Source: Pocillopora damicornis
Lineage: Eukaryota
Length of the DNA stretch: 64,000 nt
NCBI RefSeq assembly: GCF_003704095.1
Contig: NW_020845941.1
Span: 248,001-312,000, forward strand
Direction of reading: 5' to 3'
Shown here: positions 1-64,000 of the stretch, in pieces
Position numbering within the stretch: the stretch's first letter is position 1
Layout: the number at the start of each line of letters is the position of its first letter
Position numbers and translations under genes: made by a program
The notes under the pieces: model-generated
Databases searched by the model: none
What the model saw: the letters and a program-made list of their open reading frames with translations, nothing else
What the model was told of the DNA's origin: nothing

Positions 1-283
1 TTCTCGCGTCATGTATCAGTTTTGGCCTTAAGTATGAACACATTCAAACCCTTTGCTACCCTCTGTGGATGCCGTGTTCAGTGTCCTTTCCCCAAGAGCA
101 GCTTGTAACCAAGCCTATGTAGAAGTATGTCATCAAAATGCATTTCTTTGTGTTCTTTTATCATTTTGTTTCTCTACTATGTTATTATTTTGCGATAAGT
201 GATCAATAAGACCTACAACTTGAAGTATGTTAGAACAATGGGTTAATGTGAACAGGAGCTGATGATGTGTTTGGTTCAATTAG

Positions 284-5310
<5,027 letters not shown>

Positions 5311-8256
5311 CATACTGTTGATGATTTAAACTAGCTCATTTGACATGGAGATAGAGGAAAGGAGACTGTTAAGCTATTTTTTCACAGACCTCCCTTCCAA
5401 AATAGAAGATGAAAATTAAAGTTTATGTAATATTAAACTACACTGGAAATTTTTACCAGCACCCTCTGTAAACCTTTAAAATATTACAGTCTGTAACGAT
5501 TTTTGTGGGGTGTATGGGTTGTACCAAATATCTTGAAAATAAGTAGTAAATGATTTGCACTGACTGGAGATTTTTTTTGACGCACCATTTTGAATGTATT
5601 TTTCCTTGTGGTTTTAAAAAGTATTTTTAAAAAAAACATTCCTAGGCCAGAGGTGGTAATAGAAGTGACAAGTGAGTGAAGAGGGAGGCTACACCTTATC
5701 CTCACTCACTGGTCTAATTTGTCATTTTGATACCAGTTCCATGCATTTTCAGTCTCACCAGTCCAATGGCCACTGAAACTCTCAATCATAAAAATTTTGC
5801 AGTCACTCACTTGAAATTATGCTTGTTGCACAGGCTAAATGTTATATAGAGATGGTTTTAGCAAAGAAAGATAAAAAATTAAAGTTGTAAGATAGTGATA
5901 AGTACAATGATATTTTTATTTAAGTATTGAGTTTTCTGATAATGAAAACTCTTGAACTTAGGTACTGTGTTGAAGACTTTTTAAGGCCTTCTACACCTTT
6001 TGTAGCCTGATGTAAAAGAAAGTTTTTATCTCATTCTAAAATTTTACAATTTTTTGGGGAAGAAAAGTTTCCTCTCTTATTTCTAGTTCAAAGGAGGAGA
6101 AATTTAGATTTTAATAAATAAATTATTAGTGTCATTAATTAGATTGAAATTAGTAAGTTTAAGGTTACATAAAATTGTTTAGTTAAGATTACATTGTAAC
6201 AACAGATTGACTTATTCTAAGTTTGTTTTTATTTATATTGTTTGTCAAACCTGATGTAGAAAGTAAGGTTACTTGCAATAAATTAACTTTATAATCAAGG
6301 AATAATTGATACTCACTTAATGCCGCAATGCAAAACACACCAATCAAAGGATATTTATATTTATTCAAAAGTAGACATTGATTATGTGAGAGTTCTAAGT
6401 TTTGTAATAAACATGCAAACATGATCAGCATTTATAAACTATGGTTGCCACAACTTTCAAGAGAAAGGATGCCCCAAAGAATTGCATGAAGAGTTGTAAT
6501 TGAGGAGTGATATGCATTCACTTCTTTTTCTTATAGAATTATTTTGTAACCCCTTGATGCCCATGTAGTAAAGAGTCACTGACAATTCGTGTTGAATCTT
6601 TGATCAGGGAAATGATGTCAGGTCTGTCTACATTTACAGAAGTGGAAGAACAAGAAAGGGCCAAAGTACTGCTTGGTAATCAAATTTAAATAACTAAGGG
6701 GGTTAATGGAGAGGGGAGAGGTAGAATTTTTATCTCGCACCTCTTTGATGTGGGGCCAATCCTTTGGAATTACTGCCTGGCAATGCTCAAATGACCCAGA
6801 TTGACAGTTCACCTGTACCTTCACAAGCTTTTGGATTGGTCTAGAAACTGCAAGTTTTTTCCCAAGAATCCAAAGCATTAAATCAGACCTGGGCTTGAAC
6901 CTGGACCTCACTGTGCAGCCACTGCAACCCTGTCCATAGTATTTCACAAAATTAATAAATCTTAGCTTTCTGCTAAATATAGGTTTGAGTTATGATATTA
7001 GGATGTTAAGGCTTAATTTGATAGAGTATTGTATCTGGTTAGTTCATGATGCAAGAGAACACCTCAAAATAGGAAATTGTCATTAGCCCAAAAAAGGAAC
7101 AGCTTTAGCCTGGGAAAAGACCTTTATTGGCACTGTGGCCCTAACAGTGCCAATAAAGACTAATGCAACTGTTCTTAAAGAGAGCCAGCTTGCTCACTGG
7201 GATTTCAGGATAACCCTTGGAAACAAAACTTCCACTAAACTGCTGAACAATAATTTGTGGCACTCACTCTTCCTTTTTTATCGTGATAGCAGGTTTTACA
7301 GATCAACCTTATGACTATTAAGGAGCTATCAAATTAAGATGTTAATAGTTAGATAAAAGACAAAAGGAGAAAGAAAAAAATCTGACTTTCCCATTTAGAA
7401 TTGAAGCATAGATTGTCCACCAGCCAAAGGCAACTCACAGAGTATGCATCTGGCACTGACTGCTGGGCTCCGCTATTTGTCAAAAGCATTGTGTGTAAAT
7501 AGAAAAAGAAAGGTGGCTAGCTCTTAGCTTGTTCATGGATTGACCATAAATATCATTTGATTAGCACAAGAGTCTAAGACAAGAAAAACATGTGGGTGCC
7601 CCATCAGGAATTGATCCCAAAAACTGCACATTTCCTGTACTGCTGCTCTACCACTGGTGGTATACTAGTGGTTTTGTCCCATGTCAGCCTGAGTTGAAAA
7701 GGTTTGTTTTACAAAATTATATATGAATCAGCCTAACTTCAACTCCTTGTTTCAGCCAATAACTTACGTGATCAAATACGTAAACAGAGTGCACTTTATA
7801 AAAGCCACAACGACAACTTATCAAGCCAACGTCTTATCTCAGGTAACCTGGCCCCAAGCTCTAAACAATTAAGTTCCACATTGTCCCTAAATATATTTAT
7901 TCAATACAATAAGTTCAATATAAGGTGTGAAAAAGTATTACAAATGTTACAGAGATAACTTGAAGAGATAAAGGGAACTGAAAATTAACACGAACTAGTT
8001 TTTCTTTGTCTTATGGTAGTCAAAAAAAATTTCTTGTATATATTGTGGTCACATTTAACTAGTCAATATAATCATTTTATCTCGTGCATGTGTTCTTTTC
8101 ATATGACTTTCTATCCTAAATAACAAGGTCAAATTCTATAATTGTCCCTTGTGAGTAATATTTCTATTTTCTTATTCAGTCAGTTACACCAGTATAAATC
8201 GTTGTTAAATGTCATTCTGTATGACACTGTAGGTACTTCTTTTACAAACAGAGGAT

Positions 8257-8682
8257 TTAACTTTGAGGCACTTGAAGTCGCATATTATTCCTCAGAAATA
8301 AAACCAGTCTGTCCATGAGTTGTTGTCGAACCAGCAATCCAGGACCGCCACTCAGGAAGGCCATAAGAGCTAGGTAATCGTCGATCGCCACGTTTTCGAC
8401 GATTTCTTTAACACTGTCGTAGAGAAGTTGCCTGTCGTGAGCATTCATGTCTTTGATCACTTGGGAAGCAGGCTTGAAATCTCCCGAAGTGCCATAGGCT
8501 AATGCTCCGCCAACAGCGCCTCCAACGAGCAACCCAGCCGGTCCACCAAGAAGTCCTCCAACAGTCGTAGTAATTCCTGCGATAACACCGCCATAAGCAG
8601 CACCTCTGAAGGTTACTTTAAGTTCATCTTCATCGGCCAGAATGGCCATAACACGCTGCAAATCAGTCACGGAAACCGGCAT
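8257..8682 (-). CDS. C19orf12: C19orf12/Nazo-like glycine-zipper membrane protein, copy A (141 aa)
   Basis: MPVSVTDLQRVMAILADEDELKVTFRGAAYGGVIAGITTTVGGLLGGPAGLLVGGAVGGALAYGTSGDFKPASQVIKDM matches the C19orf12 pattern (VGGLVGGPPGLAVGGAVGG...TSGQFKPV). First ATG is at 8682; the CDS is a single exon. Confidence 0.9.
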   Translation of the reverse strand: MPVSVTDLQRVMAILADEDELKVTFRGAAYGGVIAGITTTVGGLLGGPAGLLVGGAVGGALAYGTSGDFKPASQVIKDMNAHDRQLLYDSVKEIVENVAIDDYLALMAFLSGGPGLLVRQQLMDRLVLFLRNNMRLQVPQS

Positions 8683-8752
8683 GTCGACTGAAGGAAAGCG
8701 AAAGTACTCACAACAAGGAAACAAAACGAAAGATCAGTTCCGGTAAACGGCT

Positions 8753-8762
8753 GGGACTTTCC
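8753..8762 (+). promoter_or_regulatory. Canonical NF-kB site GGGACTTTCC
   Basis: Exact classical kB decamer about 70 bp upstream of the C19orf12-A ATG. Confidence 0.6.
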
Positions 8763-9473
8763 CCATTGTTGTTAGCCTCATTTCTATGTTTGAGTAGACA
8801 TGAGGTCATCAGGTGTCTAATTATAGCAGTAGGTATGCAACGCGTGCAATATAACAATAAAAATATATCTACTAAGTCACCTCTAATACGTAAATAGTAT
8901 ACAGAAAATCCTTTATCGAGCTCAAAGTTAAGGAGAAAGGAGTAAAATAATTATGTCGAGTAGCAAGTTCTTTAATTTTTCTTCGCGTGAATCCTTCGCA
9001 CGCCGTTATAACCGGCGCCTGTACCAAGTTATCAAATTACTTCAGCCGCAATTGATGAATATATTAACCTCCACATTAGTTAGTACTGATTACTAGCCCT
9101 CAGTCGCTTATTCTAAGGTTTACGCGTCTATAATTAAACTTAAAAAAGGCCATTTCTTGAATGAGAACATTATCTATAGAAAAAGTCGATGGATTGCATG
9201 TATCTTCGGTTCCAGATTAAACATGTTAAAAGCGTCGTTTGTGCGAGAATAATAAGACTTCATTGACATGTTTGATTTTGTCCAGATACATCTATCAACA
9301 CAGACAGTTTGGAAGATTGCGAACGTTCGAGAGATACAGACCTCTTGTGATTAGACCAGAATCCAGATGATTTCTTGTGCATTATCTCTTTTACACACGC
9401 TTTAGATATTCATTTTGCAAAAAGAAAAAAGAAACTTAGTCATCTATCTAATTAGACTATTTATTTTTTAATT

Positions 9474-9560
9474 NNNNNNNNNNNNNNNNNNNNNNNNNNN
9501 NNNNNNNNNNNNNNNNNNNNNNNNNNNNNNNNNNNNNNNNNNNNNNNNNNNNNNNNNNNN
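9474..9560. other. Assembly gap (87 N)
   Basis: Run of N bases. Confidence 1.
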
Positions 9561-10313
9561 GAAGAAAGTAAAAAAGAAACAGAAAAATGACAGGTTTTCC
9601 GCTAGCTAAATTTTCGCGAGTTTGTCCATTTACGAGAGTGCAGGCTTAGTGAAACTGGCTCGTCCTCCTTGCTAATATGTTTCGCTCGAGTAAAAATCAT
9701 TCAGAATCACGGTCAAACAAGATACACTTTCCTGATATATATTGTTATTTCAATAAAAGTATATTTTTATCGAAATCGCATTGTTCTGTTGTCAGTTCTT
9801 AAAATTCATAAAATGTGATCAATGGGTTAAAACTCGCCATGGCAATGGTAGATTTTTGCCAAAAATGTTTCTTATTTGAATAAGAGCTACCCTCAAAACT
9901 ACAACCTGACGGGAAATAAAGACGATAAATTGAACAAGAATCATTCAAGTATACTAAAGAACAAAGCATCACAGTTTTTTTTTAGATGAAAAAGTCTTAA
10001 ACTGTTTTATGTCGTGAAAACAAGAATAACTTCCATCATTTTATCATGCACGGTTATTTGCATATGTTTGTGCGGCTCTGTAGAAAATCTAGTGTCAATG
10101 CGTATTTCAAAACTTTCCTAAACAATAGAGCAAAATGGAAATAGTGATAGACAATAAATTACTGGAAAATTTTTACTGTTATCCTTGCCAGTTTTGTGAA
10201 ATTTTCCACATGGTTTTCAGGTTTCCTGTTTTTCTGAATTCAATTGAACCTTTCCAATTTCAACCACGTTCTTGTTCTAGTGACGACAAGCTCCTTTCCT
10301 TCATTCTCTTCAT

Positions 10314-10733
10314 TCATTCGATCACATTGAGCCTCAGTTCTACCTTCAAATAGCACAACAGCACATCCAAAAATCGTCGTTTGAGATCGGGGTCGGTGGC
10401 AACTTTAGCGTTCAGGGCAACAAAGTTTTGAACATGGCTATCTTCTATAAGGTAATTCATATACGCAAACATCGCTTGCCTCTGTTCTTTGTCCATATCC
10501 ATCAAGTATTGGTCTAATGGTATTGTGGTCGATTTTCCTTTCCAAGCAGCTAGTGATCCGCCGACTAGGCCTCCCACAACAACACCAAAAGGTCCACCAC
10601 ACACACCGCCAACAGTGGCTCCAATGCCTGTCAGAAATCCTCCTTTCAGGCGCTGGCTATTTGTGATCTGATAATTCCTTTCGCCCGTGATCAGGGCCAA
10701 AAGACCCACAAGGTCTTCGGGTGTTACAGGCAT
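10314..10733 (-). CDS. C19orf12: C19orf12/Nazo-like protein, copy B (139 aa)
   Basis: MPVTPEDLVGLLALITGER...GATVGGVCGGPFGVVVGGLVGGSLAAW...YLKVELRLNV has the same glycine zipper, length and termini as C19orf12. The CDS is a single exon. Confidence 0.88.
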   Translation of the reverse strand: MPVTPEDLVGLLALITGERNYQITNSQRLKGGFLTGIGATVGGVCGGPFGVVVGGLVGGSLAAWKGKSTTIPLDQYLMDMDKEQRQAMFAYMNYLIEDSHVQNFVALNAKVATDPDLKRRFLDVLLCYLKVELRLNVIE

Positions 10734-11584
10734 CTTGAATTTATGGTGGACGTACAGTAAAATTGAAAAACAAACTTGGATAAGAGATTGGAAAATGCGT
10801 ATAGGGAACTTAATATTACCGATGACCTTTCCCTTGCGAACTGATTATGGACAATAACAACACACGCTTGATGGGATACTCTTCAATCACGTGATTAACA
10901 CCGTTTTTTCCTTCACCAATATTCCTTATTTGGTAATATTTGTTAAACGAGCCTGAAATTATCAACCGAAATACTGTTTTATTTCCATTTAAGGTCACCA
11001 TTCCCAGGGAGATACCCCAGGCTGTGGACCAAGAAGAGAGAATGACCTCATATTCATTTGGTGGCGCTTCCCAATACCTTAAGCGAAATAAAAGTGTCCC
11101 CCCACCGCCCTCCGGGAAATTCTTCGTAACGTAGTGACAGAAGAGGAAATCCCGGATGAAAAAATTAGATCCTACAACAACGACTGTGCATGTTCTCAAC
11201 CTCGCCTCCAAAAAACTGAAGATTTTCTCCTTTGTTATGGCGAAGTCCACCACAGAAATGCTAGCTAACTATAGTGCGCTAGCTTATTGCATGGTGGGTT
11301 CGTGCTTCTAGAGTTCTTCTTAAATTTATGTGTCATTCAAAATTGTAATTTAATTTCTAAGTAGCAACATGGTCCTAAGTGCTTCCCTCGAGCTGCGTGA
11401 CCAGCGGTTAAATCGGTGCCACGATGGACATGCGCTTTCGTGCAAAGCACATGGAAAGGAAACATGGCGGGCTTTACGAAAATTACAAACTAAGCCATCA
11501 TTTGCGCGAATTTTTCGGGAAGCCCAGAAGATATAGTTATTTTAGAGCTTAACTCTAGTATTCTGGCGCGTTTTGTTTTCAATC
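10734..11584. promoter_or_regulatory. Bidirectional promoter region between C19orf12-B (-) and NUP93 (+)
   Basis: Head-to-head ATGs 850 bp apart in CpG-rich DNA. YY1-like AACATGGCGG at 11461-11470; kB-like GGGAAATTCT at 11114-11123 and GGAAATCCC at 11145-11153. Confidence 0.6.
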
Positions 11585-14500
11585 ATGTCTTCGAGTTTTG
11601 GAGATTTGCTGCAGCAGGCAGAGCAATTGACTGCCGATATGGACAGTGGCTGGGAGTTGCCTAGGGTCGAGAGAAACCTCCATCAACTCGCAGAGGCTGG
11701 TCAGAGGTTATGGTCTCAAACGACTGGTGTTTCTGGAGCTGATGTTCAAGTGAAGGCGTAAGTGTGTTCAATATGCTAAACAATCAAACAAAACTGGGCT
11801 TCAAATAAACTAATGACACTTCCTTATCGATCCGAGTCAGCGCCTCACACAGGACTTGAACAATCGATGAAATCATGATCGGGAATCTGATCGATTAATC
11901 GATTTCAATCTATGCATATTTGTTCCTTGTTATCGATTTGTATCGGCCAATCGATGAACAATCGATGATCACGTAGTAGTAATTTATGTTTATCGATTAC
12001 CATCGGTTTGAGATGAAATTTCGATGCTATCCAATTGATCGATTTCAAACGATTTTCGATGATTATTGATAATCGAAAAGCTGTGCTATCTAATTGATTG
12101 ATTTCAATCTATCTTCAATGATTATTGACAATCAATGAGAATAACAAATTGCAGAAACTTTTGCATCAACTGTTCACTGATTATCAATATCAATCAATTG
12201 ATTGTTATCAATTGTCATCAATTTTCATTGATCAGTAATTTCATTGATTGTCCAGGTCCTACTCACATTACATCTGGTTTTTGTCCACGTCAGATAATAC
12301 GGAGGCATTGTTGTTTGTTAGGTTAGGAAGTAAGTAAGTAAGATCATTTGTTTATTAAACATGATGAAAAATGAAAGCATTATATGCTTGAGGGGTCATT
12401 GTTAAAGTATCCAATACTCCTTCTCTTTGTCACTGGTCCAGAGGGAGATTAACACACAATCATCTTATTTTGTCCACTTCGTTAATGCCACCAGTAATTC
12501 TCAATGATGTTTTGCACAGTAATGGACATTCCAGTTTTTTTGTAATCAATCCCCCATCCCTCTTCTCAAAGGGAGGCCAAATTTATAGCTTACTATATCT
12601 TGTTGTTGACACCTGTAAAGGGTAGGCCTTGTCCCAAACATTGCCTTCCATGGGAAGGGGTGGTTCAAATAGGAAAATGGAATGTATATGTACTGTTGGG
12701 TATAAAGTGTACAAGTGTCTCATGTATGTAGGTAACACCTGCTTCCCAAAAATTCTTTGTCAATGAAATTGTGTGAAAATAAAACCAAAATGGTAACAAA
12801 GGCTAGTTACAACAGATTAGTGAAAATAGTGGTGCAAGTTTTCTAGTCCAATCACAAGGTAGTAAAACAAAAACAATGCGACTTATGACTTTTGATACTC
12901 AGTTGAAAATTTCTCTCTAGAAAAATTTTTTTTGCTTTCTCAGTTCCATTTTACTTGGCACCAAAGGCTTTGATGTCCCACGCCTTTCAGAAAAACTAGA
13001 TCGTCTTGACACCACAAAGACATTTGAACCTCTTGAGCCTGTTAGAGAGACTGATATTCAGGTAAAGCTTGGTACTGTCTGCTGCCAATTGTTTTGTGTT
13101 TTTAGTGGATTTCTGTTTCGTATGATACTCACTCCTTTGTGTAAATTATCCTTATAATTTTCATTTGACAATTATCTTGCAGGGTTTCCTTCGGAATGAG
13201 AGAGAAAATGCAATTTTGGCTGCCATAGAGGAAGCAAGAGAAAATGTGAGCTTTATTATTGTTTGGACTCAGTAATTTTTCAATCAACAGTTTATTGATA
13301 CTGAACCCTTCTCTTAAAATATTCCTTTTACCATTTCTTCAATCAGACATTTAATCAGGCTGAAAGACATCAGTGGTCCTGTATGGAGAGTGAATGGGAA
13401 AAAGAAAAGGAGAAAATTCTCAACTCGCTACTGGGAGCTGGGCAGGAGACACTAGATTTCTCAGGAGAAGCAGAGGTTTGTTTTGAAATAATCATCTTTA
13501 GTTGTAATACTGTGTGCTAGTAATGCTGCTTTGAACTGGGATGCACTGCACTTGACTGACTGTGATGTATTCTTCCTACAATTTTTTTTTTATTAATTAT
13601 TTTTGTTCTATGCTAAGGTGTTCACAACAAGTTCTTTGAGTTTACAAGGTAGAAGTGCCCTTGATGCTACAGAACAAGCTTATGCCAGACAGGTGAAGTA
13701 TAAAATAGCAAGTAATGATCTGTAAGTGCTGATGCAAGAAAGCACTCAAGTATATAGATTGTTGTTGATTGCCCTCCTAAGGTTTCATATACTTATTAAT
13801 TCAATCTGACTATTTGCAGTCTTGTCAAACAGTACTCCATCTTTAAACTATTCCAACCCATAGTCTTTGGTGGTTTGTTTTTATTACTCTAGTGATTACC
13901 TACCCAAGGAGTTTATTATTTTAATTTCCTATCAATCTTTACCCTTTAACTCCCATGAGTGACCAAGACAGAATTTCTTCACATTATCAATACAATATCA
14001 ACCAGATAAGTGTTGAGAATGAAGGAAAATATTAATTTGGGGATAATTAGTTGATCCAATACTAAATTCTCTGAACTAGCATTATAAGAATTTTATGTGA
14101 AAAGATAGAGGGGCCGCAGCCAGGATAAAACATCTTATGAAATTTAAAAAACGATCTCTGGCTAAAACTTTTAGAAATACAAGAACAGCCAATCACGTCT
14201 GGGCCAATAGTCATGCAATAGACTTTGATAATGCATCTATTATTGACAAAGGCGGTTTCAGAACAAGAAAAATACTAGAAGCGTGGCATTCCAAGTTAAC
14301 TCCCAATGCGGACAACAATTCCTGTCCTTTGCCCGGACAATACAACATTCTTTTTAACAAACATTCTTAGTTATCAGCATTTTTAATTTTTACTTTGTAC
14401 TTCACACCTAATATTTTTTACCTTTTTATCATTTTTTTATTTTGAAGGCTGTAGTGCAAACAGCCGAAAGCTTGTATTTCTAAAAGTTTTAGCCAGAGAT

Positions 14501-17500
14501 CGTTTTTTAAATTTCATAAGAAGAATTTTATGGTGGACAGTAAGGAGAATTACAAATTTGACTTGGGAGTTAAAGGGTTAATGCAATTGCATTCAAACAC
14601 ATCTTTCAATTGAACTAATTTTTTATCTTGAATTTCATTACAGGTTTATATCCATAATGAAGCCCTCATTCAGTCAGCAAGACACAACATAGTGGATGGA
14701 TTTACAGCGCTTATTGACAGATTTGAAGATCCGGTGAATACTACTTGCCAACCATATTGATTGAATGACTAGCTTATTACCACTAATCTACAAGCTGAGT
14801 CAATCTGATTTTTCTCCATTTATTAGATCATCAAGGGGATGTGGATGTTTATCAAAGAACTTGGAGAAGAACTTCATAGGTCTCATGGTTCCTTGCATAT
14901 TCTGGCAGAGACAGTTAGGTAAGTTTTTTTTTTTTTTTTGAATGAGCGGTTAAATTACTTCACGGGCGATAACAGCTATTTGTTTCTGGGTGAAGTAACT
15001 GCTTAAATAGTGTAAAACTTTGAACAGTATGAGCAATAAGATCCCCAAGTGTGTCTAGCACCTAATTTCTCCTTACAATATAACCCTTGAATCACACTTT
15101 GAGGTCATGAGAGTAAAGGAAATGATCACAAAGAAGTTCTTGATTGTTAAATAAATCCTCCTTTTCAGCTGCTGAGGAAATGTATAGAGAACAGTATGGA
15201 GAATATACATACTGATGTAAAAGTGTGAAGGGTTAAATCTCAAGGCGTTGAAAATGGCTAATTTCAAAGTACCTAGCCCATCACAAAACAAAATTCAACT
15301 TAAAATTAAAAAGTTAATCTGGGAAATCAAAATTCTCACAGTAAAATCAATATGCTTACAGCTAAATTAGAATTAAGCAAAGTTAACAAACAAACTTACA
15401 CAAAGGTCTTTGTTGCTGTAAGCTTGATTTTGTCTTAACAAGGTGTTTGCAGGTTAAAGCATAAGCCTCATTAAGTCTCTGGACAACCCCTCTTGTTAAC
15501 TTTAAACTTTTGAGAGAGGGCAGATCACTTTGAAGAAGAAGGTTGTGCACAAGAAGTAATTTAGGTTACACCTAAAATTCCTCTTTTATTCTTTTCTTTC
15601 TGTTTTCCTCCTCTCTGACAGGTTTTCCTTAGATTTTCAAGTGGCATTTATTAAAATGGCCAGAAGTTTCTTGGAAAGAAGGTGAATATATAAGGTGTAA
15701 TACTTTTTGAAGAGCACATTCTCTTTTTATTATTTATTTGTTAATTTGGCTGAAGAGCCTGACTTATCATGTGTCTTATTATTTTAGATACTTGCAGTTT
15801 GTTCAAGACAGTGTATATAGCAATTTGCCTCGAGCAAAGCTGGGAGGAGTTCCAGGCACTCTGCAACTGGTCAAGAGTTTTTTGAAAATTAAACTTCCTT
15901 CAGTTGTACAAGGACTTGAGGTCAGTTCCCCTGCAGGTTTCTGGTTTAACATATAACATGTTATCAGGGTTGTTATTGCAAAATGTATTAGATGTATGAT
16001 CTGAACCAAGGAGACAGCCAAATTTATAATTTTTGCTTTGCCCCACAGGATGGTGATGTTGATGGTGCTCCACTGTGGCCATTAATTTATTACTGTCTGC
16101 GATGTGGAGACCCTAAAGCAGCTTTACAAGCAGTGCAACATGTGCCGTAAGTAGGATTTTTTTTTAATCATATACATATATAGATATTATTATATGACCA
16201 GGGCAAATAATCTCATTGTTTTAGTACAAGTCTTCTATTCTGTAGTCACTCCAATTCTAAAATGATAGGCTCAGGTTTTTATTTATTAACAAAAATGTGT
16301 TGCTTTCCTCAGTTTCTATTGCAGAATAGATGACAAGGAGAGTAGCCAATCAGTTTGCAACATTTGTGATTCAAAGCTTATAGACTTATAGTAATGTATG
16401 TTGGCTCTTTAATCTATGTGCAATCACACTTTTTTCTTTGAACTCCAGACAGCATTTGGCAGAATTTCGAGACTTTTTTGTGGAATATTTGAACAGCGAA
16501 GAGAGCAGGTAAATGATGATATGCAGACCTGCCACATTGTGCCTGTTAACATAGAGAGTGCTTTGAGTAAAAGATGAACCTAATCTTGGAAGTTGTCATC
16601 TCTCCTTAGGCTCAGTCCCAGCTCGGAAAGCAAACTACGGCTTCAGTATAAAAGATCTATTCGTACAAGTCAGGATCCCTTTAAAAGGTAAATTTTTGGC
16701 TTAGTGATGTATAAAATCAGCAAAATGGAAACTCTTCTTGATTACAGTTTCTGAAATACATCAACCTTAACACTTGGCTAATGACCTTTAGTCATCCAAT
16801 TGGATAAGACTTATTTGCATAAATACTCTGTAGTCAAGACTTATGAGCAGTTTAGTGGACCAGTTGTTGAAATAAGTATGAGTGTTTGTTGGGTTACATT
16901 GCTTGACAGGGCCGTCTACTGTCTGATTGGTCAGTGTGATGTACAAACAGATTCTCATCAAGAAGTTGCCAACAAAACTGAAGACTACCTGTGGCTTAAG
17001 GTATACTGCTGCATTGTATTATAAGAAATGGGAGAAATGACTGATGCTTTGAGAGGCCAAATTTTATGTTTCACAGTTCATGCGAAGTTTTTTCCTTGAC
17101 AAACTGGACAGATATTAATGAAGAGTGTAACCCAAAGGATTATGAAAAGGCAATATTAGAGACATCATGTCAAAAAAAATATATTGTTTACAATGATTGC
17201 TTTGTCTATATTTTTTTCTTGATTGCTCTTTGAGAATTGAGGATTATGAAAATGTGTCTGTAACAAAGAAAGATGAAAAAGAACTGGTATGAAACCATTT
17301 TGAGCTAAACTTTGTTCTAAACTACATGTACATCATGTTACACATTGTTTGCAAGAAACTGGTTTTATTAACGTTTCATAAGATTGTTATGCTGGTTAAT
17401 GCACTTCGTAATAATGTCATTATCTTACAGCTCTGTCAAGTGACTGTTAAAGAGGAAGAAGGGAATAACAATAGTGTTACCTTCCAAAGGCTGCAGACCA

Positions 17501-20500
17501 TGTTATTGGAAGAGTTTGGTATGCATGGTTTTCATTATGAAGTATTAATTAGTGTTACAATAGAGTTGTGTAAAGTGGAAGAGTGTCTGAATATGAAATA
17601 ACTTAAACCATAGAAATTAAGGTGTCAAATTTCACAACCTTTGATTCCCCCTGAGTTGCTTAAGTTGAGTCTTAGAGCCAATAAAATCAAAGCTTAACTT
17701 ACCATTCAGTCAACACAAACCAGACTTTCAACACTCAACTAACAACAACTCACAACTTGCACTCAGGCTGTCAAAACATCATTCACCACATATGACAACA
17801 GTCCTTCTCAGGACTACCCTCACCTTGACAATCAGGCAACGCCATCAAAATGAGATTGCTTTACTGTATTGCTTTACTTCAAAATCGGATCAGTAACGCA
17901 TTTTGATCCCCCTAACATTCTCATTTCCAACAACAGTTTTAAGTTCTCTATTATTTTCCTGTCAGAAGTCTTGTTGTGTTCTAGTGTTTTCTGATAATTT
18001 CCTAATGAAGTAAGAAGTCATTGCTGTTTTCTTCTGGTTAGGCGAAGCACACTTTAATGCATATCAAAAGCCTTTGTTGTACTTTCAAGTTTTGTTTTTG
18101 ACCGGGCAGTTTGAAGCAGTAAGTTGTTTTCATTCTAATAACTTTGTCAAAATTCCACTCTAACAGTCTACCTACTTGTTTTTTAATGTCCTGTTCTTTT
18201 TTATACCATGGTTTTTCATACTTGTAACAAGTATGAAACAGGTATAACAACAAGTATAACAAGTATAGACAGGAATAATGAAAAATCTTAGGAGCAGGTG
18301 GGGCAAAATGATACGATTTGTTTGTGGCTAGAAAGTCAAAAGATTGGTTTGCTAGAAACTGACAAACAACAATACTTTCGGCTGGATAGCAATTTATCCA
18401 TTGGATAGCATTATCCACCTAGTCTTTGAACAACTGGACTCAGACGATTGGCGTAAATGATAACCACCCATGGTCTGAGGTTTCCTTTACACCTAAATAC
18501 TTTACTTACTTCCTGTTGTTTTTCCTATCTCAGACTCTTGAAGGTGCTATCATCATTTTATAACTAAAGTATACTTTCTGTCTTACCTTTGTTGCTGTAA
18601 GTATTAGCAACACACTGTCGTATTTTTGTGGGTGGAAAATGCACAGTCCAGGAGTAAAGAGCATTGTCTTGTGATGCTAGAAGTTGTACATCAAATGAGG
18701 AACAGGGTAACAGTGTTAAACCTGTACATGTAACTCATCAGATGATTTACTTTCACTTTGAACAGGCCATAGAATTCTTGTCACGGGCGGAAGCCTTTAG
18801 AAGTCATGCTGTGCACTTCGCCATTGCACTCTTTAAGATGCATGTTATTTTGTTGCCTGAGTCAATCCAAGCACAACTTTGTAAGTACTGTGATTTAAAA
18901 GATGATGAGATAAATTTTTAAAGCTATTTCAAGCATGGATAGATAATTTTTCCCTCGTGCAACATGTGATAGCTTCAAAAGTACTTTGGATCCCTTTTTG
19001 TATGAATAGCCCTAAACCATGGAGTGGGCCCAAAATTTTTGGGCACCACTACTGCACTTTTCTTTCGGCAGACTGGCCCCTCTTATGGTTCCATGAATTT
19101 CATAGTGCTTTATTTTATTCCCCCCTTACATTGGCCTTTTGATATTCCTAATGTTATGCATCAAAGAGTCTGGAAATCATCAGTTGACTCCTTGTTAATA
19201 ATACGCATGTGTTACTGACAATTTTTCAACAATGGTGGGTTTATTTCAGTGACTTCCAGTCCTAGAGATCCTCAACCCAACAGAAGATTGAACTTTGCAC
19301 GTCTGATCATGTCATACACACGGAAATTTGAGGTTACTGATCCAAGAGAAGCTCTTCAATATTTCTTTTTGTTGAGGTGAGTTCAAATTAGAGTTTTGAT
19401 TTCACTCTTCATTGAAATAAGAAAGGATCATTATCCTGAAGGGTTCTCCAACTTAAAGTAATGCTTTCTTTTTTGCATAAAATTCTTTCATTCTAGTAAT
19501 ATCCATTTTCTAAATCAACATATTTTGTTGATAAAAGTGGTATTCTTTTCAATTTTGAAAAGGCCTTCTCTGATAAGCAGCAATTATTTTTTCAGCTCTC
19601 AAACACTTAAAAAACAACAACAACAAAACGTGCTAATCCTTGTGTCACAATGTTCACACCAAGATTTCATTTGCATATTTGTAGAGGAAAAGTAAATTTT
19701 ATTGTTCACATTTTACAAATTTTTCATCATAACTGATTGATTTTTACATCTATTGTAGAGGAATGAACGGACCACAGGGAGAAGACCTCTTCATGTCCTG
19801 TGTAAGTGAACTGGTCTTGGAAACTAGAGAGGTAAGTTGATGATTGATGACTCCATATTGTGGATTGTCTTAAATTGTATTGGCAGATCAACAGTCAGAC
19901 AGACTGACTGACTGTCTGAATGACTGATGGATAAGTAGGTAATTTAGTGTTAACAACTGAGTTGAAAAGGTAAATTGGCCACCATAAAGGGTAAAAAAGC
20001 TGACGTTTCAAGCATTAGCCCTTCATCAAGGCTAACACTCGTGGCCAATTTACGTTTTCAACTCAGTTGTTAACACTAAATTACCTGCTATACTCTCCCA
20101 CCAATGCAGCACCACAGTTTCTATAGAAACTTACCCCCTTTATTCATTTGATAGATAAGTAGACAGACAGACTGGCTGACTGACTGTTTGACTCTTAATA
20201 AGGGGTCATGTTTGTAATATATTTTGAATGTAAGTGTGTGTTTTATTTGATTTACTTTTATTGCTATCATCTTCTGTTCACAAGTATGATAAATTCTCAT
20301 AACACTACTGTAGGCAAAAGATTATTTTAATCTGGAACTAAGACCTTGTGCCTTAAATTACTTAATGAGTTGGCTAAATGACCAAAAGTCCTACTGAGGG
20401 AGTGGACTAAATGCCCAATTGATTGTTTGATATATCAGTCAATAAATCAACTGATTATTATTTCTGTTTTTTAACAGTTTGAAATGCTACTTGGAAAGCT

Positions 20501-23436
20501 AGAACCAGATGGAAAGAGGAAGGTAAGAGATCAGTATTAAGAGAGGTACTAAAAGGAAATGCAATACCTTTTCTTTGCAATTATTTTACTAAGATTCTTT
20601 TACATCTTTAGTTAATACCTATTGTTTCTTTTGTTATACCTTTAGCCTGGTTGTATTGACAAGTTTCTCAGAGATACTACAAAAATCATTGAAGTTGTGG
20701 CAAAGGATTCTGCCGAAAAGGGTTTGTCTGAGGAGGCTGTCAAACTCTTTGATTTAGCCAAGGTACATGTGCACTTATTTTACACAGATATTTCTTTTAC
20801 AAAGGACCAATACTTCCTACATGTTTATTTGTGGACACGAATTTACCTATAAGTTCATGATTCTTTGTTTTTTTATTTTTTTCTATACAACAGAATCATG
20901 ATGGAGCCCTGGAGATCCTGAACAAACTTCTTAGTCAGGTAATGGTGTGAAATCAAGACTTTGATATAATCTAGGGAAGCCATAGATGCTTGTTGGAACA
21001 ATTCACTCCACTCTGGTGCCAAAGGCTGAAAATATAGTGACTATACACTTTACTTTGTAAAACAATTGATTCACCTTTAATACAGAGACTTGAATTAGCA
21101 GAGGAACAATGAAAAATAGCTGGCTTTGGGAATATTTTTTCAAAATTTTTATCCCTATGTTAGTGATATAAGCAGTTGTTTCTGTTCCTGTCCACCCTTT
21201 CAAATTTTTTATGTTGAAAACTTAAAATTAGCTGCGTTTTCACTCTCCACCAACAGAAAGGTTACTATGATCAGCAATTAAAAAGGTAATAATGTCAGAG
21301 TGAGTACCTACCATGTAAGTATCTACTTATTACAAAGAAATATATATTTCCTCATTTCTTTTTAGGTGATTTCAGCATCCAGTGGTGTTCAATCTCAACG
21401 GGATAGACTACATACATTGGCTTTTGACTTAGCACAGAGGTACGTTTGTTTGTAAAAGAAACTAGGTCTGGTGTGCTTTCTGGTACACATGTCATTTTTC
21501 AAGTCAGTGTGCACGGTGTACAATCAAATATGTAGGTATCACAGAGTATGAATTTGTTTCTATAGAAATAGCAAGGTTCTGACATTGTTACACCTCATGA
21601 GATGAATCAAATTTACCTTTGGGATTTTATTTGTAAACATGTATTCATATGCATGACTTGATCTGTTGTTTGTGTAGCTTAAAGCAGTGCAATCAGATGG
21701 TTAGTGCCACTTAAACACAAGAGCAGAGCTCATTAGCACTAATCCGAGCCAACATAAGTTATTTAATAAATGTCATGTATTTGTGATTTAAAATTGCCAC
21801 ATTTCATGCCTTATGAGTCAATACTTTGTTCTATTTTTGCCTATAGATACAGAACATCGGGTCATTCAGCAAGCCAAAGTAGAATAGGCACATTTTTCCT
21901 CTTGTTGGATCTTATGCAGTTCTTTGATCTCTACCATGCTGGCCAACATGACACTGCTTTAGATGTGAGTTTTGTATTTGAACAGATATTGGCAGGGGTT
22001 TTTGTACATCTCCTGCTTTTAGAAATCTGTTACAGAACATATAAACAACAAGCTAAGGCCATCAATATCTTACATAGATTGTGTACCATTGGGAATCTTT
22101 TTCAAGTCAGTGCACTTTACCCACTTTTTTCTTATTTCTCTGTAATTTGTTCACCTGAAACAAATTGGCTGTTTCTTGATCCTTCTATTTTTTTTCCTTT
22201 TTGAAAATTGGAAATTCTTCAAAAGTAGCTGAAGGGGAATTACTCAGTGAATAAATGGTAATGATTTCTACTTGCTACAACCATACAATTGGCATTTTTT
22301 TTCTAATTTTCTGGTTGAGAGTAATCCTGAAATGGACTGACTGATATCAGTGGTAGTGAGTTATGTTGGACAACTTTAGCTGAAGTCATCATTAGAGTTA
22401 AGCATAAGAGGCAGCCATCCAAGTCAAATAACACTATGACCTCCATTCAGGTTGTTAAGTCTACAGCCCTTCTTGCCAACAACAGAGGGTTTCAAGGACA
22501 GCCTTGCCTCGTTGGTGTTCAGACTACACTAGCAACTGCTATTCCTGAGTTCAAACCATTTACAGTTTAGTTTAATGTCTTTCTCACAGGTCATGCAGAA
22601 GCTAAGACTAGTTCCATTGGGGATTGAAGCAGTAGAGGAAAGAGTGACAGCTTTCAGGCAGTACAATGATGAAGTAGGGAAATGAAGAAGAAAAAAGACT
22701 GTTTAGGGTCACAACTTCTACATTTGAATGTATTTTCTTCAGTAAATTACTCCTACCAAAGTTGTCTAAAGTTGTTGTCTATGAACATTCTTCCAGTTCC
22801 TTGGCATCCATTACCTTTAAATCAAATGTTGGATAAAAGATTGAAATTACTTTTCTTAAACTGAGTCATTTCTGTCCTGGTGAACTGTTTTAGAGTTGAT
22901 TTTTCATTTGCAATGATATTTGCTTATTCGTGATTTTTCCTTGACGTGTGAAGTAATAATTGTGTTCATCTGTTGTTCGAGCAGATACGACGAAACTTAC
23001 CAGATGTGCTTCTAGCAACCATGAACATCCTGTACACAAAGTATCGTAACGCTAGGTAAGTGATTTCACTTGTGATAATTCCACTTAGTATTTGGTGTTA
23101 TTGTTTTCTGACTCGATGAGATCCTTTTTGGTCCATCCTCATCCCTTTTCATATGTCAGTTAGGTTAGTAGAGTAGGCAGACCATTTGCTCGTCTCCACG
23201 GTGGCGCAGGCACAATTCCTGAACCAAGTGTTTCGGGGAGTTTGAATTTTGGTTCGTTTTGATCTTTGCTAAGAGAATTTTCTCCTGATTCTTCAGTCTA
23301 CATCCCATCGGAATTCAACTCTGCAAATTTCAGTGCAACTTGTAATCAGAGAACGCAGATCCGTTCTATGGATGTGCTACTGCTTAATTGTGTTGATGTT
23401 TTTTTGTAATATTTACTCGGACGTTTATTTATTTAC

Positions 23437-23471
<35 letters not shown>

Positions 23472-24029
23472 TTCAGAGGGAGTGGTCAGAGTCCTCTGAC
23501 TGGTAGTCAGAGAAATCTGAGAGATGATGGTGGACAAGAGAGGGTAAGGCTGCTTCACTACAATAATTTGCATTGCTGGCTCAGCAAGAACTGGTTCACT
23601 CAGCCAGTGATATATTTAGTTTCATTCGCGTAATGAGATGGGAAGAATGGGCTCATTACTCCCCTCCCTGGACAGATTTGCAGGTTGCCTTGACATCTGA
23701 TTGATGCCCATTTACACTCCTGGCTAGAAAGGAATTATGGGTTCAAACCTGGATCACTCGATCCTCTCGTGTGTGTGACCAATGTGCACGATCCTTAAAG
23801 TACTACCTCTATATACTGTTACACATAAACTTGACTTGTAAGTTTTCAGTGGGAGATTGCATCCTGTTTAAGCTCTTGGTCAATGGTAAAGTTATCTGAT
23901 CTCTTTCAGTTTCGCGATATTTTGAGGCGCCAAGCGCGAGCCCTGATCACCTTTGCGGGATTAATTCCGTACCGTCTTCCTGGAGACACGAACGCACGGC
24001 TGGTGCAGATGGAAGTCCTTATGAACTGA
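11585..24029 (+). CDS. NUP93: Nuclear pore complex protein Nup93 (about 27 coding exons; first 11585-11757, 12944-13061, 13183-13245, 13347-13475; last ~23910-24029)
   Basis: N-terminus [32 protein letters not shown]; exon 2 ...[31 protein letters not shown]; internal segments [50 protein letters not shown]; C-terminus [27 protein letters not shown]. All are characteristic of Nup93. Confidence 0.97.
11851..12260. mobile_element. MITE with ~23 bp TIRs and an ATCGAT-rich interior (NUP93 intron 1)
   Basis: Left end aggacttgaacaatcgatgaaat versus reverse complement of the right end aggacctggacaatcaatgaaat. The interior is made of degenerate ATCGAT/ATCAAT repeats. Confidence 0.7.
13939..14581. 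mobile_element. piggyBac-like MITE interrupted by a Penelope-like insertion
   Basis: Same family as 2971-3179. The sequence breaks at 14097 and resumes at 14521. Confidence 0.75.
14098..14520 (+). mobile_element. 5'-truncated Penelope-like element (GIY-YIG C-terminus plus inverted terminal segment)
   Basis: The ORF fragment [35 protein letters not shown] resembles the end of the Penelope GIY-YIG domain. Perfect 50 bp inverted repeat at 14134-14183 / 14471-14520; 12 bp TSD aagaattttatg at 14086-14097 and 14521-14532. Confidence 0.85.
15040..15236. mobile_element. MITE remnant ending GGGTTAA; same family as 56966-57172
   Basis: Shared blocks ...gaatcac...ggtcatgagagtaaaggaaatgatcac...gagaacagtatggagaatat...gaagggttaa. 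Confidence 0.55.
19939..20148. mobile_element. Penelope-like terminal remnant with a ~49 bp inverted repeat and a decayed hammerhead-like core
   Basis: Inverted repeat at 19934-19982 / 20041-20089. The minus strand reads ttgatgaagggctaatgcttgaaacgtcagc. Approximate 14 bp TSD tgat(g/a)gataagtag, within a GACT/GACA microsatellite. Confidence 0.6.
23170..23475 (+). mobile_element. Degenerate SINE with (TTTA)n tail in a NUP93 intron
   Basis: Resembles common cnidarian SINE bodies (...tatggatgtgctactgc...) and ends in an (attt)n tail. Confidence 0.5.
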
Positions 24030-25396
24030 TACTTTATTCCAATGGTTTCCGATGTGCTGTAAGTTCAGTACTGAATAGGAATTGATAGACGAAAGACCTC
24101 AGGCGCGGGTATAATCCATCGTTGTTTTCAACCTCTGTAAAAGCAGTTTTAACCTAGGGAGAGTTGTTGTGATTTATCGGTAGGTTTTCTCTGTAAGTGT
24201 TATTAGCCTGAACACAAAAACGAAATTGAATTGTGACAGCCATAGTCTGCCTGGTGACGCCTTGAACCACAAAGTGCATGAGGACTAAGAAGACTTAAAG
24301 CGCTTGATACTTCTTTTGAAAAACTCTACCCAACGGTTACTATGTCTAAAAGCGTGCGAGCAGAGTTCTGCCAAACGTCTCGTAGAAAGTTTTGATGGGG
24401 AGCTCAAGATTTTTGTGTTGAGATTTACGTGTGAAATTCCCGTTCTTATCTTTCAGGCTGAAGAGGCAAGGAGACTAAAGTAAAGACTAGATTTCTCTTT
24501 TAATTGTAATCTTCTCAACACTGTTCAACTTAATGTTCTTGATTAATTAAAAAAAAGTGTTCCTGGTTATCTCTTGATTATCTCGCTTTGAACAGCTAAT
24601 TGAGTTTATTATTTCTAACCTTCTCACGGCCGAGCTTGTGATATAAATGTCGTTACTTGGACTTTCACCCAACGTTTTTTTCAGTTACTGCGTGACAATG
24701 ATGACCCTAGAAACAGTCATCGAAAAGCTAGCTAAAAAAAAACTCTTCGAGTATCAAATCCTGGCACGACTGTCGCGGTGTGAATATTAAAACTCGCGGC
24801 GCATCCTAAACTCTAACATTAAGAATTCATGATGGAAGTCGTTCTCTAAGATCATAGAAATTTTAGTGTGTGGCTCGTTTGCGTTTTTCAAACGATTTGA
24901 TGAGCCATTTTGGAGGAGTAAATTATAGGAAATAAGAACCAAGTAGAACAAAGGCTATGATGGGCATGTAAATAAAAATATACTAAATGTTATCAATTTT
25001 AACGTACACCCTTCAAATGTCTTTGTACCGTTCAACAATTTGCTTTGGTGATTTGTTAATGCAAATTTTGCGAGCTGCAGCCATCTGGAACAATGGCTGT
25101 CAAGTCCTAGAAGACATGTATATAAGATGTCTGACGCACTAAATCGGTCTTCTTTGTAATCAGAGTAATGTGAGGCATTCTGCCAACAGTTTCGTCCGCC
25201 TCTGCTGATAATTCGATAGATAAGCTTTGACCCGATCACTGACCAGAAATGATGGTCCAATTTAAGTTTATCTGCGTCGTGGTGTATTTACACTTCCACA
25301 CTACTATTTTAACGGCATTATAAGGACATAAGGCCCACCCTCTTGACTCTTACTGAACGACTCAAAAGAATGCTACGTCAACTGTGTGTATCACAG

Positions 25397-28300
25397 CTAT
25401 ATAGACGATAGTGTGCTCCTTGGCGTTGGTATCGGCGGTTTTCCGTGTGAGCGATTAGGTAATCTTTTTAAATCTTTCACTGTGAATGGGTCCCTGGAAT
25501 CTTGCACGAGATTTTGATGCGAAGCCATATTAGGTTCCCCGCTTGCTTGACTGATATTGACGTAGGGAGGTTTATCCTTTCTCGTAATCTCATTCGGGGC
25601 AGGAAAAGAGCTTGGGCCATGTGCGTTGACAAGGTCCTCGGAAAGACTCCTCTGCCTCTCCTGTGATGGTGCTAGATTGACGTACGGCACGCGATTAACT
25701 TCCAGGAGCTTCCTTCTCAGAATTTCGATCAATTCCATTAATTCATCCGTGGTCCACTTCGTTTGCTGAATGGTCTTTTTAAGCTCACTTTTCATCTCGC
25801 ATTCATTCAATTCCACGCCGAAGGTGCTAGTGAAGTGAGTTCTGTACGACCAACACGTTTCGTTGGAATCTCCAGGATTTGGCCCATTTTCGTCGTTTTC
25901 TCGTCTGCTGCTGCCATGACTTCGCCCATTTTCGCGCTGTGAAGCACGGTCGAGTGGCATTACGGATTCTGCGTCAGTTGGTTCAATCGCAAAATGTGGA
26001 GATCTGTCGTGTGGTATTTCTGGTCTTCTTCCGTAGGTTTCCCCTTCACAATTTTCACTTATTTCTTGTTCTCTTGGATTTTGGTTCAGCCAAGTTGGGG
26101 TAGCTTGTCTTAAGGCGAAGGTTTCTGGCGCAGGCGAGCTCTGTTCAGATGTATTTGCTTGTGTGTGTGGTGCTCTTTCTTTCCCCGTTTGCTCTGGGAA
26201 CACGTTTCGAGGATTTTGTTCCTCAACCTCATTTTCTGTTTCCGAAGATCCTCCGCTTTCGAATTCTCTCAATCCCGTTTCCTGGGCGTTCACCGACTTA
26301 TTGCTATTCTTGGGTTTGGTCCCTGTGGCCAAGTTCTTTGATCTTTGATTTTGCAGGCGATTTATCTGGACGAGGGCTCTGTCTAATTTTGCCTGTGTCT
26401 CCAAATACTTTTTAATGTTAGTCATGGACTCGAAGTCATCATCGCGTGGACTAGATATCAAAATGTTGTCGCAAGAAGCAGCTTTTCTCGGTGGAATTCT
26501 CACCGAGTTGCTTTTTTCCTTCGGAGCCTGTTCTTTCTTTCTTCCCGCCCTGCTAGGATCTTGGCGGAACATTCTTGGCATTAACGTCAGCGACTGAAAG
26601 AACTTTCTCTTTGTGCTCTCTCCATTCATGCGGTGTTCTTCTTTGCTTTTTGCTCCAAGACTCGGTAATGAAATTTCGTTATCGTTTTCTGTGTGTTCAA
26701 AGAACATCTTTTTGGAACAATCAGGGTCGAGGTCATCGAAATTGTTGTTTTCCTCGTCACTTTGTTCAGAGGAGGCTTCCTCATCTTTCTGCATATTATG
26801 CTTTTTATTTGTATTTGCCTCGCTAGATTCAAAGTTCAAATCCAGATCGGCCTCCTTTTCTCTCGAACTTAGGGGGTCGTCTGTTGCCTCAGGAAGTGCT
26901 CCGTGTTCGCGGCGTGGTAAATCAGATCCTGTTTGCGCCGGTCGTAAAACGCGCACTGAGAATTGCTCGCGTTTTCTTTCAACTGGTAAACCTTCATCTG
27001 AAGGCACATTTGCATTTCTGTCGACGGATGGTTCGTAAGCTTTTCTTTTTGTGAAGGATGCCAAGAACAGAGGTTCTTCACTTTCATAGGGAATGTCTCC
27101 TGAAATTTGCATTTTACAGTTTACGTCGCCTACGTCGCTGTGTTTTGACCCTTCCTGCGGTTGTGACATGTCCTCTAGTAGCTTAACACAGCTCTGGCTC
27201 GGTGGTAAACTATCATCATTTAAGTCATTCGTCAGACTTTGTTCAGATAATACTACCTGCTTGTCTATTGTTTCAAAAGAATTTTCTTCCATTTCAGTTT
27301 CTTGTTTGTTGTCAAAATTCTTTGTTAAGTCCTCCTGGGAAGAAGCATGGGATCGTGTTGCAATCAAGGCCACCTTTGGCGGAAGGGGAGGTGCTTTCAT
27401 TTCCGAGAAGCTCTCTGGCTGAAACTTCTGAAAGCCTTTCTCCTTCGTTGCAGTTTCTTTTTTCATAGAGGGAGGATCAAGGGCAAACTCGAAGCCGACT
27501 CGTGAAACTTGCCTTTCTGTTGTTTCTATTCCTTGTGCGCAATCGAAAGGGAAACAAAAATGCTGTAACGACTCCAAAGAGCACCTCTTCACGGGATCAC
27601 TCGTAAAGGAAATACAGTTTGTGTTTGATAACTCATGTAGAACTGTTTCATTCGGTAATGCTTCTAGCAGCTTCTCGAATTCAGCTCCCCAGCGAGAAGT
27701 AAACCTCTCTCGAGACATACACTGGGCAACATTCATGTCTAGTGTCGATGGGAACATTAAAAGAATATTCTGTTCGCGAGTCGAAATGGCATAAACTACT
27801 TCTTCTTCAATCTCGCACTCCACGAGAATCTTTCCGAATATTGACCTCTGCTTTGCTCGAGGGTGTTCTGAAGAGCCGTCAACCATAGCTTTATTTCCAT
27901 AAGACACAACACGGACATTAACTGGAAGTGTGCAGTTCTGTAGAACCTCGTCTGTAGTAAATATTCCATGATTAGCGAGGACCTGAAACCTTCCTTCCAG
28001 GGTCAGAGGTAAATCCACTTGTACGGGATCTTTTAAGTTTACGATGAAACATCGTACAGTACTAAGGTTTAAATACGGGGGGTCTCGACTGATTTGCAAT
28101 ATATCTCCAGCGAGGAGGCCGAACAAAGGAACGTTCTCGACAATTCGAATGAACGCCGCAGAAGGAAGTTTTGCAATCGCGTCCAAAGTGGTGAACTCAT
28201 CTTGGGAATGTTCTGACACCAACTCTAACTTCAAATCACTTATTCTTGGCAAGCAGAGCGTTCTCCCACTACTTGAATGCTTTGCTTTTACTTTCCTCTC

Positions 28301-28486
28301 TCTTTCCACTTTGTAGATGATCAGTACGTCTCCAGTTTTAATGCTTTGATTCGCGGAGGTTCCACAAAATCCTTTGTCGACCTGGACCATCTGTGGAAGC
28401 TCAGACACATTTCGTGCGATGAATTCTTCAAGAGACATAACATGCGCCTCGCTGCTCAATGGCAGTGATAGTGATGGTTTTTCCAT
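25397..28486 (-). CDS. CABIT-domain adaptor 1 (Themis/GAREM-like, no SAM), 1029 aa, single exon
   Basis: N-terminal LEEFIARNVSELPQMVQVDKG and the CABIT core VRC-x10-VDLPLTLEGRF, followed by LPVNVRV. The long disordered tail has PPLPPK, two YVN motifs and PIPTPR. Confidence 0.88.
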   Translation of the reverse strand: MEKPSLSLPLSSEAHVMSLEEFIARNVSELPQMVQVDKGFCGTSANQSIKTGDVLIIYKVERERKVKAKHSSSGRTLCLPRISDLKLELVSEHSQDEFTTLDAIAKLPSAAFIRIVENVPLFGLLAGDILQISRDPPYLNLSTVRCFIVNLKDPVQVDLPLTLEGRFQVLANHGIFTTDEVLQNCTLPVNVRVVSYGNKAMVDGSSEHPRAKQRSIFGKILVECEIEEEVVYAISTREQNILLMFPSTLDMNVAQCMSRERFTSRWGAEFEKLLEALPNETVLHELSNTNCISFTSDPVKRCSLESLQHFCFPFDCAQGIETTERQVSRVGFEFALDPPSMKKETATKEKGFQKFQPESFSEMKAPPLPPKVALIATRSHASSQEDLTKNFDNKQETEMEENSFETIDKQVVLSEQSLTNDLNDDSLPPSQSCVKLLEDMSQPQEGSKHSDVGDVNCKMQISGDIPYESEEPLFLASFTKRKAYEPSVDRNANVPSDEGLPVERKREQFSVRVLRPAQTGSDLPRREHGALPEATDDPLSSREKEADLDLNFESSEANTNKKHNMQKDEEASSEQSDEENNNFDDLDPDCSKKMFFEHTENDNEISLPSLGAKSKEEHRMNGESTKRKFFQSLTLMPRMFRQDPSRAGRKKEQAPKEKSNSVRIPPRKAASCDNILISSPRDDDFESMTNIKKYLETQAKLDRALVQINRLQNQRSKNLATGTKPKNSNKSVNAQETGLREFESGGSSETENEVEEQNPRNVFPEQTGKERAPHTQANTSEQSSPAPETFALRQATPTWLNQNPREQEISENCEGETYGRRPEIPHDRSPHFAIEPTDAESVMPLDRASQRENGRSHGSSRRENDENGPNPGDSNETCWSYRTHFTSTFGVELNECEMKSELKKTIQQTKWTTDELMELIEILRRKLLEVNRVPYVNLAPSQERQRSLSEDLVNAHGPSSFPAPNEITRKDKPPYVNISQASGEPNMASHQNLVQDSRDPFTVKDLKRLPNRSHGKPPIPTPRSTLSSI

Positions 28487-29055
28487 CCTTATTACAAGTG
28501 TTTCGAGTTATGCTAAACGTATTTGCCAAAACGAACTAAATTACCCGATGCATAATGACTTGTTATTAGTATTGTGGTCAAATCACACTTCATCGACTTT
28601 ATTTAGAGTATGACTTTATTAACAACCCATTCATTGAGGTCAGGGGTCGTCTTCTCGGAAAGATCCAGTGGATGGAAATATATTTATTCTAAGAAGAACA
28701 ATATTTGCTGATAGTATCCCTTGTTGTTTTGTTTCGCCCTTTCACGGAATAAAGTTTCTACCGATATCTGACTGATCTTAAATTCCGAGATGCGCGATGA
28801 TTCTTCTTATGTAGCTCAGCAACCCTCAACACTCTGAAGATCATAAGATCTGTGTATGCAGTCTGTCCTTTATTGTTACACCTTTCCGGCAAGCCAAGAG
28901 ATAACTGTCTAAAAACTACACTGCATAGATGACAAAGGTTTCGTGGATCGACCTTTTTTCTTCCGCTTTACTTCACTGCTTTTCGAACCCGTGTCACAGC
29001 TCTCATGATTAGTCATTAGGGAGCACAATCGCGGTATTATCATCAAGCGTTCTTG

Positions 29056-29412
29056 TTAAAATCTCATAGTGTTTGTTCACTGTAATTCAGCAGCGCTGCC
29101 TTCATCAACACAGTAATTGGAGACATAAATCTTGTTTTATTATAAGTTTCTTACTAATCCAAGTCTTAACAGGATTTTTGCTTCGGTTTAGGTGTGTTCA
29201 GGAAATCGCAGTGATGAGATAATTAGCGTAGAAACAATGACCGGAAGTGAGTACGATTCTCAGAAACGGTAGTATTTTAGGACTGCGTTATCCTTCGTAA
29301 GTGTTTTTATATTTAAACAAAGTAATGATTACAAGAAATACTCATACAAACACCCAGCAGGCGTCAAGCGAATGATCACAGAATTTTTTTTCAAAACTTT
29401 CAAACAAAGGAA
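29056..29412. repeat. Non-coding direct duplication, copy 1 (copy 2 at ~31099-31354)
   Basis: The blocks ttaaaatctcatagt...cagcagcgctgccttcatcaacacagtaattg and caatgaccgg...ttcaaacaaaggaa appear in both copies. Copy 1 has about 100 extra bp. Confidence 0.9.
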
Positions 29413-31098
29413 GGAAGACATTTTGCTTTTAATTTTTTTTGAGTCCTCTCAGCTCCGGCCATGTCCTTTCACCGTCAGTGGGATTGCAGAGCACTAAAAA
29501 AGCCTCGTTTATCACGGATTTTGTAAGTTTTGATCGAAGTTCGTGCTAAAGGGAAGTTCTTTTTGATCCTATTTATGTTTGTTGTGAACATTATTATTAA
29601 TTGAATTATTCAAATTTAAATCGATTTGTTTTTCTGGTCCACGTGTTTTTATTTCTCTCCGAGTACTCGTATTATTAATCACTGGGCCTCCTTTGGTGAC
29701 CAGTTTAACTTTATAAATACCAAAAGGGACACCTAATCGAAGTAAAAGTAGGCATCTGTCTCTTCAGACGCGACCAAAGTATTAGAGACAACGAAACACA
29801 ATTGTATAGTTGTTAGCAAGAAGGATCCCTCTTTCGAGAAGCCCTAAGAATTTTTACTTCCCCTTTTTTTTAATCTTTTTAAAACTTTTTCAGACACAGC
29901 ATTATTTAAATCTAATTGCCAAAAGAAAAGCAATAAAAGGTTCCAGATATTCAGTAACATTTTAACGAAAGCTTTAACGCCTTTTTCGGTTTCCCCCTTC
30001 AGGAACTACACGGTAGGGGGTGCGTTACATTCAATCATAATTGTAAGAGAACATAACCCTCTTTAGTCGTTTGGCAAACTGGCCGGGAAGAACAGGCATA
30101 AGCCACAATTTATGGCTGTTCACCTTTTATTGTACACTTTCAATGTTAAAGGAGGGAGGAATTGAACTAATACTGTAATTCTGGTACAATCGAAACAAAA
30201 CAAAAATGGTATTTAAATTCACAGAACTTCAAATTATTTCAAGACCGATTTGTTGATGTGAACTTTGTTCACCCTATTGTTTGCTTGTTTAATCACGCGC
30301 CGATATGCATCGACATTTAACTCACGACAGTCAATCAGCACTACATGAGCAACTTTTTCATCACCTTCACCGAATGAATGACCTTCGAAATCGGAGTAAT
30401 ACGCTGAAACAGATTTCCGTCAATGACAACATACTGCGATATGAACAGTTCTATAGTTTGATAAACGTAGCGAACAACTGTTACAAGAATACTAAGAATA
30501 TTCTTTTGAAGAATACATAATAAAGTATTATGGGTGAACTTTTTTTGTTGATCGAATTATTGAAATTCATTTCCAAAGGAATTTAGATGAGGAGGGTTGC
30601 GTGACTGTAATATGATCGAAAAGGCAAGAAGCGGGCTAACAATAGAAAGAACGTTTTCCGTGTGTGATTTATCTTTGATATCTAAATCTATCAGATTTCA
30701 GAGAACGCGCTTGGTGTATCCCAACACTTGAACGCACCTTGTCCGGTCCTTAGCTGACCATTAAGGAATGTTGGACACCTTATCATTTAAAAATTTCCAC
30801 AAAACAATTTTTTTAGTATTATTTTGTTTTATTTTTTAATTCATTTATTTATCTATTTATTATTAACTATTTGACACTTTAACGTGATATGGGAGAAGCT
30901 TTCGTGTAGATATGTGTCTAGATATTTGTTAACTTTTATATTTTATATTCCTAATATTATATTTTTAATTAATATTTACTGTAATCAGTCCTTTTTATCG
31001 TTATATTAAGTTACTTCTGCTCGTAGTTCAGCCATGTACACATGATCCCCCTGCTCGGATGTGGATGGCAACACGCTTAACATTAATAAAATGATTGA

Positions 31099-31354
31099 TT
31101 AAAATCTCATAGTATTTGTTCACTGTAATTCAGCAGCGCTGCCTTCATCAACACAGTAATTGAAGATATTAATCTTTCAATGACCGGTAGTGAGTACAAT
31201 TCTCAGAAACGGTAGTATTTTAGAATTTCGATATCCTTCGTAAGTGTTTTTATATTTAAACAAAGTAATGATAACAAGAAATACTCATACAAACACCCAG
31301 CAGGCGTCAAACGAATGATCAGAGAATTTGTTTTCGAAATTTTCAAACAAAGGA
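31099..31354. repeat. Non-coding direct duplication, copy 2
   Basis: See 29056-29412. Confidence 0.9.
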
Positions 31355-31511
31355 ATCCATTGATTGATTTATTAATTGTTATCTCTCAGATAAAGTCTGG
31401 AGTTTGGTGGACCAAGAAATCGCTGGTGCTCTTAACATGTTGTAACTTCGAATAAGGAGTCATCCAGAAAGTCAAATCAAGGTTCAATTCTGCTGTTCAA
31501 ACGTATCCTTT

Positions 31512-33728
31512 TCACGCATCCCCTTTTAGGCGATCCAAATATTTTTGTATCTCTGCAAAGTCCACAAAATCGTCTTCTCTCCGAGGGGAGATGATTATGT
31601 TTTCTTCAGTTTGTGTGCGACGCGGCATCTCTGTCTGCTCCGCAGCTGGGAAACCGCAAGGTTGTGAGTGTTTAGACCACGAATTTTTGTCAGTGTTGTC
31701 AGTGCCTTCCGCCTTCTGAGGAAAGCTGTTTTTCTTTCGCATATCTGTTCGTGAAGATCCTCGATTTTCAATGTCACCGTTAATTGTGACACAATCCAAT
31801 CTTCTTTTTTCGAATTGTGTCACGGTATCACCAGCTCTTTCCGTTTCTTGTGTTGCGATAGGTGCATCCTCAGGAACCCTCATATCAACAGGCTCGAGAT
31901 AATACTCTTCTTGAAAGTTCTCTACGTTGGGCTGTATTCCATCCGTTTCTTTACCTCGCTGGTCTTCCATAAAAATGTATACTTCTTCTGTTTCCAGTGA
32001 ATAATTAAAGGATTGATCATTAGGTTCTAGATCAACTAATCTAAAAACACGTCCATCATCTTTGACTTCTGTATACACGTCATCGGCGATAACATCAATG
32101 TAGTAATCATCATTGCTCGCGTCCAATGCATCCTGCTTATTGGCCGCACGCTTTGTCCTCAGGTGTCTTTGCTCAACTCCTTTCCAGTCAGTAACGTCAG
32201 TTACTAAGTATGCCAAACCCTCACCGCACGGAGGAGTCCTTGGGGGCAATGGTGGTGGTGGTGATGATGTTTTTCTTAGAAATTCATGTTTTGGTGGTAG
32301 CTCGGGGCAAGCATCGTCGGAATCATCTTCTGAGGAACTTCTACACAACAGTGACCATTCCGAGTCAGAGAAGTGGTAGATTTGCGTTTTCGGTGATGGA
32401 TCCACAACGTTGCTGTTATTATCTCCCGGCACCTCATTTCCTGTGCCAACGCGCTTTCTAGGCGTGGGAATTGGACGACGACGAGCTAGAGGATGGCTTT
32501 CCTCCGTGACGTCGTGTGCTGCGTGGTGTCGCGCGTTGTATGACGTCGTGTGTTGCGTGACGTCGTGTGGCGTTGATCTTGCGTTGTGAGACATCTTATG
32601 ATGAAGATTGAAGACGGCATCATGGGCTTCCTCGTACGCCTTTGACATTTTGTCGTTCAATTTTTTGTCAATTTCAAAGTTTTCATAGTTTCTTTCAGCT
32701 TCAGAGGAAGACTGTGACGAGGACCCTGACCTTCCGTATTTACGCTCTGTTTCCAGTTTGGTGTTTACACAAAGACCTTCAGTTCTTTCATTTGTTTTGT
32801 TCACGAACGTTTTGTTTTCAGTTTTTTCGGGTTTTGAAAGCGAAGGAGATTGAAGTAGCTCGAGATTGAAATGTATGACGGGATATGTTGTGAAATAAAA
32901 AGAGTTGGCTTTAAGTCTGTCGAGTCGATCCAACGCTTTCTCAGACACCGCAAGATGCTGTCTGCAATGTTTGATCTTTTCACTTGTTTCTTCCGTGACT
33001 TTAAACCCGCAACCAACTTTAATGTCTAATGTTTTTGGGAACACGCTTAGCGAGTAAAGGTTATCAATCGAAGCTGCAAACACCATTTCAACTTCTCTTT
33101 CGCCCCTTAAATCGATGTTTCCCAAGTTTGATAAATGTCGGGTGCAAGCTTCGAAGTAGTCGTCTTCTAGAGAAACAAATCGAACACTCACTGGCAGTGG
33201 ATAGTTGGCCATAACCTCCTCTAGCTGGTATTCTCTTGCGCCTAAGAGCGGCTGAAATGTCCCTGATAGTTCCAGTGGCAGCAAAACCTCTTCAAAACTA
33301 TCCATGCGACTTATTAGGCATTTCACGAGGTTACTATGAAATTTGTCGCTCTTTAAAATTATCAGTGTTGTTTCTGAATTGATTCCAACCGAAGGAATGT
33401 CCTCCAGAACACGGAAATTCTTCGTTTGATATCCAGTGCATAACTCTCTTATTGAACAGTATTTTTTGTGGCACCCTGAAGGAATAAGCTGAATCTTGGT
33501 TTTTGAATTCTTCGGCACACAAAGCTCTCGATTGAACTGATCGATCGCAACAATCATTTTTTCCTTCTCGACTTTGTATATAACGAGTACGTGGTCTACT
33601 TCAAGCGTTTCGTCAACATCAGGCCCAAAATATCCTTCTACGATATTGACTGCTATGGGAAGAGCAGAGCCATAACACTGAAGAAATGTTTTAAGGTTTA
33701 CAGCATTTGCTGGCCCATCGAACTCCAT
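31512..33728 (-). CDS. CABIT-domain adaptor 2 (no SAM), 738 aa from the first ATG, single exon
   Basis: LKTFLQCYGSALPIAVNIVEGYFG...VKCLISRMDSFEEVLLPLELSGTF...YPLPVSVRF. Closest paralog of gene 3. The ORF-track start at 33812 is TTG; the first ATG is at 33728. Confidence 0.88.
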   Translation of the reverse strand: MEFDGPANAVNLKTFLQCYGSALPIAVNIVEGYFGPDVDETLEVDHVLVIYKVEKEKMIVAIDQFNRELCVPKNSKTKIQLIPSGCHKKYCSIRELCTGYQTKNFRVLEDIPSVGINSETTLIILKSDKFHSNLVKCLISRMDSFEEVLLPLELSGTFQPLLGAREYQLEEVMANYPLPVSVRFVSLEDDYFEACTRHLSNLGNIDLRGEREVEMVFAASIDNLYSLSVFPKTLDIKVGCGFKVTEETSEKIKHCRQHLAVSEKALDRLDRLKANSFYFTTYPVIHFNLELLQSPSLSKPEKTENKTFVNKTNERTEGLCVNTKLETERKYGRSGSSSQSSSEAERNYENFEIDKKLNDKMSKAYEEAHDAVFNLHHKMSHNARSTPHDVTQHTTSYNARHHAAHDVTEESHPLARRRPIPTPRKRVGTGNEVPGDNNSNVVDPSPKTQIYHFSDSEWSLLCRSSSEDDSDDACPELPPKHEFLRKTSSPPPPLPPRTPPCGEGLAYLVTDVTDWKGVEQRHLRTKRAANKQDALDASNDDYYIDVIADDVYTEVKDDGRVFRLVDLEPNDQSFNYSLETEEVYIFMEDQRGKETDGIQPNVENFQEEYYLEPVDMRVPEDAPIATQETERAGDTVTQFEKRRLDCVTINGDIENRGSSRTDMRKKNSFPQKAEGTDNTDKNSWSKHSQPCGFPAAEQTEMPRRTQTEENIIISPRREDDFVDFAEIQKYLDRLKGDA

Positions 33729-34062
33729 TGTAAATAACTTGTGTTCAGTCGAAACGAAGGCGTATACCTCTTTCGGTGTTCGAATGGGTTCATTTGGTAG
33801 ACGTCGAGTCAAACTCCGGATAACGGATAGAAAAGAAGTCTTGACATTTGTCCAAAATTAATTACAAGGACAGATTGCTGACTGATATATACACTTAAAC
33901 AAAACAATGAGGTTTCCTGTGGTCCTGAAATTACCGTATTAGGCTTTGTGAATTGATCCTTCGGCTCGCGATAGTAGACTTATGAGGTCACGAGGCTACA
34001 TCTAAAGTCATTGGTTTGAGTCTGACGTGATATTTAAAACTCTAGATCCCTTATAATTCCGT

Positions 34063-34073
34063 GAAACTGAAAC
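34063..34073 (+). promoter_or_regulatory. ISRE/IRF-type site GAAACTGAAAC upstream of CABIT gene 2
   Basis: Matches GAAANNGAAAC, about 335 bp upstream of the ATG. Confidence 0.4.
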
Positions 34074-34544
34074 GTTTCCGTAGCTGTTTCTTCTAATGTC
34101 CCTTCTGACCGCGAGTTACAGCGAGAAATGTAAAAGATATATTGACAATATTCCTGTGAAAGCAGGAAATGGCCCCTTTTAGTCCTCAGGTCAAGGGAAG
34201 TACGAAGCTAAAAAAGATATTTAAAGAAATCAAATACTTCCAGTTTAACATTGTCAAAGATGTTGACACGTTCAAAAACAATTAGAAGTTTGCAATGATA
34301 ACATTTCATTATTTTATCTTTTTGTCTTTGTTACAAGGATCATTACAGGAGAAAGTTCAGTTTAACGCGTTAAAAATTTTAATTTATATCTTAAAGGTGA
34401 AGATCGATTTAAAGAATTTAAGTAAATCTCGAGGTGATTTCGGTCTTACTTTGTGAGATTGCTCCAAAAGCTTATGAAGCGTTCCAAAATAACTTAGTCA
34501 CTCAGTACAGCAGAGTGCGTTACTGGCTATAAGCCAGTATAAAC

Positions 34545-35095
34545 CACAAAACGAATCCCACAAATTCATCACAGTAAAAGATATAAAACGTCTCTAGAAT
34601 TAGTTGTTTAATTTTAAAAAGTGCTTCGGAGAGAGCTCGACAAAACTTCGAATCGTTTCGGTATACCGTCGGTCTTCTCGCTTCGGGAGGACTTCCTTAC
34701 TTTTTTACGAACATAAGAGCTAAGCCCAAGTGAAGGCTTCTGCGGCTTCGTGTTGCGGGAGAAAGTTCGGCGGTTTCAACGCATTTAAAATTATGTTGGC
34801 TAAGATCCACGCGTGCTCTGAAGCGTAGTACATTTGTTTGTTTATTTTAAAATTCTTAAATTATCTGATGAGTTTCTTCACCGAGAGGAAACGCCGCTCC
34901 ATTTCATTTTCTCAAGAAGTCCACAGTTTTTCTACAGAGCAAAGAAATCCAATCACAATCGTTCCACAACGAAATCATCACATTGAAAGACATAAAACGT
35001 CTCTAGAAATAGTAGTTTAATCCTAAAAAGTGATTTGGAGAGAGCTCAACAAAGCTTCGAATCGTTTCGGTATCATTTCGGTATACCGTCGCTCT
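34545..35095. repeat. ~130 bp direct duplication (~34545-34675 and ~34964-35095)
   Basis: Shared sequence ataaaacgtctctaga...aaaaagtg...ggagagagctc...cttcgaatcgtttcggtat...accgtcg. Confidence 0.85.
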
Positions 35096-35835
35096 TGATC
35101 CCGCGCAAGGAGAAGATTGCGCCGCGCATTGGAGCGGACTTACAAAGTTCATGATTTTTTGACAATGTCGGCGATGGAGTCGCAAAAAGCAGCTGCAGAT
35201 AGTCAATACAAATGCTATGATTTTATTGCCCTACTAACGCAGGTCTATTTTTTCCGGCTCTTGAAATAAAGAAGTTATTCTTGATTTCCGTGAAATCGAT
35301 TTTTTTGCTATGTAATAAATTCTTTATTAACCAAGCTTATTCGACTAAGATGGCAGGAAATTAGCCTCGCTTTTTCTGTACGTTTTTGCAGACTTCGAAT
35401 TGGTCTCGGTCCCTAACAACGCATAAATAGAACTTTGCTAATATTCGGCCATCTCGACGTCACGCTTTTTGGTTAATAACACATATGTATTATATATGAA
35501 ATCGAAAAGAAAGCACTCTAGTTAAAAAGAATCTATTACTAATACAAAATAGTTTGCTAGTCTTCTACCGTCACTTTTGCACATCCCCACCCCCCATCAG
35601 AGCCAAACACAGCAAACTTTATGAATACCGATCGAAAAGTTAAGGTGTTCACAAAAGTTTGTAGTATCTTGACGTGGTTGTTCATGTACTTCGAAAGATT
35701 TCACTTCGGTCACATCATAACAAATTATTTAATACTGAGTATTTACTCAATATCTTCTCGCTTAGTAATTAAATGTCAAAGAGTTACATAACCTGCTCTG
35801 CATACTCCAGGGGACGGTTACCCAGCGAGAGGATA

Positions 35836-38800
35836 TCACACACTTGGGAGTTCTGATACAAGTAGTTCATGTAAGTTACGGGTTTCTTGTTCGCCAGTAA
35901 TTTTTTCAGACGTGGCCTCTCTCTTTCTTTTGTCCGTTATTTGAAGCACATTCTGTTTGAGTTGGTCTGAATCACTTTCTTCATCTTCGACATTAACATA
36001 AACAGAATCTTCCTCCTCGCTAGGGTTGTCAAGTTGCAGATAACGTGATACTCGGTCGCCTTTTGTCACCTCTACAGTTTTGGAGGAGATTACACCAAGT
36101 CTGTCTTCATCGTCCACTCTCTCACTGACTCGATTAGTTTCCACATACTGATAGGGTTCATCATTTATATCACAGTATGCAAATTCGTCCTCATCAAAGT
36201 TTTTGAGCGACATTTGGGGTTCGTGATTAATATAATGTCTGTCGCAACATTCTTCGTAATCGTCGTCATCGTCCAAATCTGAACTATAGGGTTTTTCTTT
36301 TTCGACCTGTTTTGACTGATAGGGTATATCATTCATATCACAGTATGCAAATTCTTCTTCATCAAAGTTTTTGTGCAACATTTTTGGTTCTTGATTGATA
36401 AAATGTCGGTCGCAACATTCTTCGTAATCGTCGTCATCGTCCGAATCTGAATCATAGGGTTTTTCTTTTTCGACGTGGCGTGGGAGAGTATTGGAACAAT
36501 CATCTTGATTACGCTTTGAATTCCCACAGCTCATGTTCTCAGGAATTTCTTCGTAGACCTGATCTTCTTCGTCGTTGGAGTTATGGGTGGGGAATTTGTC
36601 AATTATTCCCTGCCCTTGGGGACTAATGGGATAATCTCCTCGATCAAGCTTCGCCCTCAGAGGACCAAAGTTCAGGTTTAGGGTTGAGGGCAGTCCTGTT
36701 TGTTTAGTCTGCATTTTCCCTATAGAATTTTCTTTTTTGTGTAATTTGGCTTTTCTTTGTGAATGTTCACAAAATGGTTTGGCGGAGTCGAGGTCATTGT
36801 GATTTTTGTCATGGGTGTTGCTCTTCGTTTTTTTCGAATCTTCATCGCGCTTAAGTTGTGAGGCGTTACCAGCTGGTAATTGCTGCTTATGGGCTTCTAC
36901 TAGTTTCAGCTCGTCTTTTGTTGCGACTTGTTTTTCTAAATCGGCTACCCTCGCATTAACTTTCCTTAGTTCATTCATGAGTTTGAAATGCCGTTGGATA
37001 TCCTTAAAATCCATAAAATCATCTTCGTTTGGGCTGGAAATGATGAAATTCCTCTCATCCCTCTGATTGGTAGCAATCGCTGTGTGATGACGTGTTTTGG
37101 TGACAACAGGTCTTGGTTGTGTACCAGAAATATTTGTTGCCGTCTCAATCGCTGCCGTTTTCTTCTTTTCTGAAGTTTCTTGGGGCCCTTCCATCTCCTG
37201 GTAAGATGCCTCTTTTACCTTACTCTGATTGTCGAAACTTGTTGGTGCCTTGGCTTTATCTCTTCTACCACCATCTCCGAGTTCAGGATTCTCGCCGTGG
37301 TTTAAAAGACACGCTGCATTGGAATCAGTGCAATCTGCAACCTCATGGTATGTTTTCCGGTCTTCCAGGTTTTGACGGTCTGGTTTCATTTCAAGGTACG
37401 TTGGTTCGTCATTCAGTGGACAAGTCAAATGTTCGGCATCATGGAGTCTGAAGACCTGTCCATCATCTCTTGCATTCGTGTAAACAGAATAGTCCTCCAC
37501 TATTTTTGTGACCTTTTCTTCAACTGATGTGCACTCAGCATTTCTTTCCACTTCTTCATAAATGTCCGTTCCATCCTGATCAGAGTCAGAAGAAGCCTCG
37601 TTTGGGTACTTTTCAGCCAATCCTGAATCCTTACATTTCATATCAACATAGGTGTTGTCGTCGTCGTTCAGTTGACAAACACCACCTGGTACAAAACTTT
37701 TCCCATCATCCATGGGATCGGTGTACAGAGCTCTCTCTTCAACTGCTTCCCAGTCCGTGACGTCAACCACTAAGTAGGCCAAATCTTCAGCCAATGCTGA
37801 ATTAACCGGTCTTGGAGGTAGAGGTGGTGGACTTTCGCCTAAAGCAGCATTTCTTTCTTCACTTGTCTCCAAAGCTCTTAGAAAAAGGGGCTTGGGTGGC
37901 AAGTCAGGGCCGCGCTCATAGTCATCATTTCCAGAGGAACTGCTAGACTGCGAAGATACAGACCTCCCGGTTAAATCATGATCTGAGCTTGAGTCTTGTG
38001 TTTGTGAAGACACAGGTTCGTCGTTGGAGTCATCCTGACACCGCAACGACATGGCATTGAGACGCTTCCTTGGTTTGGGAACCGGTTTCCAGTTAGTTTC
38101 AGGGCTTTGAATTTGCGTGACGTCCGAGTTTATCAACGGTGGTTTTGCTTGGCGGAGAGTCTTTGGGGGAAGAGGTGGAGCCTCATCTGCGACCTTTTCT
38201 AAAGTTTCCGAATCAACACTCTTAACAGTATTCCATTCAATTTCTATGTTTTCATAGTCGTCTTCATCTTGACACAAAGATTCTGAGATGCACTCTGATT
38301 GTGAACGGTCACGCTCTGGTTCTTTCGTCATGGCTGTCTCTTCAGGTTTTACGCCGGTTGTTTTCGTCTTCTTCGGAATCAGTGCTACTGACGGGGGTTG
38401 GAGCGATTCCAATTCAAAGCACCTAACTGGGAAGGCGCTTAAAAATGCAGAACTAGCAATTATTCTGTCAAGTCGTTTTAATGATTTTTCGTTCTCTGCA
38501 AGACTCTGTCTGCATGCTTTGATCTTTTTGCTTGTGTCTGCCGTGAGTCTGAAACCACAACTAACATAAATTTCTAGTGTTCTTGGGAAAACATACAGGG
38601 ACAATTGATCATCAGGCAAAGCTGCAAACACCATTTCTACTTCGGTTTCTTTGGTTAGACACACATTCCCCGGATTTGTCAAGAGTCCACGGCCTGGATC
38701 AGTATTCGCTTGTGATTGATAAACAAATCGAATGTTGACAGGAACCTGAAACTGCTCAAGAACCTCTTCCAGGTAGTACTCCCTCGCATCCAAGAGCGGC

Positions 38801-39267
38801 TGAAATTTACCTCTTAGTTGAATTGGTAGAAAAATTTCCTTGGAGTTATGCAAACCAATCAGTTCACATTTCACGGAGTTGTTACGAATAGGTCGGCCGC
38901 CTAACAGTATCAGCGTTGTTTCTGAAGAAATTCCATGCGAAGGAATGTCTTCTAAAACGCGGAAATACAGCGTCCGATGAACATCGAATAATTCTTGTAA
39001 TGAGTTGTATTCTTCTTCACTCCCGGGTGGAAGAAGCAAAACTTTCCGTTTCGAATTTCGTGGTATACAAACCTCTTGTTTGTAGTGATCAAGGCCTATT
39101 AGCATTTTCTGCTTCTCGACTTTGTAGATAACGAGTATTTGGTCAGCCTCTAAAGTGTCTTCCCCATAAAAACCCTCTGTGATCTTGACTACCTTGGGGA
39201 GAGTCGAGCCATAGCATCGAAGATATGTCGATAGATCGACGGGAACAACTTTACTGACGGAGTCCAT
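35836..39267 (-). CDS. CABIT-domain adaptor 3 (no SAM), 1143 aa, single exon
   Basis: LSTYLRCYGSTLPKVVKITEGFYG...VKCELIGLHNSKEIFLPIQLRGKF...VPVNIRF. The acidic tail has many Tyr motifs, PxxPxR/K motifs and a coiled coil. Confidence 0.9.
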   Translation of the reverse strand: MDSVSKVVPVDLSTYLRCYGSTLPKVVKITEGFYGEDTLEADQILVIYKVEKQKMLIGLDHYKQEVCIPRNSKRKVLLLPPGSEEEYNSLQELFDVHRTLYFRVLEDIPSHGISSETTLILLGGRPIRNNSVKCELIGLHNSKEIFLPIQLRGKFQPLLDAREYYLEEVLEQFQVPVNIRFVYQSQANTDPGRGLLTNPGNVCLTKETEVEMVFAALPDDQLSLYVFPRTLEIYVSCGFRLTADTSKKIKACRQSLAENEKSLKRLDRIIASSAFLSAFPVRCFELESLQPPSVALIPKKTKTTGVKPEETAMTKEPERDRSQSECISESLCQDEDDYENIEIEWNTVKSVDSETLEKVADEAPPLPPKTLRQAKPPLINSDVTQIQSPETNWKPVPKPRKRLNAMSLRCQDDSNDEPVSSQTQDSSSDHDLTGRSVSSQSSSSSGNDDYERGPDLPPKPLFLRALETSEERNAALGESPPPLPPRPVNSALAEDLAYLVVDVTDWEAVEERALYTDPMDDGKSFVPGGVCQLNDDDNTYVDMKCKDSGLAEKYPNEASSDSDQDGTDIYEEVERNAECTSVEEKVTKIVEDYSVYTNARDDGQVFRLHDAEHLTCPLNDEPTYLEMKPDRQNLEDRKTYHEVADCTDSNAACLLNHGENPELGDGGRRDKAKAPTSFDNQSKVKEASYQEMEGPQETSEKKKTAAIETATNISGTQPRPVVTKTRHHTAIATNQRDERNFIISSPNEDDFMDFKDIQRHFKLMNELRKVNARVADLEKQVATKDELKLVEAHKQQLPAGNASQLKRDEDSKKTKSNTHDKNHNDLDSAKPFCEHSQRKAKLHKKENSIGKMQTKQTGLPSTLNLNFGPLRAKLDRGDYPISPQGQGIIDKFPTHNSNDEEDQVYEEIPENMSCGNSKRNQDDCSNTLPRHVEKEKPYDSDSDDDDDYEECCDRHFINQEPKMLHKNFDEEEFAYCDMNDIPYQSKQVEKEKPYSSDLDDDDDYEECCDRHYINHEPQMSLKNFDEDEFAYCDINDEPYQYVETNRVSERVDDEDRLGVISSKTVEVTKGDRVSRYLQLDNPSEEEDSVYVNVEDEESDSDQLKQNVLQITDKRKREATSEKITGEQETRNLHELLVSELPSV
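36147..36474 (-). repeat. In-frame 168 bp (56 aa) tandem duplication in the gene 3 tail
   Basis: VEKEKPYxSDxDDDDDYEECCDRHxINxEPxMxxKNFDExEFAYCDxNDxPYQ occurs twice, with an offset of exactly 168 nt. Confidence 0.95.
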
Positions 39268-39806
39268 CGGAACTTTTTCTTCTAATCACAAAGAAGGAAT
39301 TGTAATGTTCTAGTTGAGGCGTGTCGAATGTCAACGAGCAATTGCAGGTCCGTCGCATAATAAAAGGAAGTCAGGTGAACTGAGAGGTCATCTTTGTGGT
39401 TTTATCGTTAATGACACGCCAAGAAGGGGAATGGGCCCATGCCCATAAATAGTTTTATCCAGTTCTCCAAGATATTCGATATATCCGACCCATTCAGCCA
39501 CTGGAGTAAAACATTGGTTTGAAGTTTGATTCTCATCTTTTCCTCCCTGTGAACTAGTACTCCTATAATACTGGAGTGGGACACTCTAGATCATGTTATT
39601 CACTAGTTATGTGTGACCAGTTGTCACGCGTTTCGTTAATGCAAGCTTTTTAGTTTTCTTAAACTTTTCAAAATTCCTTGAGAATGATTCAGTTTGTTGA
39701 TGCGCAGTACAAAATAACCTTGTTCTTTAAGGGTGTTGAAGAATCTCTTATATTCTGTGGGTTTTTCAAATTCCGATACCATTATGATGTTTGCCGTCAG
39801 TATCCA

Positions 39807-39816
39807 GGGACTTTCC
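39807..39816 (+). promoter_or_regulatory. Canonical NF-kB site GGGACTTTCC within the palindrome CCAGGGA-CTT-TCCCTGG
   Basis: Exact kB decamer 540 bp upstream of the gene 3 ATG, in the divergent gene 3/4 intergenic region. Confidence 0.55.
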
Positions 39817-41263
39817 CTGGAGGAAGTAGCCGCGGGGAAGGTTTTCGAACTTCCGAGAGATGCTGTGACTCACAAACGGACAGTTAGTATTTCAAATTGT
39901 GTGACAAACATCGCATCACAATGCATGTACAACTCCAAGAGCAGTTTATAGTCTATTGACAACACCTTTTCAATTTTTTCCAAGCTAAATTGTTTTGTTT
40001 TATTCTTTATTTATGCTCTCTATAGGGTTAATGTAAGTTACCACGAGTGGGTGTTCTCGCTCGCTGCTCGTAACAATATTAATTTTACACTTTTTATGCT
40101 CCTTTCGTAAGACTTAAGTCGATGACAAACCGACCAACGTCAAACGCATCATATTACACTGTCTGGGTGCGAACAGGAACAAGGAATAGCTTGCACTGAT
40201 TGACAAATTTTGACAGCCTCTGCCGTTGTGACGTTAAAGTAAAGCACATACCAAATGTTTGAAGCCAAAAATGGAAGATACCGTGAATTAATCCCAAATC
40301 TCGGGTCTGTACCTTATTTTGGCCATGACTCAATCAGTACAATCCCTAATGCGTTGTGTTGTATTTATTTATATGTTAATTACATCCTCTAAAGATTCCC
40401 CTCCGAGAAGCACATTTCGCAGCTAGGATGCATATTTCGTTTCGACATCACAACGCAATCGAGGAATATAAGGATTATCGATTGAAAGAAGAAACAATTT
40501 TTAAATGTTTAAAAATATTTGTTGCCATTAGCTTATTTTCGTAAGGTAAATAAGCTCTTAAGTAGTTATGGAAAGAACTACAATTGAACCTGTATTAGGC
40601 GATATCGTATTCAGCGGTCACCCTGTACTAAGCGGAAACCCTTAAGTATGTCCCAAAGGCCTGCGAGTGTTGTCTTCCACGCGCATTGAACGGTCACTTA
40701 CAGCGGAACAACAATTAAAACTAAGAAAAATCTCAAGAAACTTTAAATCGCAGTTTTGAGCGAGATTTTATACTTTAAGTAATCAATTAGGGCATAAAAT
40801 GGCGTGTTTTATCGTTTATTATGATACCTCTATCCAATATAACCTTTATTAAGCGAGCAACCATCTCCCCATTCAACTGTATGTAATTAAATGAACAGAT
40901 ACTGGATGCACATGCTTCGTCGGTCTTTTTAATCTGAATTATAGCCCCATGACGAATATCTTTATGTCCGTAAATTATCTCTTTTTTTTCTTAATTTGTC
41001 GACAAAGGTATGTTCGGAAATTCGGGGAACTAGATTTTATGTCTGCGAGCTTTCACTATGAGCAAGACGTGCTTATAGCAGTTAGGAATTCCTATGATGC
41101 TCATCGCTATAGAGCCGCGAATATCGGACGACGATGTCAAAATGGCGCAAGATTGTATTTTGCATATTTGTTGTTGATGAATTTATTTTGCTTTATGTCC
41201 TTTTAAGTGGCAATTTCATTAAGTGAAGCGGATGCAAGGTTCGTAAGCTATCAAGAATACAAT

Positions 41264-41275
41264 GAAACTGAAACT
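41264..41275 (+). promoter_or_regulatory. ISRE-type site GAAACTGAAACT
   Basis: Perfect GAAANNGAAACT in the divergent gene 3/4 region. Confidence 0.4.
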
Positions 41276-43744
41276 AGGCACACGTGTCGGGGAGAGCTTT
41301 CTTTAAAAAGAAAAGTTCTTATTGAGTAGCTCACCATCGTAAATAGTCGTTTTTGAGCTGTTGTATGCACAATCAATAGTTGAAAAATTAGTATATGCGA
41401 CTCGCTCAAGCATATTTTAAGGACAACAATAGCGGGAAGCTAGGTTATATTAGGCTATTAGTAAGGTCGGCGCACTTTAAGACTTAAAACGCACGAGATT
41501 TATAAATAGGTGATGTGTAATTCTAATTTATTACGCGGAACGAGTTGTATTGTTTTCTTCAAAGCATAATGACACAGGCCATCGAGTACTTTGTAATACG
41601 TATACTTTAAATATTAATGTATTTTATTGTTTTTCGAAAGACGTTTCCAATCTGTTTATTTGGAAGAGTCAAGAATAAATATTTTTTTTGATCAATGACG
41701 CAAGATTCTGATGGCAATTTTAGGTAATCGTCTTAACAACAAAGTGCATGTTTATAACATTACTTAGAGTGAACCATTTTTGAATGTTTTAGTAATTCGC
41801 TTTCCATCTCGTGCTTTCGTTTATACATGCCAATTCTTAGCACTGTTTTCAAAACTCCTCCAAATTGTTTGATGAGAATATTTTATCGGGAAACCCTTGG
41901 ATTTTTAAATGATCACCACGAGTAGGAAATCAGCTTTTCTAGTATTCAGACATTTGACGCGGGCGAAACGGCGCTATTAATGAAACGAAAGAGCTGTCAC
42001 CAGCATCAGCCAACTTCGTGTGAAGTAACCGACGCGTAAGCAGTTTATAGAATTTCAGTCATGAAGGGGTTCGTTGTTCGATAACGAGACTGAACTGTGT
42101 AAGCTTCGCCGCTTTATTAAGAATACAGTGATGCTGCACATAGTATAACAAACGTATTGCTTACTGGAAATCCGATACTTGTAGCCGAAATCGTTCGAGG
42201 ATGGAAACATTTTCATTGTTTTTCCAAGTAATGCCCGCTAGTTTCACGCGGTAAACTAATGACGACCAAGAGCAATCATTCATAACGCTTGTAACTGCAA
42301 TTTTGATACTCTTTCAAGCGGACAGATACTGGGAGTTTGGAGCCTTTACAACGGAAATGGCCTCTTGGTGAAACCTTATTCTTAGCGAAAGCCTACAAAG
42401 ATAGGTAGGAAACTGAACTAAGGAAATTGCTCCCTAGACTGTCGGAGTGCCAAAAGGATAAGACATCCTGATTTTAAGATTAGTGTCAATCTTACCGTGG
42501 TTGAACTTCCTTTTCGAGACAAAAATTAACAAAGAAATTGATCTTCAGGAAGTTTAATATTTGTCAAATGGATTAAATTCTGACAGAACGGCATTCTTTA
42601 CTTGTATCAGTAGAAAAGGATGTTGGATCAAAAAAACTTCTGTGGGAAATTGACCTTTGAAATTGATATTGACCCTCTTCTGGAAAAGTATCACGTTTTA
42701 AACAAGTATTTTGTGATTTATTATAAGTTAGCGCTTGAGGCGTGAGTGTGTGCTTGTGTGCGAATATTTCCATTGGTGAAATATTCGAGTCCTGCAAAGA
42801 ATTTCAGTTGACAATCGAAGGTTTCACAAAACAATTTTGGAGTAACCTGAATAAGGGCATGTGAAATGTTCGCATTTTTTGCCAGTTTTGGTAATTGATA
42901 GAGGATGTGAAACCAAACCGACAGTCTTATTTCATTTCACGTAAAAAACTAAAGAAAAATAAGCTAATTTAAGACGACGACCAAGTTGGTGAACCGAAAT
43001 AATTAAGTAATTCAGTCGTAAAAAGTATCTCGGGGCCTTGTTCCCGGGGACCTTGTTCCCAGGGGCTTTGATCCCTGGAACCCTACGTTTGGTCTCTAAA
43101 ATGACGGGACCCCACGGGATCCTACCGACAAAATCCACCGATTTCATGAAATTAATAGCCAACCACGCTGTCTGGGCCATGAAGGTTAAAGTTTTGTAAA
43201 TGCTTCTACGCAGAAAGCAAAGCCCGTCCGTAAACATTCAGTTTCGTGTTTCGTTGAATCATATTAAAAAATAAAATATATATTTAGAAGTGCGGCGAAA
43301 AATGCAATTGTAAGATCTATAGGGGAACAAAGTTGGGTAAAATAAATATTTGGTAGAAAAGCATGAAAAAAAAACCAGTTTATTACCATAATTCAATGAA
43401 GGAAAGATAGCCAACGTATCTCGGGTCTCAAAAGTGTATTTTCATACTGATGTCAAGCTAAAGAGGTTCGAAAAAGCTGTTTATTATATTTCAGTTTCTA
43501 AACGACATCAATTGGTTGTATAACTCTGCAACAGCAAAGAAGTCTGTACATGTGTCATAAAGGGTTGGAAATTAGATTGACCGAGACAAGTAACAAGTTT
43601 CAATTTAATCGGAAGTTCAATCGACAGATTTTTTAAAACTGTTTGAAGGGATTCAATACTTGTCTTTCCATGTCACCGATGCCACGTTGGCTGAACAAGG
43701 ACGACAGACTCTGCATTTCGTTTCATCTAAGGGCTTAGTTTGCT

Positions 43745-46312
43745 ATGTCGGACCAGCAACGGAGTGAACTCGTTTCGCTGAGCGCCAACTCTTTTTCACT
43801 GAAAGATTTCGTGGGAAAGTTTCCACTTCCACAGACAGTCACCTTTCAAGAAGGATATTTTGACGAATACCAGAGTAAAACTATCGGTGCTGGCACTGAG
43901 TGTAATTTGTTATCTTTAGAAAGTGTCGAAACGGCAATATTTGAAGATAAAGATGGCGAAGACATTCACATCCCGCTTCAGGATCCATTTGGCGTGGAGC
44001 GCGTCGCAGAGGCTACATTCGAACAAAATCTCACCCTTGCAGACCTGATCCTAGAGAGTTCCATGGTAAAGTTTGTTCGTGTCGTCGAGACTGATCCAAA
44101 CTTCGAAAGTATCATCAGGCAAGGGGACAAGCTGAGGATAGAGAGGAAAAATTCTCGTGAGACCTTTCTGGCCTTCAAAATTGTCAGTGATAAGGGAAAA
44201 CCTCTAATTAAAGTCCCTGCTAGTTGTCAAGCAAAATTTCTACCACTTTGGAACGGCGAGGAGTTGCCTCTTAGCAAGTTTGTGAAGAAGTACAAGCTTC
44301 CTGTCTATGTGGTGATGAATTTTATCGACTATAGTACGGACAAGAATTTAAATAAGGGACAAGGAAACCCCAGAGAGAGGCCAACAACAAGAATAGTTAA
44401 GAGCCTACGTCATCTGTCCAATAGCGTTCTTAAATTAAAGGGAATTTTAGCAGATTCTATTGTGCTAGCTTCAATGGAGGTGGATGGTATACCTTCAAAG
44501 TTTTCATTTCCCAAAACTCTACCAATTAATGTTGCGCCTTTGAGAATGGAATCTAAAACTGGAGCACCAGGTAACAAACTAGATTTCATATCGAGCGAAA
44601 GGAACGAAACTGGAAATTACGACAGTGAATTGATCGCAGTAGAGGAGAACGAGTACGAAGATATGTCTGGCTTCAGAGATCCACAAGGATCGTCTCAATC
44701 AAAAATGAGAGTTGGATTTGAAAATAACAATAAATGTGGTGATGAAGCGAGGAAAATCACGCAGTTAGCGGGGCTGGGTGCACGCCACAACACATACTCC
44801 CCAGCGCCCTCCAAAAGAGTAATTAGAAGCCAAAGCGAGAGGCTACCAAGAAAAGGAAACTGGACATTTTCAAGAATTGTTAGCAATTTGGAACTACCAA
44901 GCGAAGACAACCTTTATGACGAGTTAAAGTTTCGTACACTGCCTCAAAAAGTGAAAAAACATCCGCCGTCATTGACAAGAAGAGCAAGTGACTGGAACAT
45001 TGAGCGAGTATCGAAACAGAATTTAAATAACCTATTACACTTGCAGGCTCAAAGCGGGGAAGATCATGGCTTTCAAGGTCACGTCGAAGTGGTTTCGTTA
45101 CAGATTCCGAAACTTTCGCCTACCTATAAGACATGCCCAAGGATGAAAACATTTGGAAGGAAAACAAAAAGCAATGAAACTGAAAGTAGCCCTTATGACG
45201 TCCAAGAATTAAATTTTGACAGCCATGCTAGCAAGTCATTGAACATGAATCATTTGCCAGCGAGGTTAACTTCAACGACTTCGAAAGCGCCCTTTTATGA
45301 ATCCGAGGAGATGGAGTATGATGCTCCTTCAAACCTAAACCTTTCAAATCACTCAGAAGGAAAACGAGGAAGTGACGATGCACTCCCATCCCTTCCTTCT
45401 TCACAAAGAAGTTGTGGAGAGGGATTTCATCTCTCCTCTCGTGATCCTCTTTTGAAAGAGAGAGAAGATCCAAAAGGAAGACATTACGTCCTTGACACCA
45501 AGATCCCATTCGTTGGCACCAGTCTAAAGAAAATTATTCCACCAGAACCTCCTGAAAAGGATGACTTTTACGAAAATGTAAAGATGCAAACGAAATCAGT
45601 TGTCGGTCCCACAAGAGGGCGTGAAGCAGTAACGAACAAAAAGGAGGTTGGCGTCGAGGTGTCAAAAGTCAATGCAAGTAAAATTGATTCCAAAACCGAG
45701 CCCTTGGAGAGAAGGGACAACTGCTCTATTAGAAGAGATGAACCAAAATCAGCTACAGGTCCGACAGGTCTACTAGAACCAGAAAGTATCGAAAAGGAGA
45801 AGGAATCACCACCCATTCCCCCACGGCTGAAGCACATTGAAGAACCTCTGTACTCCTCAGTACTTAAGAAAGGAAATCCATCACAAGATAAGATCAGCGA
45901 TTTGCATTCTGATCCATTACCCAGGGGAAGACCTCAACCTTCTCCTAGACGGCCTCGAGATGGTAGCAACCTCTCTCCAACGGATTCGATGAAAGCTAAG
46001 AGCACTTCAGGCGTCCATTCTGATTCAGTAACACCTTCACTTGAAAAGAAACCAAAGACGGCTGTCAATGATGACCGAAACTCAGACTTTGTCATTCCAC
46101 AAGACCTAAGTGCTCTGAGTGTCACTGATGTGTTGAAGTGTCTAAACGCTTTGAATATGAAGAAATTTGAGGATATTTTCAGTGAACGCCAAGTCGATGG
46201 AAACATGCTCGTCTGCTTGGATGAAGAAGCCATGGAGTCGATTGGAATAGATCGCTTCCATCGTTTGAAACTCCTCAAATTCGTTGCAGGTTGGAGACCA
46301 CAGCTACACTGA
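43745..46312 (+). CDS. CABIT + SAM adaptor 4 (GAREM-like), 855 aa, single exon
   Basis: SLKDFVGKFPLPQTVTFQEGYF...YKLPVYV. The C-terminal SAM DLSALSVTDVLKCL...VDGNMLVCLDEE...KLLKFVAGWRPQ resembles the GAREM ending (DLSGLS...IDGNLL...FINGWRPK). Confidence 0.88.
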   Translation: MSDQQRSELVSLSANSFSLKDFVGKFPLPQTVTFQEGYFDEYQSKTIGAGTECNLLSLESVETAIFEDKDGEDIHIPLQDPFGVERVAEATFEQNLTLADLILESSMVKFVRVVETDPNFESIIRQGDKLRIERKNSRETFLAFKIVSDKGKPLIKVPASCQAKFLPLWNGEELPLSKFVKKYKLPVYVVMNFIDYSTDKNLNKGQGNPRERPTTRIVKSLRHLSNSVLKLKGILADSIVLASMEVDGIPSKFSFPKTLPINVAPLRMESKTGAPGNKLDFISSERNETGNYDSELIAVEENEYEDMSGFRDPQGSSQSKMRVGFENNNKCGDEARKITQLAGLGARHNTYSPAPSKRVIRSQSERLPRKGNWTFSRIVSNLELPSEDNLYDELKFRTLPQKVKKHPPSLTRRASDWNIERVSKQNLNNLLHLQAQSGEDHGFQGHVEVVSLQIPKLSPTYKTCPRMKTFGRKTKSNETESSPYDVQELNFDSHASKSLNMNHLPARLTSTTSKAPFYESEEMEYDAPSNLNLSNHSEGKRGSDDALPSLPSSQRSCGEGFHLSSRDPLLKEREDPKGRHYVLDTKIPFVGTSLKKIIPPEPPEKDDFYENVKMQTKSVVGPTRGREAVTNKKEVGVEVSKVNASKIDSKTEPLERRDNCSIRRDEPKSATGPTGLLEPESIEKEKESPPIPPRLKHIEEPLYSSVLKKGNPSQDKISDLHSDPLPRGRPQPSPRRPRDGSNLSPTDSMKAKSTSGVHSDSVTPSLEKKPKTAVNDDRNSDFVIPQDLSALSVTDVLKCLNALNMKKFEDIFSERQVDGNMLVCLDEEAMESIGIDRFHRLKLLKFVAGWRPQLH

Positions 46313-49047
46313 TCGGACCACATTGCATCATGAATTGACTTATTTAAAACCTTCGCCGCTGATGCAAACTTCAAGTTTTGAAAACTCACACATTTTATTG
46401 CCCTAACGAAATGCGTAGAGTAGATATTTCTGTTGGAAATCTGTCGGGTTATCTCCGTTAAATGGCCACAAACAGCAACTTGACCCCATACCGGTTATGA
46501 CGTTTTTGCTCAGAGCGTATAGTTAATTCTTGCCAACCGATGTATAAAACGTAGTTACTGCGCAGTGGCTCAAGGATCCAGCTGAAGGTTAAAGATCCTT
46601 TCATAACAGGCCAGCGAATTGCCAGCCTTATCAAATGTGATATGGCTTTGGAGCTAAGAAAAAAAAACCAACCTTATAAAATGGCCAAAAAAGATAAAAA
46701 ATTGTGAGAAAACATATAGAAATGAAATGCTGTGTGATCAATATCCTTGAGCATGTGCACATGAGAATTTTTCTTGGTGCCTCTTGATGATTGGAGCAAT
46801 CTTTCCGATTCAAAGCTGGATCGCGTGATTCATTTGAGCCAAATCATAATTAGCATGAATATTCTACTTGTACGCCAACAGCAAGAATTGGACGCTTACA
46901 ATTTTCTCAGTGCTTGTAAAGGGCAAAATTCGTGCATTTTGACCTGCATATTTTATGGGCTGCCCCTAATTGAAGAGCCATTTGTTATGGTTGACTTTTG
47001 ACATGAATTACTCAATCATCTCAAAGAACAATAATCGACTGTAAGTGATATTTATTTGTGCAGTAAATTTCATCTCATTCATAACTTAATATAAAATTGA
47101 TATAAGGTTAGTTTGGTAAACATCTCTCGAGAAGTTTACCTTTATAATCATGTTACACGGCGTCCAAAAAACGACATAGCTTCAACTATGAATGAAATGA
47201 TAACGACGATTTAAATCTCATTCAAAGTGCTTTTTAAAATAATAAATTTTGCCGCAGGGAAGGATTTGAGAATCATCTATGCGTCAGCCACTTGAGCTCG
47301 AATGCTTAGGGCAGTTGATTGCACTGCAAAAATTCGCCACTCTTCCGATGGCAAACCCCGTGCAACAGGCCTTAAAATCCGCCGTTCTAAGAGAGGTTTA
47401 GCGTCAGCTGATCTGTCTTGAGTAAAATGCAGAAAGAATGCGGAGCCTGGAAACATGTAGCAGACCCCTCCCTCCCCCCTCCCCACGCTAAGTATAGTAT
47501 TTCCAAGCTACCCCTTGCCTAAGGAACTCTACTGGATAATCAGAGTGAAGTGATTACTTGATTTGAAAACAGTTAAACCAACCGATTACGCAATCAACAG
47601 CAATTAAACTTTGATTAAGGTCATAGTGTGTCTTTGAAAGATCTAGGTTGTTAAGTTGACAATGCGAAAGATTATGTTTGTCTGGCAAGAAAGCCTTTCG
47701 ACGGTTGATGAAAGTTGATTAAAGGAAATTCAGAGAGCCGAATAAAGGTTTTTACTCGGTTTGACAACTGTTTATTTGACCTTTGAGGCATTCAGCAGCG
47801 TTTCAGCTTGGAATGAGATCCCAGTATTCCTTGTTGTTTTGAAAGGTCTAAGTTTAATTGCTGAATTGACAGATCATTTTTGCTGAGACCGAAGGCAATC
47901 CATAGGGCCAAATAAAGTTGTCAAGGCTGAGACAGCACCGATGTTCATCGAAAATTCTAGACTATAGCTTATATTAACGCGTGCCTACTGTTGTTTTGAA
48001 AATTGTCATCTTTCAATTGTCTTGATCATGACCTCAATACAAAAAAAGCCAGCGACTTTTGTTAAAAACGGTCTGGTAAACATTTGCTTATCGAATCACA
48101 TCTTATGCGCACTGCGTTTTCTCTCACACAATTATATCGAACGATCTACAACAGTGCATTCGCAAACATATCTTGATGGTGTGTACAACAGATTACTAGC
48201 CTGATAACTTGACCATATTTCACCTTTATTGAGTTCCATTTGGGGGAAATAGTATTCTTAAGTTCTTCGTATCTCTCAAATAATGCTTTGTACAAACAAT
48301 TCGGTCAGGAAGGAGCGACTCGACTATTTGAAACGTTTATCAAAAGTTTTAAACAAAAATAATACGTCTACAGCGTAAGACGAATACAGTTTTATCCATG
48401 TAAAAAGTCACGATACCCATTTAGGATTTTCGAGACTAAAAAAAAGAATTAAGTCAAAAGTTTGTTTACTAGCTATTTCCGGTTCAGAACTCGTCTTCCT
48501 GATCGTAGAAATAAGCCTTGGCATGTTAGGTTTTTCTCGATCCACAAACTCGAGATAAAAAGAAAGCAGAGCAAAGAAACGAAGCAAGGAATTACTTCCT
48601 GGGTCTGATATGGTTTTAGGTCGGCCCCCTCGCCTCGCCCTCTATCAAATACAAAAGATCTCGAAAAGTAACTGCTTGAAATAGTAGAAAACTGTATTCA
48701 CGGTGGTTGTGGCTTTTTTCGACTTTTTGCTTCATCGCTAGGAAAATCGAAAGATTAGCGGCTGAATAATAGATTTTCAATCTTATGGCTCACCTGTCTC
48801 GATGAAGCCCCCGAGCCGGCATTTTTAATGCAACTGTCGAAAATGCTTTAACTCTGTTAAAGAACTTTTCCCTCTTATTTACATTTGTAGTTTTTGTATT
48901 TTCCCAAAGAGACAATAACAAGCGAACTTGAGTAATTTTTGCATCCAGTTTTGATCAAGTCTGCGTCACATGTTTAAAGACAATGCCCTAGAATTTGATT
49001 TTAGTTCTAATTACTTCGTCAATTTCAGGCATTCGTGACTATCTTCC

Positions 49048-50862
49048 TCAAGAGGTTTTAGGAATCCAACCGTCTCGGATAAATTTGGTGAGCTTTCTTC
49101 GATGCAATGCATTGGAGATCCCAAGATCTTTCATCATTTCTTCATCCACATCTAGCAAAAGTTTTCCGTCGACTGATTCTTGTTCAAAAGTCTCAACGTA
49201 CTGGCCCAAACCTAGCTTGGTTAGCCATTCACAGACTTCGTTCACCGTGAGCTCATTCCGAAGTTCTTGGCTCAATGTATCTCGAGCTCCACCATTATCT
49301 CTTGGGTTCCTGACACTGGAAACTGTTCTGGAAGGGGTGAAATCAACTGATGATTCCGCCTTGTGCGAAGTCGACTTGGTAGGGGTGGTCGGTGCACTTT
49401 TCTCATTATTTAGTCCAGCGGACGCCACAGTTGGTGAAACAGGGTGGTGAGAGCTTGGAGGCTGTACCTCTCCAATTTTTAAAGCAGGTTTTACCGTAGG
49501 CTTTTTGGCAAGTTGCGGTTTGGAAGAAGAAGCAGACTGACCAGGGGAAAGATATGTTGGGGGCCGTTCCTCCTTGCTGAGAGGTCTCTTATTTTGAGTC
49601 ACATTTGGCCTTATGGCAACTGGAGGTAAAACCAGGTTCAGGCTCTTCTTTTGATCCTCAGGATATGCTTTTGTAGATTTGGACTTGTTGAATGAAAGGC
49701 ATTCATAATTATCATCGTATAGAGCCTCTTCCTCTTCATTGTTTAGGACTAAAGATTTCCCTTGCGATGGTTTTGCTTTGGGTGGCTTCTTGGCGACTGG
49801 AGGGGCAGCCGATCCAACGGCTGCCTTGTTGACAAAAGGCTTGGGTGGTGCTGTATATCGATCCTCAAATTGTGATTTGTCCACCGTTGTTTTTTGACCT
49901 GAAATTGTCTTTGTTGGTGTTCGTGATGGAACAGGAGGAGCTATTTCGTCATAAGTTTCATCATCCGACGATACACTACAGGTTTCAACGCACTGACCGA
50001 TCTCAAAAAGCCATGATGCATCTTCGTCTCGGCCTGTGATTACTGACTCAATATTTATTTTGTTGTCGATCAGCTGACAAATTTCAGCGAGCACCTTTGG
50101 ATCTATGTTTGACTCGATTCGTCTGACTAGAACTTCCAAGCTAATTGGAATTGTCAAGACATTCAAATGCTTTCCGATTAAGGTGTAAGCTATTAAAACC
50201 TTTTCCTTTACTATCTCCTTGATAACAATCGTAAGGCTCTTCTCGATGCGCTTTTCTCCGATAAACTTCCCGATGGAACCTGCACGAACACGCACTCGAG
50301 TTGGCAGAATATGTCGATCTGTGACGTCTCTTAAAGAAGAAGGATGAACTTCCTCAAGGGTCTCGAAATGTCCTCGCTGTTCACAAGAGAGGAATATCGG
50401 CCTTTTTGTCCCAACCACCTTGCATTTAAGTTCCGTGCGGCCTTGACTACTTGGTGAAGCTTCTTGAAGCGAAAGTATGTCGCCGGCGTTGATGTTACTT
50501 TGAGGTATATTGTAGAGCGAGCGAACATATTTCGGAAAGTCGTCAATAAGGTCTTGGACGGTTTCATACTCGTGGTTGCATCTGTTTGGAATACTTTCAA
50601 ATATTTTGTCAGGATAATTTAGGGGAATCTTGTAGAAATTCCCCTTCTGATCGCGAGCAAGTGCTTGAGGTAGATCTTTCATGGCGTGAAGGTGCACAAT
50701 TTCGCCTTGAGACCACGATCGTTGGATTGAATTGTTTGATTCATATCCTTCCACGATTTCAGCTGTTTCAGGAAGATGACATTCTGTTAGAAACTCGCAG
50801 AGAAACAAGCCATCGAAGTCGTTGTTATTTTGACTCCACGGCATCTCGAGACTCCTCTTCAT
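49048..50862 (-). CDS. CABIT + SAM adaptor 5 (GAREM-like), ~600 aa, single exon
   Basis: MPWS...LCEFLTECHLPETAEIVEGY...LKCKVVGTKRPIFLSCEQRGHF...ILPTRVRV, then a Pro/Lys-rich linker and the SAM VCEWLTKLGLGQYVETFEQESVDGKLLL...FIRDGWIPK. Start ATG is at 50862 or 50844. Confidence 0.9.
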   Translation of the reverse strand: MKRSLEMPWSQNNNDFDGLFLCEFLTECHLPETAEIVEGYESNNSIQRSWSQGEIVHLHAMKDLPQALARDQKGNFYKIPLNYPDKIFESIPNRCNHEYETVQDLIDDFPKYVRSLYNIPQSNINAGDILSLQEASPSSQGRTELKCKVVGTKRPIFLSCEQRGHFETLEEVHPSSLRDVTDRHILPTRVRVRAGSIGKFIGEKRIEKSLTIVIKEIVKEKVLIAYTLIGKHLNVLTIPISLEVLVRRIESNIDPKVLAEICQLIDNKINIESVITGRDEDASWLFEIGQCVETCSVSSDDETYDEIAPPVPSRTPTKTISGQKTTVDKSQFEDRYTAPPKPFVNKAAVGSAAPPVAKKPPKAKPSQGKSLVLNNEEEEALYDDNYECLSFNKSKSTKAYPEDQKKSLNLVLPPVAIRPNVTQNKRPLSKEERPPTYLSPGQSASSSKPQLAKKPTVKPALKIGEVQPPSSHHPVSPTVASAGLNNEKSAPTTPTKSTSHKAESSVDFTPSRTVSSVRNPRDNGGARDTLSQELRNELTVNEVCEWLTKLGLGQYVETFEQESVDGKLLLDVDEEMMKDLGISNALHRRKLTKFIRDGWIPKTS

Positions 50863-52128
50863 CAACAACACTTCTTCTAACTAACAATCCTGCGATATTT
50901 AGCATACTGTTTCAACCTTCTTACAGTGATCCCGTGACACTGACTCTATTTTTATTGTTATTAGTTTTGAGGAGGGGGGGGGCATAGTTTGCTTCCTCTC
51001 TATCAAATGTAGTTATCAGACATCAGTTCCGTGATGATAAAAGTTTCTAACAGCTCAACAAGATTGTTTAAAACTAAAATTGAGATACGTTTGAAAACTC
51101 AAAAATTATAACTAAAACAAAGGGCGCCTCAAAACTATGCGAAGTTTCGATATTTCCGCTATCATAAACCTCCCCCAGAAAATTCCTTCGCTAAGAAGAG
51201 ACAGCGCTGGCAGTTAACCAATGAACCATAACTCACGTTTAGATAATCTCATGTCGTGGATGCTAAGCTGAGACAAGCAAACAATTAAACCGAATGATTA
51301 ACGTCTACGTTTGGCAGTTTGGAAACAAATTTTTTAGCGTATTTCAGCTTTTCCACCTCAGTTTAACGATCCTGAAACTGATAGAGCACATGGTTCATGC
51401 GTCGCTCTAACTACTGCTTAGATTACCTTATGCGATGTGTAAATAGGAGGTGCTATACTCATTTGCTAATTAATATACTATCATCCAGTAGAGTGGATTT
51501 ACATCTCGTCAATAATAGATCAGTAGATACCGTTTTCTAGCTATCAATTTGATAATAATTCAACGCGCTTGCGTGACAAACCAAGCTTGAATTTTCAAGA
51601 TCGTTTTCATTTAAATCAATCCTTCATACCCAGAAGCTTCTAGATTACAGACTCGAACCAAGGAAAGAGTTTTGTGCTTTTATAACGGTAACCCTTCCCC
51701 CCTCCCCTTCCCCCCCTCTGATGTAATAATCTTCATTGCCTTTTTCCTTTCGTCTAAGTACAGAACTTGACAAAGAAGTGGGTTTCATTTAGAGCCACAA
51801 ACACAGACGTGACACGAACATGAGCGTGAACGACAAACACCTCGTGACATTTTTTTGGCATGATTTCAAAGAAATAATTAGCATAAATAGCATACTCAAT
51901 GAAGGCGTTTGATAGTTAGTCGTCCTGCCGTGCCACGATCGCAACAAGGAGCCTAACCCTTAACATAAAAACCATAAGGAAGTTTGCCTATCTTTCGTGT
52001 TCATTTTGCGTACCGATTTTGTGGCAGCGGAAAGCGTCGTATGTCAGAGGCGGGTATAACTCTCCTATGGATCTTTCTGTTTCTGTGGCAATGGTTTAAA
52101 TCAGGAACCCTGCAGTCTGCTCCTGTCC

Positions 52129-53841
52129 ATGATGTTCAGCCATATCGTCTGGAGTGACAAATCTTGTACTCTCAAAGAATTTGTCGACGAATACCCGCTT
52201 CCGCAACTAATCAAAGTCGAAAGCGGGGTCTACAATGACGACGAGGCGAGAACGCTATCAGCAGAGCAGATTCTCACCCTACATATCACCAAACGGAGCG
52301 ACAAGGTGTTAGTTAGGGCTGCCGAAAACAAACAGTATTTCCTACCGGTAACATGTCCACATAAAGTTGAGATTCTTCCTAAATTTTGTCAAGACAAATA
52401 TTACAGTGTGGAAGATATTACCAGCTCTTTTACAGCCCCAGATTTTAAATTTATTCGTGTGGTACATAACGGTCCGCCTTCGCTTCGAATACGAGCTGGG
52501 GACATATTAAAACTCAAGAAAACTGAAGAGGAAAATCGGGTTAAGTATCTTGAATGTGAGTTTTATAATAAGACTCAAGACTCTGTAATGCTTCCATTAG
52601 AATTCAAAGCTGCCTTCGAGCCCTTAGCCAGCCCAGAAGAGTATCATTTGCAAGAAGTTCTGAGTTCGTTTACACTTCCTGTTCGCGTGAAGTTTACCTC
52701 CAGTGACACTATAATACAAGATGCTGCGAACACTAACATTGAATTGCAATCGCTCGGTTCGGTTCTCTTAAAAGAAATTCGAGAGGAAATTACAGTTATT
52801 GCTACAAGTCGTGACGACGAAACTGTCACCGTTTTAATGATTCCTTCTGATTTGGATGTGAAAGTGAATCCTGCTCTCGGGGCCGTAAAAGGTGATTCAA
52901 CGTACGCAAGATTCTGTAAAGAAATCCACGATGGAACAGAACTTTCCAAAATCGACCTTTTGAATAGTTCGAAATTGCTAGAATATTCTGAGGAACCTAC
53001 CGTTGATGTTGTCTATGATTATGTTGAGATAGGTCCACCACTTCCTCCTCGGTCAGACTCCAAACGAAATGAACCGACAGATTCCGATGAAGATTATGAA
53101 GATGTAGACCTACCTCCCCCCAGACCACCAAAACCATCTTCTAAACCAAACCTGAGATCAGCCCATCAAAACGAGAAAACCGATGGTGTTTTCCCTTCCA
53201 TGTGCTCCAGATCTTACAGTTCTGAGAAACCATTATCTTTTAATGAAGATGGTGACGATGACAGTGAGGATGACGATGGCGAGTATGAAGATTTTGACCC
53301 GGTCTTTGGGAGCTCAGATGACGAAGAGGATGTCTATTCACAGACAGATCTACCAGGGGCAGAAACGCCTAGTGACAGAGGAAAAGAAAAACGTAGTGCC
53401 CTTGAAGAACCTGAAAAACTTAATCTCAAGACACGAGTTTCAGCCATTCTCAAGAAGGCCATTGCCAAGTCACCTACGTCTCCACCCGCCTCCCGATTGC
53501 CCTCTGCCACTTATGCCAACATCCCAACCCAAAGGCTGCGTCCACCCCCACAACGACAATCACCTGAGAAAAGTCTTTCCACTTCACCTTCCCCTGTGGC
53601 TTCTCATTTATCCCAGGGGTACCCCTATGATCTATCAAGTCTTTCTGTTTCAGAAGTGGGAGAATGCCTCAAAAAGCTTAACCTGGGAGAGCACGTCAAA
53701 GCTTTTGAAAAACAAACCGTTGATGGGAGTCTTCTGAAGAATCTAAGTGAACAAGAACTGATAGACCTTGGAGTAACTAAATTATTTCAAAGGAATAAAC
53801 TTCTTCTTTTTATACAGGGATGGAGGCCTAAAATGAATTAA
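52129..53841 (+). CDS. CABIT + SAM adaptor 6 (GAREM/Themis-like), 570 aa, single exon
   Basis: IVWSDKSCTLKEFVDEYPLPQLIKVESG...LECEFYNKTQDSVMLPLEFKAAF...TLPVRVKF; PPLPPR and PPPRPPKP; SAM ending FIQGWRPKMN. Confidence 0.92.
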   Translation: MMFSHIVWSDKSCTLKEFVDEYPLPQLIKVESGVYNDDEARTLSAEQILTLHITKRSDKVLVRAAENKQYFLPVTCPHKVEILPKFCQDKYYSVEDITSSFTAPDFKFIRVVHNGPPSLRIRAGDILKLKKTEEENRVKYLECEFYNKTQDSVMLPLEFKAAFEPLASPEEYHLQEVLSSFTLPVRVKFTSSDTIIQDAANTNIELQSLGSVLLKEIREEITVIATSRDDETVTVLMIPSDLDVKVNPALGAVKGDSTYARFCKEIHDGTELSKIDLLNSSKLLEYSEEPTVDVVYDYVEIGPPLPPRSDSKRNEPTDSDEDYEDVDLPPPRPPKPSSKPNLRSAHQNEKTDGVFPSMCSRSYSSEKPLSFNEDGDDDSEDDDGEYEDFDPVFGSSDDEEDVYSQTDLPGAETPSDRGKEKRSALEEPEKLNLKTRVSAILKKAIAKSPTSPPASRLPSATYANIPTQRLRPPPQRQSPEKSLSTSPSPVASHLSQGYPYDLSSLSVSEVGECLKKLNLGEHVKAFEKQTVDGSLLKNLSEQELIDLGVTKLFQRNKLLLFIQGWRPKMN

Positions 53842-54944
53842 CTACTAATTGCTCCTCTTTTCACTGAGTAGCTCAAGCACAAAGCAGAATGCAGCTTGTT
53901 ATTAAGAACCCTTGAAATATATTCTAAGCGACATTTGTTTATCATTGTACAAGAAATACAGATATCTTATTAGTTTCTAGTTTGTAGAATCGCCGAGTAT
54001 TTCACAGGTTGTGCCGTATTGTGACGAACCCATAGAGTATCGCGTCAACATACAAACAAGGAGTAAAAATACTCAGCGATACTACTGGCCGAAACGCTTG
54101 ATAAGTTATAGATTACCCAAATGCTATAATGTCTTCCAATTTTTAGTCCTTTTAAAATACGCATGGAAGCGTAGCCAATCTGTCAAACAGGTTTTTTTTT
54201 GCAGAAAACCAACTTTTCAATCAACAGTACAATATCGTGAGGTATTTGAACTCAAATCGCTAGTTACTTCTGCTCTTCCAAATGCAGTTGGTTAATATGA
54301 TAGGTTATAAATTGGTATTCTCGCACTTATCTTAAAAACTCGTAGCTTCTAAAGCCAGCATGAGATGTAAATATCTTTATACTGAAGAGGAATTATTAGA
54401 GAACATGGTGAATATAACACCAAAGAACTATAGGAATTGGTATCTAATTTCTGGTTCATATAAATCATTAAGGCCGAGTGTAACATTTATTTTGTTCACT
54501 TTGTTTTCAATGGAAATTGATTTTGTGTTCATAATAGGAGTCAAGCTGAGTCAGAACAAGGAACTAGCTGAAAATGCAAAGAGGGCATCTCTGTGTTAAA
54601 ACGCAGACAAAATTTCCATTTTAGTCCATATTTAGATCACAACACTTAGGCACAAGTTTATTACTTTAACTTTTGTCAAAAAAAAAATGAAATAGAAAAT
54701 AGAAATCAGGAGATTAACAGATTACTATTGATATCATATCAATATGAAGATGACAACATAAGATCAGTTTTGTCTATTGTTAATAATTATTACTTCTTGA
54801 TTCTGTAAAGTATTGTTGAAGTGTGACAAATAAATCACTTTGAAAGAAAAATCAGTGTTTAGGAGAATGGATGGGAAAAATGGGAAAATTGATGCCCTTA
54901 ACAACATCATGACAGGACTAACTGTGAAAAAAAACACCAGCTGA

Positions 54945-55141
54945 ACTCTATACCTCCAATGAGTCACCAAGACAGAATTTCTCCTTATGTCATCAATACA
55001 ATATCATGCAGACAAGTGATGAGAATAAAGAATAATATTTATAAGTTGATCCAATACCAAATTCTCCAAACTAACATCACAAGAACTGTAGGGCAGACAT
55101 TAAGGAGAATTAGTAATGAGATCTTGGGAGTTAAAGAGTTA
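54945..55141. mobile_element. piggyBac-like MITE (family of 2971-3179)
   Basis: atgagtcaccaagacagaatttctcctta...gagatcttgggagttaaagagttaa. Confidence 0.7.
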
Positions 55142-55145
55142 ACAA

Positions 55146-55560
55146 TTGGAAGCTTCTCGCAACTTGCTGATATTGAGCTCACTGAAAAATTTTCTTTGCC
55201 AGCATTCCACTGCCCTGGAATCACATTTGACAAATTTTTTTATATTTGTGTCAGTTAGGTCCACAAGAGCCAATCATTCTTACAAACTTTATGTCAATCC
55301 TGAAAGAGTAAATAGTTACAAACATTCCTTTTTCATTTGCATGATCAGAATCTGGAGTAACTCACCAAGAGATTTCATGGAAGCCAACCTCCAGCTTTTT
55401 AATCCAAATTTAGGCATCATCTGTTACATCTTAATTGATTCAGAATATTTTAACTTGAGAAATTTTACTGGTGCTGTAATTAGAAATTTCATTTCTTTTT
55501 TCTTTTTTCTTTTCTTTTTTATAGGGAGTTTTTAAATAGTGTTTACCTCTCAACTTCCTC
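55146..55560 (+). mobile_element. CR1/L2-like LINE 3' remnant
   Basis: The translation STRANHSYKLYVNPERVNSYKHSFFICMIRIWSNSP resembles the conserved extreme C-terminus of CR1-clade ORF2 (TR.H..KL...YSFF.R....WN.LP). Confidence 0.65.
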
Positions 55561-56449
55561 TAAAGATGCTTTTTAACTGAATCCTTACCTTTGCAATTTT
55601 AGCTAGCTGCATCTTGGATAAAGTTTGTTATAAAGTTTGTATGCTTACCACTGGGACAATGAGACAAATTCCACCTCAGTTAACTATACACTCCAGTTCA
55701 AAAAACCTTTAGGAGAAACAATGCTAACCATTGCATCTAGAATATGAAAGTTTATTTCAATTTCAACGAGCATCAAGTGTAGTTGCAAAATAAACATCAC
55801 CATATGTTCATAGAGAATTGTTTAAATGCCATTGTATGATGATAATTTGTGCTATTTCAGTTGACTGCTAATTGGTCATGAGTATACCTCCATAATACAT
55901 GTAGTATAGCTGAAGAGAAAGATTTTAAGAAAAATAGTGAAGGTATTGATTGTATGGCTATTGTCTACCACCCTAAACCTACTGATGTGCCCAACATGGT
56001 AGTATTTATCTCTGCCAACAAATACCACCCATTAGTATATACCACACAAGTGAATGGTGTTTTAAGCTTGCACTGATTGGCTAGTTCAGAAGTGATTAGC
56101 AAGTATTCTTCACCATCATGTTTCTAACCTTTTTTTTTAGCATGTTAACTAACTAACTTCTTTCATGGTTGCTGTGTGTTGTCTACTAAAACAGTAATGT
56201 CCAAGAAAGTGGTGGATAGTTAGCTCCAATTGTTATTTTAATGTATGACATGTATCAAAACACATGCCATATATTATGAAAATAATAAACACCTCTCATC
56301 TGTTTGATATAAATAAGAAAATCAACTCTCTTGAAAAGTGCATGCACTTCACTGCTGCAGTCAATAAAAGCCTCACCTCTATCATAATTCCACACTTTCA
56401 AGAAGTACCCAATTCAAAGAAGATGGGCAAAAAAAATACTTTTCTTTCG

Positions 56450-56640
56450 CTGTTTCTGGAAATGAATTGCCCCCTTGGATGGAATATTGGTCCATTGCAG
56501 GTTACCCCTGAGCAGTTTATCAGGTGTGACTGACAGTTTTGCAGGTACAAGCCAATCAAACTCCTTCATGGAGATAGTTACTGTGACAATTGAGTGGTTG
56601 CCCAGAACACAACACAACACCGTAACTGTTGGGCCCCAGG
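56450..56640 (-). mobile_element. Degenerate SINE
   Basis: The minus strand gtgttgtgttctgggcaaccactc...cacagt...ggggtaacctgcaatggac...ccatccaagggg resembles a widespread cnidarian SINE body. Confidence 0.55.
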
Positions 56641-56965
56641 ACCTCCCACATTTGCAACAGTGAACATAGCCTAAATTTCCCAAAATCAGATATGAATTGC
56701 CACACATTTCATGCATAACCCTACATCCCAACAACATAAGAATAGTAAGGTTGTCATGGTTATATTCCCAAAGATACCTTCGGAGCCATCATCTTCACTA
56801 ACCTCTCTCTGTCAAGGGACTAATTACATTGATCTAGTGCAGATAAAGTAAATAAAGTGAAATAAGATGAATAAAATTTCTTGATGATTTACTAGTTTAG
56901 TCATGGCAATAAAATCAATAAATTTCAATTAAAGAAAAACATTTAACGCAACATTTAGCAGAAGA

Positions 56966-57172
56966 TTAACTCTCAAGAGGGACTGGCTTCTAATTTATCC
57001 AAATAGTATCACCCTCGAATCAAACGTAAAGGTCAGGAGAATAAAGAAAATGATCACCTATTTGAGAAGCTCCTGATTGTCAAACAAATTCTCATTTTCA
57101 CCACCATGGAAAAAGGAGAGAACAGTGTGGAGAATATAAATGTTGATGCTGGGCCTAAGGTTTAGAAGGTTA
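56966..57172. mobile_element. TTAA-flanked MITE (family of 15040-15236)
   Basis: ttaactctcaagag...gaaggttaa, with internal blocks shared with 15040-15236. Confidence 0.55.
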
Positions 57173-57841
57173 AAGAAAGTTGCACACATTTGGTCAAAAG
57201 TGTGGGACAACGAGAACTTACATAAGATCTTCTTTATTTTGTGACTGAGCTCCACATTCACAATTTTTCTCATTGTATGAAAGACATTTACTTAAAAAGC
57301 AATTCTAATGTCATTTCAGTGTCATAAATGATCTTTTCAAGTTGCATGCAAATTAAATACTAGCCCTGCAATGTGACTAGGTACACTTTATCAAATCTTG
57401 AGAATCTGTTGCCTTAAGATTTTAACATGCAAGCCTTTGTATAATTACCTAAAGAAACGTCTTGAGCGAGACGAAAAGCTCTTAGCAGAGAAACTTCACC
57501 CTCCATCTTGAATCAGTCAGTGTTGAGCCTGAAGGTACGCCCGAGGAGCACTAGTGACGAGTTTCAGAGTCGGGTGATTATCGGAAATTGTCGGCTATTC
57601 CATTATGGCGGACTATTTTAATAACACTGATTGCGACTTACCAACGGTCAAGCGACGTGATTGAACCAGAAATGAACATTATTAGATGCTTTACATTTGA
57701 AGAATGCATTTTCGAGTTTAAATCAAGGAAATGTCGCAAATTTTGTGTGGCTCTTTCCTTCACCCTCGTCGATCTTAAGTTTCTTGTTCAGCAGACGTTT
57801 AGCTTAACAATGTAGCCGCCAAGACCAACGCTTGCAAAGGT

Positions 57842-60800
57842 AAACAAAACTTGTGAATAGTATCGCCACTATAATGCCCTTGTCATAGTGCTACTGGTTA
57901 GAAAGATCCTCAAGATGAAGTTTCTATTGTCTTGTACCTCTAGCCGGTAGGATCTGAAGGTGCTTATAAAATACTACCGGCGAGAGGTACAGCTTGCATA
58001 CTTAGTCGACTTTGCCCAGTTTTTATTACGGTTTGCTCCACATCTGACTTTTCTGCACTCCAAACTAGTCTTACACTCATAGAAATCACTTTTTACAGGA
58101 GTACGTTTACATTTATTTTTTTATCTGGTCTTGTACCTCTAGCTGGTAGGAGCTCAAGAGGCTTATAAAATACAACTGGCTAGAGGTACAGCTTGCATAT
58201 TTAGTCGACTTTGCCCAATTTTTATGATGGTTTGCTTCAAATTTTACTTTGCTTTACTCCAAATTAGTCTTACACTCCTTCGAATTTCTTTTTTCAAGAA
58301 TACATATACATCTATTTAGTTCTGTTTGGTCTTGTGCCTCTACTGTGTAGGATCTTAAAAGGCTTATAAAATACTACCAACTAGAGATACAGCTTGCTTA
58401 CTTAGGCGACTTTGCCCAATTTTTATCATGGTTTGCTCAGCATTTTTCTTTTCTGCACTCCAATGAAGAAATGTAAATGTCTTGTACCTCTTGTATTTCC
58501 ATGACGTGAAGTGGAGTGGTTTCCAGCTTATCGAGTGTTCTCCCAACCTCCCAAGTGTTTACATCAGGCTTTGTAAACACAGAAACCATTTAACATTTCT
58601 TTTATAAAATAACTAATGAAAGAGCCTCTTCTTGCAACAAAGAAAAGCAACGTGCTTGTTGTTGTTGTTCATTTGGCTTTTCAGCCGTTTCTTGAATACT
58701 GGGAAAATTAAACTCCAAAGAAAAATTAGGAAAATCTTCTTCTTCCATTACTGTACTCAAAACAAACTTAAAGAAACTGAGTTACTGCTAAATAAATAGC
58801 AGGGAGAACTCCGCAAGAAGATTCAGTATGAAAACCGTGTTTACATACGCTCATGTAAAATGGTTTTATGGCTAATCAGAGCACGCGTACTATTTGAATT
58901 ATTTTATAAATTGTAATCTTACACTCCTTGGAATCATTTTTTTTTAAGAATACTTCTAATTTTTTTTTCATTTGGTCTCGTACCTCTGGCTGGTAGGATC
59001 TCAGGAGGCTTAGAAAAGGCTACCAGCTCGAGGTATAGTTTGCATATTTAGTCAACTTTGTCCAATTTTCACTGCAGTTTGCTCCACATTTTACTTTTCA
59101 GCTGAAACTAAAGCAGGCATTATTAGGCAATAAGCAAAGGGTTTCTAGTTGGTGTTCAATTAAGAAAGGTTTGATTTCTTTTTAATAATAACAATTTTCA
59201 TTAAAAAATACAATAAATAACACAGGCACAGGTAAATTTCATTTATTTAGTTGTATAAATTATATATATATCTAACTGCAGACAGTACTGTTTCGGCCTT
59301 CTGGGCCTCATCAGTGCAGTGCTCATGCCAGAATGGAGGTAAGGCCATATAGCCACCCCAAGAGATCTCACACATGTGGGATCATCTAAGCCATGCCAGA
59401 GTGCTCAAACTAGATAAACTAGTGTTTATATATATATATATATGTATGTATATGTATACATATATATGGTTTTCATACAGCCATACATGCTGTTAAATAT
59501 CATTGAAAATACATAAGGAAAATGTTAATTTGGTGAATTAAAATCATGTTATCCTATGACTACCTGAGGATGACTTAGTTTTAGTATATCAGTCAATTGT
59601 TGGCATTGTCAACAGTACTTCTAATCAAACACAAATATCATGAAAATTGAGACTGTTCCTTTCTAGGAAATTCCACACACACTTATGCAGAGTAAATCTG
59701 GTTGACATGTTCAAGTCTAAAATGAATTTTAAGTCAAATTCATCTAAAACTGTTTTGAATTGTATTGAAATAAATCCACAATCAAAGAAAATAAAAATCA
59801 GACTAGTTTAAAATTTATTTACTTGAAATTCATTTAAAACACAATAATGTTAATGATTTCAAGCTTAATTCACATACAGAAGCTGCCCCTCTGGCTGGTA
59901 GTGTTTTCTGAGTAATGTAAGATCCTACTAGCCACATGAACAAGACTGCAGAGCATGAAAATAATTATACATATGGAGTGACTCCACAATGGTATAAGAC
60001 TAACATGGAATGTAGAAAGTTTTTTCCATAAATCAAAAGGTAAATGAAATGAGTTAAATTCTCCTTAAATGCACAAAGTATCTCTAGCGGTAGTATTTTC
60101 TAAGCCACCAGAGATCCTACTGGCTTGAGGTACACAACCAAGGAAAAAGAAGATATTCTTGAAAGAAGTGATTTCAATGTACTGTAAGACTAAATGGAAT
60201 GCTCAAAAGTAAAATTGAAAGCAAACTGCAGTAATGAAAATTGGGCTAAGTGATTAAATATGTAAGCTGTACCTCTAGTTTTTTTTTGAGCCTCCTAAGG
60301 ATTCCTACCAGCTAGAGGTATCAAATAACAAAAATAACTGTAAATGTATTCTTGAAAAAAGTGATTCCAAGGAGTGTAAGTTTAAGTTGAAGCACAGAAA
60401 AGTCAATGTGGATCAAACTATAGCAAACTCTGGGCACACTTCATTCGGAGCCTCACTCTGTCGTGTCCTGCACCTTTCGTCTCTTGTTCTTTTGACCTTG
60501 TCAAAAGTATTTCTTCTTCCCAGTGTTATTTCAGCATCATGATCATGGTGAAAGCAATTAAATAAATAAATAAGTAATTGAAATATGCAAGCTGTACCTC
60601 TAGCTGGTAGTAAGCTCTTTCAGATCCTACCAGCTAGAGGTACAAGACCAAATAAAAGTATATATATAGGAATGTATTCTTGAAAAAGTGATTCAAAGGA
60701 GCATAAGACTAATTTGGAGCACAGAAAAAGTAAAATGTAAAGCAAACCATCATAAAAATTGGGCAAAGTCGACTAAATATGCAAGCTGTACCTCTAGCCG

Positions 60801-61340
60801 GTTGTATTTTATAAGCCTCTTGATCTCCTACTAGCTAGAGGTACAAGACCAGATAAAAAAAAGAAATGTAAATGCACTCCTGTAAAAAGTGATTCCAGGG
60901 AGTATAAGACTAATTTGGAGTGCAGAAAAGTCAGATGTGGAGCAAACCGTGATAAAAATTGGGCAAAGTCGTCTAAGTATGCAGGCTGTACCTCTAGCCA
61001 GTTGTATTAATTTTTCTAAGCCCCTTCAGATCCTACCAGCTAGAGGTAAAAGACCAAATAACAAAATAAATGTAAACGTACTCCTGTAAAAAGTGATTCC
61101 TAAGAGTGTAAGACAAATTTGGAGTGCAGAAAAGTCAGATGTGGAGCAAACTGCAGTAAAAATTGGGCAGAGTCGACTAAGTATACAAGCTGTACCTCAA
61201 GCCGGTAGTATTTTATAAGCACCTTCAGATCCTACCGGCTAAAGGTACAAGACAATAGAAACTTCATCTTGGAGATCTTTCTAATCAGTAGCACTATGAC
61301 AAGGGAATTATAGTGGCAATACTATTCATTAGTTTTGTTT
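57842..61340. mobile_element. Foldback-type element: long inverted arms (~57842-59100 and ~59880-61340) made of ~200 bp tandem subunits
   Basis: The reverse complement of ~61080-61340 matches 57842-58110 closely (aaacaaaact..tgaatagtat.gccactataat.cccttgtcatagtgctactg.ttagaaagatc...). Subunits start at ~57931, 58130, 58331 and 58978, with mirror copies at ~61245, 61045, 60840, 60640, 60315 and 60130. No ORF. Confidence 0.88.
59275..59320 (-). ncRNA. Minimal type I hammerhead ribozyme (Penelope/retrozyme type)
   Basis: Minus strand: ACUGCA-CUGAUGA-GGCC cagaa GGCC-GAAA-CAG ua CUG-UC-UGCAGU. This gives stem I, an intact core, stem II, a palindromic stem III and a GUC cleavage triplet. Confidence 0.85.
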
Positions 61341-61468
61341 GGAATGTGGCGGACCAAGGTTCATCCCGATAGAAATTTAACTCAAGGAAAATCGAAAAGA
61401 GATTCTACCGAAGAGTTCAGAGTCACTTTAAAAGTGAGAAAGAATTTCAGGTGGCGCCGAACACTCTT

Positions 61469-61621
61469 TCCCTCACCGCCCCCTTACCCCCATCCCCTCC
61501 TCCCCACTACCCCCACCCCTCCCCCCTACCCCCTTACCCCCTCCGTCCTTACCCCCTTACCCCCCTCCCCCTTGCTCCCTCCCCCCTTACCCCCTTTCCC
61601 TTACCCCCACCCCCTCCCCCT
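61469..61621. repeat. C-rich low-complexity tract (CCCCTTA/CCCCT-like), G-quadruplex-prone on the minus strand
   Basis: About 150 bp of C3-C6 runs separated by 1-4 nt. Confidence 0.85.
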
Positions 61622-61990
61622 CTGTGCATCAGCCAAGCTTGATAAGCTTACTTATCCTTTTTTTCATCCTTTTTTGGAATAAATTAAATCAATACAAAAT
61701 GAAAGATGAAGGACTGGGAATTAAGCTTCCAAAAAATTGAATTTTAATGTGTAAGCTAGATTTAAGGAAGTAATCTTTCAATCATGACATGATATGTTAC
61801 AGCGCATCTCGACCTATACTTCTAGTTAAAAGCTGAAACGATTATTTCGTTTATCAGTGTTTCATACGGCTCATCATGTGCAAGATCATCCCGCAATGAC
61901 AAGGACTGTGTATTTACAAACACCTACCCACCTGAAAAGTCTTTACATTTATCGGAGAAAGTAAACAGACCTTGACACCTAGTTTTAAAC

Positions 61991-63446
61991 ATGGCCCGCC
62001 GTAAAGAAGGTAAGAATTGTTTTAATTGACAAACACGAGAACTTGAAATCAGAAAAATACTTAGAAGGGCCAAGTAATGCTTCTATTTCTCTATTTACAG
62101 CTGCCCTTCACAAGCCAGATTCATTGGAGGAAACTCTGGCCAACTTCATAATTCGATATCAGCCTCCGTACATTGCTCAAGTGTTGGAGGGAGTCGATAA
62201 TGGAGTTTTTTCCGTATCAGTGAACGAATTGTTGACAGTACACAAAACCGTGCAGCTGAGGCGAATCCGAATGAGAGATTCAAAAGGCAAGCACTATTTC
62301 CTGCCCGTTGACAACTCGGCGCGCGTTGAAATTGTGCCTAGGACTCGTACACGCCTTGCTAAAGACTTCGATCCTCATCTGATCCGCACAGCTAGGTTTC
62401 TTCGCGTCTTGAGAGATGTTCCTGAGCTGAAACTCGACGATGGAGATATTTTAGAACCCATTTTTTTCGAATCTACGAGGAGCACTGAAGCGGAAACTTT
62501 AAAATGCAAAATACTTCGTGAACCAGGGAAGGAAATTAGGCTTCCACTTCACTGGGGAGTACCTCTTGAGTTATTACACGACTTTGACCCAAGAAGCTAC
62601 ACTCTAAGATATGTAGCAGATAATATTGCTTTTCCAGTGGCTGTGAGATTTGTTGAGAACGTGGTATCCTACTCTGATGTTGTAGCAACCTTAAGAGGGG
62701 AATTTTATTTCGAAGAAGTTGTCGAGGAGACCATTGTTATCGTAACTACAAAAGTAAACCAGGATCAGTTAACGATTCTAAAACTCCCCCTTGATCTGCC
62801 GCTGACCTTACATCCTATCAGAAAGCTTAATTGCGATTCAAAATACATTGTTCGATATTGGCAATATCTACGGGAAGAGTTGGATAGGCTTGAAAACCAG
62901 ATGACAACTGCTGATAATGATCTTCTTTCCTCGAGTCGTTTTGAAAATATGGGGCGAGTTGTACGGCTTTATAAGGAAAGTGAAGATTACCTAAAGGGAA
63001 TGAAAAAATTCCAGCCAGTTAAAAAGGCTTCAGACGAAGGCGAGGTCGTTCCAAAGAATCTTTGTGAAGATTTCTACGAGCCAATGATGCCCTCCCTGGT
63101 ACGCAAGCAAGAGGAATGCAGGCTGTTTCAAGAGGAGGTTGAACCGAATTACGAAGCTATGGAGCCCTGCATCTCAGGCAAACACGACGAGTACGCTACG
63201 GTTTTCGAGGGGGCCATCAACAATTACGAAACAGTAGAGCCCTTATCTTCCTCCGTTCCGTATTCGAGTGCAAAGAGTCGACAGAGCTTAAACAGTAAAA
63301 GCGCTCAGAGCCTCCGAGAGGAACCTTTCTATTGCTCGCTGACTTCCATTTTTCATGGAACCTCACCCTTAGAAAGACCATCACATGTGTATGTGAAGCT
63401 GGAACAAAAATCGTTCACGAAGTCGCCAAGAAAAACAAAATCTTAA
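61991..63446 (+). CDS. CABIT-domain adaptor 7 (no SAM, short Tyr-rich tail); join(61991-62009, 62101-63446)
   Basis: aaacATGGCCCGCCGTAAAGAAG|gtaag ... ttacag|CT gives an in-frame phase-1 intron of 91 bp. The protein reads TLANFIIRYQPPYIAQVLEG...LKCKILREPGKEIRLPL...FPVAVRF. Confidence 0.82.
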
Positions 63447-63889
63447 AAGGTCAATAAGCGAAAAAAGCTAAGATATGTATTTTCGCTAATTTCAAATCAT
63501 GGGAAAAAGGTGTGTGTCAGAAAATTATAATTTGTGCATGAATAAAACTCACATCAAACCAGTAGTTTGGGTTTTTTAAAAAGGAAGTGTACAAATTTCA
63601 GAAATTTTGCTTTTTCATGTGGTTTCCCAAGCATTGAATTTTTAACATTTCTATTTTGTTTATGTATTTGTATGGAGAGATTTCTGGACTAAAATAAACA
63701 CACCAATCCCTCGTAAATATAATCCGGCGCCACCGCATTTTATCTCAAATATGTATAACATTGTATAAATAAAGCCCATATGGAATTTCCTTCTTTTCTA
63801 AGCGTACCGATCGAATTTTAGTGCAAGTAAACAGTGTTAATGACCTTAGCTCTCATTTGCTCATCTATTCCTCCTATCCCTCTTTACTA

Positions 63890-64000
63890 TATAGCTGGCA
63901 GCGCCAGTTTGTAATATGAAGCGAATCTTGTATTCTAATTGGCTACCCGAGCGGGCAAGACGGGCTCATTTTGCCCACTCGGGATTGTCCACTTTGATCC
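63890..64000. repeat. Start of an interspersed repeat (attggctacccgagcgggcaag...ttgcccactcggg), truncated by the window end
   Basis: Internal hairpin ccgagcgggcaa / ttgcccactcgg; resembles common coral non-autonomous repeats. Confidence 0.4.

Follow-up and report, generated by a model that had tools for sequence, protein, structure and literature searches.

Vertebrate CABIT proteins modulate receptor tyrosine-kinase and immune-receptor signalling. A preprint (bioRxiv 2024.10.01.616165) describes the members of the CABIT family as working via protein-protein interactions, and two layouts within the family serve as reference here. GAREM proteins are arranged as CABIT-PRR-SAM, as given in PMC4082722. 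Themis and Themis2 have tandem CABIT domains and a PRS that binds Grb2 SH3C, and PMC13381594 states that stable Grb2 binding by Themis requires both CABIT domains together with the proline-rich stretch. In the invertebrate and coral CABIT literature, covered mostly through non-subscription papers, we found no study of coral CABIT members.

The window analyzed here, 64,000 nucleotides of Pocillopora damicornis, contains genes 1-7 (Table 1). On sequence grounds, genes 1-3 are CABIT-domain adaptors of the Themis/GAREM family: they score 63.3, 59.0 and 66.4 bits against the Pfam CABIT profile (PF12736; curated cut-off 24), and a CABIT profile of gene 3 matches Themis chains in PDB sequence searches (E 4e-4). 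The CABIT part of the full-length model resembles SH3-like folds with a Z of 5.7 at most (VIA-align), and a Foldseek search with the full-length gene 3 model gave no match at E <= 0.001. All three are single-ORF, transcribed genes; the ORF of gene 1 is spanned by RNA contigs from three studies with no intron-type joint within it, and RNA contigs are also available for gene 3. These proteins are similar to Themis and Themis2 in that they have CABIT homology, are SAM-less and have tails with proline-rich SH3-type and tyrosine motifs; the PxxP-basic and YxN/YxxM strings are, at the motif level, hints of a possible binding to Grb2 and SHP phosphatases. They differ in having one CABIT domain per chain together with the module described below, which occurs in the same tails as these motifs: Pfam identifies a single CABIT stretch in each of genes 1-3 rather than two, and the AlphaFold2 model of full-length gene 3 has one ordered N-terminal domain. 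With GAREM1/2 they share the family, the single N-terminal CABIT domain and a long tail with proline-rich motifs, but Pfam detects no C-terminal SAM in genes 1-3, which have the module. Genes 5 and 6, and the divergent gene 4, fit the CABIT-PRR-SAM layout. Gene 7 scores 44.9 bits with the CABIT profile and no SAM is found in the 550 bases of the window that follow it.

Table 1. Features of the CABIT gene cluster (positions in the window)
Feature	Position	Strand	Description
Gene 1	25397..28486	-	Gene-1-type CABIT adaptor of 1029 aa in a single ORF; residues 674-714 form the module
CABIT domain, gene 1 (Pfam-matched part)	27707..28399	-	Pfam CABIT, E 3e-17
Module, gene 1 (acidic arm and heptad helix)	26345..26467	-	Kept in orthologues
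Gene 2	31512..33728	-	CABIT adaptor, 738 aa, ORF ends inside module
CABIT domain, gene 2 (Pfam-matched part)	32976..33662	-	
Truncated module, gene 2	31515..31601	-	Arm and first helix turns, without heptads
Gene 3	35836..39267	-	CABIT adaptor, 1143 aa, gene-3 type; PxxP and tyrosine motifs in its tail
CABIT domain, gene 3 (Pfam-matched part)	38602..39201	-	Pfam CABIT
Module, gene 3	36925..37050	-	Predicted helix 754-794
Gene 4	43739..46312	+	Divergent CABIT-like and SAM, without module
Gene 5	49048..50880	-	CABIT and SAM, without module
Gene 6	52060..53841	+	CABIT and SAM, without module
Gene 7	61989..63446	+	Divergent CABIT-like ORF, without SAM, without module

The original prediction had singled out a sequence block shared by the tails of genes 1-3. 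We find this block as quoted on the minus strand of all three genes, at 26402-26467 in gene 1 (where 26403-26468 had been given, off by one), and at 31536-31601 in gene 2 and 36985-37050 in gene 3, essentially as placed before; the heptad-like helices reported to follow it in genes 1 and 3 are also present. The tails around it had been described as largely unalignable, but those of genes 2 and 3 align at 34% over 792 aa (E 2e-116). Pairwise identities among the three blocks are 12/22, 9/22 and 12/22, and with 300 shuffled versions of the gene 1 tail the score between genes 1 and 2 was reached in 0/300 and that between genes 1 and 3 in 1/300. A profile built from 22 gene-1-type blocks has the block as its best match in 40/40 gene-3-type proteins, and in the reverse direction a gene-3-type profile finds it in 22/22 gene-1-type proteins, with median scores of 16.6 and 29.5 bits (minima 1.0 and 23.6) versus a maximum of 3.6 for shuffled sequences. 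This cross-profile comparison, from which P0067 was excluded, is non-circular and argues more strongly than the shuffling that the block is real.

The block is the first half of a conserved module of ~40 residues, whose acidic arm reads I-S-x-[PR]-R-[ED]-[DE]-D-[FW] and which continues as an amphipathic helix of ~three heptads. Among 63 unique blocks the most constant positions are D15 (63/63), S9 (62/63), I8 (61/63), I22 (60/63) and L32 (58/63), followed by A35 (54/61) and R12 (52/63). The helix has a hydrophobic a/d pattern, which is missing in gene 2: positions 32, 35, 39 and 42 are hydrophobic in 77-98% of sequences and positions 31, 38, 45, 29 and 43 in 8% or less. Where present, the heptad half is conserved to the same degree as the arm. 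The arm has a net charge of -3.0 and -2.5 and the helix of +2.8 and +2.1. Across 30 gene-3-type proteins the tail reaches its highest conservation in the block (0.71-0.76 versus a tail mean of 0.36); in the gene 1 tail, further blocks match the module in conservation.

For the isolated module AlphaFold2 predicts a short helix, a turn and a long amphipathic helix over ~40 residues, with helix 19-47 at a mean pLDDT of 85.6. In the full-length gene 3 model (50 sequences) helix 754-794 is the sole ordered element of the tail, and the arm has a pLDDT <50 and forms no strand; the predicted monomer combines a long helix and a disordered arm. Given that every full-length carrier examined has a CABIT domain, the module might fold back on the CABIT domain of its own chain as an autoinhibitory latch. 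We consider this improbable, as the arm is poorly ordered and strandless in the one full-length model.

No Pfam, NCBIfam or PDB family matches the block above cut-off, in agreement with the expectation that it is not an annotated domain: Pfam and NCBIfam scans of 25 module sequences gave weak matches only (best E 0.0019 and 0.056), PDB sequence searches had no match below E 0.27 and did not find the module in Themis chains, and the ESM Atlas gave no usable match for the module or for a second block of gene 1. Some of the weak, sub-cutoff Pfam resemblances involve coiled coils (GIT_CC, Bap31_C and TSC22); GIT_CC matches two of the 25 members (best Pfam E 0.023) and the GIT1 coiled coil 2w6a was found in the PDB at E 4.4. 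We take the module to resemble small helix-turn-long-helix pairing modules such as SARAH and the Rab11-FIP RBD. It has, however, no significant sequence match to these or to GIT1, its fold matches are generic helices (VIA-align Z ~5 in the full model and at best 4.3 alone), and SARAH and RBD-FIP are not among the Pfam matches of the 25 members, a search in which HMMER filters remove weak ones. A degenerate SAM was rejected, with an hhalign probability of 0.1% against a three-sequence SAM profile of genes 4-6 and Pfam SAM absent. Three linear motifs were rejected as well: (i) LIR/AIM, [WFY]-x-x-[LIV] preceded by acidic residues, with both positions present in 11/63 blocks and C or L at the aromatic position in 12, (ii) the calcineurin motif PxIxIT, with its leading P in 1/63 and (iii) the IQ motif, with its conserved Q after I in 6/63.

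We tentatively suggest, as a serious possibility that still falls short of probable, that CABIT adaptors carrying the module pair through it and that it folds upon binding. In this scheme, the predicted helices of two carriers would zip together, between proteins of one type or between a gene-1-type and a gene-3-type protein, with the acidic arm packing against the basic helix; by analogy to Themis, in which two CABIT domains in one chain clamp Grb2, pairing would bring together two chains that each have one CABIT domain and an SH3/SH2 docking tail. The conserved residues, the heptads, the predicted helix, the opposite charges, the coiled-coil resemblances and the adjacency of the two gene types are in favor of pairing. 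A complex prediction for a homodimer of gene 3 residues 730-798, run without the alignment and with the controls not folded, scored 0.06 and 0.03 against a mark of 0.32 and counts neither for nor against pairing. If single-CABIT chains do pair via the module, the tandem-CABIT arrangement seen in Themis would have been reached in a second way. In an extended version of this model, which we regard as unlikely, stony corals would have arrived at a clamp of two CABIT domains, like that of Themis but in trans, with a gene-1-type/gene-3-type heterodimer forming a Grb2/phosphatase hub that half-module paralogues such as gene 2 would tune as decoys. The conserved module provides a concrete handle, in the form of peptides and point mutants, on the assembly of an expanded coral adaptor cluster.

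Against pairing, three heptads are short for a stable dimer and the residues that vary least are polar or belong to the arm that is predicted to be disordered, so that a conserved outside partner fits equally well. Alternatively, the module may dock a separate conserved protein, such as a kinase, a phosphatase, a GTPase regulator or a trafficking adaptor, and fold upon binding, a reading that we rate slightly below pairing. The arm and first helix turns would then be the binding motif and the heptads would contribute no more than avidity or a further contact. The invariant I8, S9 and D15 together with R12 lie in an arm without predicted intramolecular contacts, as such a site would have it, and the reported mode of action of the CABIT family is in line with docking; on the other hand, no known linear-motif class fits, and the conservation of the heptad half equals that of the arm.

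A specific variant, in which the arm is a degenerate CRIB or semi-CRIB for a Rho-family GTPase, seems to us very unlikely. The consensus given in PMC4855144 is ISXPXXXFXHXXHVG, and partial CRIBs can bind according to the same text. About half of the module members resemble CRIB and Par6-type semi-CRIB motifs in their I-S-x-P...F...[IV] spacing, with I in 61/63, S in 62/63 and V/I in 62/63 blocks. However, H occurs in 1/63 and 0/63 blocks at the two histidine sites, which are mostly D, C or S; 28/63 have the proline, which is often R or H instead, 37/63 the F and 2/63 the G, so that F-x-H-x-x-H-V-G does not occur; and the heptad helix follows directly. One CRIB histidine touches Asp38 of Cdc42 (PMC4855144), and aspartates at this place in the module would presumably be unfavourable. 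Moreover, PBD is absent from the Pfam matches and CRIB proteins are absent from the PDB searches.

Searched with the module profile, 1.84 billion representatives yielded 42 matches, 36 of which are CABIT-clade proteins or fragments; the other six (P0071, P0074-P0077 and P0079) are repeated coiled coils with <=16 bits per stretch and were dropped, leaving no true match outside the CABIT clade among these representatives. The block is kept in homologues from other species, as anticipated, and all carriers with an organism name are stony corals, which limits the reach of the module. The module is a lineage-limited new element within a known adaptor family. Two proteins were not counted as carriers: P0214 (Desmophyllum-named, 693 aa), which is without the block that its cluster representative P0034 has, and P0044, the C-terminus of which is block-like by eye yet gives no profile score.

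The original prediction also held that the motif marks the SAM-less genes and may replace SAM. The SAM domains of genes 4-6 are confirmed and a profile search gives zero block matches in these genes; moreover, none of 225 fetched proteins matches the SAM profile from genes 4-6 (0/225), and 208 of them carry the block, in a set selected for similarity to genes 1-3, with no SAM-bearing protein from outside. Nevertheless, the association is true for genes 1-3 and fails for the SAM-less gene 7 as well as for P0044, which is nested among the carriers in the tree, with neither SAM nor a scoring block in its cluster. Also, one branch of the tree (support 98/90) has all carriers on the same side, which amounts to about one evolutionary observation, and the absence of SAM and the module were thus probably inherited as a single event. 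What stands is a conserved, unannotated module of interaction type; that it is a functional SAM substitute and a general marker of SAM-less CABIT proteins is hardly likely.

The gene-1 type and the gene-3 type are adjacent in this window and in a second coral contig, L002, in which a counterpart of gene 2 between them is missing. Gene 2 is likely a duplicate of gene 3, with which it groups in the tree (weakly, support 91/66). Only the first half of the module is retained in gene 2, and the lack of heptads would leave it with weak pairing or none; the sequence downstream of its ORF holds no trace of the missing helix half. Docking to an outside partner is consistent with the pattern of conservation in this protein, as genes 2 and 3 share 12/22 identities in the block compared to 33% in the aligned preceding tail, and with the retention of the first half in truncated proteins of separate subgroups. 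The ORFs of gene 2 and P0028 end at the same point, 7 residues past the first half (6 had been counted before for gene 2), and that of P0078 ends 13 residues past it. Together with P0033, in which the heptads are altered, these endings suggest that the first half may act alone.

The module carried by genes 1-3 is a real, new and lineage-limited element of a known adaptor family. Seven long ORFs of the window belong to this one family: in a Pfam scan of the window ORFs, CABIT was matched in genes 1, 2, 3, 5 and 6, while genes 4, 5 and 6 matched SAM; genes 4 and 7 were also matched by a local CABIT profile. Sequencing runs that contain the window DNA come from marine or coral samples. RNA contigs from three studies, which carry no strand or level information, cover genes 1-3 and contain no intron-type joint within their ORFs. 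One of these contigs, X19, skips 1639 bases, so that sequence just past the gene 3 stop is joined to sequence that lies upstream of gene 2, its short side comprising 27 letters only; gene 2 possibly has a 5' exon there, or else the skip reflects read-through splicing. The window also contains a tandem pair of C19orf12-like genes.

Positions of features in the window
Feature	Positions	Strand	Residues	Remark
Block (first half of module), gene 1	26402-26467	-		
Block, gene 2	31536-31601	-		
Block, gene 3	36985-37050	-		
Gene 1 tail block, basic-FF..SLT..P..FRQD	26552-26617	-	~624-645	just upstream of module
Gene 1 two-helix-like block	25712-25804	-	~895-925	specific to gene-1-type proteins
AYLVVDVTDW-type block, gene 3	37729-37794	-	~492-513	common to gene 2 and gene-3-type proteins
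R-R-T-Q-T-E, gene 2	31602-31625	-		immediately before half-module
One-base deletion in one RNA contig	31520			
Segment skipped by X19	34152-35792			CT..AC ends
C19orf12-like gene	8257-8733	-		Pfam E 2e-19
C19orf12-like gene	10314-10844	-		Pfam E 4e-18

The three 22-residue blocks lie, to within one base, where the original prediction had placed them. The tails around them had been described as largely unalignable, which is true of the gene 1 tail when compared with those of genes 2 and 3, whereas the tails of genes 2 and 3 can be aligned with each other. The top-scoring 22-mer between the gene 1 tail and the tails of genes 2 and 3 is the block itself, with scores reached by 0/300 and 1/300 shuffles, respectively. 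Among module-bearing CABIT proteins, which form a gene-1 type and a gene-3 type, cross-clade profiles found the block in 22/22 and 40/40 proteins, respectively, the lowest gene-3-type score (1.0 bit) lying inside the shuffled range.

Three word-index searches gave 42 distinct proteins, three of them (P0004, P0006 and P0028) near-identical to the window's own genes. The block is present in 37; the other five are three fragments (443-548 aa) and two proteins of divergent type (P0044 and P0045). When a 25-sequence profile was run without an index against 1.84 billion representatives, it returned 42 matches at E <= 0.001, of which 36 have a CABIT domain or can be aligned to CABIT-clade proteins and six, being repeated coiled coils, were rejected. 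The carriers with species names are from Montipora capricornis, M. foliosa, Porites lutea and Oculina patagonica. All named homologues are stony corals, a lower bound on the range because a minority of records bear species names and distant versions may escape a profile of 48 columns. The module had been taken as unrecognised, and searches of Pfam, NCBIfam, PDB sequences and the ESM Atlas together with a fold comparison indeed matched it to no annotated domain. A degenerate SAM was ruled out by comparison with a small local SAM profile, and the LIR, PxIxIT and IQ consensuses all fail on the 63 blocks described below.

Conservation was counted over 63 unique ungapped blocks from 67 carriers, leaving out duplicates and one gapped block. 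The arm has I8 (61/63), S9 (62/63), [RPH]11, R12 (52/63), acidic residues at 13-14, D15 (63/63) and [FWCL]16; it is followed by a hydrophobic residue at 19, I22 (60/63), an aromatic residue or L at 25-26, and then L32, A35, [IV]39, L42 and Q45. In the AlphaFold2 prediction for the module, the arm is extended and is followed by a helix of three residues and then a long one; in the full-length gene 3 model, helix 754-794 is the sole ordered tail element and the arm has pLDDT < 50. In the gene-3 type (30 proteins), conservation of the tail peaks in the block; in the gene-1 type (20 proteins, many of them close orthologues), the block ties with a second one 40 residues upstream (0.88 vs 0.91). The arm looks CRIB-like, but both CRIB histidines are missing and 28/63 blocks keep the CRIB proline, judged against the motif as given in PMC4855144, and a CRIB-like GTPase dock is the least probable function.

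As to function, which we infer, we tentatively favor a model in which module-bearing adaptors would pair via the short heptad helix; the arm, which is acidic, would fold onto this basic helix. The host proteins are scaffolds with a single CABIT domain. Since work on Themis describes a pair of CABIT domains that, along with a proline-rich stretch, jointly hold Grb2 (PMC13381594), it is plausible, by analogy, that pairing would supply the second CABIT domain. Nearly as likely, the module would dock an outside partner, as the invariant polar residues of the arm and the persistence of the module's first half in truncated proteins would suggest; an intramolecular latch is improbable. The tails also contain PxxP-basic, YxN and YxxM strings, of the kind that serve as SH3 and SH2 docking sites.

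In a midpoint-rooted CABIT-domain tree of 40 rows (a selection of fetched proteins and genes 4-7), a 98/90 branch separates the gene-1-type and gene-3-type groups (100/99 each), along with P0044, from genes 4-7, which have long branches and an unsure placement. Since both groups lie on the same side of this branch, the module predates their split. The pairing of module presence with SAM loss amounts to roughly one event, and both SAM and a scoring module are missing from gene 7 and P0044; for these reasons the proposals that the module marks SAM-less genes and replaces SAM find no support beyond genes 1-3. A strict SAM substitute, which overlaps with pairing, is a minor candidate. P0044, P0114 and P0115 are SAM-less CABIT proteins nested among carriers, and their last 50 residues look module-like by eye but do not score.

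Gene 2 stops seven residues after the block, as does P0028, its cluster representative; the one-base deletion would alter only its last few residues. It clusters weakly with gene 3 (91/66). On another coral contig, L002, a gene-3-type gene directly precedes a gene-1-type gene and gene 2 is absent between the two, so gene 2 probably arose later, as a truncated duplicate. L002 3-107 is the terminal part of a SAM gene (80% identity to gene 4) upstream of the gene-3-type gene on the same strand; the window has gene 4 on the strand opposite to gene 3, suggesting a local inversion. The R-R-T-Q-T-E of gene 2, absent from the other aligned proteins, resembles a dynein light chain LC8 site.

Other tail blocks are conserved as well. 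The gene 1 block just upstream of the module equals it in conservation among gene-1-type proteins and is unannotated, with no Pfam match. The two-helix-like block has invariant K899, I906, W911, E915 and L919 (15 sequences) and no significant match in Pfam, PDB or the Atlas; hhalign ruled out a SAM, and it is possibly another small new module. The AYLVVDVTDW-type block is conserved and adjoins proline-rich motifs.

What the first reader, a model, noticed from the sequence alone, without database searches (positions are those of the whole stretch)
25397..63446. Cluster of seven diverged, almost intronless CABIT-domain (Themis/GAREM-like) adaptor genes
Seen: seven long ORFs (orientation -,-,-,+,-,+,+) share a ~270 aa N-terminal module: LxxF/Y...LP...V..G, GD.L.[IL], a core phi-x-C-x(n)-phi-x-LP-phi-xxx-G-x-F, and LPV.V.F. 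Each is followed by a mostly unrelated, disordered Pro/Tyr/acidic tail. Six have single-exon CDSs, whereas the neighbouring NUP93 has about 27 exons. Established: this core is the CABIT signature of Themis/Themis2, GAREM1/2 and fly Serrano; in vertebrates these are a few dispersed, multi-exon Grb2/SHP-phosphatase adaptors. Inference: an old tandem expansion with three architectures (CABIT+new motif, CABIT+SAM, CABIT+short pY tail) forms a combinatorial phosphotyrosine adaptor locus in a probable cnidarian, plausibly for immune or symbiosis signalling. I do not know of such a cluster having been described.
Basis: partly seen in the sequence, partly recalled or inferred. Interest (0 to 1): 0.88.

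Follow-up and report, generated by a model that had tools for sequence, protein, structure and literature searches.

The report
Tandem array of coral CABIT adaptors
A stony-coral genome carries seven neighbouring, fast-evolving genes of the Themis/GAREM (CABIT-domain) signalling-adaptor family in one conserved block; this is an old lineage-specific expansion of a known family, with one undescribed domain layout, and not a new kind of system.

Summary
Seven long ORFs at 25.4-63.4 kb all carry one N-terminal CABIT domain. Five pass Pfam's cut-off, and g4 and g7 are recovered by leave-one-out profiles (E 5e-22 and 2e-27). The family profile hits both CABIT domains of solved THEMIS (E ~1e-13).

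There are three architectures:
- g4-g6: CABIT, proline-rich linker and SAM, which is the GAREM layout.
- g1-g3: long SAM-less tails with a conserved acidic motif followed by a heptad-repeat segment.
- g7: short, with no SAM and no SH3 ligand.

The genome (234 Mb, probably Pocillopora damicornis) has only one other CABIT gene, which is unlinked. The array lies between NUP93 and a DEP/FH2 gene, and both flanks are syntenic in other corals. Each member except the younger g2/g3 pair has its own orthologue group. The SAM-less class reaches Nematostella.

PolyA RNA assemblies hold g4-g6, and a spliced RNA contig confirms g7's 91-nt intron. RNA for g1-g3 was not tested. Array genes are under purifying selection but evolve faster than the unlinked copy (g3 dN/dS 0.46 against 0.16).

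The adaptor function (SH3 and SH2 docking) is inferred from conserved PPLPP[KR] and YVN, YxxM and YEEL motifs. An immune or symbiosis role has no support. A sister note (s1-786007) covers the g1-g3 motif on this same DNA.

The parts
25397..28486 (-). g1: 1029-aa single-ORF gene. CABIT domain at about residues 14-310, then a long SAM-less tail.
   Evidence: ORF. Pfam CABIT 63 bits. Own orthogroup with ERZ_1085. Two conserved P-Y-V-N-[LI] sites at Y935 and Y975. The exact protein is found in 18 Tara coral metagenome (DNA) scaffolds.
26312..26464 (-). g1 conserved acidic motif (N-I-L-I-S-S-P-R-D-D-D-F...) plus the following heptad-repeat segment, about residues 675-725.
   Evidence: Tail BLAST hits among g1, g2 and g3. 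Sequences. Conserved in 31 of 32 coral relatives.
31512..33728 (-). g2: 738 aa from the first ATG (the ORF runs up to 33812). CABIT plus a SAM-less tail that ends in the conserved motif.
   Evidence: g2 and g3 are a younger duplicate pair, with residual 72% DNA identity at 32901-33101 against 38449-38649.
31515..31625 (-). g2 C-terminal conserved motif (E-N-I-I-I-S-P-R-R-E-D-D-F-V-D-F...).
35836..39267 (-). g3: 1143 aa. CABIT plus a long acidic, Tyr-rich SAM-less tail. Internal 168-nt tandem duplication at 36147-36477.
   Evidence: PPLPPK overlaps an exact PxxxRxxKP. dN/dS 0.46 against the orthologue in L017.
36868..37035 (-). g3 conserved motif (N-F-I-I-S-S-P-N-E-D-D-F-M-D-F...) plus a heptad-repeat segment, about residues 745-800.
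43745..46312 (+). g4: 855 aa. Diverged CABIT that lacks the Cys, a linker, and a C-terminal SAM (46100-46309).
   Evidence: SAM_1 32.6 bits with no Pfam CABIT hit. Leave-one-out HMM E 4.8e-22. Orthologue ERZ_798 in L005. Conserved YEDM and YEEL motifs.
49048..50862 (-). g5: 604 aa from the ATG. CABIT, proline-rich linker, and SAM (49057-49266).
   Evidence: Pfam CABIT 61.5 bits and SAM_1 61.9 bits. Orthologues are the Oculina 723- and 712-aa genes. Conserved YEEL motif.
52129..53841 (+). g6: 570 aa. CABIT (1-270), disordered linker (276-491), and SAM (495-565; DNA 53611-53832).
61991..62009 (+). g7 exon 1: ATG plus 16 nt, followed by a GTAAGA donor.
   Evidence: Sequence. Spliced RNA contig in run X1.
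62101..63446 (+). g7 exon 2, which is the rest of the 454-aa CDS. Diverged CABIT plus a short tail with three YExM-P repeats. No SAM and no PxxPx[KR].
   Evidence: Leave-one-out HMM E 1.9e-27. AF2 model m52fd34f22d41 at pLDDT 85.8. A 1435-nt RNA contig covers 62195-63629. Sister to the g5 group with support 1.0.
15786..23999 (+). Left boundary: the multi-exon NUP93 (Nic96) gene, convergent with g1.
   Evidence: Eleven collinear Nic96 exon hits. Its 3' exons lie next to the g1-like gene in another coral, L005, at 91-92% aa identity.

Best explanation
This is an ancient, syntenically fixed tandem array of seven paralogous CABIT-family genes in a scleractinian coral, probably Pocillopora damicornis. 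It derives from a GAREM-like ancestor with the layout CABIT, proline-rich segment, SAM.

Shown here:
- Every gene encodes one CABIT domain.
- g4-g6 keep the GAREM layout. g1-g3 lack SAM and carry a conserved acidic motif plus a heptad-repeat segment instead. g7 has lost both SAM and the SH3 ligands.
- The array is bounded by NUP93 and a DEP/FH2 gene, as in other corals.
- The members are separate, old orthogroups.
- g4-g7 are transcribed.
- The genes tested are under purifying selection but evolve faster than the single unlinked, well-conserved paralogue g8.

Inferred mechanism: like GAREM and THEMIS, the proteins are non-enzymatic cytoplasmic scaffolds.
- The CABIT domain, together with the PPLPP[KR] site directly behind it, recruits an SH3 adaptor of the Grb2 type.
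- Tyrosines in the disordered tail, once phosphorylated, dock SH2 proteins. The conserved motif set differs by paralogue: YVN (Grb2 type) in g1 and g2/3, YxxM (PI3K p85 type) in g2/3, g4 and g7, and YEEL (Src-family type) in g4 and g5. The paralogues would therefore route tyrosine-kinase signals to different effectors.
- SAM (g4-g6) or the heptad-repeat segment (g1-g3) would provide self-association.
For: Family membership: Pfam CABIT is over the cut-off in 5 of 7. Leave-one-out HMMs recover all 7. The family profile hits THEMIS CABIT1 and CABIT2 in PDB 9uou, 9i3p and 9iaz at E 3e-13 to 6e-12. The g7 domain folds confidently (pLDDT 85.8, pTM 0.79). Its partial structural hits are the same ones the THEMIS CABIT2 crystal paper reports: SH3 domains and 3g1j for the head, and IdeR, ScaR and FeoA for the discontinuous core. 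The Cys lies in the head.

Architecture: SAM is found only in g4-g6. The g6 model shows CABIT, a disordered linker and SAM. Architecture follows clade: 0 of 44 leaves in the SAM-less clade have SAM and 27 have the motif.

Array and age: the genome holds only 8 CABIT loci, 7 of them here. Orthologue pairs and flanking synteny are seen in Oculina and another coral. Nematostella P0168 falls inside the SAM-less clade with support 1.0.

Expression: 11 RNA runs from at least 4 studies hold 0.60-0.78 of the words of the g4-g6 stretch, whose coding share is 61%. A spliced g7 contig is present, and intergenic bins have zero depth.

Selection: in the same species pair, g3 has dS 0.30 and dN/dS 0.46, and g8 has dS 0.33 and dN/dS 0.16. 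CABIT domains alone give 0.24 and 0.09. Pocillopora-Oculina CABIT identity is 89% for g8 and 49-67% for array genes.

Motifs: PPLPP[KR] in g1-g6 and PxxxRxxKP in g3. Nearly invariant PLPPK, PELPP and PPLPPR across 32 relatives. Conserved YVN, YEN, YxxM and YEEL motifs per orthogroup.

Background from papers: Grb2 SH3N prefers PxxPxR and SH3C prefers PxRPxK or PxxxRxxKP, and the THEMIS proline-rich site cooperates with CABIT (PMC13381594). GAREM binds Grb2 through pTyr105 and pTyr453 and through SH3 (PMC13729540).
Against: - No binding, phosphorylation or localisation data exist for any of these proteins. The SH2 and SH3 partner assignments rest on textbook consensus motifs that also occur by chance in Pro- and Tyr-rich disordered sequence.
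- g7 has no SH3 ligand, and g4 lacks the conserved Cys, so not all members need work alike.
- RNA evidence for g1-g3 was not obtained.
- The g4-g6 RNA evidence is an aggregate share of words, not resolved per gene.
- Trees were a quick IQ-TREE run and FastTree on about 250-300 columns, midpoint rooted, with no bilaterian outgroup. A GAREM-like ancestor is therefore an inference from architecture.
- The heptad-repeat segment was read by eye only (3-4 spacing of hydrophobic residues).
Confidence: 0.72

Rival explanations
1. The array is a co-regulated combinatorial hub for immune, allorecognition or symbiosis signalling, in which paralogues co-assemble through SAM-SAM contacts into mixed scaffolds with different docking codes.
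For: Array genes evolve several-fold faster than the unlinked paralogue. The tails carry different conserved SH2-type motifs. The SAM domains resemble polymer-forming SAMs such as DGK-delta, Shank3 and SARM1. The g6-SAM with g5-SAM pairing test gave weak support: score 0.56 against a best control of 0.01. That mark was reached by 51 of 78 solved complexes and 2 of 108 mismatches, but scores of 0.60 or under were seen in only 5 of the 78 solved complexes and in all 4 mismatches that passed. The runs agree in at least 97% of contacts, and the partner's pLDDT is at least 88.
Against: There is no expression data by cell type or condition, and no link to any receptor. Faster evolution is equally expected for redundant duplicates. 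The SAM-SAM pass may reflect memory of solved SAM complexes, and it does not say which family members bind. Four of the seven genes have no SAM at all. No paper links the family to coral immunity.
Confidence: 0.15
2. Some or all members, especially the SAM-less g1-g3 and g7, do not work in phosphotyrosine signalling. They would use the CABIT domain for another protein-protein role, for example the polarity and tube-length function that I recall for the Drosophila single-CABIT protein Serrano. This is from memory and was not checked here.
For: The biochemical role of CABIT is still unclear. [quoted passage not shown] The g1-g3 acidic motif matches no known module.
Against: g1-g3 keep nearly invariant class II SH3 ligands and YVN or YEN sites across corals whose tails are otherwise only 33-46% identical. 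g7 keeps three YExM-P repeats in all three orthologues.
Confidence: 0.1
3. The extra copies are decaying or neutral duplicates, or processed retrocopies, without function.
For: The coding sequences are intronless. The domains of g4 and g7 are highly diverged. g6 shows dN/dS 0.77 against a very close relative, though from only 22 differences.
Against: The ORFs are intact over 454-1143 codons, and each has orthologues in other coral genera at the same position. dN/dS is below 1, with CABIT domains at 0.09-0.35. polyA RNA is present and g7 is spliced. There are no CABIT fragments in the spacers.
Confidence: 0.03

Closest known systems
GAREM1 / GAREM2 (FAM59A/B), the vertebrate Grb2-associated regulators of ERK/MAPK
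   Same: g4, g5, g6 and the unlinked g8 share the layout: one N-terminal CABIT domain, a disordered proline-rich linker with SH3 ligands and Tyr motifs, and a C-terminal SAM (layout as described in PMC4082722).
   Different: There are seven linked copies plus one unlinked, against two dispersed genes in vertebrates. The coding sequences are single-exon. Four members have lost SAM. Orthology to bilaterian GAREM was not tested, because no bilaterian sequence could be retrieved. Equivalence of the GAREM Tyr105 and Tyr453 sites was not assessed.
THEMIS / THEMIS2
   Same: The CABIT domain is homologous: the family profile hits both THEMIS CABITs at E of about 1e-13. A proline-rich site sits directly after the domain, as in THEMIS, followed by a disordered tail with tyrosines.
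   Different: THEMIS has two tandem CABIT domains that together clamp Grb2 SH3C. Each coral protein has one. The coral ligand is PxxPx[KR], the Sos1/SH3N type, rather than PxRPxK. THEMIS has neither SAM nor the acidic motif.
Drosophila Serrano (Sano), a single-CABIT protein without SAM (from memory, not checked here)
   Same: One CABIT domain and no SAM, as in g1-g3 and g7.
   Different: There is no evidence of shared tail motifs or orthology. Its reported role is in polarity and tube length, not Grb2 signalling.
Multisite docking scaffolds (Gab, IRS, Dok, FRS2): functional analogy only
   Same: A folded N-terminal targeting domain is followed by a long disordered tail bearing PxxP and several pY-x-x-x docking motifs for Grb2, p85 and Src-family SH2 domains.
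   Different: The N-terminal domain is unrelated (PH or PTB against CABIT). No homology is implied.

Membership tests
CABIT domain family (Pfam PF12736) | Significant match to the CABIT profile | tested here: met
   g1, g2, g3, g5 and g6 score 59-83 bits against a 24-bit cut-off. g4 and g7 fail Pfam but match a profile built from the other six at E 4.8e-22 and 1.9e-27. The family profile hits THEMIS chains at E 3e-13.
CABIT domain family (Pfam PF12736) | Mostly beta, two-subdomain fold: an SH3-like head inserted in a core built from the N- and C-terminal segments | tested here: inconclusive
CABIT domain family (Pfam PF12736) | Conserved buried cysteine in the head subdomain | tested here: met
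   Present in 6 of 7 genes. In the g7 model it is residue 135, inside the head. g4 and its orthologue have lost it.
GAREM subfamily | Single CABIT, proline-rich region and C-terminal SAM | tested here: met
   Met by g4, g5 and g6, and by the unlinked g8. Not met by g1, g2, g3 and g7, which have no SAM anywhere in the window.
GAREM subfamily | Phosphotyrosine- and SH3-dependent binding of Grb2, and of Shp2 | not testable with these tools
   Only motif-level evidence is available: PPLPP[KR], PxxxRxxKP and YxN.
GAREM subfamily | Orthology to bilaterian GAREM in a rooted tree | not tested
   No bilaterian CABIT sequence could be fetched. All named hits are anthozoan.
THEMIS subfamily | Two tandem CABIT domains (CABIT1 and CABIT2) | tested here: not met
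   Each protein has one significant CABIT match. The second stretch in g3 is insignificant, with i-E 2e+02.

The most novel reading that the evidence does not exclude
The array is a cnidarian-specific signalling toolkit. The paralogues would be co-expressed scaffolds that hetero-oligomerise, through SAM in g4-g6 and through the new acidic motif plus heptad-repeat segment in g1-g3. Each would present a different SH2/SH3 docking code downstream of a lineage-specific receptor system such as allorecognition, symbiont uptake or innate immunity. The IISSPxEDDFxDF motif would be a new docking or regulatory module of CABIT proteins.
Probability: 0.12. Interest if true: 0.7.

Novelty: new variant of a known kind. 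Interest (0 to 1): 0.42.

Why it matters
CABIT proteins (THEMIS, GAREM) are important but mechanistically unclear regulators of tyrosine-kinase signalling, and the domain structure was solved only in 2024-2026.

- Eight single-CABIT genes are found in a coral, seven of them in a conserved block with three tail architectures. This offers a natural series for asking what a lone CABIT domain does, and which partner motifs co-evolve with it.
- The array shows that the GAREM layout predates bilaterians and was elaborated independently in hexacorals.
- For coral biology it adds a set of fast-evolving, expressed signalling adaptors that current annotations mostly label as uncharacterised.

It does not open a new class of system. 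Tandem expansion of signalling genes is common in coral genomes.

Tried and rejected
- **Direct fold match to THEMIS.** Foldseek on PDB and the wide VIA-align search with the full g6 model returned only SAM domains. With the g7 CABIT-only model they returned no THEMIS chain. The entries 9i3p, 9iaz and 9uou seem to be absent from the fold libraries, so only indirect agreement could be shown.
- **Atlas search** with the g3 motif segment gave no usable hit.
- **Hidden SAM exon** for g1-g3 or g7: none in the window or in the next 10 kb.
- **CABIT pseudogene fragments** in the spacers: none.
- **Nematostella SAM-only neighbours as diverged CABIT genes:** rejected by hhalign (probability 0.1) and by the wider profile.
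- **An N-terminal SAM exon for g7**, as in the Oculina annotation: no counterpart in the window. Instead the RNA contig supports a 19-nt exon 1.
- **Transcript evidence for g2 and g6 from transcript-sized public contigs** (L011, L015): both are collinear with genomic DNA, so they are uninformative.
- **Rfam:** no hit in the window.
- **Johnson 2009 (PMC2908989):** not held in the library.
- **Bilaterian relatives:** none were retrieved by the three word-seeded searches. The deep search lists only its best 150 hits. Of the ten I looked up, only two carry a name (Nematostella and Actinostola), so none could be identified as bilaterian.
- **The joined g7 protein** was translated only inside a script, to check the reading frame. 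It was not sent to any search or fold. Exon 2 alone was used, by reference.

Full report
**What is in the sequence.** Window 25397-63446 holds seven long ORFs in the orientation -,-,-,+,-,+,+.

| Gene | Coordinates | Strand | Length |
|---|---|---|---|
| g1 | 25397-28486 | - | 1029 aa |
| g2 | 31512-33728 (from the first ATG) | - | 738 aa |
| g3 | 35836-39267 | - | 1143 aa |
| g4 | 43745-46312 | + | 855 aa |
| g5 | 49048-50862 (from the ATG) | - | 604 aa |
| g6 | 52129-53841 | + | 570 aa |
| g7 | exon 1 61991-62009, exon 2 62101-63446 | + | 454 aa |

The seven N-termini align over about 290 residues with 11 invariant columns (A1). The only DNA-level similarity left between paralogues is a 201-nt stretch of g2 and g3 at 72%. 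The spacers hold no CABIT fragments.

**Family membership.**
- Pfam CABIT (PF12736) is over its 24-bit cut-off in g1, g2, g3, g5 and g6 at 59-83 bits. g4 and g7 get no CABIT hit.
- A profile built from the other six genes finds g4 at E 4.8e-22 and g7 at E 1.9e-27. All seven are recovered in leave-one-out tests.
- The family profile hits solved THEMIS chains 9uou, 9i3p and 9iaz at E 3e-13 to 6e-12, with separate matches to CABIT1 and CABIT2.
- Each coral protein has a single CABIT domain.
- The name-giving cysteine is present in six genes. g4 and its orthologue in another coral have lost it.

**Structure.**
- The AF2 model of g6 has a confident, mostly beta domain (1-270, pLDDT about 90), a disordered linker (276-491, pLDDT below 50) and a confident SAM (495-565, pLDDT about 96).
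- The g7 domain folded alone gives pLDDT 85.8 and pTM 0.79.
- No THEMIS chain came back from either fold library, so a direct superposition was not possible.

**Three architectures that follow phylogeny.**
- SAM_1 is present only in g4, g5 and g6. A SAM profile finds no further SAM-coding ORF in the window or in the next 10 kb.
- g1-g3 share a tail motif of the form N-I-x-I-S-S-P-x-[ED]-D-D-F-x-[DS]-[FM]-x-x-I. It is followed by about 30 residues with 3-4 spaced hydrophobic residues, which I read by eye as a coiled coil.
- That motif is conserved in 31 of 32 coral relatives (A3). This agrees with the sister note s1-786007. Pfam and the Atlas give no name for it.
- In a 173-leaf tree, the SAM-less clade (44 leaves, support 1.0) has 0 proteins with SAM, 27 with the motif and 42 with PxxPx[KR]. 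The g4, g5, g6 and g8 groups mostly have SAM. The g7 group (3 leaves) has neither SAM nor an SH3 ligand, and it is sister to the g5 group with support 1.0.

**The tails are not unrelated.** The paralogues' tails show little overall similarity, but they share short linear motifs.
- g1-g6 each carry a PPLPP[KR]-type class II SH3 ligand shortly after the domain. g3 also has an exact PxxxRxxKP.
- PLPPK, PELPP and PPLPPR are nearly invariant across the SAM-less relatives.
- Within each orthogroup a few tyrosines are conserved in otherwise diverged tails:

| Orthogroup | Conserved Tyr motifs |
|---|---|
| g1 | two P-Y-V-N-[LI] |
| g2/3 | DYEN, AYLVVDV, YvdM |
| g4 | YEDM, YEEL |
| g5 | YEEL |
| g7 | three YExM-P |

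- g3's tail contains a 168-nt internal tandem duplication that doubles a YEEC / Y-I-N / YCDM block.
- By textbook SH2 specificities these are Grb2-type (YxN), p85-type (YxxM) and Src-family-type (YEE[IL]) sites. This is established knowledge that was not tested here.
- The literature gives Grb2 SH3N a preference for PxxPxR, and SH3C a preference for PxRPxK or PxxxRxxKP. In THEMIS the proline-rich site directly follows the last CABIT helix and cooperates with the domain (PMC13381594). GAREM binds Grb2 through SH3 and through pTyr105 and pTyr453 (PMC13729540).

**Gene structure and expression.**
- g1-g6 are uninterrupted from ATG to stop.
- The long g7 ORF has no ATG until codon 77. Upstream, a 19-nt exon (ATG plus 16 nt, with a GTAAGA donor) and a 91-nt intron ending in a polypyrimidine-CAG acceptor restore a 454-aa frame.
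- Four RNA runs from four studies were laid on 58001-63900. A 267-nt contig of polyA run X1 joins 61878-62007 to 62099-62235, skipping 91 nt with GT..AG ends and with no mismatch. A 1435-nt contig of X5 covers 62195-63629.
- The intergenic bins 58001-58394, 60956-61152 and 61350-61743 have zero depth in all four runs, so these libraries do not carry bulk genomic DNA.
- For g4-g6, 11 RNA runs from at least 4 studies hold 0.60-0.78 of the sampled words of 43745-53744, where the coding share is 61%. This is aggregate evidence that all three are in mRNA.
- RNA for g1-g3 could not be tested. The public contigs I fetched are collinear with genomic DNA.
- The joined g7 protein was not used in any search or fold.

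**Organism, copy number, synteny and age.**
- The assembly has 234.35 Mb in 4393 contigs. This matches the 234-Mb Pocillopora damicornis assembly (PMC6208414).
- The exact g1 protein occurs in Tara coral metagenome scaffolds.
- The genome has only eight CABIT loci: the seven here and g8 on contig C464, a single-ORF CABIT+SAM gene.
- NUP93 lies at window 15786-23999 on the + strand, with 11 collinear Nic96 exon hits.
- In another coral (L005) the order is g4-like, g2/3-like, g1-like and then NUP93 3' exons at 91-92% aa identity.
- In Oculina (L006) the order is two g5-like genes plus a CABIT fragment, then g6-like, g7-like and a DEP/FH2 gene. The start of that DEP/FH2 gene matches DNA about 2.8 kb beyond this window.
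- In the trees, each array member groups with its own orthologue from another coral across long branches. The exception is g2/g3, which is a younger split.
- Acropora and Montipora proteins are among the closest relatives of g6, and the Montipora protein falls in the g6 clade of the tree.
- Nematostella P0168 falls in the SAM-less clade, and an Actinostola group is sister to the g6 clade. Several duplications are therefore at least as old as the coral-anemone split.
- The Nematostella locus has one CABIT gene flanked by three genes that carry the same type of C-terminal SAM but no detectable CABIT.
- These trees are quick or FastTree runs, midpoint rooted, and have no bilaterian outgroup.

**Rates and selection.**
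- Between Pocillopora and Oculina, the CABIT domain of g8 is 89% identical. The array genes are 49-67% identical.
- g8 has one-to-one orthologues in Actinia and Nematostella at 43-44% identity.
- For one species pair (contigs from the same sample, with similar dS of 0.30 and 0.33), dN/dS is 0.46 for g3 (CABIT 0.24, tail 0.58) and 0.16 for g8 (CABIT 0.09, tail 0.23).
- g2 and g6 against very close relatives give 0.23 and 0.77, from few differences.
- The array genes tested are therefore constrained, hence functional, but they evolve about three times faster than the unlinked copy.

**Mechanism (inferred).** These are most likely non-enzymatic scaffolds of the GAREM/THEMIS kind.
- CABIT plus the adjacent proline-rich site would engage an SH3 adaptor.
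- Tail tyrosines would dock SH2 proteins according to a paralogue-specific motif set.
- SAM or the heptad segment would give self-association.
- A single test of g6-SAM with g5-SAM gave weak support only: score 0.56 against a best control of 0.01. The mark was reached by 51 of 78 solved complexes and 2 of 108 mismatches, but scores of 0.60 or under were seen in only 5 of the 78 solved complexes and in all 4 mismatches that passed. The runs agree in at least 97% of contacts, and the partner's pLDDT is at least 88. Because SAM-SAM complexes are already solved, the pass may be from memory.
- Nothing found here links the array to immunity or symbiosis.

**Novelty.**
- Already known: the family reaches cnidarians, and GAREM has the layout CABIT+PRR+SAM (PMC4082722). 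Tandem duplication is pervasive in corals (PMC10236652).
- Apparently not described: the conserved NUP93 | seven-gene | DEP-FH2 block, the SAM-less class with its acidic motif, the stripped-down g7 type, and the rate contrast with g8. No paper in the searchable library links CABIT, GAREM or Themis to corals.
- I rate it a new variant of a known kind, of moderate interest.

Noticed in passing
window 58500-58950: A dispersed repeat of about 410 bp with inverted termini and an internally deleted form (1-125 joined to 331-411). There are at least 375 candidate copies genome-wide, many at 94-95% identity, so it looks like a MITE. It explains the very deep, chimeric pile-up of RNA contigs and the roughly 205-nt 'joints' seen at 58624-58830.
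   Followed up: partly
window 57914-58518 and 60322-61212: Two short tandem arrays of units of about 200 bp (3-4 copies, 63-87% identical) in the g6-g7 spacer.
   Followed up: no
window 29056-29437 and 31099-31380: A direct repeat pair (78 nt at 95% and 203 nt at 88%), about 2 kb apart, in the g1-g2 spacer just downstream of g2.
   Followed up: no
window 36147-36477: A 168-nt in-frame tandem duplication (90% identical) inside the g3 tail. It doubles a block with YEEC, Y-I-N and YCDM motifs.
   Followed up: partly
L006:15296-15745 and L006:3346-4428 (Oculina patagonica chromosome CM126638.1): A stand-alone ORF ends in a cluster-type SAM domain (85 bits) just upstream of the g7-like gene, and the annotation fuses the two. 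There is also an unannotated partial CABIT ORF between the two g5-like genes. Neither has a counterpart in this window.
   Followed up: partly
L009 (Nematostella vectensis OW051997.1, 3.70-3.73 Mb): One CABIT gene is flanked by three single-ORF genes of 450-570 aa. They carry the same type of C-terminal SAM, but their N-terminal parts show no CABIT similarity. They may be very diverged relatives or an independent SAM family.
   Followed up: partly
window 10000-12000: A patch richer in G+C (0.415 against about 0.35 around it) holds two minus-strand ORFs of 139 and 145 aa at 10314-10733 and 10816-11253, upstream of NUP93. It was not examined. An assembly gap (N run) lies at 9474-9560.
   Followed up: no
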